A stretch of DNA of 64,000 bases from Schmidtea nova (lineage: Eukaryota). The notes below the pieces were generated by a model. That model ran no database searches, had not been told where the DNA came from, and worked only from the letters and a program-made list of their open reading frames with translations. Made by a program: the position numbers and the translations under genes. The stretch lies in assembly GCA_044892505.1 (NCBI GenBank), contig CM097884.1, positions 29,636,001 through 29,700,000 on the forward strand, in the 5' to 3' direction. The first letter of the stretch is position 1. Each line of letters opens with the position of its first letter. Of this stretch, positions 1-64,000 are shown in pieces.

Positions 1-585
1 TCAATATTTAAATATATGACATACTTAATTTCATATATGACCTACTTAATTTAATTTAAATAATATCTAATTTTAGCTTAAATTCAATATTTAAATATAT
101 GACCTACTTAATTTAATTTAAATAATATCTAATTTTAGCTTAAATTCAATATTTAAATATATGACCTACTTAATTTAATTTAAATAATATCTAATTTTAG
201 CTTAAATTCAATATTTAAATATATGACCTACTTAATTTCATATATGACCTACTTAATTTAATTTAAATAATATCTAATTTTCGTATAAAAAGCACCTAAT
301 TTTACTTTAAATTAAATATTTAAATATATGACCTACTTTATTTGACCTTAAATTGTCTTTAAATATATGACCTACTTTATTTTACCTTAAATTCACCTTA
401 AAAAATGACCCTAAAGTGTCCTTAAATCGACCTAGATCTACTTTTTTGTCCTTAAAGTGCCCTAAAACCATAAATTTGACCTTAAACTCACCTAAAAGTG
501 CCCTTAAAGTGTCCTAAAATCAAAAATTTGACCTTAAATTCACCTTAAGCGAAAAATTTGACCTTAAAATGACCTACTTAAAATT
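1..585. repeat. Tandem repeat array: 62-bp unit (about 4.5 copies, 1-282) decaying into short TGACCT/CCTTAAA motif repeats
   Basis: Unit ATATGACCTACTTAATTTAATTTAAATAATATCTAATTTTAGCTTAAATTCAATATTTAAAT starts at 35, 97, 159 and 221 (62-bp period). Many further TGACCT / ACCTTAAA motifs continue to about 585. Confidence 0.85.
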
Positions 586-3500
586 TGAAAAAAAAAAATT
601 TTTCCCTCGGGGGGGGGGGTTGACCTATATATGACGGGGACACATCCTACTACTATTCTAAAATAACAGTCTTATCTGCCGAACTAACTTTAAACCTAAT
701 TGCACAAAATACCTCCTTCATAGCTGATAATGTCACTTTCAAGCAGTTCAAAGGAATCGATCATGTTATAAGTATCATTCCTAAATTTAACGATTGGTGT
801 CTCTTTGTCTATTCGAATAAACTTGACAGGAGCTACATGTTCGACTTCAATTATCGAAACATTGATGAAAGGCTAATTGAAATTGGTGAAAAGATAACTG
901 AATATCTGAATCAATTCACTCTTGTTTCTAAAATAAAATTCACACCTCATCATAGAATTTCTCATCCAACATTTCATTCTTACGATGATCAATATTTTGC
1001 AAGTTCTTTTATTGTATTTTTTGAGAAACTTGTCTTTGAAAGAATACTGGACAATGATAAGGTTTATGACTCATTAAGTGCTCTAAAATATCAGTCTTGT
1101 AAAGATCTTTCTCCTAGCCTAAGTTTCATTAATGGTAAAATATCCGACAAAATTATTGAGGAATATTTTGCTAGCCTAAACTTATCGACCAAATATATTC
1201 TTCTAAACACAACAATGTGTACTGCGCTTTCAGATGATTGCACTGAATACTTGAAAGACTTTGTAAACATTGAGTGCATGATGAAGGCTACTATAATCTT
1301 TGTAATCATTTCTCCTCCAAGAGCCAACGACTTGCTCATGGTTATTGATTACGACGCTGATGAGCACTATTTATTAAGCCCAGTCACTAATGACTTGTTC
1401 GTTATGACTGAAGGATTCTGCTATAAATTACTAATTAAAATTAATGAGATTAGAGAGAGCACAGGACGTTCCTTGAAATCGCGTAATTGTCGACATGACG
1501 TTAAAGGTTCTGGCTTATTTAGTAGGTTATTAATCTGTGCCTTTATTAAATATTATGCATTTGACCGATCTCTAGAAAATATCAATCTTCATGAAATTGG
1601 CAAAATTATCTACTCACTTGTGCCATTAGTTGATAAAAATGATAATGCTGAGGAAGAAAGACGACTAAAATCAAAAGCTGTAAACTCTTTAAAACTAAAT
1701 TTAAAACAGCGAATAGAAAAAGCCAATAATCTTATAATTTCACTTGAACACGCCAGTATTGATGAAATCATAAGTGGCATTCTTTCAAATATTCCTCGTC
1801 TTAAAGATTTGAACACCGATCACATTCGTACACCATATTTAGGTACTAAAATAGAAAAAGCTAGAAAATTCAAAAATTCCACTGAATTTCTGTCAAACAT
1901 GAAAAAGACTGTGTATAGGATTTTGGGTAATAACACAGAATCAATTGCACCTCCTTTTCAGGAAATTATTGACACTTTCAGTCATCCTGATACATTACCT
2001 AGAAATTGGGAAAACATCTTAAAATTTACAAAAACTTCTAAAACTAGTCTTGAATTAAATCCAATGACACCTAAAGAAATCATGTCAAGTCTTGGCAAAG
2101 CTGACAACACTTCTCCAGGTCTTGATAATGTCTGTTATAAAGATCTTTTGCTATTAGACCCTGAATGTAAATTGTTAACTTTTCTATACAATAAAATCCT
2201 AAAATTAGATATTATTCCCACAAGTTGGAAATCATTTAAAACCATACTGATTCCAAAACCAGATAAAAATGGCCAATATCATAAAATATCTTCTTGGCGA
2301 CCAATTGCCTTATTATCTGTCATTTACAAAGTCTTCGCTTCAGTTTTGGCAAATCGTCTAAGCTTATGGATAAGAAATAATTCCATGTTACATATTGGCC
2401 AAAAGGGTGGTTCGGAGTACGAAGGATGTATTGAACACAACTCTATTCTTTCTGCTATCGTCGAACATTCAAAATACAGCAAGTCTTTACCTTTAACGAT
2501 AGCTTGGCTAGACATCAAAGATGCCTTCGGAAGTGTTCCACATGACTACATGTGGACACTGTTAAAACACATAAATGTTAGTGATAGGTTTGTAGGAATT
2601 TTAAAACTGCTCTATACTGATACAAGCTCGTTTTATTGTTGCAATAAAATGCAAACACCGGATATTCCAATAAAGAAAGGAGTTAAACAAGGTTGTCCGA
2701 TCTCAATGATATTGTTTGCAATAGCTATTAACCAAGTACTTGAGTCTATTAATCTATCAAACGTTAATCCTTTTACGATTGGAACATCTCCGGTACAGGT
2801 GTTGGCTTATGCGGATGATATCGCACTTATCGCGACAAATACCTCTGATCTGCAAATACTCATAAACGTTGCTGTAAACACCGCTAAAACTATTGGATTT
2901 GAATATCGTCCAGAAAAGTGCGCTTATATGCAATACCCTAAAATAGAAACTGTAAGCGAGATTTCTGTCAACAACGTTCTTATAAAAAAGATTGCAACAA
3001 ATGAATTTTACCAATACTTGGGAGTACCAATAGGTGACAATAATGATCAAAGTCCCTATGAAATTCTAAGCAAAGTAATTGAAGACACAAAGAAAATAGC
3101 AAATTCTGATCTTTACGGCTGGCAAAAACTTAAAGCGTATAAGGTCTTTCTGCATTCTCGCTTGATTTTTCCATTTAGAACTAGGGAAATAAAAACAAGT
3201 TCTTTAGCTGATTCGAGTAAAAATCCAAAATTAAATGTAAATAATACGAGTATTTTGAGGAGTCATCTTAGAAAAATATTGCACTTGCCACACTACTCTG
3301 AGATTAGCTATTTTTATAATTCTACTGAAAACGGCGGTGCAGGCTGCATAGACTTACTTGACGAGTATCATACACAGACAATCGTGTACTTTTTCCGTTT
3401 GTTAACATCAACGTGCGAATATTCGAAAAAGATAAATATTGACTCGCTTTTATTTGTCACAAGTCCGAGACTCGGAATCAAAAATCCAGTTCTTAAACAA

Positions 3501-4600
3501 AGTTTAGAATGGATAAATGGAAAAGAGAGCAAGAAAAACAACAGTGGTTGCAAAACTCGATTTTATCGGTTGCGATCATCCATTGCTTACTTTTCTAAAG
3601 TTCACAACATTAAATTGTTATTTGAAACAGTGAAAGGGAATCCTTCTATCCGTATAACCACTACACTTAAGGGAACACGTATATTATTACCAACATTAAG
3701 AAAAGCCTTGTCAATGATTTTGCATTCAGCTCTCCAGGATTCGTATCTCGAGAAATGGGAGAATAGCAATCATAATAATCTGCTTGTATCTGCGATTAAA
3801 CTCTGTCCACTTGTCAACAAGCTTATTTTCCGCAGTGATTTGACAGAATTTGAATGGAGATTCGTCCATCGAGCAAGAACGAATACATTATCAATATTTG
3901 CGAAGCCATATAAAACTGGCGAAAATCGTCTTTGTCGTAGATGTAAGCTTGAAGACGAGACTTTATCACACGTTCTTCAAACTTGTAAAATGAACAAATC
4001 TTTGGCAACTAGTCGACATAACGCTTGCTTAGAAAAAATAAAAAGCGAGTTGAAAGATCCAAACTTGTTAGCTGTTGCGGATCATAAATGTTCCCTAGTA
4101 CCGACATCAACTGAACGCGTTGATTTAATAATAACCAATAATGATAAAAAGACCATATTATTGGTAGACATGAAATGCCCAATCGATTCGGTGCCCAACT
4201 TTGACTTGGCTGATAAAAAAAACATAGAAAAGTATGATAAACTAAAATCAGAAATTAAAATAGCCAAACCCGATTATAAAGTTGAGTTGTTTACCTGCAT
4301 CATAGGCTCATTAGGATCCATTGAAATTAAAACACCTGATCTTTTAGTAAAAATGGGAGTAAAAGAAAATAAAGTAAAACGTCTGATGAAAGAGTGTGCA
4401 ATTAGCAATATTGCGCACTCGGCCAAAATTTGGTACTTTCATACCAATGGCTTTCTTCCAGATAATATAAGACAAACTTGTAAATAAATAATTATATATA
4501 TATAAATATTTGCTTTTTAAACTCTGTAAATAAAATTTAAAGTAAATATTTTGTAAAGTAATTTTTGTTTTAAATATCAAATCTTTTTAATCCGATAAAT
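586..4600 (+). mobile_element. Non-LTR retrotransposon (RLE clade), probably near full length; boundaries approximate
   Basis: Intact ORF followed by an AT-rich 3' region. No TSD or clear tail could be identified, so both ends are uncertain. Confidence 0.7.
624..4487 (+). CDS. Single ORF of an RLE-type non-LTR retrotransposon (R2/NeSL/R5-like group): N-terminal region, reverse transcriptase, CCHC knuckle, PD-(D/E)xK endonuclease
   Basis: RT motifs WRPIALL, WLDIKDAFGSV, GVKQGCPIS, LAYADD and YQYLG; zinc knuckle CRRC..ETLSHVLQTC; RHN motif; RVDL...LLVDMKCP endonuclease. Uninterrupted 1216 aa from ATG 837. The same frame is open without a stop from 624 (upstream TGA at 621-623). Confidence 0.9.
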   Translation, partial: PIYDGDTSYYYSKITVLSAELTLNLIAQNTSFIADNVTFKQFKGIDHVISIIPKFNDWCLFVYSNKLDRSYMFDFNYRNIDERLIEIGEKITEYLNQFTLVSKIKFTPHHRISHPTFHSYDDQYFASSFIVFFEKLVFERILDNDKVYDSLSALKYQSCKDLSPSLSFINGKISDKIIEEYFASLNLSTKYILLNTTMCTALSDDCTEYLKDFVNIECMMKATIIFVIISPPRANDLLMVIDYDADEHYLLSPVTNDLFVMTEGFCYKLLIKINEIRESTGRSLKSRNCRHDVKGSGLFSRLLICAFIKYYAFDRSLENINLHEIGKIIYSLVPLVDKNDNAEEERRLKSKAVNSLKLNLKQRIEKANNLIISLEHASIDEIISGILSNIPRLKDLNTDHIRTPYLGTKIEKARKFKNSTEFLSNMKKTVYRILGNNTESIAPPFQEIIDTFSHPDTLPRNWENILKFTKTSKTSLELNPMTPKEIMSSLGKADNTSPGLDNVCYKDLLLLDPECKLLTFLYNKILKLDIIPTSWKSFKTILIPKPDKNGQYHKISSWRPIALLSVIYKVFASVLANRLSLWIRNNSMLHIGQKGGSEYEGCIEHNSILSAIVEHSKYSKSLPLTIAWLDIKDAFGSVPHDYMWTLLKHINVSDRFVGILKLLYTDTSSFYCCNKMQTPDIPIKKGVKQGCPISMILFAIAINQVLESINLSNVNPFTIGTSPVQVLAYADDIALIATNTSDLQILINVAVNTAKTIGFEYRPEKCAYMQYPKIETVSEISVNNVLIKKIATNEFYQYLGVPIGDNNDQSPYEILSKVIEDTKKIANSDLYGWQKLKAYKVFLHSRLIFPFRTREIKTSSLADSSKNPKLNVNNTSILRSHLRKILHLPHYSEISYFYNSTENGGAGCIDLLDEYHTQTIVYFFRLLTSTCEYSKKINIDSLLFVTSPRLGIKNPVLKQSLEWINGKESKKNNSGCKTRFYRLRSSIAYFSKVHNIKLLFETVKGNPSIRITTTLKGTRILLPTLRKALSMILHSALQDSYLEKWENSNHNNLLVSAIKLCPLVNKLIFRSDLTEFEWRFVHRARTNTLSIFAKPYKTGENRLCRRCKLEDETLSHVLQTCKMNKSLATSRHNACLEKIKSELKDPNLLAVADHKCSLVPTSTERVDLIITNNDKKTILLVDMKCPIDSVPNFDLADKKNIEKYDKLKSEIKIAKPDYKVELFTCIIGSLGSIEIKTPDLLVKMGVKENKVKRLMKECAISNIAHSAKIWYFHTNGFLPDNIRQTCK

Positions 4601-4833
4601 TGTCTTTGAGAGTTATTAAATTAGGAGACCAAGTATTCTGCGACGTATGTCATTTATTCTAGACTTATCAACTTCAAAAGAATACAGTCGCAAAGCTGGA
4701 TGACGAAATCCAAAGAACCAGAAACTTCCATTCAGATTGAACAATTATATTTTGACTGTGATTGTTTAGGGACTAATCCATGTTGATTAGATAATCTGTA
4801 AAAAAAATATGTCAAACTTGTTATATTTAATAA

Positions 4834-6867
4834 ATGTTTATTATGCTTGATTTAAAGAATGCCTATTTGCAGTTACATGTCAGCGAGGATCTTTGGGAAT
4901 ACCAAAAGGTTCGATACAAAGACAAACTGTACTATTTAACAAGATTGGAATTCGGCCTCAACTGTGCTCCAAAGATAATGTCTCAAGTGCTCAGAAAAGT
5001 GTTAAGCCTCCACCCCAGAATTAAAGATGCGACAGATCACTACATTGATGATATCGCTGTTGATACAAGTAAAGTTCAAGTTAATGAGGTCGTCAATCAT
5101 TTAGCTCAATACGGCTTGACTACAAAGCCAGCAGAATCAATTGAAAACGCAAAGGTTCTTGGGCTCAGAATAAAACGTGATCGTCAGGGTCACCTGTCAT
5201 GGATCAGGGGGAAATGATGTCGGCGCAATCGAAAGTGAAATCACTCGTCGGATGCTGTTCTCTATATGCGGTAAGCTTGTTGGACATTATCCAGTTGCAG
5301 GGTGGCTCAGAGTAGCGTGCAGTTATATTAAAAGAACTGCAAAGGGCACGAAATGGGATGATTTAATTGGAAAAGAATGCGAATCGAAGCTGTCAGAAGT
5401 GATTACTCGTGTCAAATCAAGCGATCCAGTCAAGGGAAAGTGGACGGTAAGTAAAAGTGAGTGTGGGGTTCTGTGGTGTGATGCGAGTAGTCTCGCCTTA
5501 GGGGTTATGCTGGTAATAAATAATGACGTCGTTGAGGATGCTTCGTGGCTCAGAAAAGGTGATGACCACTCTCATATTAATGTTGCGGAACTAGATGCGG
5601 TACTCAAGGGTATTAACTTGGTAATACAATGGGGATTTAAGAGAATCGAGTTGATGGTGGATTCAGCAACGGTAGTAAGTTGGCTAAAAACAGTTCTGAA
5701 TAATGAAAGCAGAATACAGGTCCATGGAATTTCTGAAACGCTCGTTAGACGCCGCCTGGGGATCGTCAAAGAACTCATCGCCGACGAAAGTGTAACTATC
5801 TCTGTATGTTTAGTGAAGTCAGCAGAGAACCTAGCAGATGTCCTCACGCGTGTTCCAGAAAAATAGCTGAAGCCTGGGAATCATTTCGGATGTGTAGGAC
5901 TCTCAATTGAGCAAATAAAGGCCCGCCGTCGGAAACACCATTTCGACTTAGAAAATCAATCTACTTCATTCAATCGGAAAATCCGGAGACCAGTCGAGAC
6001 TGTATAAAAGAAGTCTTGAGAAACTGTACAGAAGGTAGGTCAATCGACCCATCACCGATTAAATGGGAGCAAGGCACACTGGAAGTCACGGAAAACTGGA
6101 AGAGATTGGCAGTTGACGTCACGCATCACGAGGGATCTACATTTCTGACCATGGGAGACTGTGGGCCCAGCAGATTTGCAATCTGGAGGAAAATAGATTG
6201 TGAGAACGCCCCAAACATTGTGAGAAATCTGGAGGAAGTATTTCGGGAGAGAGGCCCAGTATTGGAACTACTGATGGATAATGGGGCAAGTTTTCAATCT
6301 AATTCTTTGAGAGAGCTTTGTTGTAGATGGAATGTTAAACCGACCTATAGATGCGCTTATCGGCCGGCTGGAAATGGGATCGTAGAAAGAAACCACCGAA
6401 CAATAAAGTGTCATGCAGCCAGGAGTCATGCAGATCCCCGAGATATCGTCTTCTGGTACAATTCCGCGCATAGAGATGGAACTAATCAGGAAACAGCCCC
6501 ATCAGGGGGGTTGTTCAAGTATCACTGAAGATTTTACAGAGGAAAAGAAGATGAACGCTCAGTATCATGTGAATATACACCTGGGCAAAGGGTTGTTGTG
6601 AAGCCGGGACAAGCATAGTGTACTACTCAATGGCCCATTGGAATTGTAACTGGAATTAATTCCGGCACAAACATTGAAGTGGAAGGAATACCGCGTCACA
6701 TTGCAGACATCCGGCCAGTAGTGGAAGAAGATATTGCTGACGAAAAATCAGAGACAGACCGAGCAAGTGAGGAGGAGATGGAAGTTGCAACGCATGAGGA
6801 CAGGCCGAGACGACCAAGGAGGAAGCCGCGTTATCTTGATCAGTATGATTTGGATGTATCATACTGA
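4834..6867 (+). pseudogene. Disrupted pol (RT, RNase H, integrase)
   Basis: LDLKNAYLQ, FGLNCAP and YIDD (RT); WCDAS, HINVAELDA and ENLADVLTR (RNase H); LAVD, MDNGASF and GNGIVERNHRTIK (DDE integrase). Split over several frames with in-frame stops (e.g. TAG 5864-5866). Confidence 0.85.
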
Positions 6868-6878
6868 TCACGGGGGAA

Positions 6879-7038
6879 TGTGCGAGAAAATATCGTGACA
6901 TAATAGTGTTTGGTCCTACGATTATGCAATTATTATTTGCTGAATATATTACGTTGCGATTGTTTCGGCAACTACATTAACGTATGCTGTGATTAAATAA
7001 ATGTGGTGTAATTAAATTACTGATCTTGACTTAGCACA
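6879..7038 (+). repeat. 3' LTR (160 bp) with upstream polypurine tract
   Basis: GGGGGAA (6872-6878) directly precedes TGTGC. The segment ends in GCACA, a perfect 5-bp terminal inverted repeat with TG...CA ends. AATAAA at 6996-7001. Confidence 0.7.
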
Positions 7039-8247
7039 AAAATAAAAATTTAACTTCACTTCTACCAGCCCAATACATATAACAAAAACACAGAACCTAC
7101 CCTTTTGGTATCATAAAAAACATCGTTTTTAGAAGCAGAAACTTGTTATTTTGGTAATTTTTGTTGTTTAATAAAATTTATTTATAACCAGTGCACGGTG
7201 AGTTCTCAAATATCGAGACCCTATAAAAATGAAAATATAATTTAAGTCAGTTACATCTAATGACAATTTCAAAAAGTTCTATAAAAAATTAATAATAAGT
7301 TGAAGTTTATTTAAGGAATAAATGAAATCAGTACATTAATAATAAAATTTTTATGATTTTTATGAAAAAAGCAACAGAACAATAATTTATTTTTATTTCT
7401 TACGTTGGAAAGGCGCCCCTCTCCCATGCACAATCTGCACAATAGTACACATTGGATCGGCATTTAGTTATTCTTGATAAACTATCAGTTGTCGAAAGTT
7501 TTTATTTCTTTTTAGAACATAAAATAATCTTTTTTTCCAAACAGTTTTATCGATGAATGAATTTATAAATCATTGGTTTTACATAATCTTAAAATTAAAA
7601 AGAAATGGAAAATGTACATTGATTACTGCATCGAACATTGACTACCATTTCAAAAAAGATAAAAATCAATATTTTCCTGGGGAATGGCGATCGGTGGCAC
7701 ATCAAAAGTTGAAAACAATTAAATTAACGATAATTTTAAATTTATTTGGGTCCCTGGAAGGGGCTAGAGCAAAAATGAGAATTATTTAATTAATTAATAT
7801 TCTCAATAATCATCTAAGTAAAGTATGGAAGAAAAAACAAATTTTCAGATTGAACCAGCCGAGAAATGCTTGTCAAAACCAAAAATGGGAAATCCGCGAG
7901 AAATAAAAAATTAGTGCCTTAAGCAAATGGTTTGACCGGTTTCATTCTCGCTTTCAGTGATTGATGGGACTGGTTCATTTAACTTAACTAATTACAGTCA
8001 AATTTTCCAATTGGTTGAAGACAGCAGCGAACGAAACGAGTTTGAAAGGGAAACTTAGTCGTCAATCAGATTTAACGTTATTCTTTGGATTATCTAACCT
8101 GAATGAAAATTTGAATCGAATTTCAGAGAATTTTTTATTTAACAAAGTTTTATTTTGTTGGGTCTTTGTTATTATCTTAAGGACATGTGCAGTTAGAAAC
8201 AAAATTAATTCCAACCGGAACTCTAATAACCCGGCTCGTATTTTTCT

Positions 8248-8410
8248 GGTCAGAATTTTAATATGGTTATGGTCAGAATTTTTATTACATTGGTCAGAAT
8301 TTATATTAAATGGTCAGAATACATCGGTCAGAATACTAGTGGTCAGAATAAATATGGTAATGGTCAGAATTTATATTAAATGGTCAGAATTTAAATTAAT
8401 CGGTAAAAAT
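8248..8410 (+). repeat. Left sub-terminal array of MULE: 8 x GGTCAGAAT
   Basis: Eight exact GGTCAGAAT motifs separated by short AT-rich spacers, plus a degenerate GGTAAAAAT. Confidence 0.85.
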
Positions 8411-10406
8411 CGGTTGGCCATCGGTGTTATCGTATGAGATTGGTACGACTGTTCGACTGCAGCGCCAGCATCTGTCATTGACATCTTGACAGTTCCGACC
8501 TGCCGACGCTGAATCAACAACCATTGTAACAACACCAACTACAGACCTTATTGTGGTAAGTTAAGAAATGAGTTCATATGAATTTTATTTTCAATATTTT
8601 ATTGATTAATTTTAGCTTCTACCCTATTATGATGGAAAACGCTGTCAAATTATATGTATCCAGTGATGAATCTAATGATGAATTCAATGATAAAACAGAC
8701 TTGAGTACAACCAGAAGAAATAAGAGAACTCGTAGCTGGTATATGAGCAACACATGATACAAAGGAAGAGGCAGTTAATGCAGTAAAAGCTGAAACAATA
8801 TGGAGTTAACATTACAAAAGTGTTACCAATGATGGTAAAAAAAGTCTACTATCATTGCAATGTTGTTAAAAGAAGAGGACAGCAATGCGACGCCGGATTG
8901 TAAATTTTCTATAGCATCAATAAAACCGATGCAATCATATTTAGAACAAATGAAGGACATCCACATGAAGCGTTAGAAGTGAACACGGTGAAGTTAAATG
9001 TTGACATTAAAAATAAAATAAAGTCATTATTCGATCTAAAAGTAAAACCAAAGAAAATAATGGAGATATTGCATGAACAGGGAATTAATTTGAAAAAACA
9101 CAGCTATCCAATTATTTGACAAAATTAATGCACGAAACTTACGGTCCAAGCAAAATTAGTTTAGGTGAACTGGAAAAATGGTGCTTAGAACATTCTACAA
9201 TACCTGTAAATGATGATACTTCATATGTTGTGTCATACAATGTCAGATATCCCAAAGAAGAAGAAAGCGAAAATTGCCCACAATTTGGAATATTTATGTC
9301 AGCTAATCGACTTCTAAAAAACTCAAAAATAAGGAATAATATCCACGCCGATGCCACATATAAACTGATATGGGAAGGCATGCCCGTTATTGTTTTTGGG
9401 ACTACCGATATGGATAGACAGTTCCACCCCACAGGAATGGCTATTTGTTCTGGCGAAAGTATATCAGATTTTCAAATTCGTATTTCAATCTCTTTTAACA
9501 GGGTTGAAAAACAACAAGAAATTAATCTGGATTATTTAATTTCTGACGCGTCCAATGCAATAAAAAATGCATTTGAGAATGTGTTTGGAGCAGAAAAAAC
9601 ACACATTATGTGTTGGGGACATATGCGTACAAATGTAGTAAAGAGAATTGAATCAATGGTAAATGTAGTGGCTAGGACAGAGATGTTACAGGATATTGAT
9701 TCACTTCAGTTATCTCCGACGAAGGAAGTGTTTGAAAGGGCAAAGCTCTTATTTATATATAAATGGAGACAGTCAGGTCAATCAGAATTCATAGATTACA
9801 TGTTAAGACAGTGGCTTACAACTCATCAAAACTGGTTTTAAGGTGTTGCGATGCACACTCCTTCCACAAATAATGCATTAGAGTCTTTCAACCTGTGCAT
9901 AAAAAAGAGGAGACTTTACGAGAAAGGTAACCTTTACCAAGATATATGGAAATAACGTTGATGTCGATGGAAAAATTGTCGTTGGATTATGTACGTGGAT
10001 TGAGAATTTTCTACAATTCAAAAACTATCCAATTAAGTGAGTGGACCGAAGGATATCAATGGACAAAGTCCAATATAAATGTTTTTAATGGCGATGACTC
10101 TTTAAGTACATATTTTTGCCCAGCTGAAGGAAAAACGATTACAAGAGAAGACATAATTACTTTAAAAGACACTTTTGATCAATTTAAAAGCATGGCTTTC
10201 AAATGTTGGATTGTTTATCTTCCTATAGAACAGGGATATTCAACTGGCGGCCCGCGGGCCAGATCCGGCCCGCCGAAATTTGAAAATGGCCCTTTCAATA
10301 TCTTCGAATATTACACATATATAAAAATATTTGGATGATATATGCATAAAAATTATATTTATCTGGAAAATTACATAATAATATAAAAATATATGGTAAA
10401 CATTAT

Positions 10407-11938
10407 CAGGCCCGGCCCAAGGGCCAGGCGACCTAGGCCATAGCCTAGGGCGCCTTTTTTTTAGAGGGCGCCAAAATTTATTATAAACAATCAAAGAAAA
10501 TTATAAAATAAGCCTCCAAAACTTTATATTTTGAAATTTATCTATGAAACCAACCGTTTTAAAAAAATTTGAAAATAAGAAAAAACAAAAAAAAAAGTAC
10601 ATGCAAAATATACGAATTTCCAATTCTGAGAAATTCTGATATGTATTGAAATAAAAAAAATTTATATGTATTAGAAAAACTGATGTGCGAGTTAAATTAA
10701 CAGCTATAGCTACCAGTTTTTTTTAACAATTTTTTTGTTTCAAGTGTGTAACTAATGTGTTGTTGCAGTTTGTTCAAATTAAATTTGTATTTCTATTCTG
10801 TTTTAAAAATATAAATATATAAGAGGTAAGGTAAGATTAAGATCATTTTTTAAAAATATGTTGGAAAATATATTTATATAAATTTATGCAATAGCTAAGA
10901 TGCCACCAAAAAAATTGAGTGGGTATGAATATCGGAAACGAAAAATAAATAGACAACAACAAGCTGATAAGCACGATAAAATATTGAAATATTTTAAATC
11001 CAGTAAATCAGTAGCCGATGATAATCAACATTTCGAGTCAACATCTTCAAGCTCAGAGGACGATATAGGTAATGTGTCATCAGAAGCTGAAACTTGTAAT
11101 ATTATCAATGAGGATAATTTAATGTCTTCTCACGGAACTGAAATAATTGTTCCTAGTGATTCAACTCATTCTGTATTTGAAAATATTTTAAATTGTAATG
11201 ATATTGGGCTACGGCCACAAAATTTAAAACATACGGAAATTGGCCATATAGTTGTAACTGACTTATATGGAAAGAAGAAAGATGTAATCAACAACATATT
11301 TATCCAAGAGATGAAAATAATGGAAGCTTTTCCAATTCGCTTTTTTATCTTCAAATAAATAATGGTGAAAAATTCCTAAGAAAATGGTTGCACTATTCAG
11401 AATCCAAAAATTCTGTATTTTGTGCGAGGAAATCGAATCATTGAAGCAATTGGTACCAGATGATGTTAAAGATCCTTTAATATGTTTACAATTTATCAAT
11501 GATAATAATTTGAAAAGTACAGTACCAAATCTGTGGGTGGCTTTACGAATCCTCGTAACAATTCCTGTTAGTGTTGCGAGTGGTGAAAGAAGTTTTAGTA
11601 AATTAAAACTAATAAAAACTTATTTGCGATCTACTATGACGGAAGATAGGTTGAATAATTTGGCCATTATTTCAATTGAAAATAATGTTGTAGCAAACCT
11701 AAATTTGGAGGCAGCAATAGAAAAATTTGCAGACATGAAAGCCAGGAAAAAATCATTCTTATAAATTCTGTTTTTTTTATATATATGTAAATCAATCGAA
11801 AAAAATGAAATGAAGTAATAAATAGATTGTTTTTTGTTAATCTTTTTTATTTTATCATAATTTTTGTACCTAATTTTTAAAATAGGGCGCTTTTTATAAT
11901 TTTCGCCTGGGGCGTATAATTATCTCGAACCGGCGCTG
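10407..11938 (+). mobile_element. Internally deleted hAT transposon (1532 bp)
   Basis: Termini CAGGCCCGG / CCGGCGCTG. 8-bp TSD AACATTAT at 10399-10406 and 11939-11946. Carries transposase N- and C-terminal fragments. Confidence 0.85.
10900..11764 (+). pseudogene. hAT transposase remnant (N-terminus fused to C-terminal dimerisation domain; catalytic core missing)
   Basis: MPPKKLSGYEYRKRK start, then PNLWVALRILVTIPVSVASGERSFSKLKLIKTYLRSTMTEDRLNNLAIISIE, the typical hAT dimerisation motif. Confidence 0.8.
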
Positions 11939-12462
11939 AACATTATAATACTTGGTAATATAATAACAATCACTAAAACACGTTTATATTTTGTTAAAGT
12001 GTAATCCGCTACAAAACTAACAACTTTTTAATTGAAACGGCACTCGATTGCCGTTATAAGATAAATTTGGCCCTTCATAATATTTAGTTGAATACCCATG
12101 CTATAGAAGATTGGGAAAGTGGTCGGTGTACTTGCCCAAATTATTTAACAAAATACATGTGCAAACATGTAATAGGTTTAGCTATTAGACTTAAATATGG
12201 GAAACCTCCACCAGCAGCTAAACAGATACCGATTGGGATGAAAAGATAAAGAGGGAGGCCAAAGTTGGCAACTAAGGCGCTAATAATTGATTAAAACAAT
12301 GCATTTTAATAAATTAATAAAAATGTATATTAATTAATTAATAAAATTTGTTATATAATTATTAATAATGTGTTTTCATTTATTTTTTAAATTCTACTTA
12401 ATTTCATTAAACAATTGTTCAAAAGGCAAAAATGCTTGTATGAGTACCACAGTCGAATTTTT

Positions 12463-12603
12463 ATTCTGACCGTTTATTATTTTTATTCTGACCTTTTATT
12501 ATTTTTATCTGACCATTTAATATTTATTCTGACCATGGTATTAATAAAATTCTGACCAAGATTTGATTTTTATTCTTACCAAAACTTGATTTAAATTCTG
12601 ACC
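12463..12603 (-). repeat. Right sub-terminal array of MULE: about 7 x ATTCTGACC (reverse complement of the left motif)
   Basis: Five exact and two variant copies in inverted orientation to the left array. Confidence 0.85.
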
Positions 12604-12771
12604 ATTTAATTATAAGTGTAATAACCCAACAAACGTATCGAATTATGTATATCTTGCATTCACTATTAAGAATAACCCAATAAAAACAGGGTAAAAGTCA
12701 AATTTTACAAGAAACTTTGTCCGAACTTCTTGAATATGAAATTATAATTAAAGTGGGTGTATTAATAAGCA

Positions 12772-12776
<5 letters not shown>

Positions 12777-12850
<74 letters not shown>
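12777..12850. repeat. (TA)37 microsatellite
   Basis: Perfect TA dinucleotide run. Confidence 0.95.
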
Positions 12851-12854
<4 letters not shown>

Positions 12855-13466
12855 ATCATTTCTCCTTTTATAAATAATACATTGTTTTAAAATTTGTTTT
12901 CATCTAAATAAATTAATTATTTGATTAGATTTTTTGAATTACTAAGCGATGCAATGCAGCAAATGCATAATGAATAAATTGGATATAGTATTTGAACAAT
13001 GAAGATTTTGTAAACGCGGTTTCGATTTAAACTAATGACATTTTATAGACATTCATTTCTCTCTATCACACACATACACATAAATCAATCATCTCACGGA
13101 GGCACACGCACACACAGAATGCAGCAAATGAAAATATTCATAGCAATTAACAATCGATTGAATCATGCGTGTGTATTTTTGATCAAAATGACAATAGAAA
13201 GTAATTTATTGAGTAGGCCAAAAATTGAAGATGCACAACAAAAATAACAATAAACTTTGCTTAACACACTTTGTTAGCATAAAACCTAATTTCACATATC
13301 GTTTTGATCATTTAATTATAAAATTACTAATTCAATTATTTGAAACTTTGGATTTTTAATATTTTATATCAATTACGATTTTTCCAAGGTTAGAGAATTT
13401 TTTGAAGTTATCCATAATTATAATTATTTAAAAATAAAGAGTGTTAAACTGAGTTTATTTGCAAAA

Positions 13467-15204
13467 ATGGCTCTCGAGGACCCTCAAATCCGATTGGATT
13501 TTATTCAAGTAGTTAATTATAAAATTTGTTAGAAGTAAAATATTGGTTTCGTTTCAGTCAACAATTCAATCCATACCGTTTTCATCCTGCCACAGTGCCT
13601 TAATTTTAGAAAATAATAGACAAGCAACATTGAAAGCCGAATTAGAGGAAATTGAAAATTTCATTAAAACAACTGTATATATATATTTATTTATTTATTT
13701 AATTATTATTCTCTCACTATTAGAACGAGGCAAACTTATTAAACAGCGTTGGTGAAGTTGAAAAATTAAAAGTGGAAAAATAATGTTAAAAATTGCAAAA
13801 TTAGTTAATATTTTCTAATATTCAGGAAGAAATCAGTGCCAATCAAGAAGCTCTTGAATTTTATGATTCAATTTCATCTTTAGAAGAATTATTTTCCGTA
13901 AGTTTTCAATAAAAAATGACAGGAAATATTTCACAATAATTACAGCAAGTTACCACTCAAATAGCAGATCGGGCTCTGAAAGATTCTTTGATATCTACAA
14001 CAAAAGATTTCGAGTCCGATGTAAAAATATTTTCATTTAACATTAAAAAATAGTTTTTATAACTGCTTGATCTTCAGGTATCAGTCCCAAAAGTTAAACA
14101 ATGTTGGAATAGAATTCTTCACTACTCAGAATTGACATCTATTCACACAAAAGATGCTGCAGATTATCATCAAGTAATTCTTTTTTATTTCACATGCCAG
14201 TTCCTTTAAAATCATTTCATAATAAAAAAGACGACACTAGTTAACATCATAAGAAATTTTTAAAAAAATTTTATTATTAAAAATTTGACCCTTTCATGTT
14301 TAGTTTCTCCTAAAATATCAATTTCATTTATAAAAATTGTTTGATAATTTTTTTTATTAAATTTAAAAACTCAGTACAAAACTGCAACAGACAAATAATA
14401 ACAAAAATTTATAGTTCAAAGAAATCAAAACTTTTCTCTTTCTCACTTATTTCATCAACGTTGACAAAGGCATAAAGTACATTTTACCTTCATGCTGCAT
14501 CCAAGAGTTTGAAAAGTTTAAACTAACTCTTCATGACTTGAAGTGCTTTTATTTGTTGAAAATTTTTCTCTAGCTTTTTTGAACGATCTTCATGCAACCT
14601 TATTCTTGGCATTAATTAATTAATTAATAATGATAATAACTATAATTATAATTATAATTTAAATTAATATAGTTCTACCATGAATGCTCCGAAATTCGGC
14701 GATTGATTGAAAGGAGATGGCAATTGACAACCAAATTACTAAATCAACTAAATCTCAAAGGTGTCATGAAGGATGCTAAAGACATTATAAAAATCACAAA
14801 AGTATGAGCCTTAGTACGATTTTATGTTATCAATGCTTCCTATTAAAGGGAACGACGAATGAGCTTCATAGTTTGGCTGATCAAATAGCAAATCTTAAAC
14901 GACGATCAGCAAGCATTGTCCCAATTTACCTACGCACAAGTTCAATTGCCGAACAAGGCAGAAAAGCTTTTTTATTGGCGGATTTTAAAATTGGAGATTT
15001 ACAATTGAAAAAATCTGAACATGTAACCGTTTTGGACAATTGGGGAAAAGATGGATCAATCAGTAGCGATTCTAATATTTCAGGCTCAATTCCGAGTAGA
15101 ATCAATTGGTTGGTTGAAACTAAAAACGGAGATAAATTACTTATTCCATCGATTGCTCTTTGGATTCCAGGACCAGATTCAGAAACAAGTCTAGTATTGA
15201 ATGA
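13467..15204 (+). CDS. Plakin-domain exons 1-8 (spectrin repeats and SH3 insertion)
   Basis: Spliced product contains WNRILHYSELTSIHTKDAADYHQ|FYHECSE, resembling the plakin W..IL......HLKEN.AY.QFF.EA pattern. It also contains LADFKIGDLQLKKSEHVTVLDN...WLVETKNGDKLLIPSIALWIPGPDSE, resembling the plakin SH3 ALCDYK...VLEDN..W.V....VPSVC..IPPP. Six introns are 47-57 nt and one is about 500 nt. Confidence 0.8.
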
Positions 15205-18200
15205 GTAAGATATATTTTTTATTTTATCGCTGTTAGATAAATCAATGTCGTTCATATAGCTTGCTGAGATGGGAAATAAATATTTTTTTTTATTCAAATC
15301 AAAATAAATTTAGAAAAAATAGGAATAATGATAACAAAAACAATATCTATAATTCTAAAATTTTATAACTATATTTTTATTAGAAAATACATTATCAAAA
15401 ATGATAGTAAAAATAGTGACGAATATTATTATCTGGAAGGTAATTCGGCCTCAAAAGGCCGTGTGCGCTGCACACCTGCACACACATATCATCGGCTCTG
15501 AGAAAAGTTGACAATATAAATTTTGAAATTAACAACTAATCTACCATTGTTCAATATAAACTAGAGTACAATTAATATATTTTACAGCATATTCAATACT
15601 CATATTTACTGACAAATTGTAAGTGACTGTGGCTTTTCATTTTTAATAAAAATATAAAGTCAACAATTAATGTCGATTTGTCTGATAACAGAGATATTTA
15701 CGATATATATATTGTAATGCTTTAAATCAAACAATGAGATGACATTATTATTTTAAGACATTTTATTATTCATATGAATAATTTTCATAAATTTTTTTTG
15801 GGATTTTTGGTTGTCAAGTACACGATATTTTGGCACGGCTTTTATCAAGTGTGTATATCAAATCACACATGATAAAGGATGTGCCGGAATATCGTGTACT
15901 TAACAATCATAAAACCACACCCCCCCCCAAAAAACTTTGATCTATAATCATACAATAATAAAAATTATTGATATAAATAAAAAGAGGTCAAAGATGAAAC
16001 TTAAACATTATTATGGTTTTTATTATTCATCATTCAACTTTTTTACATTTTATTCTTTTGCTTATCTCCAAATGACATTTGATCAATTAATTTTAATTAA
16101 ACTTAGAACACAAATTTAAAATATTGACTCATTGTCATCTGTCAAAAATTAACAATATTAGGAAATAAATAATGAAGAGATAAAAGCTGTAAAAAATTAC
16201 ATTTGAGAAATGTTGAATTATTCAAATTTTTATTTAAATTTTTAAAATTAAAATTTTATTAATAATAATAATTATTAGAATTTAGAATTTGGCCCCATAA
16301 GTAAAACTTTGGGAACCTCTGGTTTAGATGGTGCTATCGCTGAATATGGACTTAAGAACTAACCTAATGGCTAGGGTAAATCGATACATTTTTAATTAGC
16401 TGGAACTGTATACAAAGTGTGTCAAGTCCCATAAGAGTTGGAGAATATAATGAATGAAGTATTTTACAAAGAGATCTAAAAATAAACAAATTATTCGTAT
16501 TTTAACCCTTTCAAAGGCAAAGGAAACTAAAAGTGATGTAAAACTCAAAGTTTATTAATAATAATTATATAGTTACAAATGATCATAAGAAAATAAAAAC
16601 ATAGAAATACTATAAATGTGTTCTCTTGTGGCTCAATATATGTCAGTAGTTGTACCAAAAGTAAAAATGATTACCGACAGCGTTACACTTAGATATTTTT
16701 ATTAGTTTAAAATGGTGTACAGTATATTGCCACCACCTTAGAAAGGGTTAACTAAATATTATGAACTTAATAAAACATTGCAGAATAGTGCTAAACATGC
16801 CCTTATTATCTATCTCTTGATAGCTAAACCTGTTTCAATTGTCAGTGAGAATTGTACAAATAATCTCCAAGAGATTTGAAGTGATGACGTCATTCACTCC
16901 AACATAAAAAGACATATCTACGAAATATGATTTTAAAAAATAATTAAAATATATATTTAAACAAGGGATACCTCTAACAATTTTTAAAATATGTTTTCTA
17001 AATAATTCCTGTTTTCTAAAAAGATAACCGATTATCGGTCATATTTTGAATTTTATAATATTATATTTTCCTGATCTCAATCACAAAATTTTAATGTAGA
17101 CTACAAAATCAACTGACTGCCACCTGGGAAGAATTGATTAAAATGTTACGAGAGGTTAACATAAATTTCTTTCAACGGTTATTCGGAAAAATTTTTTCCA
17201 AATCTGAATTTACTTGCAACAATAAAGAACTTTTCTCCAAATGGATTGCCAGTTCAAAAAGTCTCATTTCAACAGAAAATTCGAGTTCTACATTGGCGAA
17301 AAATTTCTTGCGGAATTTGAAAAGACTCGAAGAGGAGTTAAAAATTTGTGAAGGTAGATAATTTTAGAAGAAATTTAAAGATAAAATGTCGGTTTAGTTT
17401 CAGAATCATACAAAGGTTATAATTTAAGACAACAAGATCTGGTTTTACTTGACGAAATTATGGTCAAATTTATGGTTTTCTTTTGAATTTTATTATTTTT
17501 ATAAATTAATCAAAATAAATAGGTAATAGAAAGAATTCGCAGACCCGTAGAAATAAAGGATATGAATGACTTGAAAGAGGAATGGCAATCGACAATGGAG
17601 TCCAATTTAAGAGTAGTGAAAGCTTTGGGAATTTTACAGTAATCTTCATTTTATTTTGACGATATAATTTATTTAACCCTTCTATATTCAAATTTATTCA
17701 ACATTTTTCTGCATATTAATACTATTTCTTATTCAATTTTTATGAATATTATAGATCAAAATATTTTTTGGATAATTCGACAAAACCTTTATCAAGTGTG
17801 CAATTATGAAATGCACACACGATAAAGGTTGTGCCTAAATATCTTCTAACTAACAACCTAAACAAATTGTAATTCATAGTCATAGAATTATTGATTTTAT
17901 AAAAAGAAATCATAGGTGAAACCAAAAGATAATTATGATTATATAGATCAAATTTTTTTATAAAGTACACGAATTTTTGGAAAAGCCGTTTTCAAGTGTT
18001 CCCACAATTTATAAAATAGCTTTCAAAAAATATGAAAATTTCTGAAAAAGAAACGAAAAGATCAAAGATGAAATTCTCAATCTGTGACATAACTTCAAAA
18101 CACAAGGTTATTTTTGAATGGTTCACAAGTGATTTTTTTGTAAATTCATAATATAAGGATAAGGATTTATTTATTTATAAATTAATAAATAAATCATTTA

Positions 18201-21200
18201 AATCAATAATTTTCATATTAATAATTTTATGACTATAGGTCAAAAATTTTTTTATTGTTGTACGATATTTCGGCAGTCTTTATCAAGTGTATATTTCAAA
18301 ATGCACACTTGATAAAGGCTGTGCCAAAATTTTTGTTATCTAGTCATACAATTATTAATATGAAAATTATTTTAAATAAAGAGATCAAAGGTAAACCCAA
18401 AAAATAATTCTGATAATAAATAAATTATTTTAAAAATAGTTGTTAAAAATTATAATTTTTTTAGATTTATCTACCATTATAAATGACAGAATTGTGGTTT
18501 ATGAACCATAGTTTAATAAAAAGTACGATTATACACGCAAAATCTATATTCTAATAAATTAATTTATAAATAAATATACTTTATTATTGCCAAATTTATA
18601 AAATGATATTGAGACGAATAAATATTGCAAAATTTCATGAATTATAGGACAAAATTAAGGTTAAGAGGTGTTTGGAAGATATAAATTTGTTCATTCTTTC
18701 TAGACGAGATTAGTGGGATTCATCTTGGGGAATAATAATGAAGTTTGCAGAAATTTATTATTTACAAAGAAAATTGTTTAGTGGACTGTATAATATTACA
18801 AAGAAACCTAGAAAATATTTCCTTACAAATTTCTAAAACCGTCTTTACCATTCTTTATCTGTTTCGCATTTCATCAAATCCACTTTATTTTTTACTAATT
18901 TTAAAGTTTTAAAGAAAATTGCAAAATAAATTTTAAATAAAATTAACTATTATTATTAACTATATTTAAAATATCATACTTTACAAATTTAATTTAAACA
19001 ATTCTATAATAATAATTGCATAATAGAAAAATATTGTAAAATTTGAAATTTATTATTATTATAAAATTAAAATTAATTTAATATTTACTTTTATAGAGAA
19101 ATGCAACACAGAAATCAAGAAGAATTGAAATTCATTTTGGAACATGTCGAAATGTGGAAACAAGGAACTCTAAATGCATCAACTATGAAAGAGTTGCAAA
19201 AATTGAGACATGAATCACATTCACCAGAATTCATGTTTTCAATTGATACAAGGGATTACTGTCGATCTTCTTCCTCTTCATCATCTAGGAATGATGACTT
19301 CACTGAGTATCAAAATAAATTTAGTGAAACGAGACTTTACTGCGATTTTGAGGCTAACAATTACAATTCCTTCGATAAAATGTATAATGAAATGTTTGTA
19401 TCAACCGCTGACATTGAGAAAAATATGGAGTTGGAACCGTATATCAAGAAGTCAGATGAGGTGCAGTTGTACAAGTCAAGAAAGAAATTACAGCTAAAGC
19501 CATTTTGGGATGGAAGTAATCTAAAAATCACCTATTTTGAAGTTTCACCCCTAATTGATGGCTACTCTTCATCTGAAGATGAAAAAATGGAAGTAACTAA
19601 GGAAAGTACACAGCTTGAATGTTTCCCGGAAAATGAAGGAGATCAAATTCCTTTGGATACTAATATCGAACACAAGTATGAATTGGGGTATTTAAGTGTT
19701 TTAGATCAAGTAAAATTGCGTGGTCAAGAATTATCTTCAAAATCTCACGTCGAAATCAAACAAGAACTAGAAAGCAAACCATTGAGAGATTTAGTTCAAA
19801 CAAGTTTTGAAAGAGGTGAATTGCCGGTATTATTGAAAGAAATATATTCTTTTCTATCGAGAGCTACAACAGGAAGTCAGACAGAAAGATTAAGAAATAT
19901 TGAAACTATTACAATTAAAGATTTTGTTGAAGAAACTTACCAAAGAAGTGAGATCCCTGTTCTAATGAGAGAAATCAATTCTCTTTTATCCAAAGTCTCT
20001 CAGTCAAGTCAAGCAGATTTAGTTGAACGCACCATGAGCATTTCCATAAAAGAATTTGTGAAAGAAACTAACGAAAGAAATGAAATGCAAATTTTATTAA
20101 AAGAAATTAATTCGATTTTGACAAGATCTACAACTGGAATTCAAACCGAGAGAATAAGAAAAATAGAAACGTATTCTATAAAGGATTTCGTCAGAGAAAC
20201 TAAAGATCGAAACGAAATGGAAATATTGTTGAACGAAATATTTTCAAGTTTAACAAGAATTTCAACTGGAGTTCAGACTGAAAGAATTAGAAAAATAGAA
20301 ACATTGACCATAAAGGATTTTGTCAGTGAAACTAAAAATAGAAATGAAATGGAAATTTTATTAACTGAAATAAACTCAAATTTAACAAGAACGACACAAG
20401 GGATACAGACGGATAGAATAAGGAAAATTGAAACAATTTCTATTAAGGATTTTATCAAAGAGACAATTGAAAGAAATGAAATGCCAATTTTACTTACAGA
20501 AGTCAATAGCAGTTTATTGAAGTCCACGAAAATGATTCAAACGGATAGAATAAGGCAGATAGAAACTGTTTCAATTAAAGACTTAGTTACTGAAACAATA
20601 GAAAGAAATGAAATTCCTATGCTAATAAATGAAATAAATTCAAAAGTGATTCGATTAACTAAATTAACGCAAACAGAAGAAAGAAGACCCATAACATTCG
20701 CCGAGGTAAGAAATATCATAAGAAAAACAACGGGAAATATTACAACAGAAGATGTTAGAAATGAAATATTGAATACTCTAGCAGATCTAGAAAGTAGTTA
20801 CGAAATAAAAGAAAGTAAGGAAGAGTTGATACAAAGAATAATTAACTATGGAATGGAAAAAGAAATTCTAGAAGAGTTAAATAAAAATGATTCAAAAAAT
20901 TATGTGAAAAATTTAAAAGAAATAGAATTAATTGAGAATCGAACAAGCATCGAAATGCACGAGAGAATTCGATTTGAAAAAATACTCACAGAATATGAAA
21001 AGGAAAAACCATTATTAAAAGACTTTGGAATTAAAAGCACTGAAAAACTACAGTATACACATAATGATAAATTGCTCTCAACTGAAGAGATGGATATACT
21101 AGAAACAGAGACCTCAAAATTATTTAAATCGTTTCAACGAAAAGAAATAAAAGTTACTAAGGAAGACAAAACACAATATCTGAATTACCATGACAAATGT

Positions 21201-24200
21201 ACGGAATATAATTCTAAATTAGACGATATTTCCTTAGACAATGGCAACCCAATTGAAGAAAATTTCGATTTGGAAAAAGAACATATAAAAGACAGATTAG
21301 AATCAGAAAACGAATTTGATAAAAGCAGAAAGACTTTAGGCATTAACAAAGAAAGTCAAACGATTGGAGAAGAAAGTCAATTAGAAAAAGAAAAATTCAT
21401 CAAGATTGTTATGAAGGAAAATCAAGAAAATTATGAGGTAATATTTCTTAAATATAATAAATTATAATTAAAAAAGATTTAGAGAATAAATATTTAGAAA
21501 AATAATAAAATATAACGAAAATAATTATACAAAACATACTTAAAAGCAAATATTAAAAAAGAAAACTTTAAATTGATTTGAAATTAAAGAAAAAACACAT
21601 ATATATATGTGTGTGTGTGTGTTTTTCTTTTTTTCTTTAATTTCAAATCAATTTAATTTATATATATGTAAAAGAATCGAAATAAAAAATGAAATATTAT
21701 AAAAATGAAATAAAATAATTGTTTTGAATGATTTTTTTTAATATTTTATTACGCTTTTAAGAAAAAGAATATAACAATGAAATAAAATAAAAAATAAAAC
21801 AGAATCCACTGTAATTTAATAAAATTTTTGAAGCAAAAATTAGAAAAAAACAAAAAATAAAATAAAGAAAATTAACGAGTAAAGAAAATTAAATTGAAAA
21901 CTTTAATAAAATAGTAACTAAATATAATATACATCAACTAAATACGAAATAGCTGACCAATTCATGTAATTCCATCTTTGCTTAAAGTAAAATTGAGAAT
22001 AAAGTCAAAAAAAATAATTAATCTAAAAAATTATAAAATGTATTCAGGCATGGAAATTTTACTACATTTGTTTTATGGAAGGAAAGATTATTGATTAAAG
22101 AAAATCAAAAGATATTTATCACCATTTTGAAGTAATATTTTATCATATTTTACCAATAGAAAAACATTAGAACAACAAAATGTTGATTAAATTTAAGAAT
22201 ATAGTAAATTATTTCGTAACTTGATAATATAAAAATAACAAAGCATATGAAAAAAATTTACACAACGTCAATAAACTTTCACGTTTTCTTTGGATAAGAA
22301 ATTCGAAATATGTCACCTTGAAATATGATTGAGACGATATTCCTTTTTTACTTCAATGCGTGGTTTCTTGAATTTTCTAAATATTTTACGTTAAAATATA
22401 TAGTTTTTTAAAACTTTTTCTCCTACGACCAACTGATAATATATTAAAGAAGAGCTGGTTTCGATACCACTCTCAGCCCCATCAATAATTGCGGGTATGC
22501 CATCATATTAATTTTTGTAATTTAAAGTTTCTTTACCGGTGCCACTCTAACAAGCAATTTTCCAGCAAGTCAGATCTGACACTTTGACTTTTTTTCCACC
22601 GTGATTGATTAAATTACCCTGATAATTATTGAGATTCATTTTTTTGTATTCTATCTGCAGTACCTTAAAGGGAACCCAAATGAATTATACCACTTTATTT
22701 GTTATAAATTGTCAATTTGCCACCAATTGAAAGTTTTTATCTTAACCAAACATGATTTTTACATTTTTTGCAATATTAATTATTTTTTTATATTCTCTAT
22801 TTCTTTTTAATTTTGTGTGATAATGTATAAGTCCAATAAAATGATGATAATTTTACTTTTTCAACTTTATTAACTGATAATTAAATAAAATTGTATTTAT
22901 AAAAATATTTTGAAATCGACGTTACCTTAATTTGACAATATTGTGTTGCAAATCGTGAATACAAATAATATCTTACGTAAAAATTTGTTCAGCCAATGGG
23001 AATATAATTAAATTTGTTGTATCTAATGAAATATTTAAATGAAGATTATTGACTATAAAAATTCGATTTGCTTCTTTAAATGTTACAAATATGGGTTTTA
23101 ATAAAATAAAATTACACAGAGGTTGCCTTTGAGTTGCAAGTTCTTAAATAATTATTAAAATCGTAATAATAAAACAATAAAAACGAATTTTAAAATTTAT
23201 TAAAAGTAGTTAAATGAATATTAATGCTAATTTAAATGCAATCTTCAATTCAAATGTAAATCGTTTCATTAAATTCAGATTAAAACTGAAAACATTGCAG
23301 TGGAGTCGAATCTCCCTGAATTGGTGGAAACAATTTTGGAATATGAGACAAGAAAAAGAGATAAGTCAACAGAATTCCGAACTGACATGATTGAAATGAA
23401 GAGCGAATTTTCGAAAGACACTCAAATAGTTGAAATAGATATCGGAAGCGTTAAAGACCGAAGAGATTTTAGTAAATACGCTCAAAGTCAACTAATAGAA
23501 GTAGGAACTGAAACATACGGAGATAAACATGAAGTATTAGTGAATGTTTTAACGAGCTATGAAGTGAAGTCAAAGGTTATCAACACATTAACAGATTTTA
23601 AGTTCGAAATGGTAGACTGTTGGAATTTTTCAGATGGAAAATGCGAAGAAAAATTGTCAGAAATCGCAATTGAAAGTACAACTAAAACAGTAGACAGTTC
23701 TAGCGAATATACAATAAAACTAACTGAAGTTCAAGCTAATGAATCAAAAGAATACTTTGATATTAGTATGGAAACGTTGCTCGTTGAAGTTGTCAATGAA
23801 TCAACAAGTTGCGAAGTGATTTGTAAATCTATTGAATGTGAAAGAACAGAATTAGTAGAAGAAGAAATAGTTGCAAAGACTAGTGAAGAAGAAAGAGCTG
23901 ACGTAAAAATGACAGAAGATGAGTGCATAGCTAGTGAAAAAGTGATGAGAAATATTGGAACAACTGCAAAATGTTCGATGATTGACATGATTTCAAATAA
24001 AGAAATAGATTTCAGTGAAAGCAGTTACGAAACCGAATACAGAGAGACTTATGAAAATAAATTATTTGAAACTGAACAGAGGAAACTCAAGACAATGGTA
24101 GCGACATCTGAGATTAAGTCTTGTTCCATTGATATTCAATTCGAAAGTAAAATATTTGATGTTCTATCTGAAACTGGAATCGAGTTCAAATCTTTGGTGA

Positions 24201-27200
24201 AAGATTCATCACATCATTTTGAGGTAAACTATTTTCATATATTTATCAAAGAACAATTTTCGATAAAATCTTGATTAAATTTAAGAATCAATCGTAAAAC
24301 CTTTCATAATTTCACAATACAAAAAACCATATCTTTTGCATGTGTGCATTAAGAAAATAATTGTTTTTTTAATTACATAAACAAATTGTAAATTGACATG
24401 ATATAAAAATTGAAATCTGTCCCCTTCATATATGATCGTTGAGTAATTTGAACAAAAAATCAAAATCAATTATATTATAATAATTATACATTTTCAACTT
24501 TATTAACTGATAATGAAATAAAATTGTATTTATAAAAATATTTTGAAATCGACGTTGACTTAATTTGACAATATTGTGTTGCAAATCGTGAATACAAATA
24601 ATATCTTACGTAAAAATTTGTTCAGCCAATGGGAATATAATTAAATTTGTTGTATCTAATGAAATATTTAAATGAAGATTATTGACTATAAAAATTCGAT
24701 TTGCTTCTTTAAATGTTACAAATATGGGTTTTAATAAAATAAAATTACACAGAGGTTGCCTTTGAGTTGCAAGTTCTTAAATAATTATTAAAATCGTAAT
24801 AATAAAACAATAAAACGAATTTTAAAATCATTAAAAGTAGTTAAATGAATATTAATGTTAATTTAAATGCAATCTTCAATTCAAATGTAAATGGTTTCAT
24901 TAAATTCAGATTAAAACTGAAAACATTGCAGTGGAGTCGAATCTCCCTGAATTGGTGGAAACAATTTTGGAATATGAGACAAGAAAAAGAGATAAGTCAA
25001 CAGAATTCCGAACTGACATGATTGAAATGAAGAGCGAATTTTCGAAAGACACTCAAATAGTTGAAATAGATATCGGAAGCGTTAAAGACCGAAGAGATTT
25101 TAGTAAATACGCTCAAAGTCAACTAATAGAAGTAGGAACTGAAACATACGGAGATAAACATGAAGTATTAGTGAATGTTTTAACGAGCTATGAAGTGAAG
25201 TCAAAGGTTATCAACACATTAACAGATTTTAAGTTCGAAATGGTAGACTGTTGGAATTTTTCAGATGGAAAATGCGAAGAAAAATTGTCAGAAATCGCAA
25301 TTGAAAGTACAACTAAAACAGTAGACAGTTCTAGCGAATATACAATAAAACTAACTGAAGTTCAAGCTAATGAATCAAAAGAATACTTTGATATTAGTAT
25401 GGAAACGTTGCTCGTTGAAGTTGTCAATGAATCAACAAGTTGCGAAGTGATTTGTAAATCTATTGAATGTGAAAGAACAGAATTAGTAGAAGAAGAAATA
25501 GTTGCAAAGACTAGTGAAGAAGAAAGAGCTGACGTAAAAATGACAGAAGATGAGTGCATAGCTAGTGAAAAAGTGATGAGAAATATTGGAACAACTGCAA
25601 AATGTTCGATGATTGACATGATTTCAAATAAAGAAATAGATTTCAGTGAAAGCAGTTACGAAACCGAATACAGAGAGACTTATGAAAATAAATTATTTGA
25701 AACTGAACAGAGGAAACTCAAGACAATGGTAGCGACATCTGAGATTAAGTCTTGTTCCATTGATATTCAATTCGAAAGTAAAATATTTGATGTTCTATCT
25801 GAAACTGGAATCGAGTTCAAATCTTTGGTGAAAGATTCATCACATCATTTTGAGGTAAACTATTTTCATATATTTATCAAAGAACAATTTTCGATAAAAT
25901 CTTGATTAAATTTAAGAATCAATCGTAAAACCTTTCATAATTTCACAATACAAAAAACCATATCTTTTGCATGTGTGCATTAAGAAAATAATTGTTTTTT
26001 TAATTACATAAACAAATTGTAAATTGACATGATATAAAAATTGAAATCTGTCCCCTTCATATATGATCGTTGAGTAATTTGAACAAAAAATCAAAATCAA
26101 TTATATTATAATAATTATACATTTTCAACTTTATTAACTGATAATGAAATAAAATTGTATTTATAAAAATATTTTGAAATCGACGTTGACTTAATTTGAC
26201 AATATTGTGTTGCAAATCGTGAATACAAATAATATCTTACGTAAAAATTTGTTCAGCCAATGGGAATATAATTAAATTTGTTGTATCTAATGAAATATTT
26301 AAATGAAGATTATTGACTATAAAAATTCGATTTGCTTCTTTAAATGTTACAAATATGGGTTTTAATAAAATAAAATTACACAGAGGTTGCCTTTGAGTTG
26401 CAAGTTCTTAAATAATTATTAAAATCGTAATAATAAAACAATAAAAACGAATTTTAAAATTTATTAAAAGTAGTTAAATGAATATTAATGCTAATTTAAA
26501 TGCAATCTTCAATTCAAATGTAAATGGTTTCATTAAATTCAGATTAAAACTGAAAACATTGCAGTGGAGTCGAATCTCCCTGAATTGGTGGAAACAATTT
26601 TGGAATATGAGACAAGAAAAAGAGATAAGTCAACAGAATTCCGAACTGACATGATTGAAATGAAGAGCGAATTTTCGAAAGACACTCAAATAGTTGAAAT
26701 AGATATCGGAAGCGTTAAAGACCGAAGAGATTTTAGTAAATACGCTCAAAGTCAACTAATAGAAGTAGGAACTGAAACATACGGAGATAAACATGAAGTA
26801 TTAGTGAATGTTTTAACGAGCTATGAAGTGAAGTCAAAGGTTATCAACACATTAACAGATTTTAAGTTCGAAATGGTAGACTGTTGGAATTTTTCAGATG
26901 GAAAATGCGAAGAAAAATTGTCAGAAATCGCAATTGAAAGTACAACTAAAACAGTAGACAGTTCTAGCGAATATACAATAAAACTAACTGAAGTTCAAGC
27001 TAATGAATCAAAAGAATACTTTGATATTAGTATGGAAACGTTGCTCGTTGAAGTTGTCAATGAATCAACAAGTTGCGAAGTGATTTGTAAATCTATTGAA
27101 TGTGAAAGAACAGAATTAGTAGAAGAAGAAATAGTTGCAAAGACTAGTGAAGAAGAAAGAGCTGACGTAAAAATGACAGAAGATGAGTGCATAGCTAGTG

Positions 27201-30200
27201 AAAAAGTGATGAGAAATATTGGAACAACTGCAAAATGTTCGATGATTGACATGATTTCAAATAAAGAAATAGATTTCAGTGAAAGCAGTTACGAAACCGA
27301 ATACAGAGAGACTTATGAAAATAAATTATTTGAAACTGAACAGAGGAAACTCAAGACAATGGTAGCGACATCTGAGATTAAGTCTTGTTCCATTGATATT
27401 CAATTCGAAAGTAAAATATTTGATGTTCTATCTGAAACTGGAATCGAGTTCAAATCTTTGGTGAAAGATTCATCACATCATTTTGAGGTAAACTATTTTC
27501 ATATATTTATCAAAGAACAATTTTCGATAAAATCTTGATTAAATTTAAGAATCAATCGTAAAACCTTTCATAATTTCACAATACAAAAACCATATCTTTT
27601 GCATGTGTGCATTAAGAAAATAATTGTTTTTTTAATTACATAAACAAATTGTAAATTGACATGATATAAAAATTGAAATCTGTCCCCTTCATATATGATC
27701 GTTGAGTAATTTGAACAAAAAATCAAAATCAATTATATTATAATAATTATACATTTTCAACTTTATTAACTGATAATGAAATAAAATTGTATTTATAAAA
27801 ATATTTTGAAATCGACGTTGACTTAATTTGACAATATTGTGTTGCAAATCGTGAATACAAATAATATCTTACGTAAAAATTTGTTCAGCCAATGGGAATA
27901 TAATTAAATTTGTTGTATCTAATGAAATATTTAAATGAAGATTATTGACTATAAAAATTCGATTTGCTTCTTTAAATGTTACAAATATGGGTTTTAATAA
28001 AATAAAATTACACAGAGGTTGCCTTTGAGTTGCAAGTTCTTAAATAATTATTAAAATCGTAATAATAAAACAATAAAAACGAATTTTAAAATTTATTAAA
28101 AGTAGTTAAATGAATATTAATGCTAATTTAAATGCAATCTTCAATTCAAATGTAAATGGTTTCATTAAATTCAGATTAAAACTGAAAACATTGCAGTGGA
28201 GTCGAATCTCCCTGAATTGGTGGAAACAATTTTGGAATATGAGACAAGAAAAAGAGATAAGTCAACAGAATTCCGAACTGACATGATTGAAATGAAGAGC
28301 GAATTTTCGAAAGACACTCAAATAGTTGAAATAGATATCGGAAGCGTTAAAGACCGAAGAGATTTTAGTAAATACGCTCAAAGTCAACTAATAGAAGTAG
28401 GAACTGAAACATACGGAGATAAACATGAAGTATTAGTGAATGTTTTAACGAGCTATGAAGTGAAGTCAAAGGTTATCAACACATTAACAGATTTTAAGTT
28501 CGAAATGGTAGACTGTTGGAATTTTTCAGATGGAAAATGCGAAGAAAAATTTGAAAAAAACTAAAATAGAAGACAGTACTAGCGAATATACAATAAAATT
28601 ATAAAAACCATATCTTTTGCATGTCTACTCTAACCTTCATCCTTTGAAATGTAAATTTTACATTGTATGTGCAAAGAGTTAATCTTACCTCATATTTCAA
28701 TGAGTGGATTTCAGTCGACTCTAAATACAAGTAGTTAAACTGAAAGATATAATATATTTTTTTAGAAATTTTTAAATTTTTAAGATATTCCTTTTATTGA
28801 TTCGTATGTAATGCGATAGATGAGGCCTTTCAGGTTGCTTTGCATATTTAATTAATGTTAAACTTCTTACGTCGCGAAGTATATTTACTGGGGTTCAGTG
28901 GTTTCGAAATGAACATAACTAAATGTATGAAATCATTTTTTTTTAATTACACAAATAAATTTACAATTATCATGTTATAAAAAATCGAAAAGTGTATAGT
29001 TGTTGAATAATTTTCTTTAACACCATTTTGAAATTTCTTTTTTAATTTTATAATATATCTTTTTAATTTATGAATTTATAATATTAATATGTTTATATAT
29101 TATATAATTATAAATAGTTTGAAAATTATATTTTGCAAAAACCTTTCAATAACAGAAATCTTTTATTAATGAATTGTTTTATTAAATTACTAACTCAAAT
29201 ATATGATAATACTTTCGATTTATCATAAACAGTTAAATTTTATATGCATAATCGATTATATCTTCATAGTTCCAAAGTTTAACTTTATCTACATAGTTTT
29301 AAATGAATTATTTCTTGGAAGTTAATTAAACTGGTAAATGTTACGTACAATTGAAATGTAAGTGTTATATTTAGGAATTCAATAATTAGTGTAGTCGATT
29401 AAATCAATCAATTTATTTACCAATGAATAAAAAAAAATTCTTATTTAAATATAGTATATTGATATATTTTAATTGAAAATTAAATAATGTTTTATCTTTT
29501 TTCTCTAGTTACTAGAATTTTATAGAAAAATTATTTAAATACTAAAACATCTATAAAATTATGAATTATTAAAAGACATAAAATAAAGAAGTTACTTATT
29601 TCTAAAATTGGTAAAATCAATTATTAACTAAAAACTGGTTCATGAATATATAATCTTTTTAATAACTTTAATTACTCTTGTTTATTTGTTAACCTCTTCA
29701 TTGCATTATTATTTCTTAGATTTATTAATTTACAAAATATTTCGAGTCATTTTTAGAACTGTTTTCTTGTGTTTAGATTAAATTTGAAAACATTGCAACT
29801 GAAACTGGAATAACAGAATTGATACATACGAGCTTGGAAAAAGATACAAAAGCTTCAAATAAGTTAACTGACTATAGAGCAGAGGCCATTGACATGAGCA
29901 ATGAATCATTCAAAGATAGTGAAATTGTAGAAGTTTCTTTCGAAAAACTCAAAGACACAGTTGACTTTAGCGGTAGTGTAGAAAGTAAAATGATTGAAGT
30001 AGGAACAGAAACTTTCGGAGAAAAGCATAATGTATTCATCGATACGCTTACAAGTCATGAAGCTGAAATTAAATTCGAAGAAACATTGACTGAGTTCATG
30101 TGTGAGTCGGTAAATAAAGAAAGCAGTTTTGAATGCAAATCAATTGAAGAAACCTGGAGTCAAGTTGGTGCAAAGGCAGTCGAAGTTGGTTCAGAATTCA

Positions 30201-33200
30201 GAAGCGTGATTGTAGAATGTTCAAGTGAATATACAATTAGTATGAGAGAAAGTCAGGTAGACCAAGCAATAGCAACTGAAGAAGTCGGTGTAATGACAGT
30301 AGAATTAGTAGTGATAGATGAGTCATCGGTGTTTGAATTGAGGTGCTGCACAGTTGAATGTGAAACTGTAGAAATCGTAGAAGAAATAATTCCTTTAGAG
30401 GCAAAGGAAGAGGAATCAGAAAGATTGTTAATTGAGAATGAAAGTGTAAGCTGGGAGATTCCAATGCTAGATATTGCTACTACAACAGTTAATCCGACAT
30501 TAGAAGATATTAGCACAGAAAATGTAATTGAGCATGTTGAATATAGTGGTGAATGGTGCCGAGAAATTAAGCATGAAAGTGAAATGTTTGAAACAGAGAA
30601 ATCAGGTTACTCAACAACGATCGTATCATCAGATGAAGACATTAAATATTGCTCAGTTGAAATACAATTCGAAGAAACAAAGTCTCGCAACATAGAATCT
30701 GGCTACGAAATCAAGTCAACAATGAAAGAATGTTACAGCGAAACAGAGGTAAATAAAATGAATTCATTTTTACAAATAATGTCACTTAATCACTGCCTAA
30801 AATCTATTATGATGTCTTTAAAGATAAATACTGTTTTGAAACCTTTATCATAATCTTTTATTTTATAATCATATTTTAACATTGTTTATTTGTTAACCTC
30901 TTCATTGCATTATTATTTCTTAGATTTATTAATTTACAAAATATTTCGAGTCATTTTTAGAACTGTTTTCTTGTGTTTAGATTAAATCTGAAAACATTGC
31001 AACTGAAACTGGAATAACAGAATTGACACATACGAGCTTGGAAAAAGATACAAAAGCTTCAAATAAGTTAACTGACTATAGAGCAGAGGCCATTGACATG
31101 AGCAGTGAATCATTCAAAGATAGTGAAATTGTAGAAATTTCTTTCGAAAAACTCAAAGACACAGCTGACTTCGGTAGTAGTGTAGAAAGTAAAATGATTG
31201 AAGTAGGAACAGAAACTTTCGGAGAAAAGCATAATGTATTCATCGATACGCTTACAAGTCATGAAGCTGAAATTAAATTCGAAGAAACATTGACTGAGTT
31301 CATGTGTGAGTCGGTAAATAGTGAAAGCAGTTTTGAATGCAAATCAATTGAAGAAAGCTGGAGTCAAGTTGGTGCAAAGGCAGTTGAAGTTGGTTCAGAA
31401 TTCAGAAGCGTGATTGTAGAATGTTCAAGTGAATATACAATTAGTATGAGAGAAAGTCAGGTAGACCAAGCAATAGCAACTGAAGAAGTCGGTGTAATGA
31501 CAGTAGAATTAGTAGTGATAGATGAGTCATCGGTGTTTGAATTGAGGTGCTGCACAGTTGAATGTGAAACTGTAGAAATCGTAGAAGAAATAATTCCTTT
31601 AGAGGCAAAGGAAGAGGAATCAGAAAGATTGTTAATTGAGAATGAAAGTTTAAGCTGGGAGATTCCAATGCTAGATATTGCTACTACAACAGTTAAGCCG
31701 ACATTAGAAGATATTAGCACAGAAAATGTAATTGAGCATGTTGAATATAGTGGTGAATGGTGCCGAGAAATTAAGCATGAAAGTGAAATGTTTGAAACAG
31801 AGAAATCAGGTTACTCAACAACGATCGTATCATCAGATGAAGACATTAAATATTGCTCAGTTGAAATACAATTCGAAGAAACAAAGTCTCGCAACATAGA
31901 ATCTGGCTACGAAATCAAGTCAACAATGAAAGAATGTTACAGCGAAACAGAGGTAAATAAAATGAATTCATTTTTACAAATAATGTCACTTAATCACTGC
32001 CTAAAATCTATTATGATGTCTTTAAAGATAAATACTGTTTTGAAACCTTTATCATAATCTTTTATTTTAAATTCATATTTTAACATAGTTTATTTGTTAA
32101 CCTCTTCATTGCATTATTATTTCTTAGATTTATTAATTTACAAAATATTTCGAGTCATTTTTAGAACTGTTTTCTTGTGTTTAGATTAAATCTGAAAACA
32201 TTGCAACTGAAACTGGAATAACAGAATTGATACATACGAGCTTGGAAAAAGATACAAAAGCTTCAAATAAGTTAACTGACTATAGAGCAAAGGCCATTGA
32301 CATGAGCAGTGAATCATTCAAAGATAGTGAAATTGTAGAAGTTTCTTTCGAAAAACTCAAAGACACAGCTGACTTCGGTAGTAGTGTAGAAAGTAAAATG
32401 ATTGAAGTAGGAACAGAAACTTTCGGAGAAAAGCATAATGTATTCATCGATACGCTTACAAGTCATGAAGCTGAAATTAAATTCGAAGAAACATTGACTG
32501 AGTTCATGTGTGAGTCGGTAAATAGTGAAAGCAGTTTTGAATGCAAATCAATTGAAGAAACCTGGAGTCAAGTTGGTGCAAAGGCAGTTGAAGTTGGTTC
32601 AGAATTCAGAAGCGTGATTGTAGAATGTTCAAGTGAATATACAATTAGTATGAGAGAAAGTCAGGTAGACCAAGCAATAGCAACTGAAGAAGTCGGTGTA
32701 ATGACAGTAGAATTAGTAGTGATAGATGAGTCATCGGTGTTTGAATTGAGGTGCTGCACAGTTGAATGTGAAACTGTAGAAATCGTAGAAGAAATAATTC
32801 CTTTAGAGGCAAAGGAAGAGGAATCAGAAAGATTGTTAATTGAGAATGAAAGTTTAAGCTGGGAGATTCCAATGCTAGATATTGCTACTACAACAGTTAA
32901 GCCGACATTAGAAGATATTAGCACAGAAAATGTAATTGAGCATGTTGAATATAGTGGTGAATGGTGCCGAGAAATTAAGCATGAAAGTGAAATGTTTGAA
33001 ACAGAGAAATCAGGTTACTCAACAACGATCGTATCATCAGATGAAGACAATAAATATTGCTCAGTTGAAATACAATTCGAAGAAACAAAGTCTCGCAACA
33101 TAGAATCTGGCTACGAAATCAAGTCAACAATGAAAGAATGTTACAGCGAAACAGAGGTAAATAAAATGAATTCATTTTTACAAAAAATGTCACTTAATCA

Positions 33201-36200
33201 CTGCCTAAAATCTATTATGATGTCTTTAAAGATAAATACTGTTTTGAAACCTTTATCATAATCTTTTATTTTATAATCATATTTTAACATAGTTTATTTG
33301 TTAACCTCTTCATTGCATTATTATTTCTTAGATTTATTAATTTACAAAATATTTCGAGTCATTTTTAGAACTGTTTTCTTGTGTTTAGATTAAATCTGAA
33401 AACATTGCAACTGAAACTGGAATAACAGAATTGATACATACGAGCTTGGAAAAAGATACAAAAGCTTCAAATAAGTTAACTGACTATAGAGCAAAGGCCA
33501 TTGACATGAGCAGTGAATCATTCAAAGATAGTGAAATTGTAGAAGTTTCTTTCGAAAAACTCAAAGACACAGCTGACTTCGGTAGTAGTGTAGAAAGTAA
33601 AATGATTGAAGTAGGAACAGAAACTTTCGGAGAAAAGCATAATGTATTCATCGATACGCTTACAAGTCATGAAGCTGAAATTAAATTCGAAGAAACATTG
33701 ACTGAGTTCATGTGTGAGTCGGTAAATAGTGAAAGCAGTTTTGAATGCAAATCAATTGAAGAAACCTGGAGTCAAGTTGGTGCAAAGGCAGTTGAAGTTG
33801 GTTCAGAATTCAGAAGCGTGATTGTAGAATGTTCAAGTGAATATACAATTAGTATGAGAGAAAGTCAGGTAGACCAAGCAATAGCAACTGAAGAAGTCGG
33901 TGTAATGACAGTAGAATTAGTAGTGATAGATGAGTCATCGGTGTTTGAATTGAGGTGCTGCACAGTTGAATGTGAAACTGTAGAAATCGCAGAAGAAATA
34001 ATTCCTTTAGAGGCAAAGGAAGAGGAATCAGAAAGATTGTTAATTGAGAATGAAAGTTTAAGCTGGGAGATTCCAATGCTAGATATTGCTACTACAACAG
34101 TTAAGCCGACATTAGAAGATATTAGCACAGAAAATGTAATTGAGCATGTTGAATATAGTGGTGAATGGTGCCGAGAAATTAAGCATGAAAGTGAAATGTT
34201 TGAAACAGAGAAATCAGGTTACTCAACAACGATCGTATCATCAGATGAAGACATTAAATATTGCTCAGTTGAAATACAATTCGAAGAAACAAAGTCTCGC
34301 AACATAGAATCTGGCTACGAAATCAAGTCAACAATGAAAGAATGTTACAGCGAAACAGAGGTAAATAAAATGAATTCATTTTTACAAATAATGTCACTTA
34401 ATCACTGCCTAAAATCTATTATGATGTCTTTAAAGATAAATACTGTTTTGAAACCTTTATCATAATCTTTTATTTTAAATTCATATTTTAACATAGTTTA
34501 TTTGTTAACCTCTTCATTGCATTATTATTTCTTAGATTTATTAATTTACAAAATATTTCGAGTCATTTTTAGAACTGTTTTCTTGTGTTTAGATTAAATC
34601 TGAAAACATTGCAACTGAAACTGGAATAACAGAATTGATACATACGAGCTTGGAAAAAGATACAAAAGCTTCAAATAAGTTAACTGACTATAGAGCAAAG
34701 GCCATTGACATGAGCAGTGAATCATTCAAAGATAGTGAAATTGTAGAAGTTTCTTTCGAAAAACTCAAAGACACAGCTGACTTCGGTAGTAGTGTAGAAA
34801 GTAAAATGATTGAAGTAGGAACAGAAACTTTCGGAGAAAAGCATAATGTATTCATCGATACGCTTACAAGTCATGAAGCTGAAATTAAATTCGAAGAAAC
34901 ATTGACTGAGTTCATGTGTGAGTCGGTAAATAGTGAAAGCAGTTTTGAATGCAAATCAATTGAAGAAACCTGGAGTCAAGTTGGTGCAAAGGCAGTTGAA
35001 GTTGGTTCAGAATTCAGAAGCGTGATTGTAGAATGTTCAAGTGAATATACAATTAGTATGAGAGAAAGTCAGGTAGACCAAGCAATAGCAACTGAAGAAG
35101 TCGGTGTAATGACAGTAGAATTAGTAGTGATAGATGAGTCATCGGTGTTTGAATTGAGGTGCTGCACAGTTGAATGTGAAACTGTAGAAATCGTAGAAGA
35201 AATAATTCCTTTAGAGGCAAAGGAAGAGGAATCAGAAAGATTGTTAATTGAGAATGAAAGTTTAAGCTGGGAGATTCCAATGCTAGATATTGCTACTACA
35301 ACAGTTAAGCCGACATTAGAAGATATTAGCACAGAAAATGTAATTGAGCATGTTGAATATAGTGGTGAATGGTGCCGAGAAATTAAGCATGAAAGTGAAA
35401 TGTTTGAAACAGAGAAATCAGGTTACTCAACAACGATCGTATCATCAGATGAAGACAATAAATATTGCTCAGTTGAAATACAATTCGAAGAAACAAAGTC
35501 TCGCAACATAGAATCTGGCTACGAAATCAAGTCAACAATGAAAGAATGTTACAGCGAAACAGAGGTAAATAAAATGAATTCATTTTTACAAAAAATGTCA
35601 CTTAATCACTGCCTAAAATCTATTATGATGTCTTTAAAGATAAATACTGTTTTGAAACCTTTATCATAATCTTTTATTTTATAATCATATTTTAACATAG
35701 TTTATTTGTTAACCTCTTCATTGCATTATTATTTCTTAGATTTATTAATTTACAAAATATTTCGAGTCATTTTTAGAACTGTTTTCTTGTGTTTAGATTA
35801 AATCTGAAAACATTGCAACTGAAACTGGAATAACAGAATTGATACATACGAGCTTGGAAAAAGATACAAAAGCTTCAAATAAGTTAACTGACTATAGAGC
35901 AAAGGCCATTGACATGAGCAGTGAATCATTCAAAGATAGTGAAATTGTAGAAGTTTCTTTCGAAAAACTCAAAGACACAGCTGACTTCGGTAGTAGTGTA
36001 GAAAGTAAAATGATTGAAGTAGGAACAGAAACTTTCGGAGAAAAGCATAATGTATTCATCGATACGCTTACAAGTCATGAAGCTGAAATTAAATTCGAAG
36101 AAACATTGACTGAGTTCATGTGTGAGTCGGTAAATAGTGAAAGCAGTTTTGAATGCAAATCAATTGAAGAAACCTGGAGTCAAGTTGGTGCAAAGGCAGT

Positions 36201-39200
36201 TGAAGTTGGTTCAGAATTCAGAAGCGTGATTGTAGAATGTTCAAGTGAATATACAATTAGTATGAGAGAAAGTCAGGTAGACCAAGCAATAGCAACTGAA
36301 GAAGTCGGTGTAATGACAGTAGAATTAGTAGTGATAGATGAGTCATCGGTGTTTGAATTGAGGTGCTGCACAGTTGAATGTGAAACTGTAGAAATCGTAG
36401 AAGAAATAATTCCTTTAGAGGCAAAGGAAGAGGAATCAGAAAGATTGTTAATTGAGAATGAAAGTGTAAGCTGGGAGATTCCAATGCTAGATATTGCTAC
36501 TACAACAGTTAAGCCGACATTAGAAGATATTAGCACAGAAAATGTAATTGAGCATGTTGAATATAGTGGTGAATGGTGCCGAGAAATTAAGCATGAAAGT
36601 GAAATGTTTGAAACAGAGAAATCAGGTTACTCAACAACGATCGTATCATCAGATGAAGACATTAAATATTGCTCAGTTGAAATACAATTCGAAGAAACAA
36701 AGTCTCGCAACTTAGAATCTGGCTACGAAATCAAGTCAACAATGAAAGAATGTTACAGCGAAACAGAGGTAAATAAAATGAATTCATTTTTACAAATAAT
36801 GTCACTTAATCACTGCCTAAAATCTATTATGATGTCTTTAAAGATAAATACTGTTTTGAAACCTTTATCATAATCTTTTATTTTAAATTCATATTTTAAC
36901 ATAGTTTATTTGTTAACCTCTTCATTGCATTATTATTTCTTAGATTTATTAATTTACAAAATATTTCGAGTCATTTTTAGAACTGTTTTCTTGTGTTTAG
37001 ATTAAATCTGAAAACATTGCAACTGAAACTGGAATAACAGAATTGATACATACGAGCTTGGAAAAAGATACAAAAGCTTCAAATAAGTTAACTGACTATA
37101 GAGCAGAGGCCATTGACATGAGCAGTGAATCATTCAAAGATAGTGAAATTGTAGAAGTTTCTTTCGAAAAACTCAAAGACACAGCTGACTTCGGTAGTAG
37201 TGTAGAAAGTAAAATGATTGAAGTAGGAACAGAAACTTTCGGAGAAAAGCATAATGTATTCATCGATACGCTTACAAGTCATGAAGCTGAAATTAAATTC
37301 GAAGAAACATTGACTGAGTTCATGTGTGAGTCGGTAAATAGTGAAAGCAGTTTTGAATGCAAATCAATTGAAGAAACCTGGAGTCAAGTTGGTGCAAAGG
37401 CAGTTGAAGTTGGTTCAGAATTCAGAAGCGTGATTGTAGAATGTTCAAGTGAATATACAATTAGTATGAGAGAAAGTCAGGTAGACCAAGCAATATCAAC
37501 TGAAGAAGTCGGTGTAATGACAGTAGAATTAGTAGTGATAGATGAGTCATCGGTGTTTGAATTGAGGTGCTGCACAGTTGAATGTGAAACTGTAGAAATC
37601 GTAGAAGAAATAATTCCTTTAGAGGCAAAGGAAGAGGAATCAGAAAGATTGTTAATTGAGAATGAAAGTGTAAGCTGGGAGATTCCAATGCTAGATATTG
37701 CTACTACAACAGTTAAGCCGACATTAGAAGATATTAGCACAGAAAATGTAATTGAGCATGTTGAATATAGTGGTGAATGGTGCCGAGAAATTAAGCATGA
37801 AAGTGAAATGTTTGAAACAGAGAAATCAGGTTACTCAACAACGATCGTATCATCAGATGAAGACATTAAATATTGCTCAGTTGAAATACAATTCGAAGAA
37901 ACAAAGTCTCGCAACATAGAATCTGGCTACGAAATCAAGTCAACAATGAAAGAATGTTACAGCGAAACAGAGGTAAATAAAATGAATTCATTTTTACAAA
38001 TAATGTCACTTAATCACTGCCTAAAATCTATTATGATGTCTTTAAAGATAAATACTGTTTTGAAACCTTTATCATAATATTTAATTTTAAATTCATATTT
38101 TAACATAGTTTATTTGTTAACCTCTTCATTGCATTATTATTTCTTAGATTTATTAATTTACAAAATATTTCGAGTCATTTTTAGAACTGTTTTCTTGTGT
38201 TTAGATTAAATCTGAAAACATTGCAACTGAAACTGGAATAACAGAATTGATACATACGAGCTTGGAAAAAGATACAAAAGCTTCAAATAAGTTAACTGAC
38301 TATAGAGCAGAGGCCATTGACATGAGCAGTGAATCATTCAAAGATAGTGAAATTGTAGAAGTTTCTTTCGAAAAACTCAAAGACACAGCTGACTTCGGTA
38401 GTAGTGTAGAAAGTAAAATGATTGAAGTAGGAACAGAAACTTTCGGAGAAAAGCATAATGTATTCATCGATACGCTTACAAGTCATGAAGCTGAAATTAA
38501 ATTCGAAGAAACATTGACTGAGTTCATGTGTGAGTCGGTAAATAGTGAAAGCAGTTTTGAATGCAAATCAATTGAAGAAACCTGGAGTCAAGTTGGTGCA
38601 AAGGCAGTTGAAGTTGGTTCAGAATTCAGAAGCGTGATTGTAGAATGTTCAAGTGAATATACAATTAGTATGAGAGAAAGTCAGGTAGACCAAGCAATAT
38701 CAACTGAAGAAGTCGGTGTAATGACAGTAGAATTAGTAGTGATAGATGAGTCATCGGTGTTTGAATTGAGGTGCTGCACAGTTGAATGTGAAACTGTAGA
38801 AATCGTAGAAGAAATAATTCCTTTAGAGGCAAAGGAAGAGGAATCAGAAAGATTGTTAATTGAGAATGAAAGTGTAAGCTGGGAGATTCCAATGCTAGAT
38901 ATTGCTACTACAACAGTTAAGCCGACATTAGAAGATATTAGCACAGAAAATGTAATTGAGCATGTTGAATATAGTGGTGAATGGTGCCGAGAAATTAAGC
39001 ATGAAAGTGAAATGTTTGAAACAGAGAAATCAGGTTACTCAACAACGATCGTATCATCAGATGAAGACATTAAATATTGCTCAGTTGAAATACAATTCGA
39101 AGAAACAAAGTCTCGCAACATAGAATCTGGCTACGAAATCAAGTCAACAATGAAAGAATGTTACAGCGAAACAGAGGTAAATAAAATGAATTCATTTTTA

Positions 39201-42200
39201 CAAATAATGTCACTTAATCACTGCCTAAAATCTATTATGATGTCTTTAAAGATAAATACTGTTTTGAAACCTTTATCATAATATTTAATTTTAAATTCAT
39301 ATTTTAACATAGTTTATTTGTTAACCTCTTCATTGCATTATTATTTCTTAGATTTATTAATTTACAAAATATTTCGAGTCATTTTTAGAACTGTTTTCTT
39401 GTGTTTAGATTAAATCTGAAAACATTGCAACTGAAACTGGAATAACAGAATTGATACATACGAGCTTGGAAAAAGATACAAAAGCTTCAAATAAGTTAAC
39501 TGACTATAGAGCAGAGGCCATTGACATGAGCAGTGAATCATTCAAAGATAGTGAAATTGTAGAAGTTTCTTTCGAAAAACTCAAAGACACAGCTGACTTC
39601 GGTAGTAGTGTAGAAAGTAAAATGATTGAAGTAGGAACAGAAACTTTCGGAGAAAAGCATAATGTATTCATCGATACGCTTACAAGTCATGAAGCTGAAA
39701 TTAAATTCGAAGAAACATTGACTGAGTTCATGTGTGAGTCGGTAAATAGTGAAAGCAGTTTTGAATGCAAATCAATTGAAGAAACCTGGAGTCAAGTTGG
39801 TGCAAAGGCAGTTGAAGTTGGTTCAGAATTCAGAAGCGTGATTGTAGAATGTTCAAGTGAATATACAATTAGTATGAGAGAAAGTCAGGTAGACCAAGCA
39901 ATATCAACTGAAGAAGTCGGTGTAATGACAGTAGAATTAGTAGTGATAGATGAGTCATCGGTGTTTGAATTGAGGTGCTGCACAGTTGAATGTGAAACTT
40001 TAGAAATCGTAGAAGAAATAATTCCTTTAGAGGCAAAGGAAGAGGAATCAGAAAGATTGTTAATTGAGAATGAAAGTGTAAGCTGGGAGATTCCAATGCT
40101 AGATATTGCTACTACAACAGTTAAGCCGACATTAGAAGATATTAGCACAGAAAATGTAATTGAGCATGTTGAATATAGTGGTGAATGGTGCCGAGAAATT
40201 AAGCATGAAAGTGAAATGTTTGAAACAGAGAAATCAGGTTACTCAACAACGATCGTATCATCAGATGAAGACATTAAATATTGCTCAGTTGAAATACAAT
40301 TCGAAGAAACAAAGTCTCGCAACATAGAATCTGGCTACGAAATCAAGTCAACAATGAAAGAATGTTACAGCGAAACAGAGGTAAATAAAATGAATTCAGT
40401 TTTACAAAAAATGTCACTTAATCACTGCCTAAAATCTATTATGATGTCTTTAAAGATAAATACTGTTTTGAAACCTTTATCATAATCTTTTATTTTAAAT
40501 TCATATTTTAACATAGTTTATTTGTTAACCTCTTCATTGCATTATTATTTCTTAGATTTATTAATTTACAAAATATTTCGAGTCATTTTTAGAACTGTTT
40601 TCTTGTGTTTAGATTAAATCTGAAAACATTGCAACTGAAACTGGAATAACAGAATTGATACATACGAGCTTGGAAAAAGATACAAAAGCTTCAAATAAGT
40701 TAACTGGCTATAGAGCAGAGGCCATTGACATGAGCAGTGAATCATTCAAAGATAGTGAAATTGTAGAAGTTTCTTTCGAAAAACTCAAAGACACAGCTGA
40801 CTTCGGTAGTAGTGTAGAAAGTAAAATGATTGAAGTAGGAACAGAAACTTTCGGAGAAAAGCATAATGTATTCATCGATACGCTTACAAGTCATGAAGCT
40901 GAAATTAAATTCGAAGAAACATTGACTGAGTTCATGTGTGAGTCGGTAAATAGTGAAAGCAGTTTTGAATGCAAATCAATTGAAGAAACCTGGAGTCAAG
41001 TTGGTGCAAAGGCAGTTGAAGTTGGTTCAGAATTCAGAAGCGTGATTGTAGAATGTTCAAGTGAATATACAATTAGTATGAGAGAAAGTCAGGTAGACCA
41101 AGCAATAGCAACTGAAGAAGTCGGTGTAATGACAGTAGAATTAGTAGTGATAGATGAGTCATCGGTGTTTGAATTGAGGTGCTGCACAGTTGAATGTGAA
41201 ACTGTAGAAATCGTAGAAGAAATAATTCCTTTAGAGGCAAAGGAAGAGGAATCAGAAAGATTGTTAATTGAGAATGAAAGTGTAAGCTGGGAGATTCCAA
41301 TGCTAGATATTGCTACTACAACAGTTAAGCCGACATTAGAAGATATTAGCACAGAAAATGTAATTGAGCATGTTGAATATAGTGGTGAATGGTGCCGAGA
41401 AATTAAGCATGAAAGTGAAATGTTTGAAACAGAGAAATCAGGTTACTCAACAACGATCGTATCATCAGATGAAGACATTAAATATTGCTCAGTTGAAATA
41501 CAATTCGAAGAAACAAAGTCTCGCAACATAGAATCTGGCTACGAAATCAAGTCAACAATGAAAGAATGTTACAGCGAAACAGAGGTAAATAAAATGAATT
41601 CATTTTTACAAATAATGTCACTTAATCACTGCCTAAAATCTATTATGATGTCTTTAAAGATAAATACTGTTTTGAAACCTTTATCATAATCTTTTATTTT
41701 AAATTCATATTTTAACATAGTTTATTTGTTAACCTCTTCATTGCATTATTATTTCTTAGATTTATTAATTTACAAAATATTTCGAGTCATTTTTAGAACT
41801 GTTTTCTTGTGTTTAGATTAAATCTGAAAACATTGCAACTGAAACTGGAATAACAGAATTGATACATACGAGCTTGGAAAAAGATACAAAAGCTTCAAAT
41901 AAGTTAACTGACTATAGAGCAGAGGCCATTGACATGAGCAGTGAATCATTCAAAGATAGTGAAATTGTAGAAGTTTCTTTCGAAAAACTCAAAGACACAG
42001 CTGACTTCGGTAGTAGTGTAGAAAGTAAAATGATTGAAGTAGGAACAGAAACTTTCGGAGAAAAGCATAATGTATTCATCGATACGCTTACAAGTCATGA
42101 AGCTGAAATTAAATTCGAAGAAACATTGACTGAGTTCATGTGTGAGTCGGTAAATAGTGAAAGCAGTTTTGAATGCAAATCAATTGAAGAAACCTGGAGT

Positions 42201-45200
42201 CAAGTTGGTGCAAAGGCAGTTGAAGTTGGTTCAGAATTCAGAAGCGTGATTGTAGAATGTTCAAGTGAATATACAATTAGTATGAGAGAAAGTCAGGTAG
42301 ACCAAGCAATATCAACTGAAGAAGTCGGTGTAATGACAGTAGAATTAGTAGTGATAGATGAGTCATCGGTGTTTGAATTGAGGTGCTGCACAGTTGAATG
42401 TGAAACTGTAGAAATCGTAGAAGAAATAATTCCTTTAGAGGCAAAGGAAGAGGAATCAGAAAGATTGTTAATTGAGAATGAAAGTGTAAGCTGGGAGATT
42501 CCAATGCTAGATATTGCTACTACAACAGTTAAGCCGACATTAGAAGATATTAGCACAGAAAATGTAATTGAGCATGTTGAATATAGTGGTGAATGGTGCC
42601 GAGAAATTAAGCATGAAAGTGAAATGTTTGAAACAGAGAAATCAGGTTACTCAACAACGATCGTATCATCAGATGAAGACATTAAATATTGCTCAGTTGA
42701 AATACAATTCGAAGAAACAAAGTCTCGCAACATAGAATCTGGCTACGAAATCAAGTCAACAATGAAAGAATGTTACAGCGAAACAGAGGTAAATAAAATG
42801 AATTCAGTTTTACAAAAAATGTCACTTAATCACTGCCTAAAATCTATTATGATGTCTTTAAAGATAAATACTGTTTTGAAACCTTTATCATAATCTTTTA
42901 TTTTAAATTCATATTTTAACATAGTTTATTTGTTAACCTCTTCATTGCATTATTATTTCTTAGATTTATTAATTTACAAAATATTTCGAGTCATTTTTAG
43001 AACTGTTTTCTTGTGTTTAGATTAAATCTCAAAACATTGCAACTGAAACTGGAATAACAGAATTGATACATACGAGCTTGGAAAAAGATACAAAAGCTTC
43101 AAATAAGTTAACTGACTATAGAGCAGAGGCCATTGACATGAGCAGTGAATCATTCAAAGATAGTGAAATTGTAGAAATTTCTTTCGAAAAACTCAAAGAC
43201 ACAGCTGACTTCGGTAGTAGTGTAGAAAGTAAAATGATTGAAGTAGGAACAGAAACTTTCGGAGAAAAGCATAATGTATTCATCGATACGCTTACAAGTC
43301 ATGAAGCTGAAATTAAATTCGAAGAAACATTGACTGAGTTCATGTGTGAGTCGGTAAATAGTGAAAGCAGTTTTGAATGCAAATCAATTGAAGAAACCTG
43401 GAGTCAAGTTGGTGCAAAGGCAGTTGAAGTTGGTTCAGAATTCAGAAGCGTGATTGTAGAATGTTCAAGTGAATATACAATTAGTATGATAGAAAGTCAG
43501 GTAGACCAAGCAATATCAACTGAAGAAGTCGGTGTAATGACAGTAGAATTAGTAGTGATAGATGAGTCATCGGTGTTTGAATTGAGGTGCTGCACAGTTG
43601 AATGTGAAACTGTAGAAATCGTAGAAGAAATAATTCCTTTAGAGGCAAAGGAAGAGGAATCAGAAAGATTGTTAATTGAGAATGAAAGTGTAAGCTGGGA
43701 GATTCCAATGCTAGATATTGCTACTACAACAGTTAAGCCGACATTAGAAGATATTAGCACAGAAAATGTAATTGAGCATGTTGAATATAGTGGTGAATGG
43801 TGCCGAGAAATTAAGCATGAAAGTGAAATGTTTGAAACAGAGAAATCAGGTTACTCAACAACGATCGTATCATCAGATGAAGACATTAAATATTGCTCAG
43901 TTGAAATACAATTCGAAGAAACAAAGTCTCGCAACATAGAATCTGGCTACGAAATCAAGTCAACAATGAAAGAATGTTACAGCGAAACAGAGGTAAATAA
44001 AATGAATTCAGTTTTACAAAAAATGTCACTTAATCACTGCCTAAAATCTATTATGATGTCTTTAAAGATAAATACTGTTTTGAAACCTTTATCATAATCT
44101 TTTATTTTAAATTCATATTTTAACATAGTTTATTTGTTAACCTCTTCATTGCATTATTATTTCTTAGATTTATTAATTTACAAAATATTTCGAGTCATTT
44201 TTAGAACTGTTTTCTTGTGTTTAGATTAAATCTGAAAACATTGCAACTGAAACTGGAATAACAGAATTGATACATACGAGCTTGGAAAAAGATACAAAAG
44301 CTTCAAATAAGTTAACTGACTATAGAGCAGAGGCCATTGACATGAGCAGTGAATCATTCAAAGATAGTGAAATTGTAGAAATTTCTTTCGAAAAACTCAA
44401 AGACACAGCTGACTTCGGTAGTAGTGTAGAAAGTAAAATGATTGAAGTAGGAACAGAAACTTTCGGAGAAAAGCATAATGTATTCATCGATACGCTTACA
44501 AGTCATGAAGCTGAAATTAAATTCGAAGAAACATTGACTGAGTTCATGTGTGAGTCGGTAAATAGTGAAAGCAGTTTTGAATGCAAATCAATTGAAGAAA
44601 CCTGGAGTCAAGTTGGTGCAAAGGCAGTTGAAGTTGGTTCAGAATTCAGAAGCGTGATTGTAGAATGTTCAAGTGAATATACAATTAGTATGAGAGAAAG
44701 TCAGGTAGACCAAGCAATATCAACTGAAGAAGTCGGTGTAATGACAGTAGAATTAGTAGTGATAGATGAGTCATCGGTGTTTGAATTGAGGTGCTGCACA
44801 GTTGAATGTGAAACTGTAGAAATCGTAGAAGAAATAATTCCTTTAGAGGCAAAGGAAGAGGAATCAGAAAGATTGTTAATTGAGAATGAAAGTGTAAGCT
44901 GGGAGATTCCAATGCTAGATATTGCTACTACAACAGTTAAGCCGACATTAGAAGATATTAGCACAGAAAATGTAATTGAGCATGTTGAATATAGTGGTGA
45001 ATGGTGCCGAGAAATTAAGCATGAAAGTGAAATGTTTGAAACAGAGAAATCAGGTTACTCAACAACGATCGTATCATCAGATGAAGACATTAAATATTGC
45101 TCAGTTGAAATACAATTCGAAGAAACAAAGTCTCGCAACATAGAATCTGGCTACGAAATCAAGTCAACAATGAAAGAATGTTACAGCGAAACAGAGGTAA

Positions 45201-48200
45201 ATAAAATGAATTCAGTTTTACAAAAAATGTCACTTAATCACTGCCTAAAATCTATTATGATGTCTTTAAAGATAAATACTGTTTTGAAACCTTTATCATA
45301 ATCTTTTATTTTAAATTCATATTTTAACATAGTTTATTTGTTAACCTCTTCATTGCATTATTATTTCTTAGATTTATTAATTTACAAAATATTTCGAGTC
45401 ATTTTTAGAACTGTTTTCTTGTGTTTAGATTAAATCTGAAAACATTGCAACTGAAACTGGAATAACAGAATTGATACATACGAGCTTGGAAAAAGATACA
45501 AAAGCTTCAAATAAGTTAACTGACTATAGAGCAGAGGCCATTGACATGAGCAGTGAATCATTCAAAGATAGTGAAATTGTAGAAATTTCTTTCGAAAAAC
45601 TCAAAGACACAGCTGACTTCGGTAGTAGTGTAGAAAGTAAAATGATTGAAGTAGGAACAGAAACTTTCGGAGAAAAGCATAATGTATTCATCGATACGCT
45701 TACAAGTCATGAAGCTGAAATTAAATTCGAAGAAACATTGACTGAGTTCATGTGTGAGTCGGTAAATAGTGAAAGCAGTTTTGAATGCAAATCAATTGAA
45801 GAAACCTGGAGTCAAGTTGGTGCAAAGGCAGTTGAAGTTGGTTCAGAATTCAGAAGCGTGATTGTAGAATGTTCAAGTGAATATACAATTAGTATGAGAG
45901 AAAGTCAGGTAGACCAAGCAATATCAACTGAAGAAGTCGGTGTAATGACAGTAGAATTAGTAGTGATAGATGAGTCATCGGTGTTTGAATTGAGGTGCTG
46001 CACAGTTGAATGTGAAACTGTAGAAATCGTAGAAGAAATAATTCCTTTAGAGGCAAAGGAAGAGGAATCAGAAAGATTGTTAATTGAGAATGAAAGTGTA
46101 AGCTGGGAGATTCCAATGCTAGATATTGCTACTACAACAGTTAAGCCGACATTAGAAGATATTAGCACAGAAAATGTAATTGAGCATGTTGAATATAGTG
46201 GTGAATGGTGCCGAGAAATTAAGCATGAAAGTGAAATGTTTGAAACAGAGAAATCAGGTTACTCAACAACGATCGTATCATCAGATGAAGACATTAAATA
46301 TTGCTCAGTTGAAATACAATTCGAAGAAACAAAGTCTCGCAACATAGAATCTGGCTACGAAATCAAGTCAACAATGAAAGAATGTTACAGCGAAACAGAG
46401 GTAAATAAAATGAATTCAGTTTTACAAAAAATGTCACTTAATCACTGCCTAAAATCTATTATGATGTCTTTAAAGATAAATACTGTTTTGAAACCTTTAT
46501 CATAATCTTTTATTTTAAATTCATATTTTAACATAGTTTATTTGTTAACCTCTTCATTGCATTATTATTTCTTAGATTTATTAATTTACAAAATATTTCG
46601 AGTCATTTTTAGAACTGTTTTCTTGTGTTTAGATTAAATCTGAAAACATTGCAACTGAAACTGGAATAACAGAATTGATACATACGAGCTTGGAAAAAGA
46701 TACAAAAGCTTCAAATAAGTTAACTGACTATAGAGCAGAGGCCATTGACATGAGCAGTGAATCATTCAAAGATAGTGAAATTGTAGAAATTTCTTTCGAA
46801 AAACTCAAAGACACAGCTGACTTCGGTAGTAGTGTAGAAAGTAAAATGATTGAAGTAGGAACAGAAACTTTCGGAGAAAAGCATAATGTATTCATCGATA
46901 CGCTTACAAGTCATGAAGCTGAAATTAAATTCGAAGAAACATTGACTGAGTTCATGTGTGAGTCGGTAAATAGTGAAAGCAGTTTTGAATGCAAATCAAT
47001 TGAAGAAACCTGGAGTCAAGTTGGTGCAAAGGCAGTTGAAGTTGGTTCAGAATTCAGAAGCGTGATTGTAGAATGTTCAAGTGAATATACAATTAGTATG
47101 AGAGAAAGTCAGGTAGACCAAGCAATATCAACTGAAGAAGTCGGTGTAATGACAGTAGAATTAGTAGTGATAGATGAGTCATCGGTGTTTGAATTGAGGT
47201 GCTGCACAGTTGAATGTGAAACTGTAGAAATCGTAGAAGAAATAATTCCTTTAGAGGCAAAGGAAGAGGAATCAGAAAGATTGTTAATTGAGAATGAAAG
47301 TGTAAGCTGGGAGATTCCAATGCTAGATATTGCTACTACAACAGTTAAGCCGACATTAGAAGATATTAGCACAGAAAATGTAATTGAGCATGTTGAATAT
47401 AGTGGTGAATGGTGCCGAGAAATTAAGCATGAAAGTGAAATGTTTGAAACAGAGAAATCAGGTTACTCAACAACGATCGTATCATCAGATGAAGACATTA
47501 AATATTGCTCAGTTGAAATACAATTCGAAGAAACAAAGTCTCGCAACATAGAATCTGGCTACGAAATCAAGTCAACAATGAAAGAATGTTACAGCGAAAC
47601 AGAGGTAAATAAAATGAATTCAGTTTTACAAAAAATGTCACTTAATCACTGCCTAAAATCTATTATGATGTCTTTAAAGATAAATACTGTTTTGAAACCT
47701 TTATCATAATCTTTTATTTTAAATTCATATTTTAACATAGTTTATTTGTTAACCTCTTCATTGCATTATTATTTCTTAGATTTATTAATTTACAAAATAT
47801 TTCGAGTCATTTTTAGAACTGTTTTCTTGTGTTTAGATTAAATCTGAAAACATTGCAACTGAAACTGGAATAACAGAATTGATACATACGAGCTTGGAAA
47901 AAGATACAAAAGCTTCAAATAAGTTAACTGACTATAGAGCAGAGGCCATTGACATGAGCAGTGAATCATTCAAAGATAGTGAAATTGTAGAAATTTCTTT
48001 CGAAAAACTCAAAGACACAGCTGACTTCGGTAGTAGTGTAGAAAGTAAAATGATTGAAGTAGGAACAGAAACTTTCGGAGAAAAGCATAATGTATTCATC
48101 GATACGCTTACAAGTCATGAAGCTGAAATTAAATTCGAAGAAACATTGACTGAGTTCATGTGTGAGTCGGTAAATAGTGAAAGCAGTTTTGAATGCAAAT

Positions 48201-51200
48201 CAATTGAAGAAACCTGGAGTCAAGTTGGTGCAAAGGCAGTTGAAGTTGGTTCAGAATTCAGAAGCGTGATTGTAGAATGTTCAAGTGAATATACAATTAG
48301 TATGAGAGAAAGTCAGGTAGACCAAGCAATATCAACTGAAGAAGTCGGTGTAATGACAGTAGAATTAGTAGTGATAGATGAGTCATCGGTGTTTGAATTG
48401 AGGTGCTGCACAGTTGAATGTGAAACTGTAGAAATCGTAGAAGAAATAATTCCTTTAGAGGCAAAGGAAGAGGAATCAGAAAGATTGTTAATTGAGAATG
48501 AAAGTGTAAGCTGGGAGATTCCAATGCTAGATATTGCTACTACAACAGTTAAGCCGACATTAGAAGATATTAGCACAGAAAATGTAATTGAGCATGTTGA
48601 ATATAGTGGTGAATGGTGCCGAGAAATTAAGCATGAAAGTGAAATGTTTGAAACAGAGAAATCAGGTTACTCAACAACGATCGTATCATCAGATGAAGAC
48701 ATTAAATATTGCTCAGTTGAAATACAATTCGAAGAAACAAAGTCTCGCAACATAGAATCTGGCTACGAAATCAAGTCAACAATGAAAGAATGTTACAGCG
48801 AAACAGAGGTAAATAAAATGAATTCAGTTTTACAAAAAATGTCACTTAATCACTGCCTAAAATCTATTATGATGTCTTTAAAGATAAATACTGTTTTGAA
48901 ACCTTTATCATAATCTTTTATTTTAAATTCATATTTTAACATAGTTTATTTGTTAACCTCTTCATTGCATTATTATTTCTTAGATTTATTAATTTACAAA
49001 ATATTTCGAGTCATTTTTAGAACTGTTTTCTTGTGTTTAGATTAAATCTCAAAACATTGCAACTGAAACTGGAATAACAGAATTGATACATACGAGCTTG
49101 GAAAAAGATACAAAAGCTTCAAATAAGTTAACTGACTATAGAGCAGAGGCCATTGACATGAGCAGTGAATCATTCAAAGATAGTGAAATTGTAGAAATTT
49201 CTTTCGAAAAACTCAAAGACACAGCTGACTTCGGTAGTAGTGTAGAAAGTAAAATGATTGAAGTAGGAACAGAAACTTTCGGAGAAAAGCATAATGTATT
49301 CATCGATACGCTTACAAGTCATGAAGCTGAAATTAAATTCGAAGAAACATTGACTGAGTTCATGTGTGAGTCGGTAAATAGTGAAAGCAGTTTTGAATGC
49401 AAATCAATTGAAGAAACCTGGAGTCAAGTTGGTGCAAAGGCAGTTGAAGTTGGTTCAGAATTCAGAAGCGTGATTGTAGAATGTTCAAGTGAATATACAA
49501 TTAGTATGAGAGAAAGTCAGGTAGACCAAGCAATAGCAACTGAAGAAGTCGGTGTAATGACAGTAGAATTAGTAGTGATAGATGAGTCATCGGTGTTTGA
49601 ATTGAGGTGCTGCACAGTTGAATGTGAAACTGTAGAAATCGTAGAAGAAATAATTCCTTTAGAGGCAAAGGAAGAGGAATCAGAAAGATTGTTAATTGAG
49701 AATGAAAGTGTAAGCTGGGAGATTCCAATGCTAGATATTGCTACTACAACAGTTAAGCCGACATTAGAAGATATTAGCACAGAAAATGTAATTGAGCATG
49801 TTGAATATAGTGGTGAATGGTGCCGAGAAATTAAGCATGAAAGTGAAATGTTTGAAACAGAGAAATCAGGTTACTCAACAACGATCGTATCATCAGATGA
49901 AGACATTAAATATTGCTCAGTTGAAATACAATTCGAAGAAACAAAGTCTCGCAACATAGAATCTGGCTACGAAATCAAGTCAACAATGAAAGAATGTTAC
50001 AGCGAAACAGAGGTAAATAAAATGAATTCATTTTTACAAATAATGTCACTTAATCACTGCCTAAAATCTATTATGATGTCTTTAAAGATAAATACTGTTT
50101 TGAAACCTTTATCATAATCTTTTATTTTATAATCATATTTTAACATAGTTTATTTGTTAACCTCTTCATTGCATTATTATTTCTTAGATTTATTAATTTA
50201 CAAAATATTTCGAGTCATTTTTAGAACTGTTTTCTTGTGTTTAGATTAAATCTGAAAACATTGCAACTGAAACTGGAATAACAGAATTGATACATACGAG
50301 CTTGGAAAAAGATACAAAAGCTTCAAATAAGTTAACTGACTATAGAGCAGAGGCCATTGACATGAGCAGTGAATCATTCAAAGATAGTGAAATTGTAGAA
50401 GTTTCTTTCGAAAAACTCAAAGACACAGCTGACTTCGGTAGTAGTGTAGAAAGTAAAATGATTGAAGTAGGAACAGAAACTTTCGGAGAAAAGCATAATG
50501 TATTCATCGATACGCTTACAAGTCATGAAGCTGAAATTAAATTCGAAGAAACATTGACTGAGTTCATGTGTGAGTCGGTAAATAGTGAAAGCAGTTTTGA
50601 ATGCAAATCAATTGAAGAAACCTGGAGTCAAGTTGGTGCAAAGGCAGTTGAAGTTGGTTCAGAATTCAGAAGCGTGATTGTAGAATGTTCAAGTGAATAT
50701 ACAATTAGTATGAGAGAAAGTCAGGTAGACCAAGCAATAGCAACTGAAGAAGTCGGTGTAATGACAGTAGAATTAGTAGTGATAGATGAGTCATCGGTGT
50801 TTGAATTGAGGTGCTGCACAGTTGAATGTGAAACTGTAGAAATCGTAGAAGAAATAATTCCTTTAGAGGCAAAGGAAGAGGAATCAGAAAGATTGTTAAT
50901 TGAGAATGAAAGTGTAAGCTGGGAGATTCCAATGCTAGATATTGCTACTACAACAGTTAAGCCGACATTAGAAGATATTAGCACAGAAAATGTAATTGAG
51001 CATGTTGAATATAGTGGTGAATGGTGCCGAGAAATTAAGCATGAAAGTGAAATGTTTGAAACAGAGAAATCAGGTTACTCAACAACGATCGTATCATCAG
51101 ATGAAGACATTAAATATTGCTCAGTTGAAATACAATTCGAAGAAACAAAGTCTCGCAACATAGAATCTGGCTACGAAATCAAGTCAACAATGAAAGAATG

Positions 51201-54200
51201 TTACAGCGAAACAGAGGTAAATAAAATGAATTCATTTTTACAAATAATGTCACTTAATCACTGCCTAAAATCTATTATGATGTCTTTAAAGATAAATACT
51301 GTTTTGAAACCTTTATCATAATCTTTTATTTTAAATTCATATTTTAACATAGTTTATTTGTTAACCTCTTCATTGCATTATTATTTCTTAGATTTATTAA
51401 TTTACAAAATATTTCGAGTCATTTTTAGAACTGTTTTCTTGTGTTTAGATTAAATCTGAAAACATTGCAACTGAAACTGGAATAACAGAATTGATACATA
51501 CGAGCTTGGAAAAAGATACAAAAGCTTCAAATAAGTTAACTGACTATAGAGCAGAGGCCATTGACATGAGCAGTGAATCATTCAAAGATAGTGAAATTGT
51601 AGAAGTTTCTTTCGAAAAACTCAAAGACACAGCTGACTTCGGTAGTAGTGTAGAAAGTAAAATGATTGAAGTAGGAACAGAAACTTTCGGAGAAAAGCAT
51701 AATGTATTCATCGATACGCTTACAAGTCATGAAGCTGAAATTAAATTCGAAGAAACATTGACTGAGTTCATGTGTGAGTCGGTAAATAGTGAAAGCAGTT
51801 TTGAATGCAAATCAATTGAAGAAACCTGGAGTCAAGTTGGTGCAAAGGCAGTTGAAGTTGGTTCAGAATTCAGAAGCGTGATTGTAGAATGTTCAAGTGA
51901 ATATACAATTAGTATGAGAGAAAGTCAGGTAGACCAAGCAATAGCAACTGAAGAAGTCGGTGTAATGACAGTAGAATTAGTAGTGATAGATGAGTCATCG
52001 GTGTTTGAATTGAGGTGCTGCACAGTTGAATGTGAAACTGTAGAAATCGTAGAAGAAATAATTCCTTTAGAGGCAAAGGAAGAGGAATCAGAAAGAATGT
52101 TAATTGAGAATGAAAGTGTAAGCTGGGAGATTCCAATGCTAGATATTGCTACTACAACAGTTAAGCCGACATTAGAAGATATTAGCACAGAAAATGTAAT
52201 TGAGCATGTTGAATATAGTGGTGAATGGTGCCGAGAAATTAAGCATGAAAGTGAAATGTTTGAAACAGAGAAATCAGGTTACTCAACAACGATCATATCA
52301 TCAGATGAAGACATTAAATATTGCTCAGTTGAAATACAATTCGAAGAAACAAAGTCTCGCAACATAGAATCTGGCTACGAAATCAAGTCAACAATGAAAG
52401 AATGTTACAGCGAAACAGAGGTAAATAAAATGAATTCATTTTTACAAATAATGTCACTTAATCACTGCCTAAAATCTATTATGATGTCTTTAAAGATAAA
52501 TACTGTTTTGAAACCTTTATCATAATCTTTTATTTTAAATTCATATTTTAACATAGTTTATTTGTTAACCTCTTCATTGCATTATTATTTCTTAGATTTA
52601 TTAATTTACAAAATATTTCGAGTCATTTTTAGAACTGTTTTCTTGTGTTTAGATTAAATCTGAAAACATTGCAACTGAAACTGGAATAACAGAATTGATA
52701 CATACGAGCTTGGAAAAAGATACAAAAGCTTCAAATAAGTTAACTGACTATAGAGCAGAGGCCATTGACATGAGCAGTAAATCATTCAAAGATAGTGAAA
52801 TTGTAGAAATTTCTTTCGAAAAACTCAAAGACACAGCTGACTTCGGTAGTAGTGTAGAAAGTAAAATGATTGAAGTAGGAACAGAAACTTTCGGAGAAAA
52901 GCATAATGTATTCATCGATACGCTTACAAGTCATGAAGCTGAAATTAAATTCGAAGAAACATTGACTGAGTTCATGTGTGAGTCGGTAAATAGTGAAAGC
53001 AGTTTTGAATGCAAATCAATTGAAGAAACCTGGAGTCAAGTTGGTGCAAAGGCAGTTGAAGTTGGTTCAGAATTCAGAAGCGTGATTGTAGAATGTTCAA
53101 GTGAATATACAATTAGTATGAGAGAAAGTCAGGTAGACCAAGCAATAGCAACTGAAGAAGTCGGTGTAATGACAGTAGAATTAGTAGTGATAGATGAGTC
53201 ATCGGTGTTTGAATTGAGGTGCTGCACAGTTGAATGTGAAACTGTAGAAATCGTAGAAGAAATAATTCCTTTAGAGGCAAAGGAAGAGGAATCAGAAAGA
53301 TTGTTAATTGAGAATGAAAGTGTAAGCTGGGAGATTCCAATGCTAGATATTGCTACTACAACAGTTAAGCCGACATTAGAAGATATTAGCACAGAAAATG
53401 TAATTGAGCATGTTGAATATAGTGGTGAATGGTGCCGAGAAATTAAGCATGAAAGTGAAATGTTTGAAACAGAGAAATCAGGTTACTCAACAACGATCGT
53501 ATCATCAGATGAAGACATTAAATATTGCTCAGTTGAAATACAATTCGAAGAAACAAAGTCTCGCAACATAGAATCTGGCTACGAAATCAAGTCAACAATG
53601 AAAGAATGTTACAGCGAAACAGAGGTAAATAAAATGAATTCAGTTTTACAAAAAATGTCACTTAATCACTGCCTAAAATCTATTATGATGTCTTTAAAGA
53701 TAAATACTGTTTTGAAACCTTTATCATAATCTTTTATTTTAAATTCATATTTTAACATAGTTTATTTGTTAACCTCTTCATTGCATTATTATTTCTTAGA
53801 TTTATTAATTTACAAAATATTTCGAGTCATTTTTAGAACTGTTTTCTTGTGTTTAGATTAAATCTGAAAACATTGCAACTGAAACTGGAATAACAGAATT
53901 GATACATACGAGCTTGGAAAAAGATACAAAAGCTTCAAATAAGTTAACTGACTATAGAGCAGAGGCCATTGACATGAGCAGTGAATCATTCAAAGATAGT
54001 GAAATTGTAGAAGTTTCTTTCGAAAAACTCAAAGACACAGCTGACTTCGGTAGTAGTGTAGAAAGTAAAATGATTGAAGTAGGAACAGAAACTTTCGGAG
54101 AAAAGCATAATGTATTCATCGATACGCTTACAAGTCATGAAGCTGAAATTAAATTCGAAGAAACATTGACTGAGTTCATGTGTGAGTCGGTAAATAGTGA

Positions 54201-57200
54201 AAGCAGTTTTGAATGCAAATCAATTGAAGAAACCTGGAGTCAAGTTGGTGCAAAGGCAGTTGAAGTTGGTTCAGAATTCAGAAGCGTGATTGTAGAATGT
54301 TCAAGTGAATATACAATTAGTATGAGAGAAAGTCAGGTAGACCAAGCAATAGCAACTGAAGAAGTCGGTGTAATGACAGTAGAATTAGTAGTGATAGATG
54401 AGTCATCGGTGTTTGAATTGAGGTGCTGCACAGTTGAATGTGAAACTGTAGAAATCGTAGAAGAAATAATTCCTTTAGAGGCAAAGGAAGAGGAATCAGA
54501 AAGATTGTTAATTGAGAATGAAAGTGTAAGCTGGGAGATTCCAATGCTAGATATTGCTACTACAACAGTTAAGCCGACATTAGAAGATATTAGCACAGAA
54601 AAAGTTATTGAGCATGTTGAATATAGTGGTGAATGGTGCCGAGAAATTAAGCATGAAAGTGAAATGTTTGAAACAGAGAAATCAGGTTACTCAACAACGA
54701 TCGTATCATCAGATGAAGACATTAAATATTGCTCAGTTGAAATACAATTCGAAGAAACAAAGTCTCGCAACATAGAATCTGGCTACGAAATCAAGTCAAC
54801 AATGAAAGAATGTTACAGCGAAACAGAGGTAAATAAAATGAATTCAGTTTTACAAAAAATGTCACTTAATCACTGCCTAAAATCTATTATGATGTCTTTA
54901 AAGATAAATACTGTTTTGAAACCTTTATCATAATCTTTTATTTTAAATTCATATTTTAACATAGTTTATTTGTTAACCTCTTCATTGCATTATTATTTCT
55001 TAGATTTATTAATTTACAAAATATTTCGAGTCATTTTTAGAACTGTTTTCTTGTGTTTAGATTAAATCTGAAAACATTGCAACTGAAACTGGAATAACAG
55101 AATTGATACATACGAGCTTGGAAAAAGATACAAAAGCTTCAAATAAGTTAACTGACTATAGAGCAGAGGCCATTGACATGAGCAGTGAATCATTCAAAGA
55201 TAGTGAAATTGTAGAAGTTTCTTTCGAAAAACTCAAAGACACAGCTGACTTCGGTAGTAGTGTAGAAAGTAAAATGATTGAAGTAGGAACAGAAACTTTC
55301 GGAGAAAAGCATAATGTATTCATCGATACGCTTACAAGTCATGAAGCTGAAATTAAATTCGAAGAAACATTGACTGAGTTCATGTGTGAGTCGGTAAATA
55401 GTGAAAGCAGTTTTGAATGCAAATCAATTGAAGAAACCTGGAGTCAAGTTGGTGCAAAGGCAGTTGAAGTTGGTTCAGAATTCAGAAGCGTGATTGTAGA
55501 ATGTTCAAGTGAATATACAATTAGTATGAGAGAAAGTCAGGTAGACCAAGCAATAGCAACTGAAGAAGTCGGTGTAATGACAGTAGAATTAGTAGTGATA
55601 GATGAGTCATCGGTGTTTGAATTGAGGTGCTGCACAGTTGAATGTGAAACTGTAGAAATCGTAGAAGAAATAATTCCTTTAGAGGCAAAGGAAGAGGAAT
55701 CAGAAAGATTGTTAATTGAGAATGAAAGTGTAAGCTGGGAGATTCCAATGCTAGATATTGCTACTACAACAGTTAAGCCGACATTAGAAGATATTAGCAC
55801 AGAAAATGTAATTGAGCATGTTGAATATAGTGGTGAATGGTGCCGAGAAATTAAGCATGAAAGTGAAATGTTTGAAACAGAGAAATCAGGTTACTCAACA
55901 ACGATCGTATCATCAGATGAAGACATTAAATATTGCTCAGTTGAAATACAATTCGAAGAAACAAAGTCTCGCAACATAGAATCTGGCTACGAAATCAAGT
56001 CAACAATGAAAGAATGTTACAGCGAAACAGAGGTAAATAAAATGAATTCAGTTTTACAAAAAATGTCACTTAATCACTGCCTAAAATCTATTATGATGTC
56101 TTTAAAGATAAATACTGTTTTGAAACCTTTATCATAATCTTTTATTTTAAATTCATATTTTAACATAGTTTATTTGTTAACCTCTTCATTGCATTATTAT
56201 TTCTTAGATTTATTAATTTACAAAATATTTCGAGTCATTTTTAGAACTGTTTTCTTGTGTTTAGATTAAATCTGAAAACATTGCAACTGAAACTGGAATA
56301 ACAGAATTGATACATACGAGCTTGGAAAAAGATACAAAAGCTTCAAATAAGTTAACTGACTATAGAGCAGAGGCCATTGACATGAGCAGTGAATCATTCA
56401 AAGATAGTGAAATTGTAGAAGTTTCTTTCGAAAAACTCAAAGACACAGCTGACTTCGGTAGTAGTGTAGAAAGTAAAATGATTGAAGTAGGAACAGAAAC
56501 TTTCGGAGAAAAGCATAATGTATTCATCGATACGCTTACAAGTCATGAAGCTGAAATTAAATTCGAAGAAACATTGACTGAGTTCATGTGTGAGTCGGTA
56601 AATAGTGAAAGCAGTTTTGAATGCAAATCAATTGAAGAAACCTGGAGTCAAGTTGGTGCAAAGGCAGTTGAAGTTGGTACAGAATTCAGAAGCGTGATTG
56701 TAGAATGTTCAAGTGAATATACAATTAGTATGAGAGAAAGTCAGGTAGACCAAGCAATAGCAACTGAAGAAGTCGGTGTAATGACAGTAGAATTAGTAGT
56801 GATAGATGAGTCATCGGTGTTTGAATTGAGGTGCTGCACAGTTGAATGTGAAACTGTAGAAATCGTAGAAGAAATAATTCCTTTAGAGGCAAAGGAAGAG
56901 GAATCAGAAAGATTGTTAATTGAGAATGAAAGTGTAAGCTGGGAGATTCCAATGCTAGATATTGCTACTACAACAGTTAAGCCGACATTAGAAGATATTA
57001 GCACAGAAAATGTAATTGAGCATGTTGAATATAGTGGTGAATGGTGCCGAGAAATTAAGCATGAAAGTGAAATGTTTGAAACAGAGAAATCAGGTTACTC
57101 AACAACGATCGTATCATCAGATGAAGACATTAAATATTGCTCAGTTGAAATACAATTCGAAGAAACAAAGTCTCGCAACATAGAATCTGGCTACGAAATC

Positions 57201-60200
57201 AAGTCAACAATGAAAGAATGTTACAGCGAAACAGAGGTAAATAAAATGAATTCAGTTTTACAAAAAATGTCACTTAATCACTGCCTAAAATCTATTATGA
57301 TGTCTTTAAAGATAAATACTGTTTTGAAACCTTTATCATAATCTTTTATTTTAAATTCATATTTTAACATAGTTTATTTGTTAACCTCTTCATTGCATTA
57401 TTATTTCTTAGATTTATTAATTTACAAAATATTTCGAGTCATTTTTAGAACTGTTTTCTTGTGTTTAGATTAAATCTGAAAACATTGCAACTGAAACTGG
57501 AATAACAGAATTGATACATACGAGCTTGGAAAAAGATACAAAAGCTTCAAATAAGTTAACTGACTATAGAGCAGAGGCCATTGACATGAGCAGTGAATCA
57601 TTCAAAGATAGTGAAATTGTAGAAGTTTCTTTCGAAAAACTCAAAGACACAGCTGACTTCGGTAGTAGTGTAGAAAGTAAAATGATTGAAGTAGGAACAG
57701 AAACTTTCGGAGAAAAGCATAATGTATTCATCGATACGCTTACAAGTCATGAAGCTGAAATTAAATTCGAAGAAACATTGACTGAGTTCATGTGTGAGTC
57801 GGTAAATAGTGAAAGCAGTTTTGAATGCAAATCAATTGAAGAAACCTGGAGTCAAGTTGGTGCAAAGGCAGTTGAAGTTGGTTCAGAATTCAGAAGCGTG
57901 ATTGTAGAATGTTCAAGTGAATATACAATTAGTATGAGAGAAAGTCAGGTAGACCAAGCAATAGCAACTGAAGACGTCGGTGTAATGACAGTAGAATTAG
58001 TAGTGATAGATGAGTCATCGGTGTTTGAATTGAGGTGCTGCACAGTTGAATGTGAAACTGTAGAAATTGTAGAAGAAATAATTCCTTTAGAGGCAAAGGA
58101 AGAGGAATCAGAAAGATTGTTAATTGAGAATGAAAGTGTAAGCTGGGAGATTCCAATGCTAGATATTGCTACTACAACAGTTAAGCCGACATTAGAAGAT
58201 ATTACCACAGAAAAAGTTATTGAGCATGTTGAATATAGTGGTGAATGGTGCCGAGAAATTAAGCATGAAAGTGAAATGTTTGAAACAGAGAAATCAGGTT
58301 ACTCAACAACGATCGTATCATCAGATGAAGACATTAAATATTGCTCAGTTGAAATACAATTCGAAGAAACAAAGTCTCGCAACATAGAATCTGGCTACGA
58401 AATCAAGTCAACAATGAAAGAATGTTACAGCGAAACAGAGGTAAATAAAATGAATTCAGTTTTACAAAAAATGTCACTTAATCACTGCCTAAAATCTATT
58501 ATGATGTCTTTAAAGATAAATACTGTTTTGAAACCTTTATCATAATCTTTTATTTTAAATTCATATTTTAACATAGTTTATTTGTTAACCTCTTCATTGC
58601 ATTATTATTTCTTAGATTTATTAATTTACAAAATATTTCGAGTCATTTTTAGAACTGTTTTCTTGTGTTTAGATTAAATCTGAAAACATTGCAACTGAAA
58701 CTGGAATAACAGAATTGATACATACGAGCTTGGAAAAAGATACAAAAGCTTCAAATAAGTTAACTGACTATAGAGCAGAGGCCATTGACATGAGCAGTGA
58801 ATCATTCAAAGATAGTGAAATTGTAGAAGTTTCTTTCGAAAAACTCAAAGACACAGCTGACTTCGGTAGTAGTGTAGAAAGTAAAATGATTGAAGTAGGA
58901 ACAGAAACTTTCGGAGAAAAGCATAATGTATTCATCGATACGCTTACAAGTCATGAAGCTGAAATTAAATTCGAAGAAACATTGACTGAGTTCATGTGTG
59001 AGTCGGTAAATAGTGAAAGCAGTTTTGAATGCAAATCAATTGAAGAAACCTGGAGTCAAGTTGGTGCAAAGGCAGTTGAAGTTGGTTCAGAATTCAGAAG
59101 CGTGATTGTAGAATGTTCAAGTGAATATACAATTAGTATGAGAGAAAGTCAGGTAGACCAAGCAATAGCAACTGAAGAAGTCGGTGTAATGACAGTAGAA
59201 TTAGTAGTGATAGATGAGTCATCGGTGTTTGAATTGAGGTGCTGCACAGTTGAATGTGAAACTGTAGAAATCGTAGAAGAAATAATTCCTTTAGAGGCAA
59301 AGGAAGAGGAATCAGAAAGATTGTTAATTGAGAATGAAAGTGTAAGCTGGGAGATTCCAATGCTAGATATTGCTACTACAACAGTTAAGCCGACATTAGA
59401 AGATATTAGCACAGAAAATGTAATTGAGCATGTTGAATATAGTGGTGAATGGTGCCGAGAAATTAAGCATGAAAGTGAAATGTTTGAAACAGAGAAATCA
59501 GGTTACTCAACAACGATCGTATCATCAGATGAAGACATTAAATATTGCTCAGTTGAAATACAATTCGAAGAAACAAAGTCTCGCAACATAGAATCTGGCT
59601 ACGAAATCAAGTCAACAATGAAAGAATGTTACAGCGAAACAGAGGTAAATAAAATGAATTCATTTTTACAAATAATGTCACTTAATCACTGCCTAAAATC
59701 TATTATGATGTCTTTAAAGATAAATACTGTTTTGAAACCTTTATCATAATCTTTTATTTTAAATTCATATTTTAACATAGTTTATTTGTTAACCTCTTCA
59801 TTGCATTATTATTTCTTAGATTTATTAATTTACAAAATATTTCGAGTCATTTTTAGAACTGTTTTCTTGTGTTTAGATTAAATCTGAAAACATTGCAACT
59901 GAAACTGGAATAACAGAATTGATACATACGAGCTTGGAAAAAGATACAAAAGCTTCAAATAAGTTAACTGACTATAGAGCAGAGGCCATTGACATGAGCA
60001 GTGAATCATTCAAAGATAGTGAAATTGTAGAAGTTTCTTTCGAAAAACTCAAAGACACAGCTGACTTCGGTAGTAGTGTAGAAAGTAAAATGATTGAAGT
60101 AGGAACAGAAACTTTCGGAGAAAAGCATAATGTATTCATCGATACGCTTACAAGTCATGAAGCTGAAATTAAATTCGAAGAAACATTGACTGAGTTCATG

Positions 60201-63200
60201 TGTGAGTCGGTAAATAGTGAAAGCAGTTTTGAATGCAAATCAATTGAAGAAACCTGGAGTCAAGTTGGTGCAAAGGCAGTTGAAGTTGGTTCAGAATTCA
60301 GAAGCGTGATTGTAGAATGTTCAAGTGAATATACAATTAGTATGAGAGAAAGTCAGGTAGACCAAGCAATAGCAACTGAAGACGTCGGTGTAATGACAGT
60401 AGAATTAGTAGTGATAGATGAGTCATTGGTGTTTGAATTGAGGTGCTGCACAGTTGAATGTGAAACTGTAGAAATTGTAGAAGAAATAATTCCTTTAGAG
60501 GCAAAGGAAGAGGAATCAGAAAGATTGTTAATTGAGAATGAAAGTGTAAGCTGGGAGATTCCAATGCTAGATATTGCTACTACAACAGTTAAGCCGACAT
60601 TAGAAGATATTACCACAGAAAAAGTTATTGAGCATGTTGAATATAGTGGTGAATGGTGCCGAGAAATTAAGCATGAAAGTGAAATGTTTGAAACAGAGAA
60701 ATCAGGTTACTCAACAACGATCGTATCATCAGATGAAGACATTAAATATTGCTCAGTTGAAATACAATTCGAAGAAACAAAGTCTCGCAACATAGAATCT
60801 GGCTACGAAATCAAGTCAACAATGAAAGAATGTTACAGCGAAACAGAGGTAAATAAAATGAATTCAGTTTTACAAAAAATGTCACTTAATCACTGCCTAA
60901 AATCTATTATGATGTCTTTAAAGATAAATACTGTTTTGAAACCTTTATCATAATCTTTTATTTTAAATTCATATTTTAACATAGTTTATTTGTTAACCTC
61001 TTCATTGCATTATTATTTCTTAGATTTATTAATTTACAAAATATTTCGAGTCATTTTTAGAACTGTTTTCTTGTGTTTAGATTAAATCTGAAAACATTGC
61101 AACTGAAACTGGAATAACAGAATTGATACATACGAGCTTGGAAAAAGATACAAAAGCTTCAAATAAGTTAACTGACTATAGAGCAGAGGCCATTGACATG
61201 AGCAGTGAATCATTCAAAGATAGTGAAATTGTAGAAGTTTCTTTCGAAAAACTCAAAGACACAGCTGACTTCGGTAGTAGTGTAGAAAGTAAAATGATTG
61301 AAGTAGGAACAGAAACTTTCGGAGAAAAGCATAATGTATTCATCGATACGCTTACAAGTCATGAAGCTGAAATTAAATTCGAAGAAACATTGACTGAGTT
61401 CATGTGTGAGTCGGTAAATAGTGAAAGCAGTTTTGAATGCAAATCAATTGAAGAAACCTGGAGTCAAGTTGGTGCAAAGGCAGTTGAAGTTGGTTCAGAA
61501 TTCAGAAGCGTGATTGTAGAATGTTCAAGTGAATATACAATTAGTATGAGAGAAAGTCAGGTAGACCAAGCAATAGCAACTGAAGAAGTCGGTGTAATGA
61601 CAGTAGAATTAGTAGTGATAGATGAGTCATCGGTGTTTGAATTGAGGTGCTGCACAGTTGAATGTGAAACTGTAGAAATCGTAGAAGAAATAATTCCTTT
61701 AGAGGCAAAGGAAGAGGAATCAGAAAGATTGTTAATTGAGAATGAAAGTGTAAGCTGGGAGATTCCAATGCTAGATATTGCTACTACAACAGTTAAGCCG
61801 ACATTAGAAGATATTAGCACAGAAAATGTAATTGAGCATGTTGAATATAGTGGTGAATGGTGCCGAGAAATTAAGCATGAAAGTGAAATGTTTGAAACAG
61901 AGAAATCAGGTTACTCAACAACGATCGTATCATCAGATGAAGACATTAAATATTGCTCAGTTGAAATACAATTCGAAGAAACAAAGTCTCGCAACATAGA
62001 ATCTGGCTACGAAATCAAGTCAACAATGAAAGAATGTTACAGCGAAACAGAGGTAAATAAAATGAATTCATTTTTACAAATAATGTCACTTAATCACTGC
62101 CTAAAATCTATTATGATGTCTTTAAAGATAAATACTGTTTTGAAACCTTTATCATAATCTTTTATTTTAAATTCATATTTTAACATAGTTTATTTGTTAA
62201 CCTCTTCATTGCATTATTATTTCTTAGATTTATTAATTTACAAAATATTTCGAGTCATTTTTAGAACTGTTTTCTTGTGTTTAGATTAAATCTGAAAACA
62301 TTGCAACTGAAACTGGAATAACAGAATTGATACATACGAGCTTGGAAAAAGATACAAAAGCTTCAAATAAGTTAACTGACTATAGAGCAGAGGCCATTGA
62401 CATGAGCAGTGAATCATTCAAAGATAGTGAAATTGTAGAAGTTTCTTTCGAAAAACTCAAAGACACAGCTGACTTCGGTAGTAGTGTAGAAAGTAAAATG
62501 ATTGAAGTAGGAACAGAAACTTTCGGAGAAAAGCATAATGTATTCATCGATACGCTTACAAGTCATGAAGCTGAAATTAAATTCGAAGAAACATTGACTG
62601 AGTTCATGTGTGAGTCGGTAAATAGTGAAAGCAGTTTTGAATGCAAATCAATTGAAGAAACCTGGAGTCAAGTTGGTGCAAAGGCAGTTGAAGTTGGTTC
62701 AGAATTCAGAAGCGTGATTGTAGAATGTTCAAGTGAATATACAATTAGTATGAGAGAAAGTCAGGTAGACCAAGCAATAGCAACTGAAGAAGTCGGTGTA
62801 ATGACAGTAGAATTAGTAGTGATAGATGAGTCATCGGTGTTTGAATTGAGGTGCTGCACAGTTGAATGTGAAACTGTAGAAATCGTAGAAGAAATAATTC
62901 CTTTAGAGGCAAAGGAAGAGGAATCAGAAAGATTGTTAATTGAGAATGAAAGTGTAAGCTGGGAGATTCCAATGCTAGATATTGCTACTACAACAGTTAA
63001 GCCGACATTAGAAGATATTAGCACAGAAAATGTAATTGAGCATGTTGAATATAGTGGTGAATGGTGCCGAGAAATTAAGCATGAAAGTGAAATGTTTGAA
63101 ACAGAGAAATCAGGTTACTCAACAACGATCGTATCATCAGATGAAGACATTAAATATTGCTCAGTTGAAATACAATTCGAAGAAACAAAGTCTCGCAACA

Positions 63201-64000
63201 TAGAATCTGGCTACGAAATCAAGTCAACAATGAAAGAATGTTACAGCGAAACAGAGGTAAATAAAATGAATTCAGTTTTACAAAAAATGTCACTTAATCA
63301 CTGCCTAAAATCTATTATGATGTCTTTAAAGATAAATACTGTTTTGAAACCTTTATCATAATCTTTTATTTTAAATTCATATTTTAACATAGTTTATTTG
63401 TTAACCTCTTTATTGCATTATTATTTCTTAGATTTATTAATTTACAAAATATTTCGAGTCATTTTTAGAACTGTTTTCTTGTGTTTAGATTAAATCTGAA
63501 AACATTGCAACTGAAACTGGAATAACAGAATTGATACATACGAGCTTGGAAAAAGATACAAAAGCTTCAAATAAGTTAACTGACTATAGAGCAGAGGCCA
63601 TTGACATGAGCAGTGAATCATTCAAAGATAGTGAAATTGTAGAAGTTTCTTTCGAAAAACTCAAAGACACAGCTGACTTCGGTAGTAGTGTAGAAAGTAA
63701 AATGATTGAAGTAGGAACAGAAACTTTCGGAGAAAAGCATAATGTATTCATCGATACGCTTACAAGTCATGAAGCTGAAATTAAATTCGAAGAAACATTG
63801 ACTGAGTTCATGTGTGAGTCGGTAAATAGTGAAAGCAGTTTTGAATGCAAATCAATTGAAGAAACCTGGAGTCAAGTTGGTGCAAAGGCAGTTGAAGTTG
63901 GTTCAGAATTCAGAAGCGTGATTGTAGAATGTTCAAGTGAATATACAATTAGTATGAGAGAAAGTCAGGTAGACCAAGCAATAGCAACTGAAGAAGTCGG
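13467..64000 (+). CDS. Giant multi-exon plakin-family (spectrin-repeat + SH3) gene with tandem exon arrays; 3' end beyond the window, 5' end unresolved
   Basis: Manually inferred GT-AG exons, all joining in frame: 13467-13508, 13558-13674, 13724-13771, 13826-13897, 13946-14020, 14078-14173, 14673-14801, 14849-15204, 17100-17353, 17404-17462, 17523-17638, 19097-21437, then 3 x 945-nt and 28 x 972-nt exons. Phase-1 and phase-2 junctions (15204/17100, 17353/17404, 17638/19097) match reciprocally. About 11,250 aa through the 28th large exon. Confidence 0.75.
15446..15500. mobile_element. Isolated hAT-like terminal fragment
   Basis: GC-rich GGCCGTGTGCGCTGCACACCTGCACAC...TCGGCTCTG resembles a hAT right end. 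No partner end or TSD found. Confidence 0.35.
15811..15906. repeat. Foldback (palindromic) repeat, copy 1
   Basis: AAGTACACGATATT / AATATCGTGTACTT, GGCAC / GTGCC, CTTTATCA / TGATAAAG and GTGTG / CACAC nested inverted pairs. Confidence 0.75.
16506..16747. mobile_element. piggyBac-like MITE (242 bp)
   Basis: TTAA|CCCTTTCAAAGG ... CCTTAGAAAGGG|TTAA: TIRs match at 11 of 12 positions, with TTAA on both sides. Confidence 0.75.
17100..17638 (+). CDS. Three exons continuing the plakin helical region
   Basis: 17100-17353 (ELQNQLTATWEELIKML...), 17404-17462 and 17523-17638 (VIERIRRPVEIKDMNDLKEEWQ...). Introns of 50 and 60 nt; the donor at 17463 could alternatively be 17475 (same phase). Confidence 0.7.
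17770..17845. repeat. Foldback repeat, copy 2
   Basis: AACCTTTATC..GTGTGCA / TGCACAC..GATAAAGGTT; same core as the copies at 15.8 and 18.3 kb. Confidence 0.7.
18205..18371. repeat. Foldback repeat, copy 3 (longest arms, MITE-like)
   Basis: AATAATTTTCATATTAATAATT / AATTATTAATATGAAAATTATT outer arms; CTTTATCAAGTGT / ACACTTGATAAAG inner stem. Confidence 0.75.
19097..21437 (+). CDS. 2341-nt exon: end of helical region, acidic linker, 7 x 44-aa repeats, Glu/Lys-rich segment
   Basis: Acceptor TTTATAG at 19096 and donor GAG|GTAATA at 21437/21438. Covers most of the 788-aa track ORF 19101-21467. Confidence 0.8.
19755..20678 (+). repeat. Coding tandem repeat, 7 x 132 bp (44 aa)
   Basis: Units such as RIRKIETYSIKDFVRETKDRNEMEILLNEIFSSLTRISTGVQTE end at 19886, 20018, 20150, 20282, 20414, 20546 and 20678. 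Confidence 0.9.
21568..21656. repeat. Intronic inverted repeat with (AT)n(GT)n loop
   Basis: TTAAATTGATTTGAAATTAAAGAA / TTCTTTAATTTCAAATCAATTTAA, perfect 24-bp arms. Confidence 0.75.
23279..27487 (+). CDS. Type-A tandem exons: 3 x 945 nt (315 aa), phase 0-0, identical protein sequence
   Basis: Exons 23279-24223, 24910-25854 and 26543-27487. Acceptor AAATTCAG|ATT AAA ACT; donor TTT GAG|GTAAAC. Confidence 0.8.
28175..28564 (+). pseudogene. Broken fourth type-A exon (intact acceptor, frameshift/stop, donor deleted); pseudo-exon or alternative last exon
   Basis: Matches copies 1-3 up to about 28551, then a short deletion gives TAA at 28562-28564. The sequence then jumps to intron-like AAAAACCATATCTTTTGCATGT. 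Confidence 0.7.
29680..64000 (+). repeat. Type-B tandem array, period exactly 1204 bp, at least 28.5 copies, continues past the window end
   Basis: Track ORFs recur every 1204 bp from 29819 to 62327. Copies differ only by scattered substitutions. Confidence 0.98.
29777..64000 (+). CDS. Type-B tandem exons: 28 complete x 972 nt (324 aa) + 1 partial, phase 0-0
   Basis: Exon starts at 29777 + 1204n (29777, 30981, 32185 ... 61081, 62285, 63489). Acceptor TTCTTGTGTTTAG|ATT AAA; donor ACA GAG|GTAAAT; 232-nt introns. No stop or frameshift in any complete exon copy. Confidence 0.8.

What the first reader, a model, noticed from the sequence alone, without database searches (positions are those of the whole stretch)
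13467..64000. Giant plakin-family gene built from a tandem array of about 1-kb exons (more than 11,000 aa in this window)
Seen: each 1204-bp unit contains a clean AG acceptor 42 nt upstream of the track ORF and a GT donor 105 nt before its end. This defines a 972-nt, frame-preserving exon and a 232-nt intron. Upstream small exons splice in frame into a plakin-like spectrin-repeat/SH3 region. Known: plakins are cytolinkers whose rods are usually coiled coil, spectrin repeats or plakin repeat domains. Inference: this plakin head is fused to an extreme acidic Glu/Ser/Thr/Val/Ile-rich polymer (only 3 Pro and 9 Cys per type-B unit, so not titin-PEVK-like), a titin-scale architecture I do not recognise in any plakin.
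Basis: partly seen in the sequence, partly recalled or inferred. Interest (0 to 1): 0.88.

Follow-up and report, generated by a model that had tools for sequence, protein, structure and literature searches.

The report
Giant gene from near-identical repeated exons
An AT-rich animal genome holds a real protein-coding gene of more than 11,000 codons, made mostly of 28 almost identical exon-plus-intron cassettes that encode a new, very acidic, probably unfolded repeat; a short plakin-type head probably sits at its front.

Summary
From 29777 to the window end there are 28 full units and one partial unit of exactly 1204 bp, 99.6% identical. Each holds a 972-nt phase-0/0 exon (TTTAG|ATT...GAG|GTAAAT) and a 232-nt intron. 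Three 1632-bp type-A units (945-nt exons) and a truncated fourth precede them.

A 42-exon model from ATG 13467 reads 11,384 codons without a stop. The exons are coding: type A against type B gives dN/dS of about 0.18, the introns cannot be aligned, and single-exon homologues stay open in other organisms.

Two database proteins from a relative (P0015, P0001) carry the predicted junctions. Their provenance is unknown, and no RNA data were available.

Exons 1-7 of the head are conserved with the same splice sites on a contig from a related species. The SH3 exon passes Pfam SH3_10 (plakin type). Spectrin repeats were not shown. There is no CH domain and no plakin repeat.

The head is linked to the repeat part only by reading frame, so two separate genes remain possible. 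The repeat unit matches no known family and gives very low AlphaFold2 confidence.

Verdict: a new variant of the giant cytoskeletal linker kind. The scan noted a similar in-phase exon array elsewhere in this genome (s1-364178, untested).

The parts
13467..13508 (+). Exon 1, with the start codon (MALEDP...).
   Evidence: ATG and the following codons are conserved in L003. There an in-frame stop lies 24 nt upstream, and a GT donor sits at the same place.
13558..13674 (+). Exon 2 (39 codons, phase 0/0).
   Evidence: 64% aa identity to L003:985-1101, with AG/GT at the same places.
13826..13897 (+). Exon 3 (24 codons).
   Evidence: 92% aa identity to L003:1252-1323.
13946..14020 (+). Exon 4 (25 codons).
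   Evidence: 72% aa identity to L003:1408-1482.
14078..14173 (+). Exon 5 (32 codons). It looks helical and spectrin-like, with a W.
   Evidence: 84% aa identity to L003:1539-1634.
14673..14801 (+). Exon 6 (43 codons).
   Evidence: 74% aa identity to L003:1690-1818. In L003 this exon is fused to the SH3 exon with no intron, which confirms the join.
14849..15204 (+). Exon 7: plakin-type SH3 domain with an insertion of about 20 aa. It ends in phase 2.
   Evidence: Pfam SH3_10 at E 2.9e-7, 30.9 bits against cut-off 22.8. Orthologues P0016-P0018 are 64-73% identical and also carry SH3_10. Desmoplakin 3r6n and plectin 3pe0 appear among the top five PDB profile hits at E of about 0.4.
17100..17353 (+). 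Exon 8 (predicted). It completes the GA| codon of exon 7, looks helical, and ends in phase 1.
   Evidence: Read from the sequence, with canonical AG/GT. No homologue was found.
17530..17638 (+). Exon 9 (predicted, phase 1 to 2).
   Evidence: Read from the sequence. It is in frame between exon 8 and acceptor 19096|19097. There is no comparative support.
19097..21437 (+). 2.3-kb exon (780 codons). Its acceptor is ttttatag|AGAAATG and its donor is GAG|gtaata.
   Evidence: 788-aa ORF. It is 73% identical and colinear with P0015, which continues directly into a type-A unit at ENYE|IKTEN.
19794..20717 (+). Seven repeats of 44 aa inside the big exon. Five carry a [TVI]QT core (GIQTE, GVQTE, MIQTD, LTQTE), which makes them candidate LC8/DYNLL-binding sites.
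   Evidence: Tandem Repeats Finder gives period 132. The register and motif count are 6 observed against 0.56 expected.
23279..27487 (+). Three type-A units. The exons are 23279-24223, 24910-25854 and 26543-27487 (315 codons each, phase 0/0), with introns of about 687 nt.
   Evidence: The three proteins are identical and the DNA is 99.8% identical. Type A is 38% aa identical to type B.
28175..28564 (+). Truncated fourth type-A exon (pseudo-exon). It is identical to type A for 376 nt, then degraded, with an in-frame stop and no donor.
29777..64000 (+). Type-B array: 28 full 1204-bp units (972-nt exon plus 232-nt intron) and a partial 29th unit cut by the window end.
   Evidence: One unit is 85% identical to P0001:141-464, where units are joined at ...SEIE|IKSEN....

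Best explanation
This is one very large protein-coding gene on the + strand. It starts at ATG 13467 and runs off the window.

**Shown**
- The 1204-bp and 1632-bp tandem units are exon-intron cassettes. Their exons are all phase 0/0 and encode a conserved repeat of about 320 aa, one repeat per exon.
- The repeat belongs to a small, lineage-restricted family with no known domain.
- It is extremely acidic (net -51 per type-B unit) and gives very low AlphaFold2 confidence.
- The type-B array is young or homogenised by unequal crossing-over: it is 99.6% identical, neighbouring units share variants, and the variation inside it looks neutral.
- The N-terminal exons encode a plakin-type SH3 flanked by helical-looking sequence, and exons 1-7 are conserved in a related species.

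**Inferred**
- The head of about 417 aa splices through exons 8 and 9 into the 2.3-kb exon, then into the A and B exons. This gives a protein of at least 11,400 aa.
- The head anchors the protein to a junctional or cytoskeletal partner.
- The seven 44-aa repeats with TQT-type motifs, and the motif-rich C-terminal tail seen in the relative, recruit LC8 dimers that pair two chains.
- The polyanionic repeat region acts as a long, extensible, self-repelling spacer or spring.
- Its length can change through copy number, and through exon skipping, which never breaks the frame.
For: **Array anatomy and open frame.** (42 exons, 11,384 codons, 0 stops).

**Coding selection between types A and B.**
- dN is 0.54 and dS is 2.9.
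- Identity by codon position is 0.58, 0.65 and 0.41.
- The exons align at 157 against 35 for shuffles; the introns score 27 against 28.
- There are 0 in-frame stops against 34 and 48 off-frame.
- Exon GC is 0.36 and intron GC is 0.21.

**Family.** Eight true hits turned up in 1.84 billion representative proteins. Six of them (P0002, P0004-P0008) are about one unit long and end at the donor site; P0003 is a partial unit.

**Junctions.** P0015 joins the big exon to a type-A unit at the predicted site. P0001 joins two B-like units at the predicted site and adds a unique 539-aa tail.

**Head.**
- SH3_10 is above the cut-off in the window and in two orthologues.
- Exons 1-7, the ATG and the splice sites are conserved in L003, and the exon 6-7 intron is absent there.
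- The nearest protein-language-model clusters carry SH3_10 plus Spectrin, at 0.84, which is lead level only.

**Link to the repeats.** Both exon 8 to 9 to 19097 and exon 8 to 19099 are in frame.

**LC8 idea.** [TVI]QT occurs 6 times against 0.56 expected in the big exon, and 5 times against 0.51 in the non-repetitive tail of P0001.

**Disorder.** AlphaFold2 pLDDT is 34.7 from the single sequence and 30.5 with 12 sequences.
Against: - No RNA evidence was available. P0001 and P0015 may be ab initio models, which would use the same GT/AG logic.
- P0015 starts at the Met 4 nt after the acceptor at 19097. The repeat gene could therefore start there, for example by trans-splicing. However, the same source also starts P0001 at an internal Met.
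- Exons 8 and 9 have no comparative support.
- No Spectrin hit was obtained for any single exon.
- Variation inside the type-B array looks neutral. There are 5 synonymous and 29 non-synonymous variants against 6.6 synonymous expected, and 0 stops against 2.0 expected. It therefore cannot show that all 28 exons are used.
- The truncated fourth type-A exon carries a stop.
- A low pLDDT from a 12-sequence alignment does not prove disorder.
- LC8 binding is inferred from a short motif only.
Confidence: 0.68

Rival explanations
1. There are two genes. One is a small plakin-like protein of about 420 aa (exons 1-9). The other is a giant repeat protein that starts at Met 19101. The acceptor just upstream of that Met would then serve a 5'-UTR intron or spliced-leader trans-splicing.
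For: - P0015 begins at exactly this Met.
- The acceptor lies only 4 nt before the ATG, a layout typical of trans-spliced genes. That point is general knowledge and was not tested here.
- If the exon 9 donor is not used, the frame stops at once (...GILQ, then TAA).
- Frame compatibility alone has a chance probability of about one in three, and I had a choice of acceptors.
Against: - P0001, from the same source, also starts at an internal Met in mid-unit, so that annotation trims models to the first Met.
- A head ending at exon 9 would stop partway through a helical segment. The sequence continues in the same style into the first 45 or so residues of the big exon. This comes from reading and is an inference.
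- All exons lie on the same strand, and nothing that looks like a terminal exon lies between them.
Confidence: 0.22
2. The type-B array is mainly a young satellite made by amplifying an exon-intron cassette of an older, smaller gene. Most copies would be skipped or not expressed, so the real protein is much shorter than 11,000 aa.
For: - Units are 99.6% identical, introns included, and the variants look neutral.
- The cluster holds a truncated pseudo-exon.
- The relative's model has only about 1.5 units.
- Another in-phase exon array is noted elsewhere in this genome (s1-364178, untested).
Against: - All 28 copies keep the frame, the acceptor and the donor, with no indels.
- The 1.5 units in the relative could reflect a collapsed repeat in an older assembly. 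This is an inference.
- C. elegans ANC-1 shows that near-identical giant repeats can be expressed and functional (PMC8139857).
Confidence: 0.1

Closest known systems
Plakins and spectraplakins (plectin, desmoplakin, BPAG1/MACF1, Shot, VAB-10)
   Same: The SH3 is of the plakin type (Pfam SH3_10) and sits inside helical, spectrin-like sequence near the N-terminus of a giant protein. Desmoplakin and plectin plakin-domain structures are the only related PDB hits, and both are sub-threshold.
   Different: The head is only about 420 aa and starts at a conserved Met. No CH, plakin repeat, GAR or EF-hand domain and no coiled-coil rod was found. The body is a new acidic repeat that gives very low AlphaFold2 confidence and so may be disordered, not a helical rod. 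The definition of the plakin domain is taken from PMC5979291.
C. elegans ANC-1 (nesprin-1/2 orthologue)
   Same: It is a giant cytoskeletal linker whose body is a tandem array of very long repeats, six of 903 aa, almost 100% identical at the nucleotide level (PMC8139857).
   Different: ANC-1 has CH and KASH domains and helical, spectrin-like repeats. Here there is no CH domain, the relative's tail has no Pfam domain, each repeat is one exon, and the repeats are acidic with very low AlphaFold2 confidence.
Titin PEVK / poly-E spring segments
   Same: The body is a long, Glu-rich region with very low AlphaFold2 confidence, built from many short in-phase exons that can be skipped without a frameshift. 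The comparison rests on general knowledge of titin.
   Different: Only 3 Pro occur per 324 aa, units are 324 aa rather than about 28 aa, there are no flanking Ig or Fn3 domains, and there is no sequence similarity.
Multivalent LC8 (DYNLL) clients such as ASCIZ and KANK1
   Same: There is a regular ladder of TQT-type motifs. The relative's tail carries five more. The multivalent LC8 ladder concept is from PMC5963919 and PMC12803091.
   Different: Binding is untested. The repeats here are 44 aa long and include a helical-looking part. The motif count is not independent, because the sites are copies of one repeat.

Membership tests
Plakin family | An SH3 domain of the plakin type (Pfam PF17902 SH3_10). 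| tested here: met
   30.9 bits against cut-off 22.8 in the window. The orthologous L003 and P0017 score 33.6 and 32.8 bits. No SH3_1 or SH3_2 hit was reported.
Plakin family | A plakin domain: pairs of spectrin repeats flanking the SH3 (PMC5979291). | tested here: inconclusive
   - No Pfam Spectrin hit for any single exon.
- The PDB profile hits to desmoplakin 3r6n and plectin 3pe0 reach only E of about 0.4.
- The nearest protein-language-model clusters carry Spectrin plus SH3_10, at 0.84.
- The spliced head has no reference, so it could not be submitted whole.
Plakin family | Other plakin modules: CH actin-binding domain, plakin repeat domain, coiled-coil rod, GAR/EF-hand. | tested here: not met
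   - No such Pfam hit in any exon, or in P0001 and P0015.
- The start codon is conserved with an upstream stop in L003, so there is no room for a CH domain.
- The C-terminus of this gene itself lies outside the window.
Nesprin / ANC-1 type giant KASH proteins | N-terminal CH domains and a C-terminal KASH transmembrane tail. | tested here: not met
   There is no CH domain. The relative's C-terminal tail (P0001) has no Pfam domain, and its last residues are acidic rather than hydrophobic.
Titin-like PEVK spring | A composition dominated by Pro, Glu, Val and Lys, with flanking Ig/Fn3 domains. | tested here: not met
   A type-B unit has 3 Pro in 324 aa; Glu, Ser, Thr, Ile and Val dominate. There are no Ig or Fn3 hits.
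Multivalent LC8 client | Several TQT-type anchor motifs in flexible sequence. | tested here: inconclusive
   The motif is enriched: 6 against 0.56 expected in the big exon, and 5 against 0.51 in the tail of P0001. Binding cannot be tested with these tools.

The most novel reading that the evidence does not exclude
This would be an undescribed class of giant cytolinker. A mechanosensitive plakin-type SH3/spectrin head and an LC8-zipped ladder are fused to a polyanionic, disordered spring of more than 9,000 aa. The spring is encoded by a concertedly evolving array of in-phase exon-intron cassettes. The length of the protein would then be set by array copy number and exon skipping.
Probability: 0.3. 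Interest if true: 0.72.

Novelty: new variant of a known kind. Interest (0 to 1): 0.55.

Why it matters
If it is expressed as one molecule, this would be among the largest animal proteins (at least 11,400 aa, net charge about -1,570 in this window alone). It would join a plakin-type head to a repeat family that has no known relatives.

It is also a clean natural example of a gene growing by tandem amplification of an exon-intron cassette while always keeping the frame.

That makes testable how such arrays are spliced, how they are kept homogeneous, and whether copy number tunes a mechanical or spacing function.

The organism appears to be a planarian-like flatworm. This is an inference, not shown. 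RNAi and in situ hybridisation are routine in such animals.

Tried and rejected
- **PDB, single sequence.** phmmer of the SH3 exon against PDB sequences found nothing related. A profile of four orthologues gave only sub-threshold plakin hits.
- **Pfam on single exons.** The small exons, the big exon, the A and B units, P0001 and P0015 gave nothing except SH3_10.
- **AlphaFold2 of the type-B unit.** Confidence was too low to search folds, both alone and with a 12-sequence alignment: pLDDT 34.7 and 30.5.
- **ESM Atlas.** No usable hit for the type-B unit.
- **Exon 8 homologues.** None found.
- **Metagenome scan with the unit profile.** It returned only the two contigs already known.
- **Homologue contigs.** L002 carries a single unit with flanks of about 475 nt and no neighbouring exon. 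L001 is a chimeric scaffold with bacterial genes.
- **P0009.** A 472-aa repeat protein at E 5e-5 matches only a short 'DVLTSH' word. I treat it as chance.
- **Selection inside the type-B array.** Uninformative, because the variants look neutral.
- **tRNA scan.** No tRNA genes in the window.
- **Organism.** Not identified. A planarian is suspected from several features: AT-richness, introns of 47-57 nt, a genome piece of at least 159 Mb, giant Gypsy elements noted elsewhere in the genome, and UniParc-only relatives.
Full report
**1. What is in the window**

The window is AT-rich, with GC of 0.24-0.37, and it is eukaryotic.

The first 12.6 kb is transposon debris:
- a 1216-aa non-LTR reverse-transcriptase ORF;
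- an LTR-element RT/RNase H/integrase fragment;
- a MULE/SWIM element with a nested hAT fragment, bounded by inverted arrays of a TGGTCAGAAT motif.

From 13467 onward everything of interest lies on the + strand.

**2. The observation**

Autocorrelation gives 99.65% identity at lag 1204 between 30 kb and 64 kb, and a period of about 1632 bp between 23 kb and 30 kb. Tandem Repeats Finder cannot see periods above 500.

There are 28 complete 1204-bp units from 29777 and a 512-nt partial unit at the window end.

For the ORF 31023-32057, the exon begins at 30981 after ...ttcttgtgtttag and ends at 31952 before gtaaat. That gives 972 nt (324 codons, phase 0/0) and a 232-nt intron.

Type-A units have 945-nt exons (23279-24223 and two more) behind ...aaattcag and before gtaaac. 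The three copies are 99.8% identical with their introns and encode identical proteins.

A fourth type-A copy (28175-28564) is identical for 376 nt. It then degrades, hits a stop and has lost its donor. The frame stays open only if it is skipped.

**3. Are the units coding exons?**

Yes. Four lines of evidence agree.
- *Divergence pattern.* Types A and B are 38% identical in protein. In the codon alignment, identity is 0.58, 0.65 and 0.41 at positions 1, 2 and 3. dN is 0.54 and dS is 2.9.
- *Exons versus introns.* The exons align far above shuffles (157 against 35). The introns do not (27 against 28).
- *Stops.* The coding frame has 0 stops, against 34 and 48 in the other frames.
- *Base composition.* Exon GC is 0.36 and intron GC is 0.21.

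A profile of the units, searched against 1.84 billion representative proteins, found only eight true relatives.
- Six of them (P0002, P0004-P0008) are single-unit ORFs of about 330-350 aa from short metagenome or SRA contigs. P0003 is a partial unit of 242 aa. They are 33-55% identical to type B.
- The single-unit ORFs start at the unit start, end at the donor position and then read a few codons into the intron.
- So 'one unit equals one exon' holds across several organisms.

Variation inside the type-B array cannot add to this. There are 34 variable exon sites (5 synonymous and 29 non-synonymous, against 6.6 synonymous expected under neutrality). There are 0 stops against 2.0 expected, 8 variable intron sites and no indels. 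Neighbouring units share variants. That pattern fits a real array evolving by unequal exchange rather than an assembly artefact.

**4. Junctions**

Two UniParc-only proteins from a relative carry the predicted junctions.
- P0015 (836 aa) is 73% identical and colinear with the 788-aa ORF. It then runs straight into a type-A-like unit at ...ENYE|IKTEN..., which is exactly the donor at 21437 joined to the acceptor at 23279.
- P0001 (1003 aa) holds a partial unit and a full B-like unit (85% identical) joined at ...SEIE|IKSEN.... A unique 539-aa tail follows.

Their provenance is unknown. If they are ab initio models, they are independent predictions rather than RNA evidence.

**5. The head**

I read nine exons from the sequence: 13467-13508, 13558-13674, 13826-13897, 13946-14020, 14078-14173, 14673-14801, 14849-15204, 17100-17353 and 17530-17638.

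A 2273-bp contig from another organism (L003, GC 0.37), found through the SH3 exon, supports the first seven.
- It carries exons 1-7 in the same order, at 64-92% aa identity.
- GT/AG sites sit at the same positions.
- Conservation is limited to the exons.
- The ATG is conserved, with an in-frame stop 24 nt upstream.
- Exons 6 and 7 are fused there without an intron.

This confirms the head model up to the SH3 exon. It also shows that the protein starts there, so there is no CH domain.

The SH3 exon passes Pfam SH3_10, the plakin SH3 family, in the window and in two orthologues. A four-sequence profile puts desmoplakin 3r6n and plectin 3pe0 in the top five PDB hits, but only at E of about 0.4. 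The nearest protein-language-model clusters carry SH3_10 plus Spectrin (0.84, lead level only).

No Spectrin hit was obtained for any exon. The spliced head could not be submitted, because it has no reference.

**6. The link between the head and the repeats**

Exon 7 ends in phase 2, and exon 8 completes that codon. Exon 8 ends in phase 1.

Two routes keep the frame:
- exon 9 (phase 1 to 2) followed by the strong acceptor ttttatag|A at 19097;
- a direct join from exon 8 to the AG two bases later, at 19099.

The full 42-exon model has 11,384 codons and no stop.

This is the weakest step.
- Exons 8 and 9 have no homologue in the databases.
- Frame compatibility is cheap evidence.
- P0015 starts at the Met at 19101. 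P0001 also starts at an internal Met, so that annotation seems to trim models to the first Met, and the start of P0015 says little.
- The helical-looking sequence runs without a break from exon 9 into the first 45 or so residues of the big exon. This is a reading and an inference.

I put the fusion at roughly 70%.

**7. What the parts look like**

- *Type-B unit.* It has 65 Glu, 41 Ser, 30 Thr, 28 Ile, 27 Val, 3 Pro and 9 Cys. Net charge is -51 and pI is 4.2. The whole model has a net charge of -1,569.
- *Fold.* AlphaFold2 gives pLDDT 34.7 from the single sequence and 30.5 with a 12-sequence alignment. The ESM Atlas gives nothing. The unit keeps short invariant motifs across the family, such as D-F, V-G and G at fixed positions. 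The most economical reading is an intrinsically disordered polyanion with conserved short motifs, but a shallow alignment cannot prove disorder.
- *Big exon.* It holds seven 44-aa repeats. Five carry a [TVI]QT core. The relative's non-repetitive tail has five more, against 0.5 expected. These look like LC8/DYNLL anchors. Multivalent LC8 clients are known to form paired ladders or rods (PMC5963919, PMC12803091). I only counted motifs.

**8. Mechanism proposed**

*Shown:* a giant in-phase exon array that encodes a conserved acidic repeat, and a plakin-type SH3 head upstream.

*Inferred:* the head anchors the protein, LC8 pairs two chains at the ladder and at the tail, and the acidic body acts as a long extensible spacer or spring. 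Its length would be set by copy number and by exon skipping that preserves the frame.

**9. Comparison with known systems**

It is not a canonical plakin or spectraplakin. It has only the SH3 signature and lacks the CH, plakin repeat, GAR and rod modules (definition from PMC5979291).

Its architecture most resembles C. elegans ANC-1, whose body is six 903-aa repeats almost 100% identical at the nucleotide level (PMC8139857). It lacks the CH and KASH domains, and its repeats do not look helical.

It is not PEVK-like in composition.

I file it as a new variant of the giant cytolinker kind, with a new repeat family.

**10. Context**

The genome piece is at least 159 Mb long. Earlier notes report giant Gypsy elements and another in-phase exon array elsewhere in this genome (s1-364178; untested).

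Together with the 47-57-nt introns and the AT-richness, this suggests a planarian-like flatworm (literature lead). That is not shown.

Noticed in passing
window:837-4487 (+): An intact 1216-aa non-LTR retrotransposon ORF (Pfam RVT_1, E 5e-30). Its C-terminal part carries a Cys-rich motif and a sequence that resembles a restriction-like endonuclease. Tandem 62-bp and 39-bp repeats lie just upstream, at 12-576. No tRNA gene is in the window, unlike the tRNA-targeting RLE elements noted elsewhere in this genome.
   Followed up: partly
window:4834-6528 (+): A broken LTR-retroelement pol region, split over several frames: RT fragment, DUF7047 plus an RNase H-like domain, and the integrase core.
   Followed up: partly
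window:8247-12613: A DNA transposon of about 4.3 kb, bounded by inverted arrays of a TGGTCAGAAT-type subrepeat (8247-8400 and 12457-12613). It carries MULE transposase and SWIM zinc-finger fragments, with a hAT dimerisation-domain fragment nested inside.
   Followed up: partly
window:15800-15920, 17760-17860, 17950-18010, 18250-18350: Four copies of a short element sit in the long introns of the gene. Each has an internal hairpin-like core (...atcaagtgt...cacac(g/t)tgataaagg(a/c/t)tgtgcc...). It is probably a MITE or SINE family.
   Followed up: no
L003:1690-2172 against window:14673-15204: The 47-nt intron between exons 6 and 7 is absent in the related species (L003). In a third species it is present as a 45-nt in-frame stretch (P0017). 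This is a small case of intron loss or gain among close relatives.
   Followed up: partly
P0001:465-1003 (relative; not in the window): The unique C-terminal tail after the last repeat has no Pfam domain. It holds five [TVI]QT motifs against 0.5 expected. The corresponding part of this gene must lie beyond the window end.
   Followed up: partly
L001 (ENA scaffold, 4966 bp): A metagenome scaffold joins a eukaryotic repeat-unit exon to bacterial genes (Wzy_C, polysaccharide deacetylase). It is most likely a chimeric assembly.
   Followed up: no

What the first reader, a model, noticed from the sequence alone, without database searches (positions are those of the whole stretch)
23279..64000. All array exons are symmetric (phase 0-0): a potentially length-tunable molecular ruler
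Seen: 945 = 315 x 3 and 972 = 324 x 3, and the preceding exon also ends in phase 0 (21437). Any subset of the 31+ exons can therefore be included without a frameshift. Known: titin and nebulin change length by skipping repeated symmetric exons. Inference: splicing or allelic copy number could set linker length in 324-aa steps. Near-identical splice sites in every unit would make skipping and back-splicing (circRNA) mechanistically easy.
Basis: inference. Interest (0 to 1): 0.7.

Follow-up and report, generated by a model that had tools for sequence, protein, structure and literature searches.

The report
Giant gene of 127 frame-neutral repeated exons
What looks like satellite DNA is the first quarter of a 155-kb run of 127 almost identical, real protein-coding exons in one giant flatworm gene; every exon keeps the reading frame, but such an array cannot exist otherwise, so this alone does not show that the protein's length is tuned.

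Summary
Observation confirmed and extended. The window holds three 945-nt exons (period about 1632) and 28 complete plus one partial 972-nt exons (period 1204). All are open, flanked by AG and GT, and in phase 0-0. The preceding exon ends in phase 0 at 21437. One exception is a truncated fourth A unit (28175-28601), which keeps its acceptor but has lost its donor. The array continues 115 kb past the window: 124 B exons at a single locus, about 41,100 codons.

The exons are real. Relatives in other species keep the unit at 323-326 codons with the same AG/GT borders, and dN/dS is 0.11-0.28. A public protein from a close relative joins unit to unit and unit to tail exon exactly at the predicted junctions. 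The flanks suggest a plakin-type cytolinker.

The "tunable ruler" reading is untested. Frame symmetry is a precondition of any coding exon array. Short 231-232-nt introns with identical sites favour consecutive inclusion. The unit is polyanionic with no predicted fold, so a spacer or spring fits better than a ruler. Evolutionary copy-number turnover (concerted evolution) is supported. The scan had already noted the 3' end of this gene (s1-529857).

The parts
14780..15205 (+). Open frame holding a plakin-type SH3 domain; a candidate upstream exon of the same gene
   Evidence: Pfam SH3_10 (PF17902): 30.2 bits against a cut-off of 22.8, E 4.7e-7; sequence. That it belongs to the same transcript is inferred from strand and proximity only.
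19101..21437 (+). Large exon preceding the array (779 codons from the first ATG of the open frame). It ends in phase 0 at GAG|GTAATA and contains 132-nt (44-aa) tandem repeats at 20041-20492.
   Evidence: No Pfam family.
23279..24223 (+). A-type exon 1: 945 nt, 315 codons, phase 0-0
   Evidence: It is 36% identical over its full length to the B unit, E 1e-49.
24910..25854 (+). A-type exon 2: 945 nt, phase 0-0
26543..27487 (+). A-type exon 3: 945 nt, phase 0-0
28175..28601 (+). Remnant of a fourth A-type exon. The acceptor is intact. A 17-nt deletion is followed by loss of the 3' half of the exon, the donor and about 94 nt of intron. There is a stop at codon 129. It acts as a decoy acceptor inside the 2289-nt A3-to-B1 intron.
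29777..30748 (+). B-type exon 1: 972 nt, 324 codons, phase 0-0. It is the most divergent B copy (15 differences from B2).
30749..30980 (+). B-type intron: 232 nt (231 nt in 32 of 123 units), GC 21% against 35% in the exon, with stops in all three frames
30981..64000 (+). B units 2-28 (exon plus intron, period 1204) and the first 512 nt of B exon 29. The array runs on for 95 more units beyond the window, to G000:C3:29814808.

Best explanation
The region is the 5' quarter of a 155-kb tandem exon-intron array: 3 intact A units, one dead A remnant and 124 B units. The array forms the middle of one giant protein-coding gene of a planarian flatworm.

Shown: each unit is a real coding exon of 315 or 324 codons in phase 0-0. 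The same unit, with the same borders, occurs in tandem in other species under purifying selection. The reading frame carries through the array into two conserved tail exons.

Inferred:
1. The exons are by default spliced consecutively, because each donor lies 231-232 nt from an identical acceptor.
2. The array arose and is kept homogeneous by unequal crossing-over and gene conversion. This can only happen without destroying the gene if the unit is a multiple of three, so symmetry is the entry ticket for such an array and not a regulatory device.
3. Protein length is therefore set mainly by genomic copy number, which drifts over evolutionary time and probably between individuals.
4. The encoded chain (about 41,100 residues, 20% Glu, net charge -51 per unit, no predicted fold) serves as a very long polyanionic spacer or entropic spring. 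It sits between a plakin-type head (SH3_10 exon upstream) and a plectin-repeat-like tail, in the place of the rod of smaller plakins. It is not a rigid ruler.
For: - Exon anatomy and identical splice contexts in all 124 B units. The array is a single locus.
- Chance of such an open frame: 4e-13 per exon.
- No stop among the 94 variable exon columns where 6.6 are expected, and no exon indel, while the intron is 231 or 232 nt.
- Between the two B subfamilies the exon differs by 1.5% and the intron by 8.2%.
- A and B units are 36% identical over their full length, while their introns do not align.
- Homologous units in other organisms are 969, 975, 975 and 978 nt, with AG|...GAG|GT borders. They sit in tandem with 265-280-nt introns in L022. 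dN/dS is 0.11-0.24 between species and 0.23-0.28 between neighbouring copies in L022.
- P0008 (UniParc UPI000600EB6D) reads ...SEIE|IKSENIATE... and ...SEIE|FKNTIFE...tail. This is unit joined to unit and unit joined to tail exon at exactly the predicted junctions. It is 87% identical in the unit and 78% in the tail.
- Tail exon 1 (phase 0 to phase 2) joins the final exon in frame at ...TTTAG|A.
- SH3_10 scores above the cut-off. Three plectin-like 38-aa repeats are visible in the last exon, and the Pfam Plectin score is 20.2 against a cut-off of 20.5.
- Concerted evolution and block structure.
- The longest exactly repeated stretch is 4.4 kb, so long reads can resolve the array.
- No fold, and an acidic composition.
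Against: - No RNA reads from this species could be examined. Expression, full inclusion and the 5' connection to the SH3 exon are therefore unproven here.
- The origin of P0008 (cDNA or a gene model made from a collapsed assembly) is unknown. It ends exactly at an exon border, which would also fit a gene model.
- Young variants among the B copies show no excess of synonymous change: 18 synonymous and 78 non-synonymous against a neutral expectation of 20 and 70. Individual copies are therefore under weak constraint.
- The A4 remnant keeps an acceptor identical to the functional ones. If it is used, translation would stop before the B array.
- Plakin membership rests on one domain above threshold and one just below it. 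No PDB sequence match and no homologue of the last exon were found.
- The low AlphaFold confidence may reflect the shallow 16-sequence alignment and not true disorder.
Confidence: 0.62

Rival explanations
1. One reading: the cell sets the length of the protein by regulated skipping of repeated symmetric exons, as in the titin I-band and nebulin. Back-splicing between identical sites would give circular RNAs as a by-product.
For: Every unit is in phase 0-0 with identical sites, so any subset is in frame. Giant sarcomeric genes rich in symmetric exons exist (PMC9222585). The gene must already skip at least one identical acceptor, the A4 remnant, to reach the B array. This shows that non-adjacent pairing happens once per transcript.
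Against: Symmetry is required of any coding exon array, so it is not evidence for regulation. All 124 acceptor 21-mers and donor 14-mers are identical, and 123 introns differ at only 32 columns. No sequence feature therefore marks particular exons for regulation. Introns of 231-232 nt favour nearest-neighbour pairing (inference from established knowledge of intron definition). The only spliced product on record shows consecutive joining. No isoform data exist.
Confidence: 0.13
2. Protein length is set by allelic copy number, as in a coding VNTR such as the LPA kringle IV-2 repeat: individuals carry different numbers of units and so make proteins that differ by 324-residue steps. This overlaps with the best explanation. 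It is listed apart because it is the second half of the reader's claim.
For: Signs of ongoing unequal exchange: 99% identity within the array against 87% to the orthologue. Divergence rises steadily with lag, from 2.9 differences at lag 1 to 7.6 at lag 24. There are block-wise subfamilies and short alternating patterns, and runs of up to 4 identical units.
Against: Only one haplotype of one individual is available. No second copy of the array exists in the assembly. Reads could not be consulted.
Confidence: 0.55
3. Most of the B array is not translated. One possibility is that transcripts use the A4 decoy acceptor and terminate. The other is that the recent 124-fold expansion is a neutral or selfish satellite-like amplification of an exon-intron unit that the gene tolerates, for instance by skipping most of it.
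For: Young variants look neutral: dN/dS is about 1.2 relative to expectation. Diversity within each subfamily is equal in exon and intron. The A4 remnant carries a stop. No expression data were obtained.
Against: There are no stops and no frameshifts in 124 x 324 codons, where 6.6 stop-creating variants are expected. The exon diverges five times more slowly than the intron between subfamilies. Tandem arrays of the same unit are conserved under purifying selection in several other species. The tail exons stay in frame and are 78% conserved. P0008 joins the last unit to the tail.
Confidence: 0.12

Closest known systems
Titin (I-band Ig/PEVK exons) and nebulin (super-repeat exons)
   Same: Giant structural proteins encoded by many repeated exons that are overwhelmingly symmetric. 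PMC9222585 reports over 73% symmetric exons for TTN and OBSCN and 97% for NEB. Skipping exons changes length without a frameshift.
   Different: Their exons are diverged (each has its own sequence and regulatory context), encode known folds (Ig, FN3, nebulin repeats), and their differential splicing is documented. Here 124 exons are 99% identical with identical splice sites, the unit is an orphan 324-residue acidic module with no predicted fold, and no splicing data exist.
LPA (apolipoprotein(a)) kringle IV type 2 repeat (from my own knowledge, not tested here)
   Same: A tandem exon-intron unit, near-identical between copies and in frame, whose genomic copy number sets protein size in steps.
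   Different: The KIV-2 unit has two exons and encodes a folded kringle, with up to about 40 copies, and its polymorphism is measured. Here the unit has one exon and 124 copies, and its polymorphism is unknown.
C. elegans ANC-1 (nesprin-1/2 orthologue)
   Same: [quoted passage not shown] The repeats act as a spacer or scaffold between terminal binding domains.
   Different: ANC-1 has 6 repeats against 124 here. The ANC-1 repeats are predicted helical and spectrin-like. ANC-1 has CH and KASH ends, not plakin SH3 and plectin-like ends.
Plakin family (plectin, desmoplakin, epiplakin; Shot and VAB-10 plakin-repeat isoforms)
   Same: A plakin-type SH3 domain lies upstream and plectin-repeat-like motifs lie in the last exon, giving the head - long middle - tail layout of cytolinkers. 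Gigantic repeat-rich isoforms are known in Drosophila Shot (PMC2173965, listed).
   Different: The middle is not a coiled-coil rod, spectrin repeats or plakin repeats. It is an orphan acidic unit repeated 127 times, one exon each. The plectin-repeat match is just under Pfam's cut-off.

Membership tests
Tandem arrays of symmetric coding exons (titin/nebulin type) | Exon length is a multiple of three, with the same phase at both ends | tested here: met
   945 and 972 nt, phase 0-0, in 3 + 124 units. One truncated remnant is the exception.
Tandem arrays of symmetric coding exons (titin/nebulin type) | The exons are really coding (conserved under purifying selection and joined in mRNA) | tested here: met
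   dN/dS 0.11-0.28. Borders are conserved in 4 other loci. P0008 shows unit-to-unit and unit-to-tail junctions, though its origin as cDNA is not certain.
Tandem arrays of symmetric coding exons (titin/nebulin type) | Documented differential inclusion of the repeated exons | not testable with these tools
No isoforms were found in the protein databases.
Coding VNTR with exon-intron units (LPA KIV-2 type) | Near-identical in-frame exon-intron units in tandem at one locus | tested here: met
   Mean 1.1% exon divergence, period 1203/1204, a single locus with 124 matches.
Coding VNTR with exon-intron units (LPA KIV-2 type) | Copy number differs between alleles or individuals | not testable with these tools
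   Only one haplotype is in the assembly and there was no access to reads.
Plakin family of cytolinkers | Plakin domain with its embedded SH3 | tested here: met
   Pfam SH3_10 at 30.2 bits against a cut-off of 22.8, at window 14780-15205. Flanking spectrin-repeat exons were not identified, and linkage to the array transcript is inferred.
Plakin family of cytolinkers | Plectin (plakin) repeats at the C-terminus | tested here: inconclusive
   Pfam Plectin scores 20.2 bits, just under the 20.5 cut-off. Three repeats of about 38 aa with the pattern A-x3-G-[LW]-[IVL]...F-E-x-A are visible. There was no PDB sequence hit, no homologues, and the AF2 model was unusable.
Plakin family of cytolinkers | Central coiled-coil rod or spectrin-repeat rod | tested here: not met
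   The middle is the acidic 324-residue unit. It has no Pfam family, no predicted helices or any fold and no look-alike in the ESM Atlas.
Plakin family of cytolinkers | N-terminal calponin-homology actin-binding domain (spectraplakins, plectin) | not tested
   The 100 kb upstream is dominated by transposon open frames. Short exons were not searched family by family.

The most novel reading that the evidence does not exclude
The gene makes the longest polypeptide known in an animal: at least about 42,700 residues and about 4.8 MDa if all units are included, which is longer than titin. Its polyanionic middle would be varied in 324-residue steps, both by allelic copy number and by cell-type-specific skipping among identical exons, so that a plakin-type cytolinker acts as an adjustable spring or spacer.
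Probability: 0.12. Interest if true: 0.8.

Novelty: new member of a known kind. Interest (0 to 1): 0.45.

Why it matters
If the whole array is translated, this would be one of the largest proteins of any animal. It would be built from an orphan acidic module found in only a handful of sequence clusters among 1.84 billion.

It is also a clean natural case for two questions. How does a spliceosome handle more than a hundred identical donor-acceptor pairs in a row? How does concerted evolution keep 120,000 coding bases open while individual copies are almost free of selection?

The specific point of the finding, phase symmetry, is ordinary: it is what allows such arrays to exist. The interesting questions are whether length varies between cells or individuals and what a 41,000-residue polyanion does between a plakin head and tail. 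Those need RNA, protein and population data.

Tried and rejected
- **Spliced-junction scan:** an exact 30-nt junction pattern found nothing in the metagenome contigs. This is uninformative.
- **Whole-unit search:** a DNA search of the own genome with the whole unit was not scored because there were too many candidates. A 28-nt donor pattern replaced it.
- **Unit identity:** no significant Pfam hit, no usable ESM Atlas hit, and AlphaFold with a 16-row alignment gave pLDDT 33.6. No fold search was run on such a model.
- **Tail identity:** PDB sequence searches with the SH3 frame and the last exon gave nothing significant. A word-indexed homologue search with the last exon gave nothing. A single-sequence AlphaFold model reached pLDDT 31.5. 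A whole-genome Pfam Plectin scan gave no match anywhere, the control genomes included. A whole-genome SH3_10 scan listed three other loci but not this one.
- **Bacterial origin, rejected:** one homologue sits beside bacterial genes, but that scaffold (L021) is a chimera: 780 nt at 36% GC joined to 58% GC DNA.
- **C-terminal membrane anchor, rejected:** the hydrophobic stretch after ...DQDYN in the first tail exon is intron read-through. P0008 stops at the donor, and the next exon joins in phase.
- **Longer spliced relatives:** a search with P0008 returned only P0008 itself.
Full report
**What is in the sequence**

A k-mer spacing analysis shows two tandem periods: about 1632 nt from 22858 to about 29000, and 1204 nt from there to the window end. 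TRF missed both because its period limit is 500.

Each unit holds one long open frame on the + strand.

| Feature | A units | B units |
|---|---|---|
| Acceptor | AAATTCAG\|ATTAAAAC | TTGTGTTTAG\|ATTAAA |
| Donor | TTTGAG\|GTAAAC | ACAGAG\|GTAAATA |
| Exon | 945 nt = 315 codons | 972 nt = 324 codons |
| Intron | 686-688 nt | 232 nt |
| Positions | 23279-24223, 24910-25854, 26543-27487 | 29777-30748, then every 1204 nt |

These were read directly. All exons begin and end on codon boundaries.

- The window has 3 A exons, 28 complete B exons and one B exon cut by the window end.
- The exon before the array ends in phase 0 at 21437 (GAG|GTAATA).
- The open frame is not chance. At the exon's base composition the probability of 324 stop-free codons is 4e-13. 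The other five frames hold 7-46 stops, and the intron has stops in all three frames. GC is 35% in the exon and 21% in the intron.

**Two corrections to the observation**

1. There is a fourth A unit whose acceptor (28174/28175) is identical to the others.
   - Its exon has a 17-nt deletion and then breaks off. The 3' half of the exon, the donor and about 94 nt of intron are missing, and the frame stops at codon 129.
   - It now lies inside a 2289-nt intron between A3 and B1. A full-length message has to ignore it.
2. The window shows only a quarter of the array.
   - I fetched 200 kb downstream.
   - The B units continue to G000:C3:29814808, giving 124 B exons. Every one is 972 nt and open, with the same 21-nt acceptor and 14-nt donor context.
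   - A 28-nt donor pattern occurs exactly 124 times in the 1.25-Gb genome. All matches are on the + strand, and the 100 that were listed are all on this contig.
   - The array encodes 3 x 315 + 124 x 324 = 41,121 codons.

**Are these real exons?**

Several independent lines say yes.

- *Within the array.* Copies differ by 1.1% on average, with 94 variable columns. None creates a stop, where 6.6 stop-creating changes are expected from the observed mutation spectrum. No exon has an indel, although the intron comes in 231- and 232-nt forms.
- *Between the two B subfamilies.* The exon consensus differs by 1.5% and the intron by 8.2%.
- *A against B.* The units are 36% identical over their whole length (E 1e-49) and differ by in-frame indels. 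Their introns do not align.
- *Other species.* A word-indexed search and a full HMMER profile search of 1.84 billion representatives found the unit in only 8 representative clusters.
  - Where DNA is available, the unit is again one exon of 969, 975, 975 or 978 nt with AG|...GAG|GT borders.
  - In L022, three such exons stand in tandem with 264-279-nt introns.
  - Contig lengths of 1.2-1.3 kb for most hits are what a collapsed tandem array gives.
  - dN/dS is 0.11-0.24 between species and 0.23-0.28 between neighbouring copies in L022.
- *A spliced product.* P0008 (UniParc UPI000600EB6D, 1003 aa) comes from a close relative. It is 87% identical in the unit and 78% in the tail.
  - It reads part of a unit, then ...SEIE|IKSENIATE..., then a full 324-residue unit, then ...SEIE|FKNTIFE... 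running into the homologue of the exon that follows the array here.
  - These are exactly the junctions predicted from the GT/AG sites.
  - I could not learn whether P0008 comes from cDNA or from a gene model, so it is good but not final evidence of splicing.

**Gene context**

After the last B exon comes a 1321-nt intron. It is followed by an exon of 1619 nt (C3:29816130-29817748) that starts in phase 0 and ends ...AACAG|GTATTC in phase 2.

A final exon follows (C3:29820419-29821250 plus a stop). Its acceptor TTTAG|A restores the frame.

- That last exon shows three ~38-residue repeats with a plectin-repeat-like pattern. Pfam Plectin scores 20.2 bits against a cut-off of 20.5.
- Upstream, the open frame 14780-15205 carries a plakin-type SH3 domain (SH3_10, 30.2 bits against 22.8).
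That note called it a repeated-exon gene with a plectin-type tail in a flatworm.

I regard plakin membership as likely but not established. PDB sequence searches, a homologue search and a single-sequence fold of the tail gave nothing. The 100 kb upstream is mostly transposons.

Counting only the exon before the array, the array and the two tail exons gives about 42,700 residues. The exons were analysed one by one.

**What the unit is**

- It matches no Pfam family and has no look-alike in the ESM Atlas.
- AlphaFold with a 16-sequence alignment gives a mean pLDDT of 33.6 and no secondary structure.
- Composition: 20% Glu, 13% Ser, 9% Thr, 18% Ile+Val, 9 Cys, net charge -51 per unit, pI 4.2. This is on the disordered side of the charge-hydropathy boundary, though only just.

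Either it is a non-globular polyanionic chain or it is an orphan fold that a shallow alignment cannot reveal.

**How the array evolves**

- Units are 99% alike within the genome but 87% alike to the orthologue.
- Mean difference grows steadily with distance along the array, from 2.9 at lag 1 to 7.6 at lag 24.
- Units 2-46 and 48-124 form two subfamilies, with a mosaic of 231- and 232-nt introns in between. The first unit is the most divergent.

This is the usual signature of unequal crossing-over and gene conversion. It supports copy-number change over evolutionary time.

Young variants are not enriched for synonymous changes: 18 synonymous and 78 non-synonymous, against a neutral 20 and 70. 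Diversity within each subfamily is equal in exon and intron. Selection on any one of 124 copies is therefore weak. What selection removes is stops and frameshifts, and over longer times amino-acid change.

The longest exactly repeated stretch is 4.4 kb. Long reads can anchor the assembly, and the count of 124 is credible, but I did not verify it against reads.

It is true that any subset of units can be joined in frame. It is also true that titin, obscurin and nebulin are rich in symmetric exons (PMC9222585).

But a tandemly duplicated exon can stay in a coding gene only if its length is a multiple of three. Symmetry is therefore guaranteed once the array is coding, and it carries no extra information about regulation.

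The anatomy argues for consecutive inclusion as the default.

- Introns are 231-232 nt long and all sites are identical. Each donor's nearest partner is therefore as good as any other. This is inference from established knowledge of intron-definition splicing.
- There is no copy-specific sequence near the sites for a regulator to read.
- Occasional stochastic skipping over 127 junctions is plausible and would blur length by a few units. That is noise and not tuning.
- The one place where an identical acceptor must be passed over (A4) shows that non-adjacent pairing occurs. There the decoy lacks a donor.

'Ruler' also seems the wrong physical picture for a chain with no predicted fold and about -6,300 net charges. 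A spacer or entropic spring in a cytolinker is the better guess.

Allelic copy-number variation is likely on general grounds and from the concerted-evolution signature. It could not be tested.

**What could not be done**

No RNA or DNA reads were laid, so expression, isoforms, circular RNA and polymorphism all remain open. An exact junction search in the metagenome contigs found nothing, which is uninformative.

**Verdict**

This is a new member of a known kind: a giant structural gene built from a homogenised array of symmetric exons. It is remarkable for its scale and for its orphan acidic unit. The scan had already noted the other end of the same gene.

Noticed in passing
window 28175-28601: A dead fourth A unit keeps a perfect acceptor but has no donor and carries a stop at codon 129. 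An in-frame GT at 28460 (GAA|GTGAAG), also present in A1-A3, would make a 285-nt symmetric mini-exon if it were ever used with this acceptor.
   Followed up: partly
G000:C3:29816130-29817748 (L012:6130-7748), the first exon after the array: It contains several TQT motifs (ISTQTEDE, GETQTSLIE, DEETQTELD, DETQTKFG). All are conserved in the orthologue P0008, although the exon is only 78% identical overall.
   Followed up: partly
B array, units 2-46 against units 48-124 (window 30981 onward and L001-L012): Between the two subfamilies the intron differs by 8.2% but the exon by only 1.5%. The exon differences are 3 synonymous and 12 non-synonymous, which is a neutral-looking ratio at a five-fold lower rate. 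Exon-biased gene conversion or selection at the nucleotide level could explain this. It is not resolved.
   Followed up: partly
L021 (ENA ERZ28573565 scaffold_17422): This metagenome scaffold joins 780 nt of a homologous repeat unit (36% GC) to bacterial genes (Wzy_C and a polysaccharide deacetylase, 58% GC). It is an assembly chimera and not a bacterial copy of the unit.
   Followed up: yes
window 837-11761: A cluster of transposon open frames lies upstream of the gene body: reverse transcriptase (RVT_1) at 837-4487, RNase H-like and integrase pieces at 5177-6528, a MULE transposase at 9116-9841 and a hAT dimerisation domain at 11369-11761.
   Followed up: no
G000:C3:29851902-29862080, minus strand (L016-L017): An unbroken open frame of 3393 codons lies on the opposite strand about 37 kb downstream of the array. 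It was not examined.
   Followed up: no
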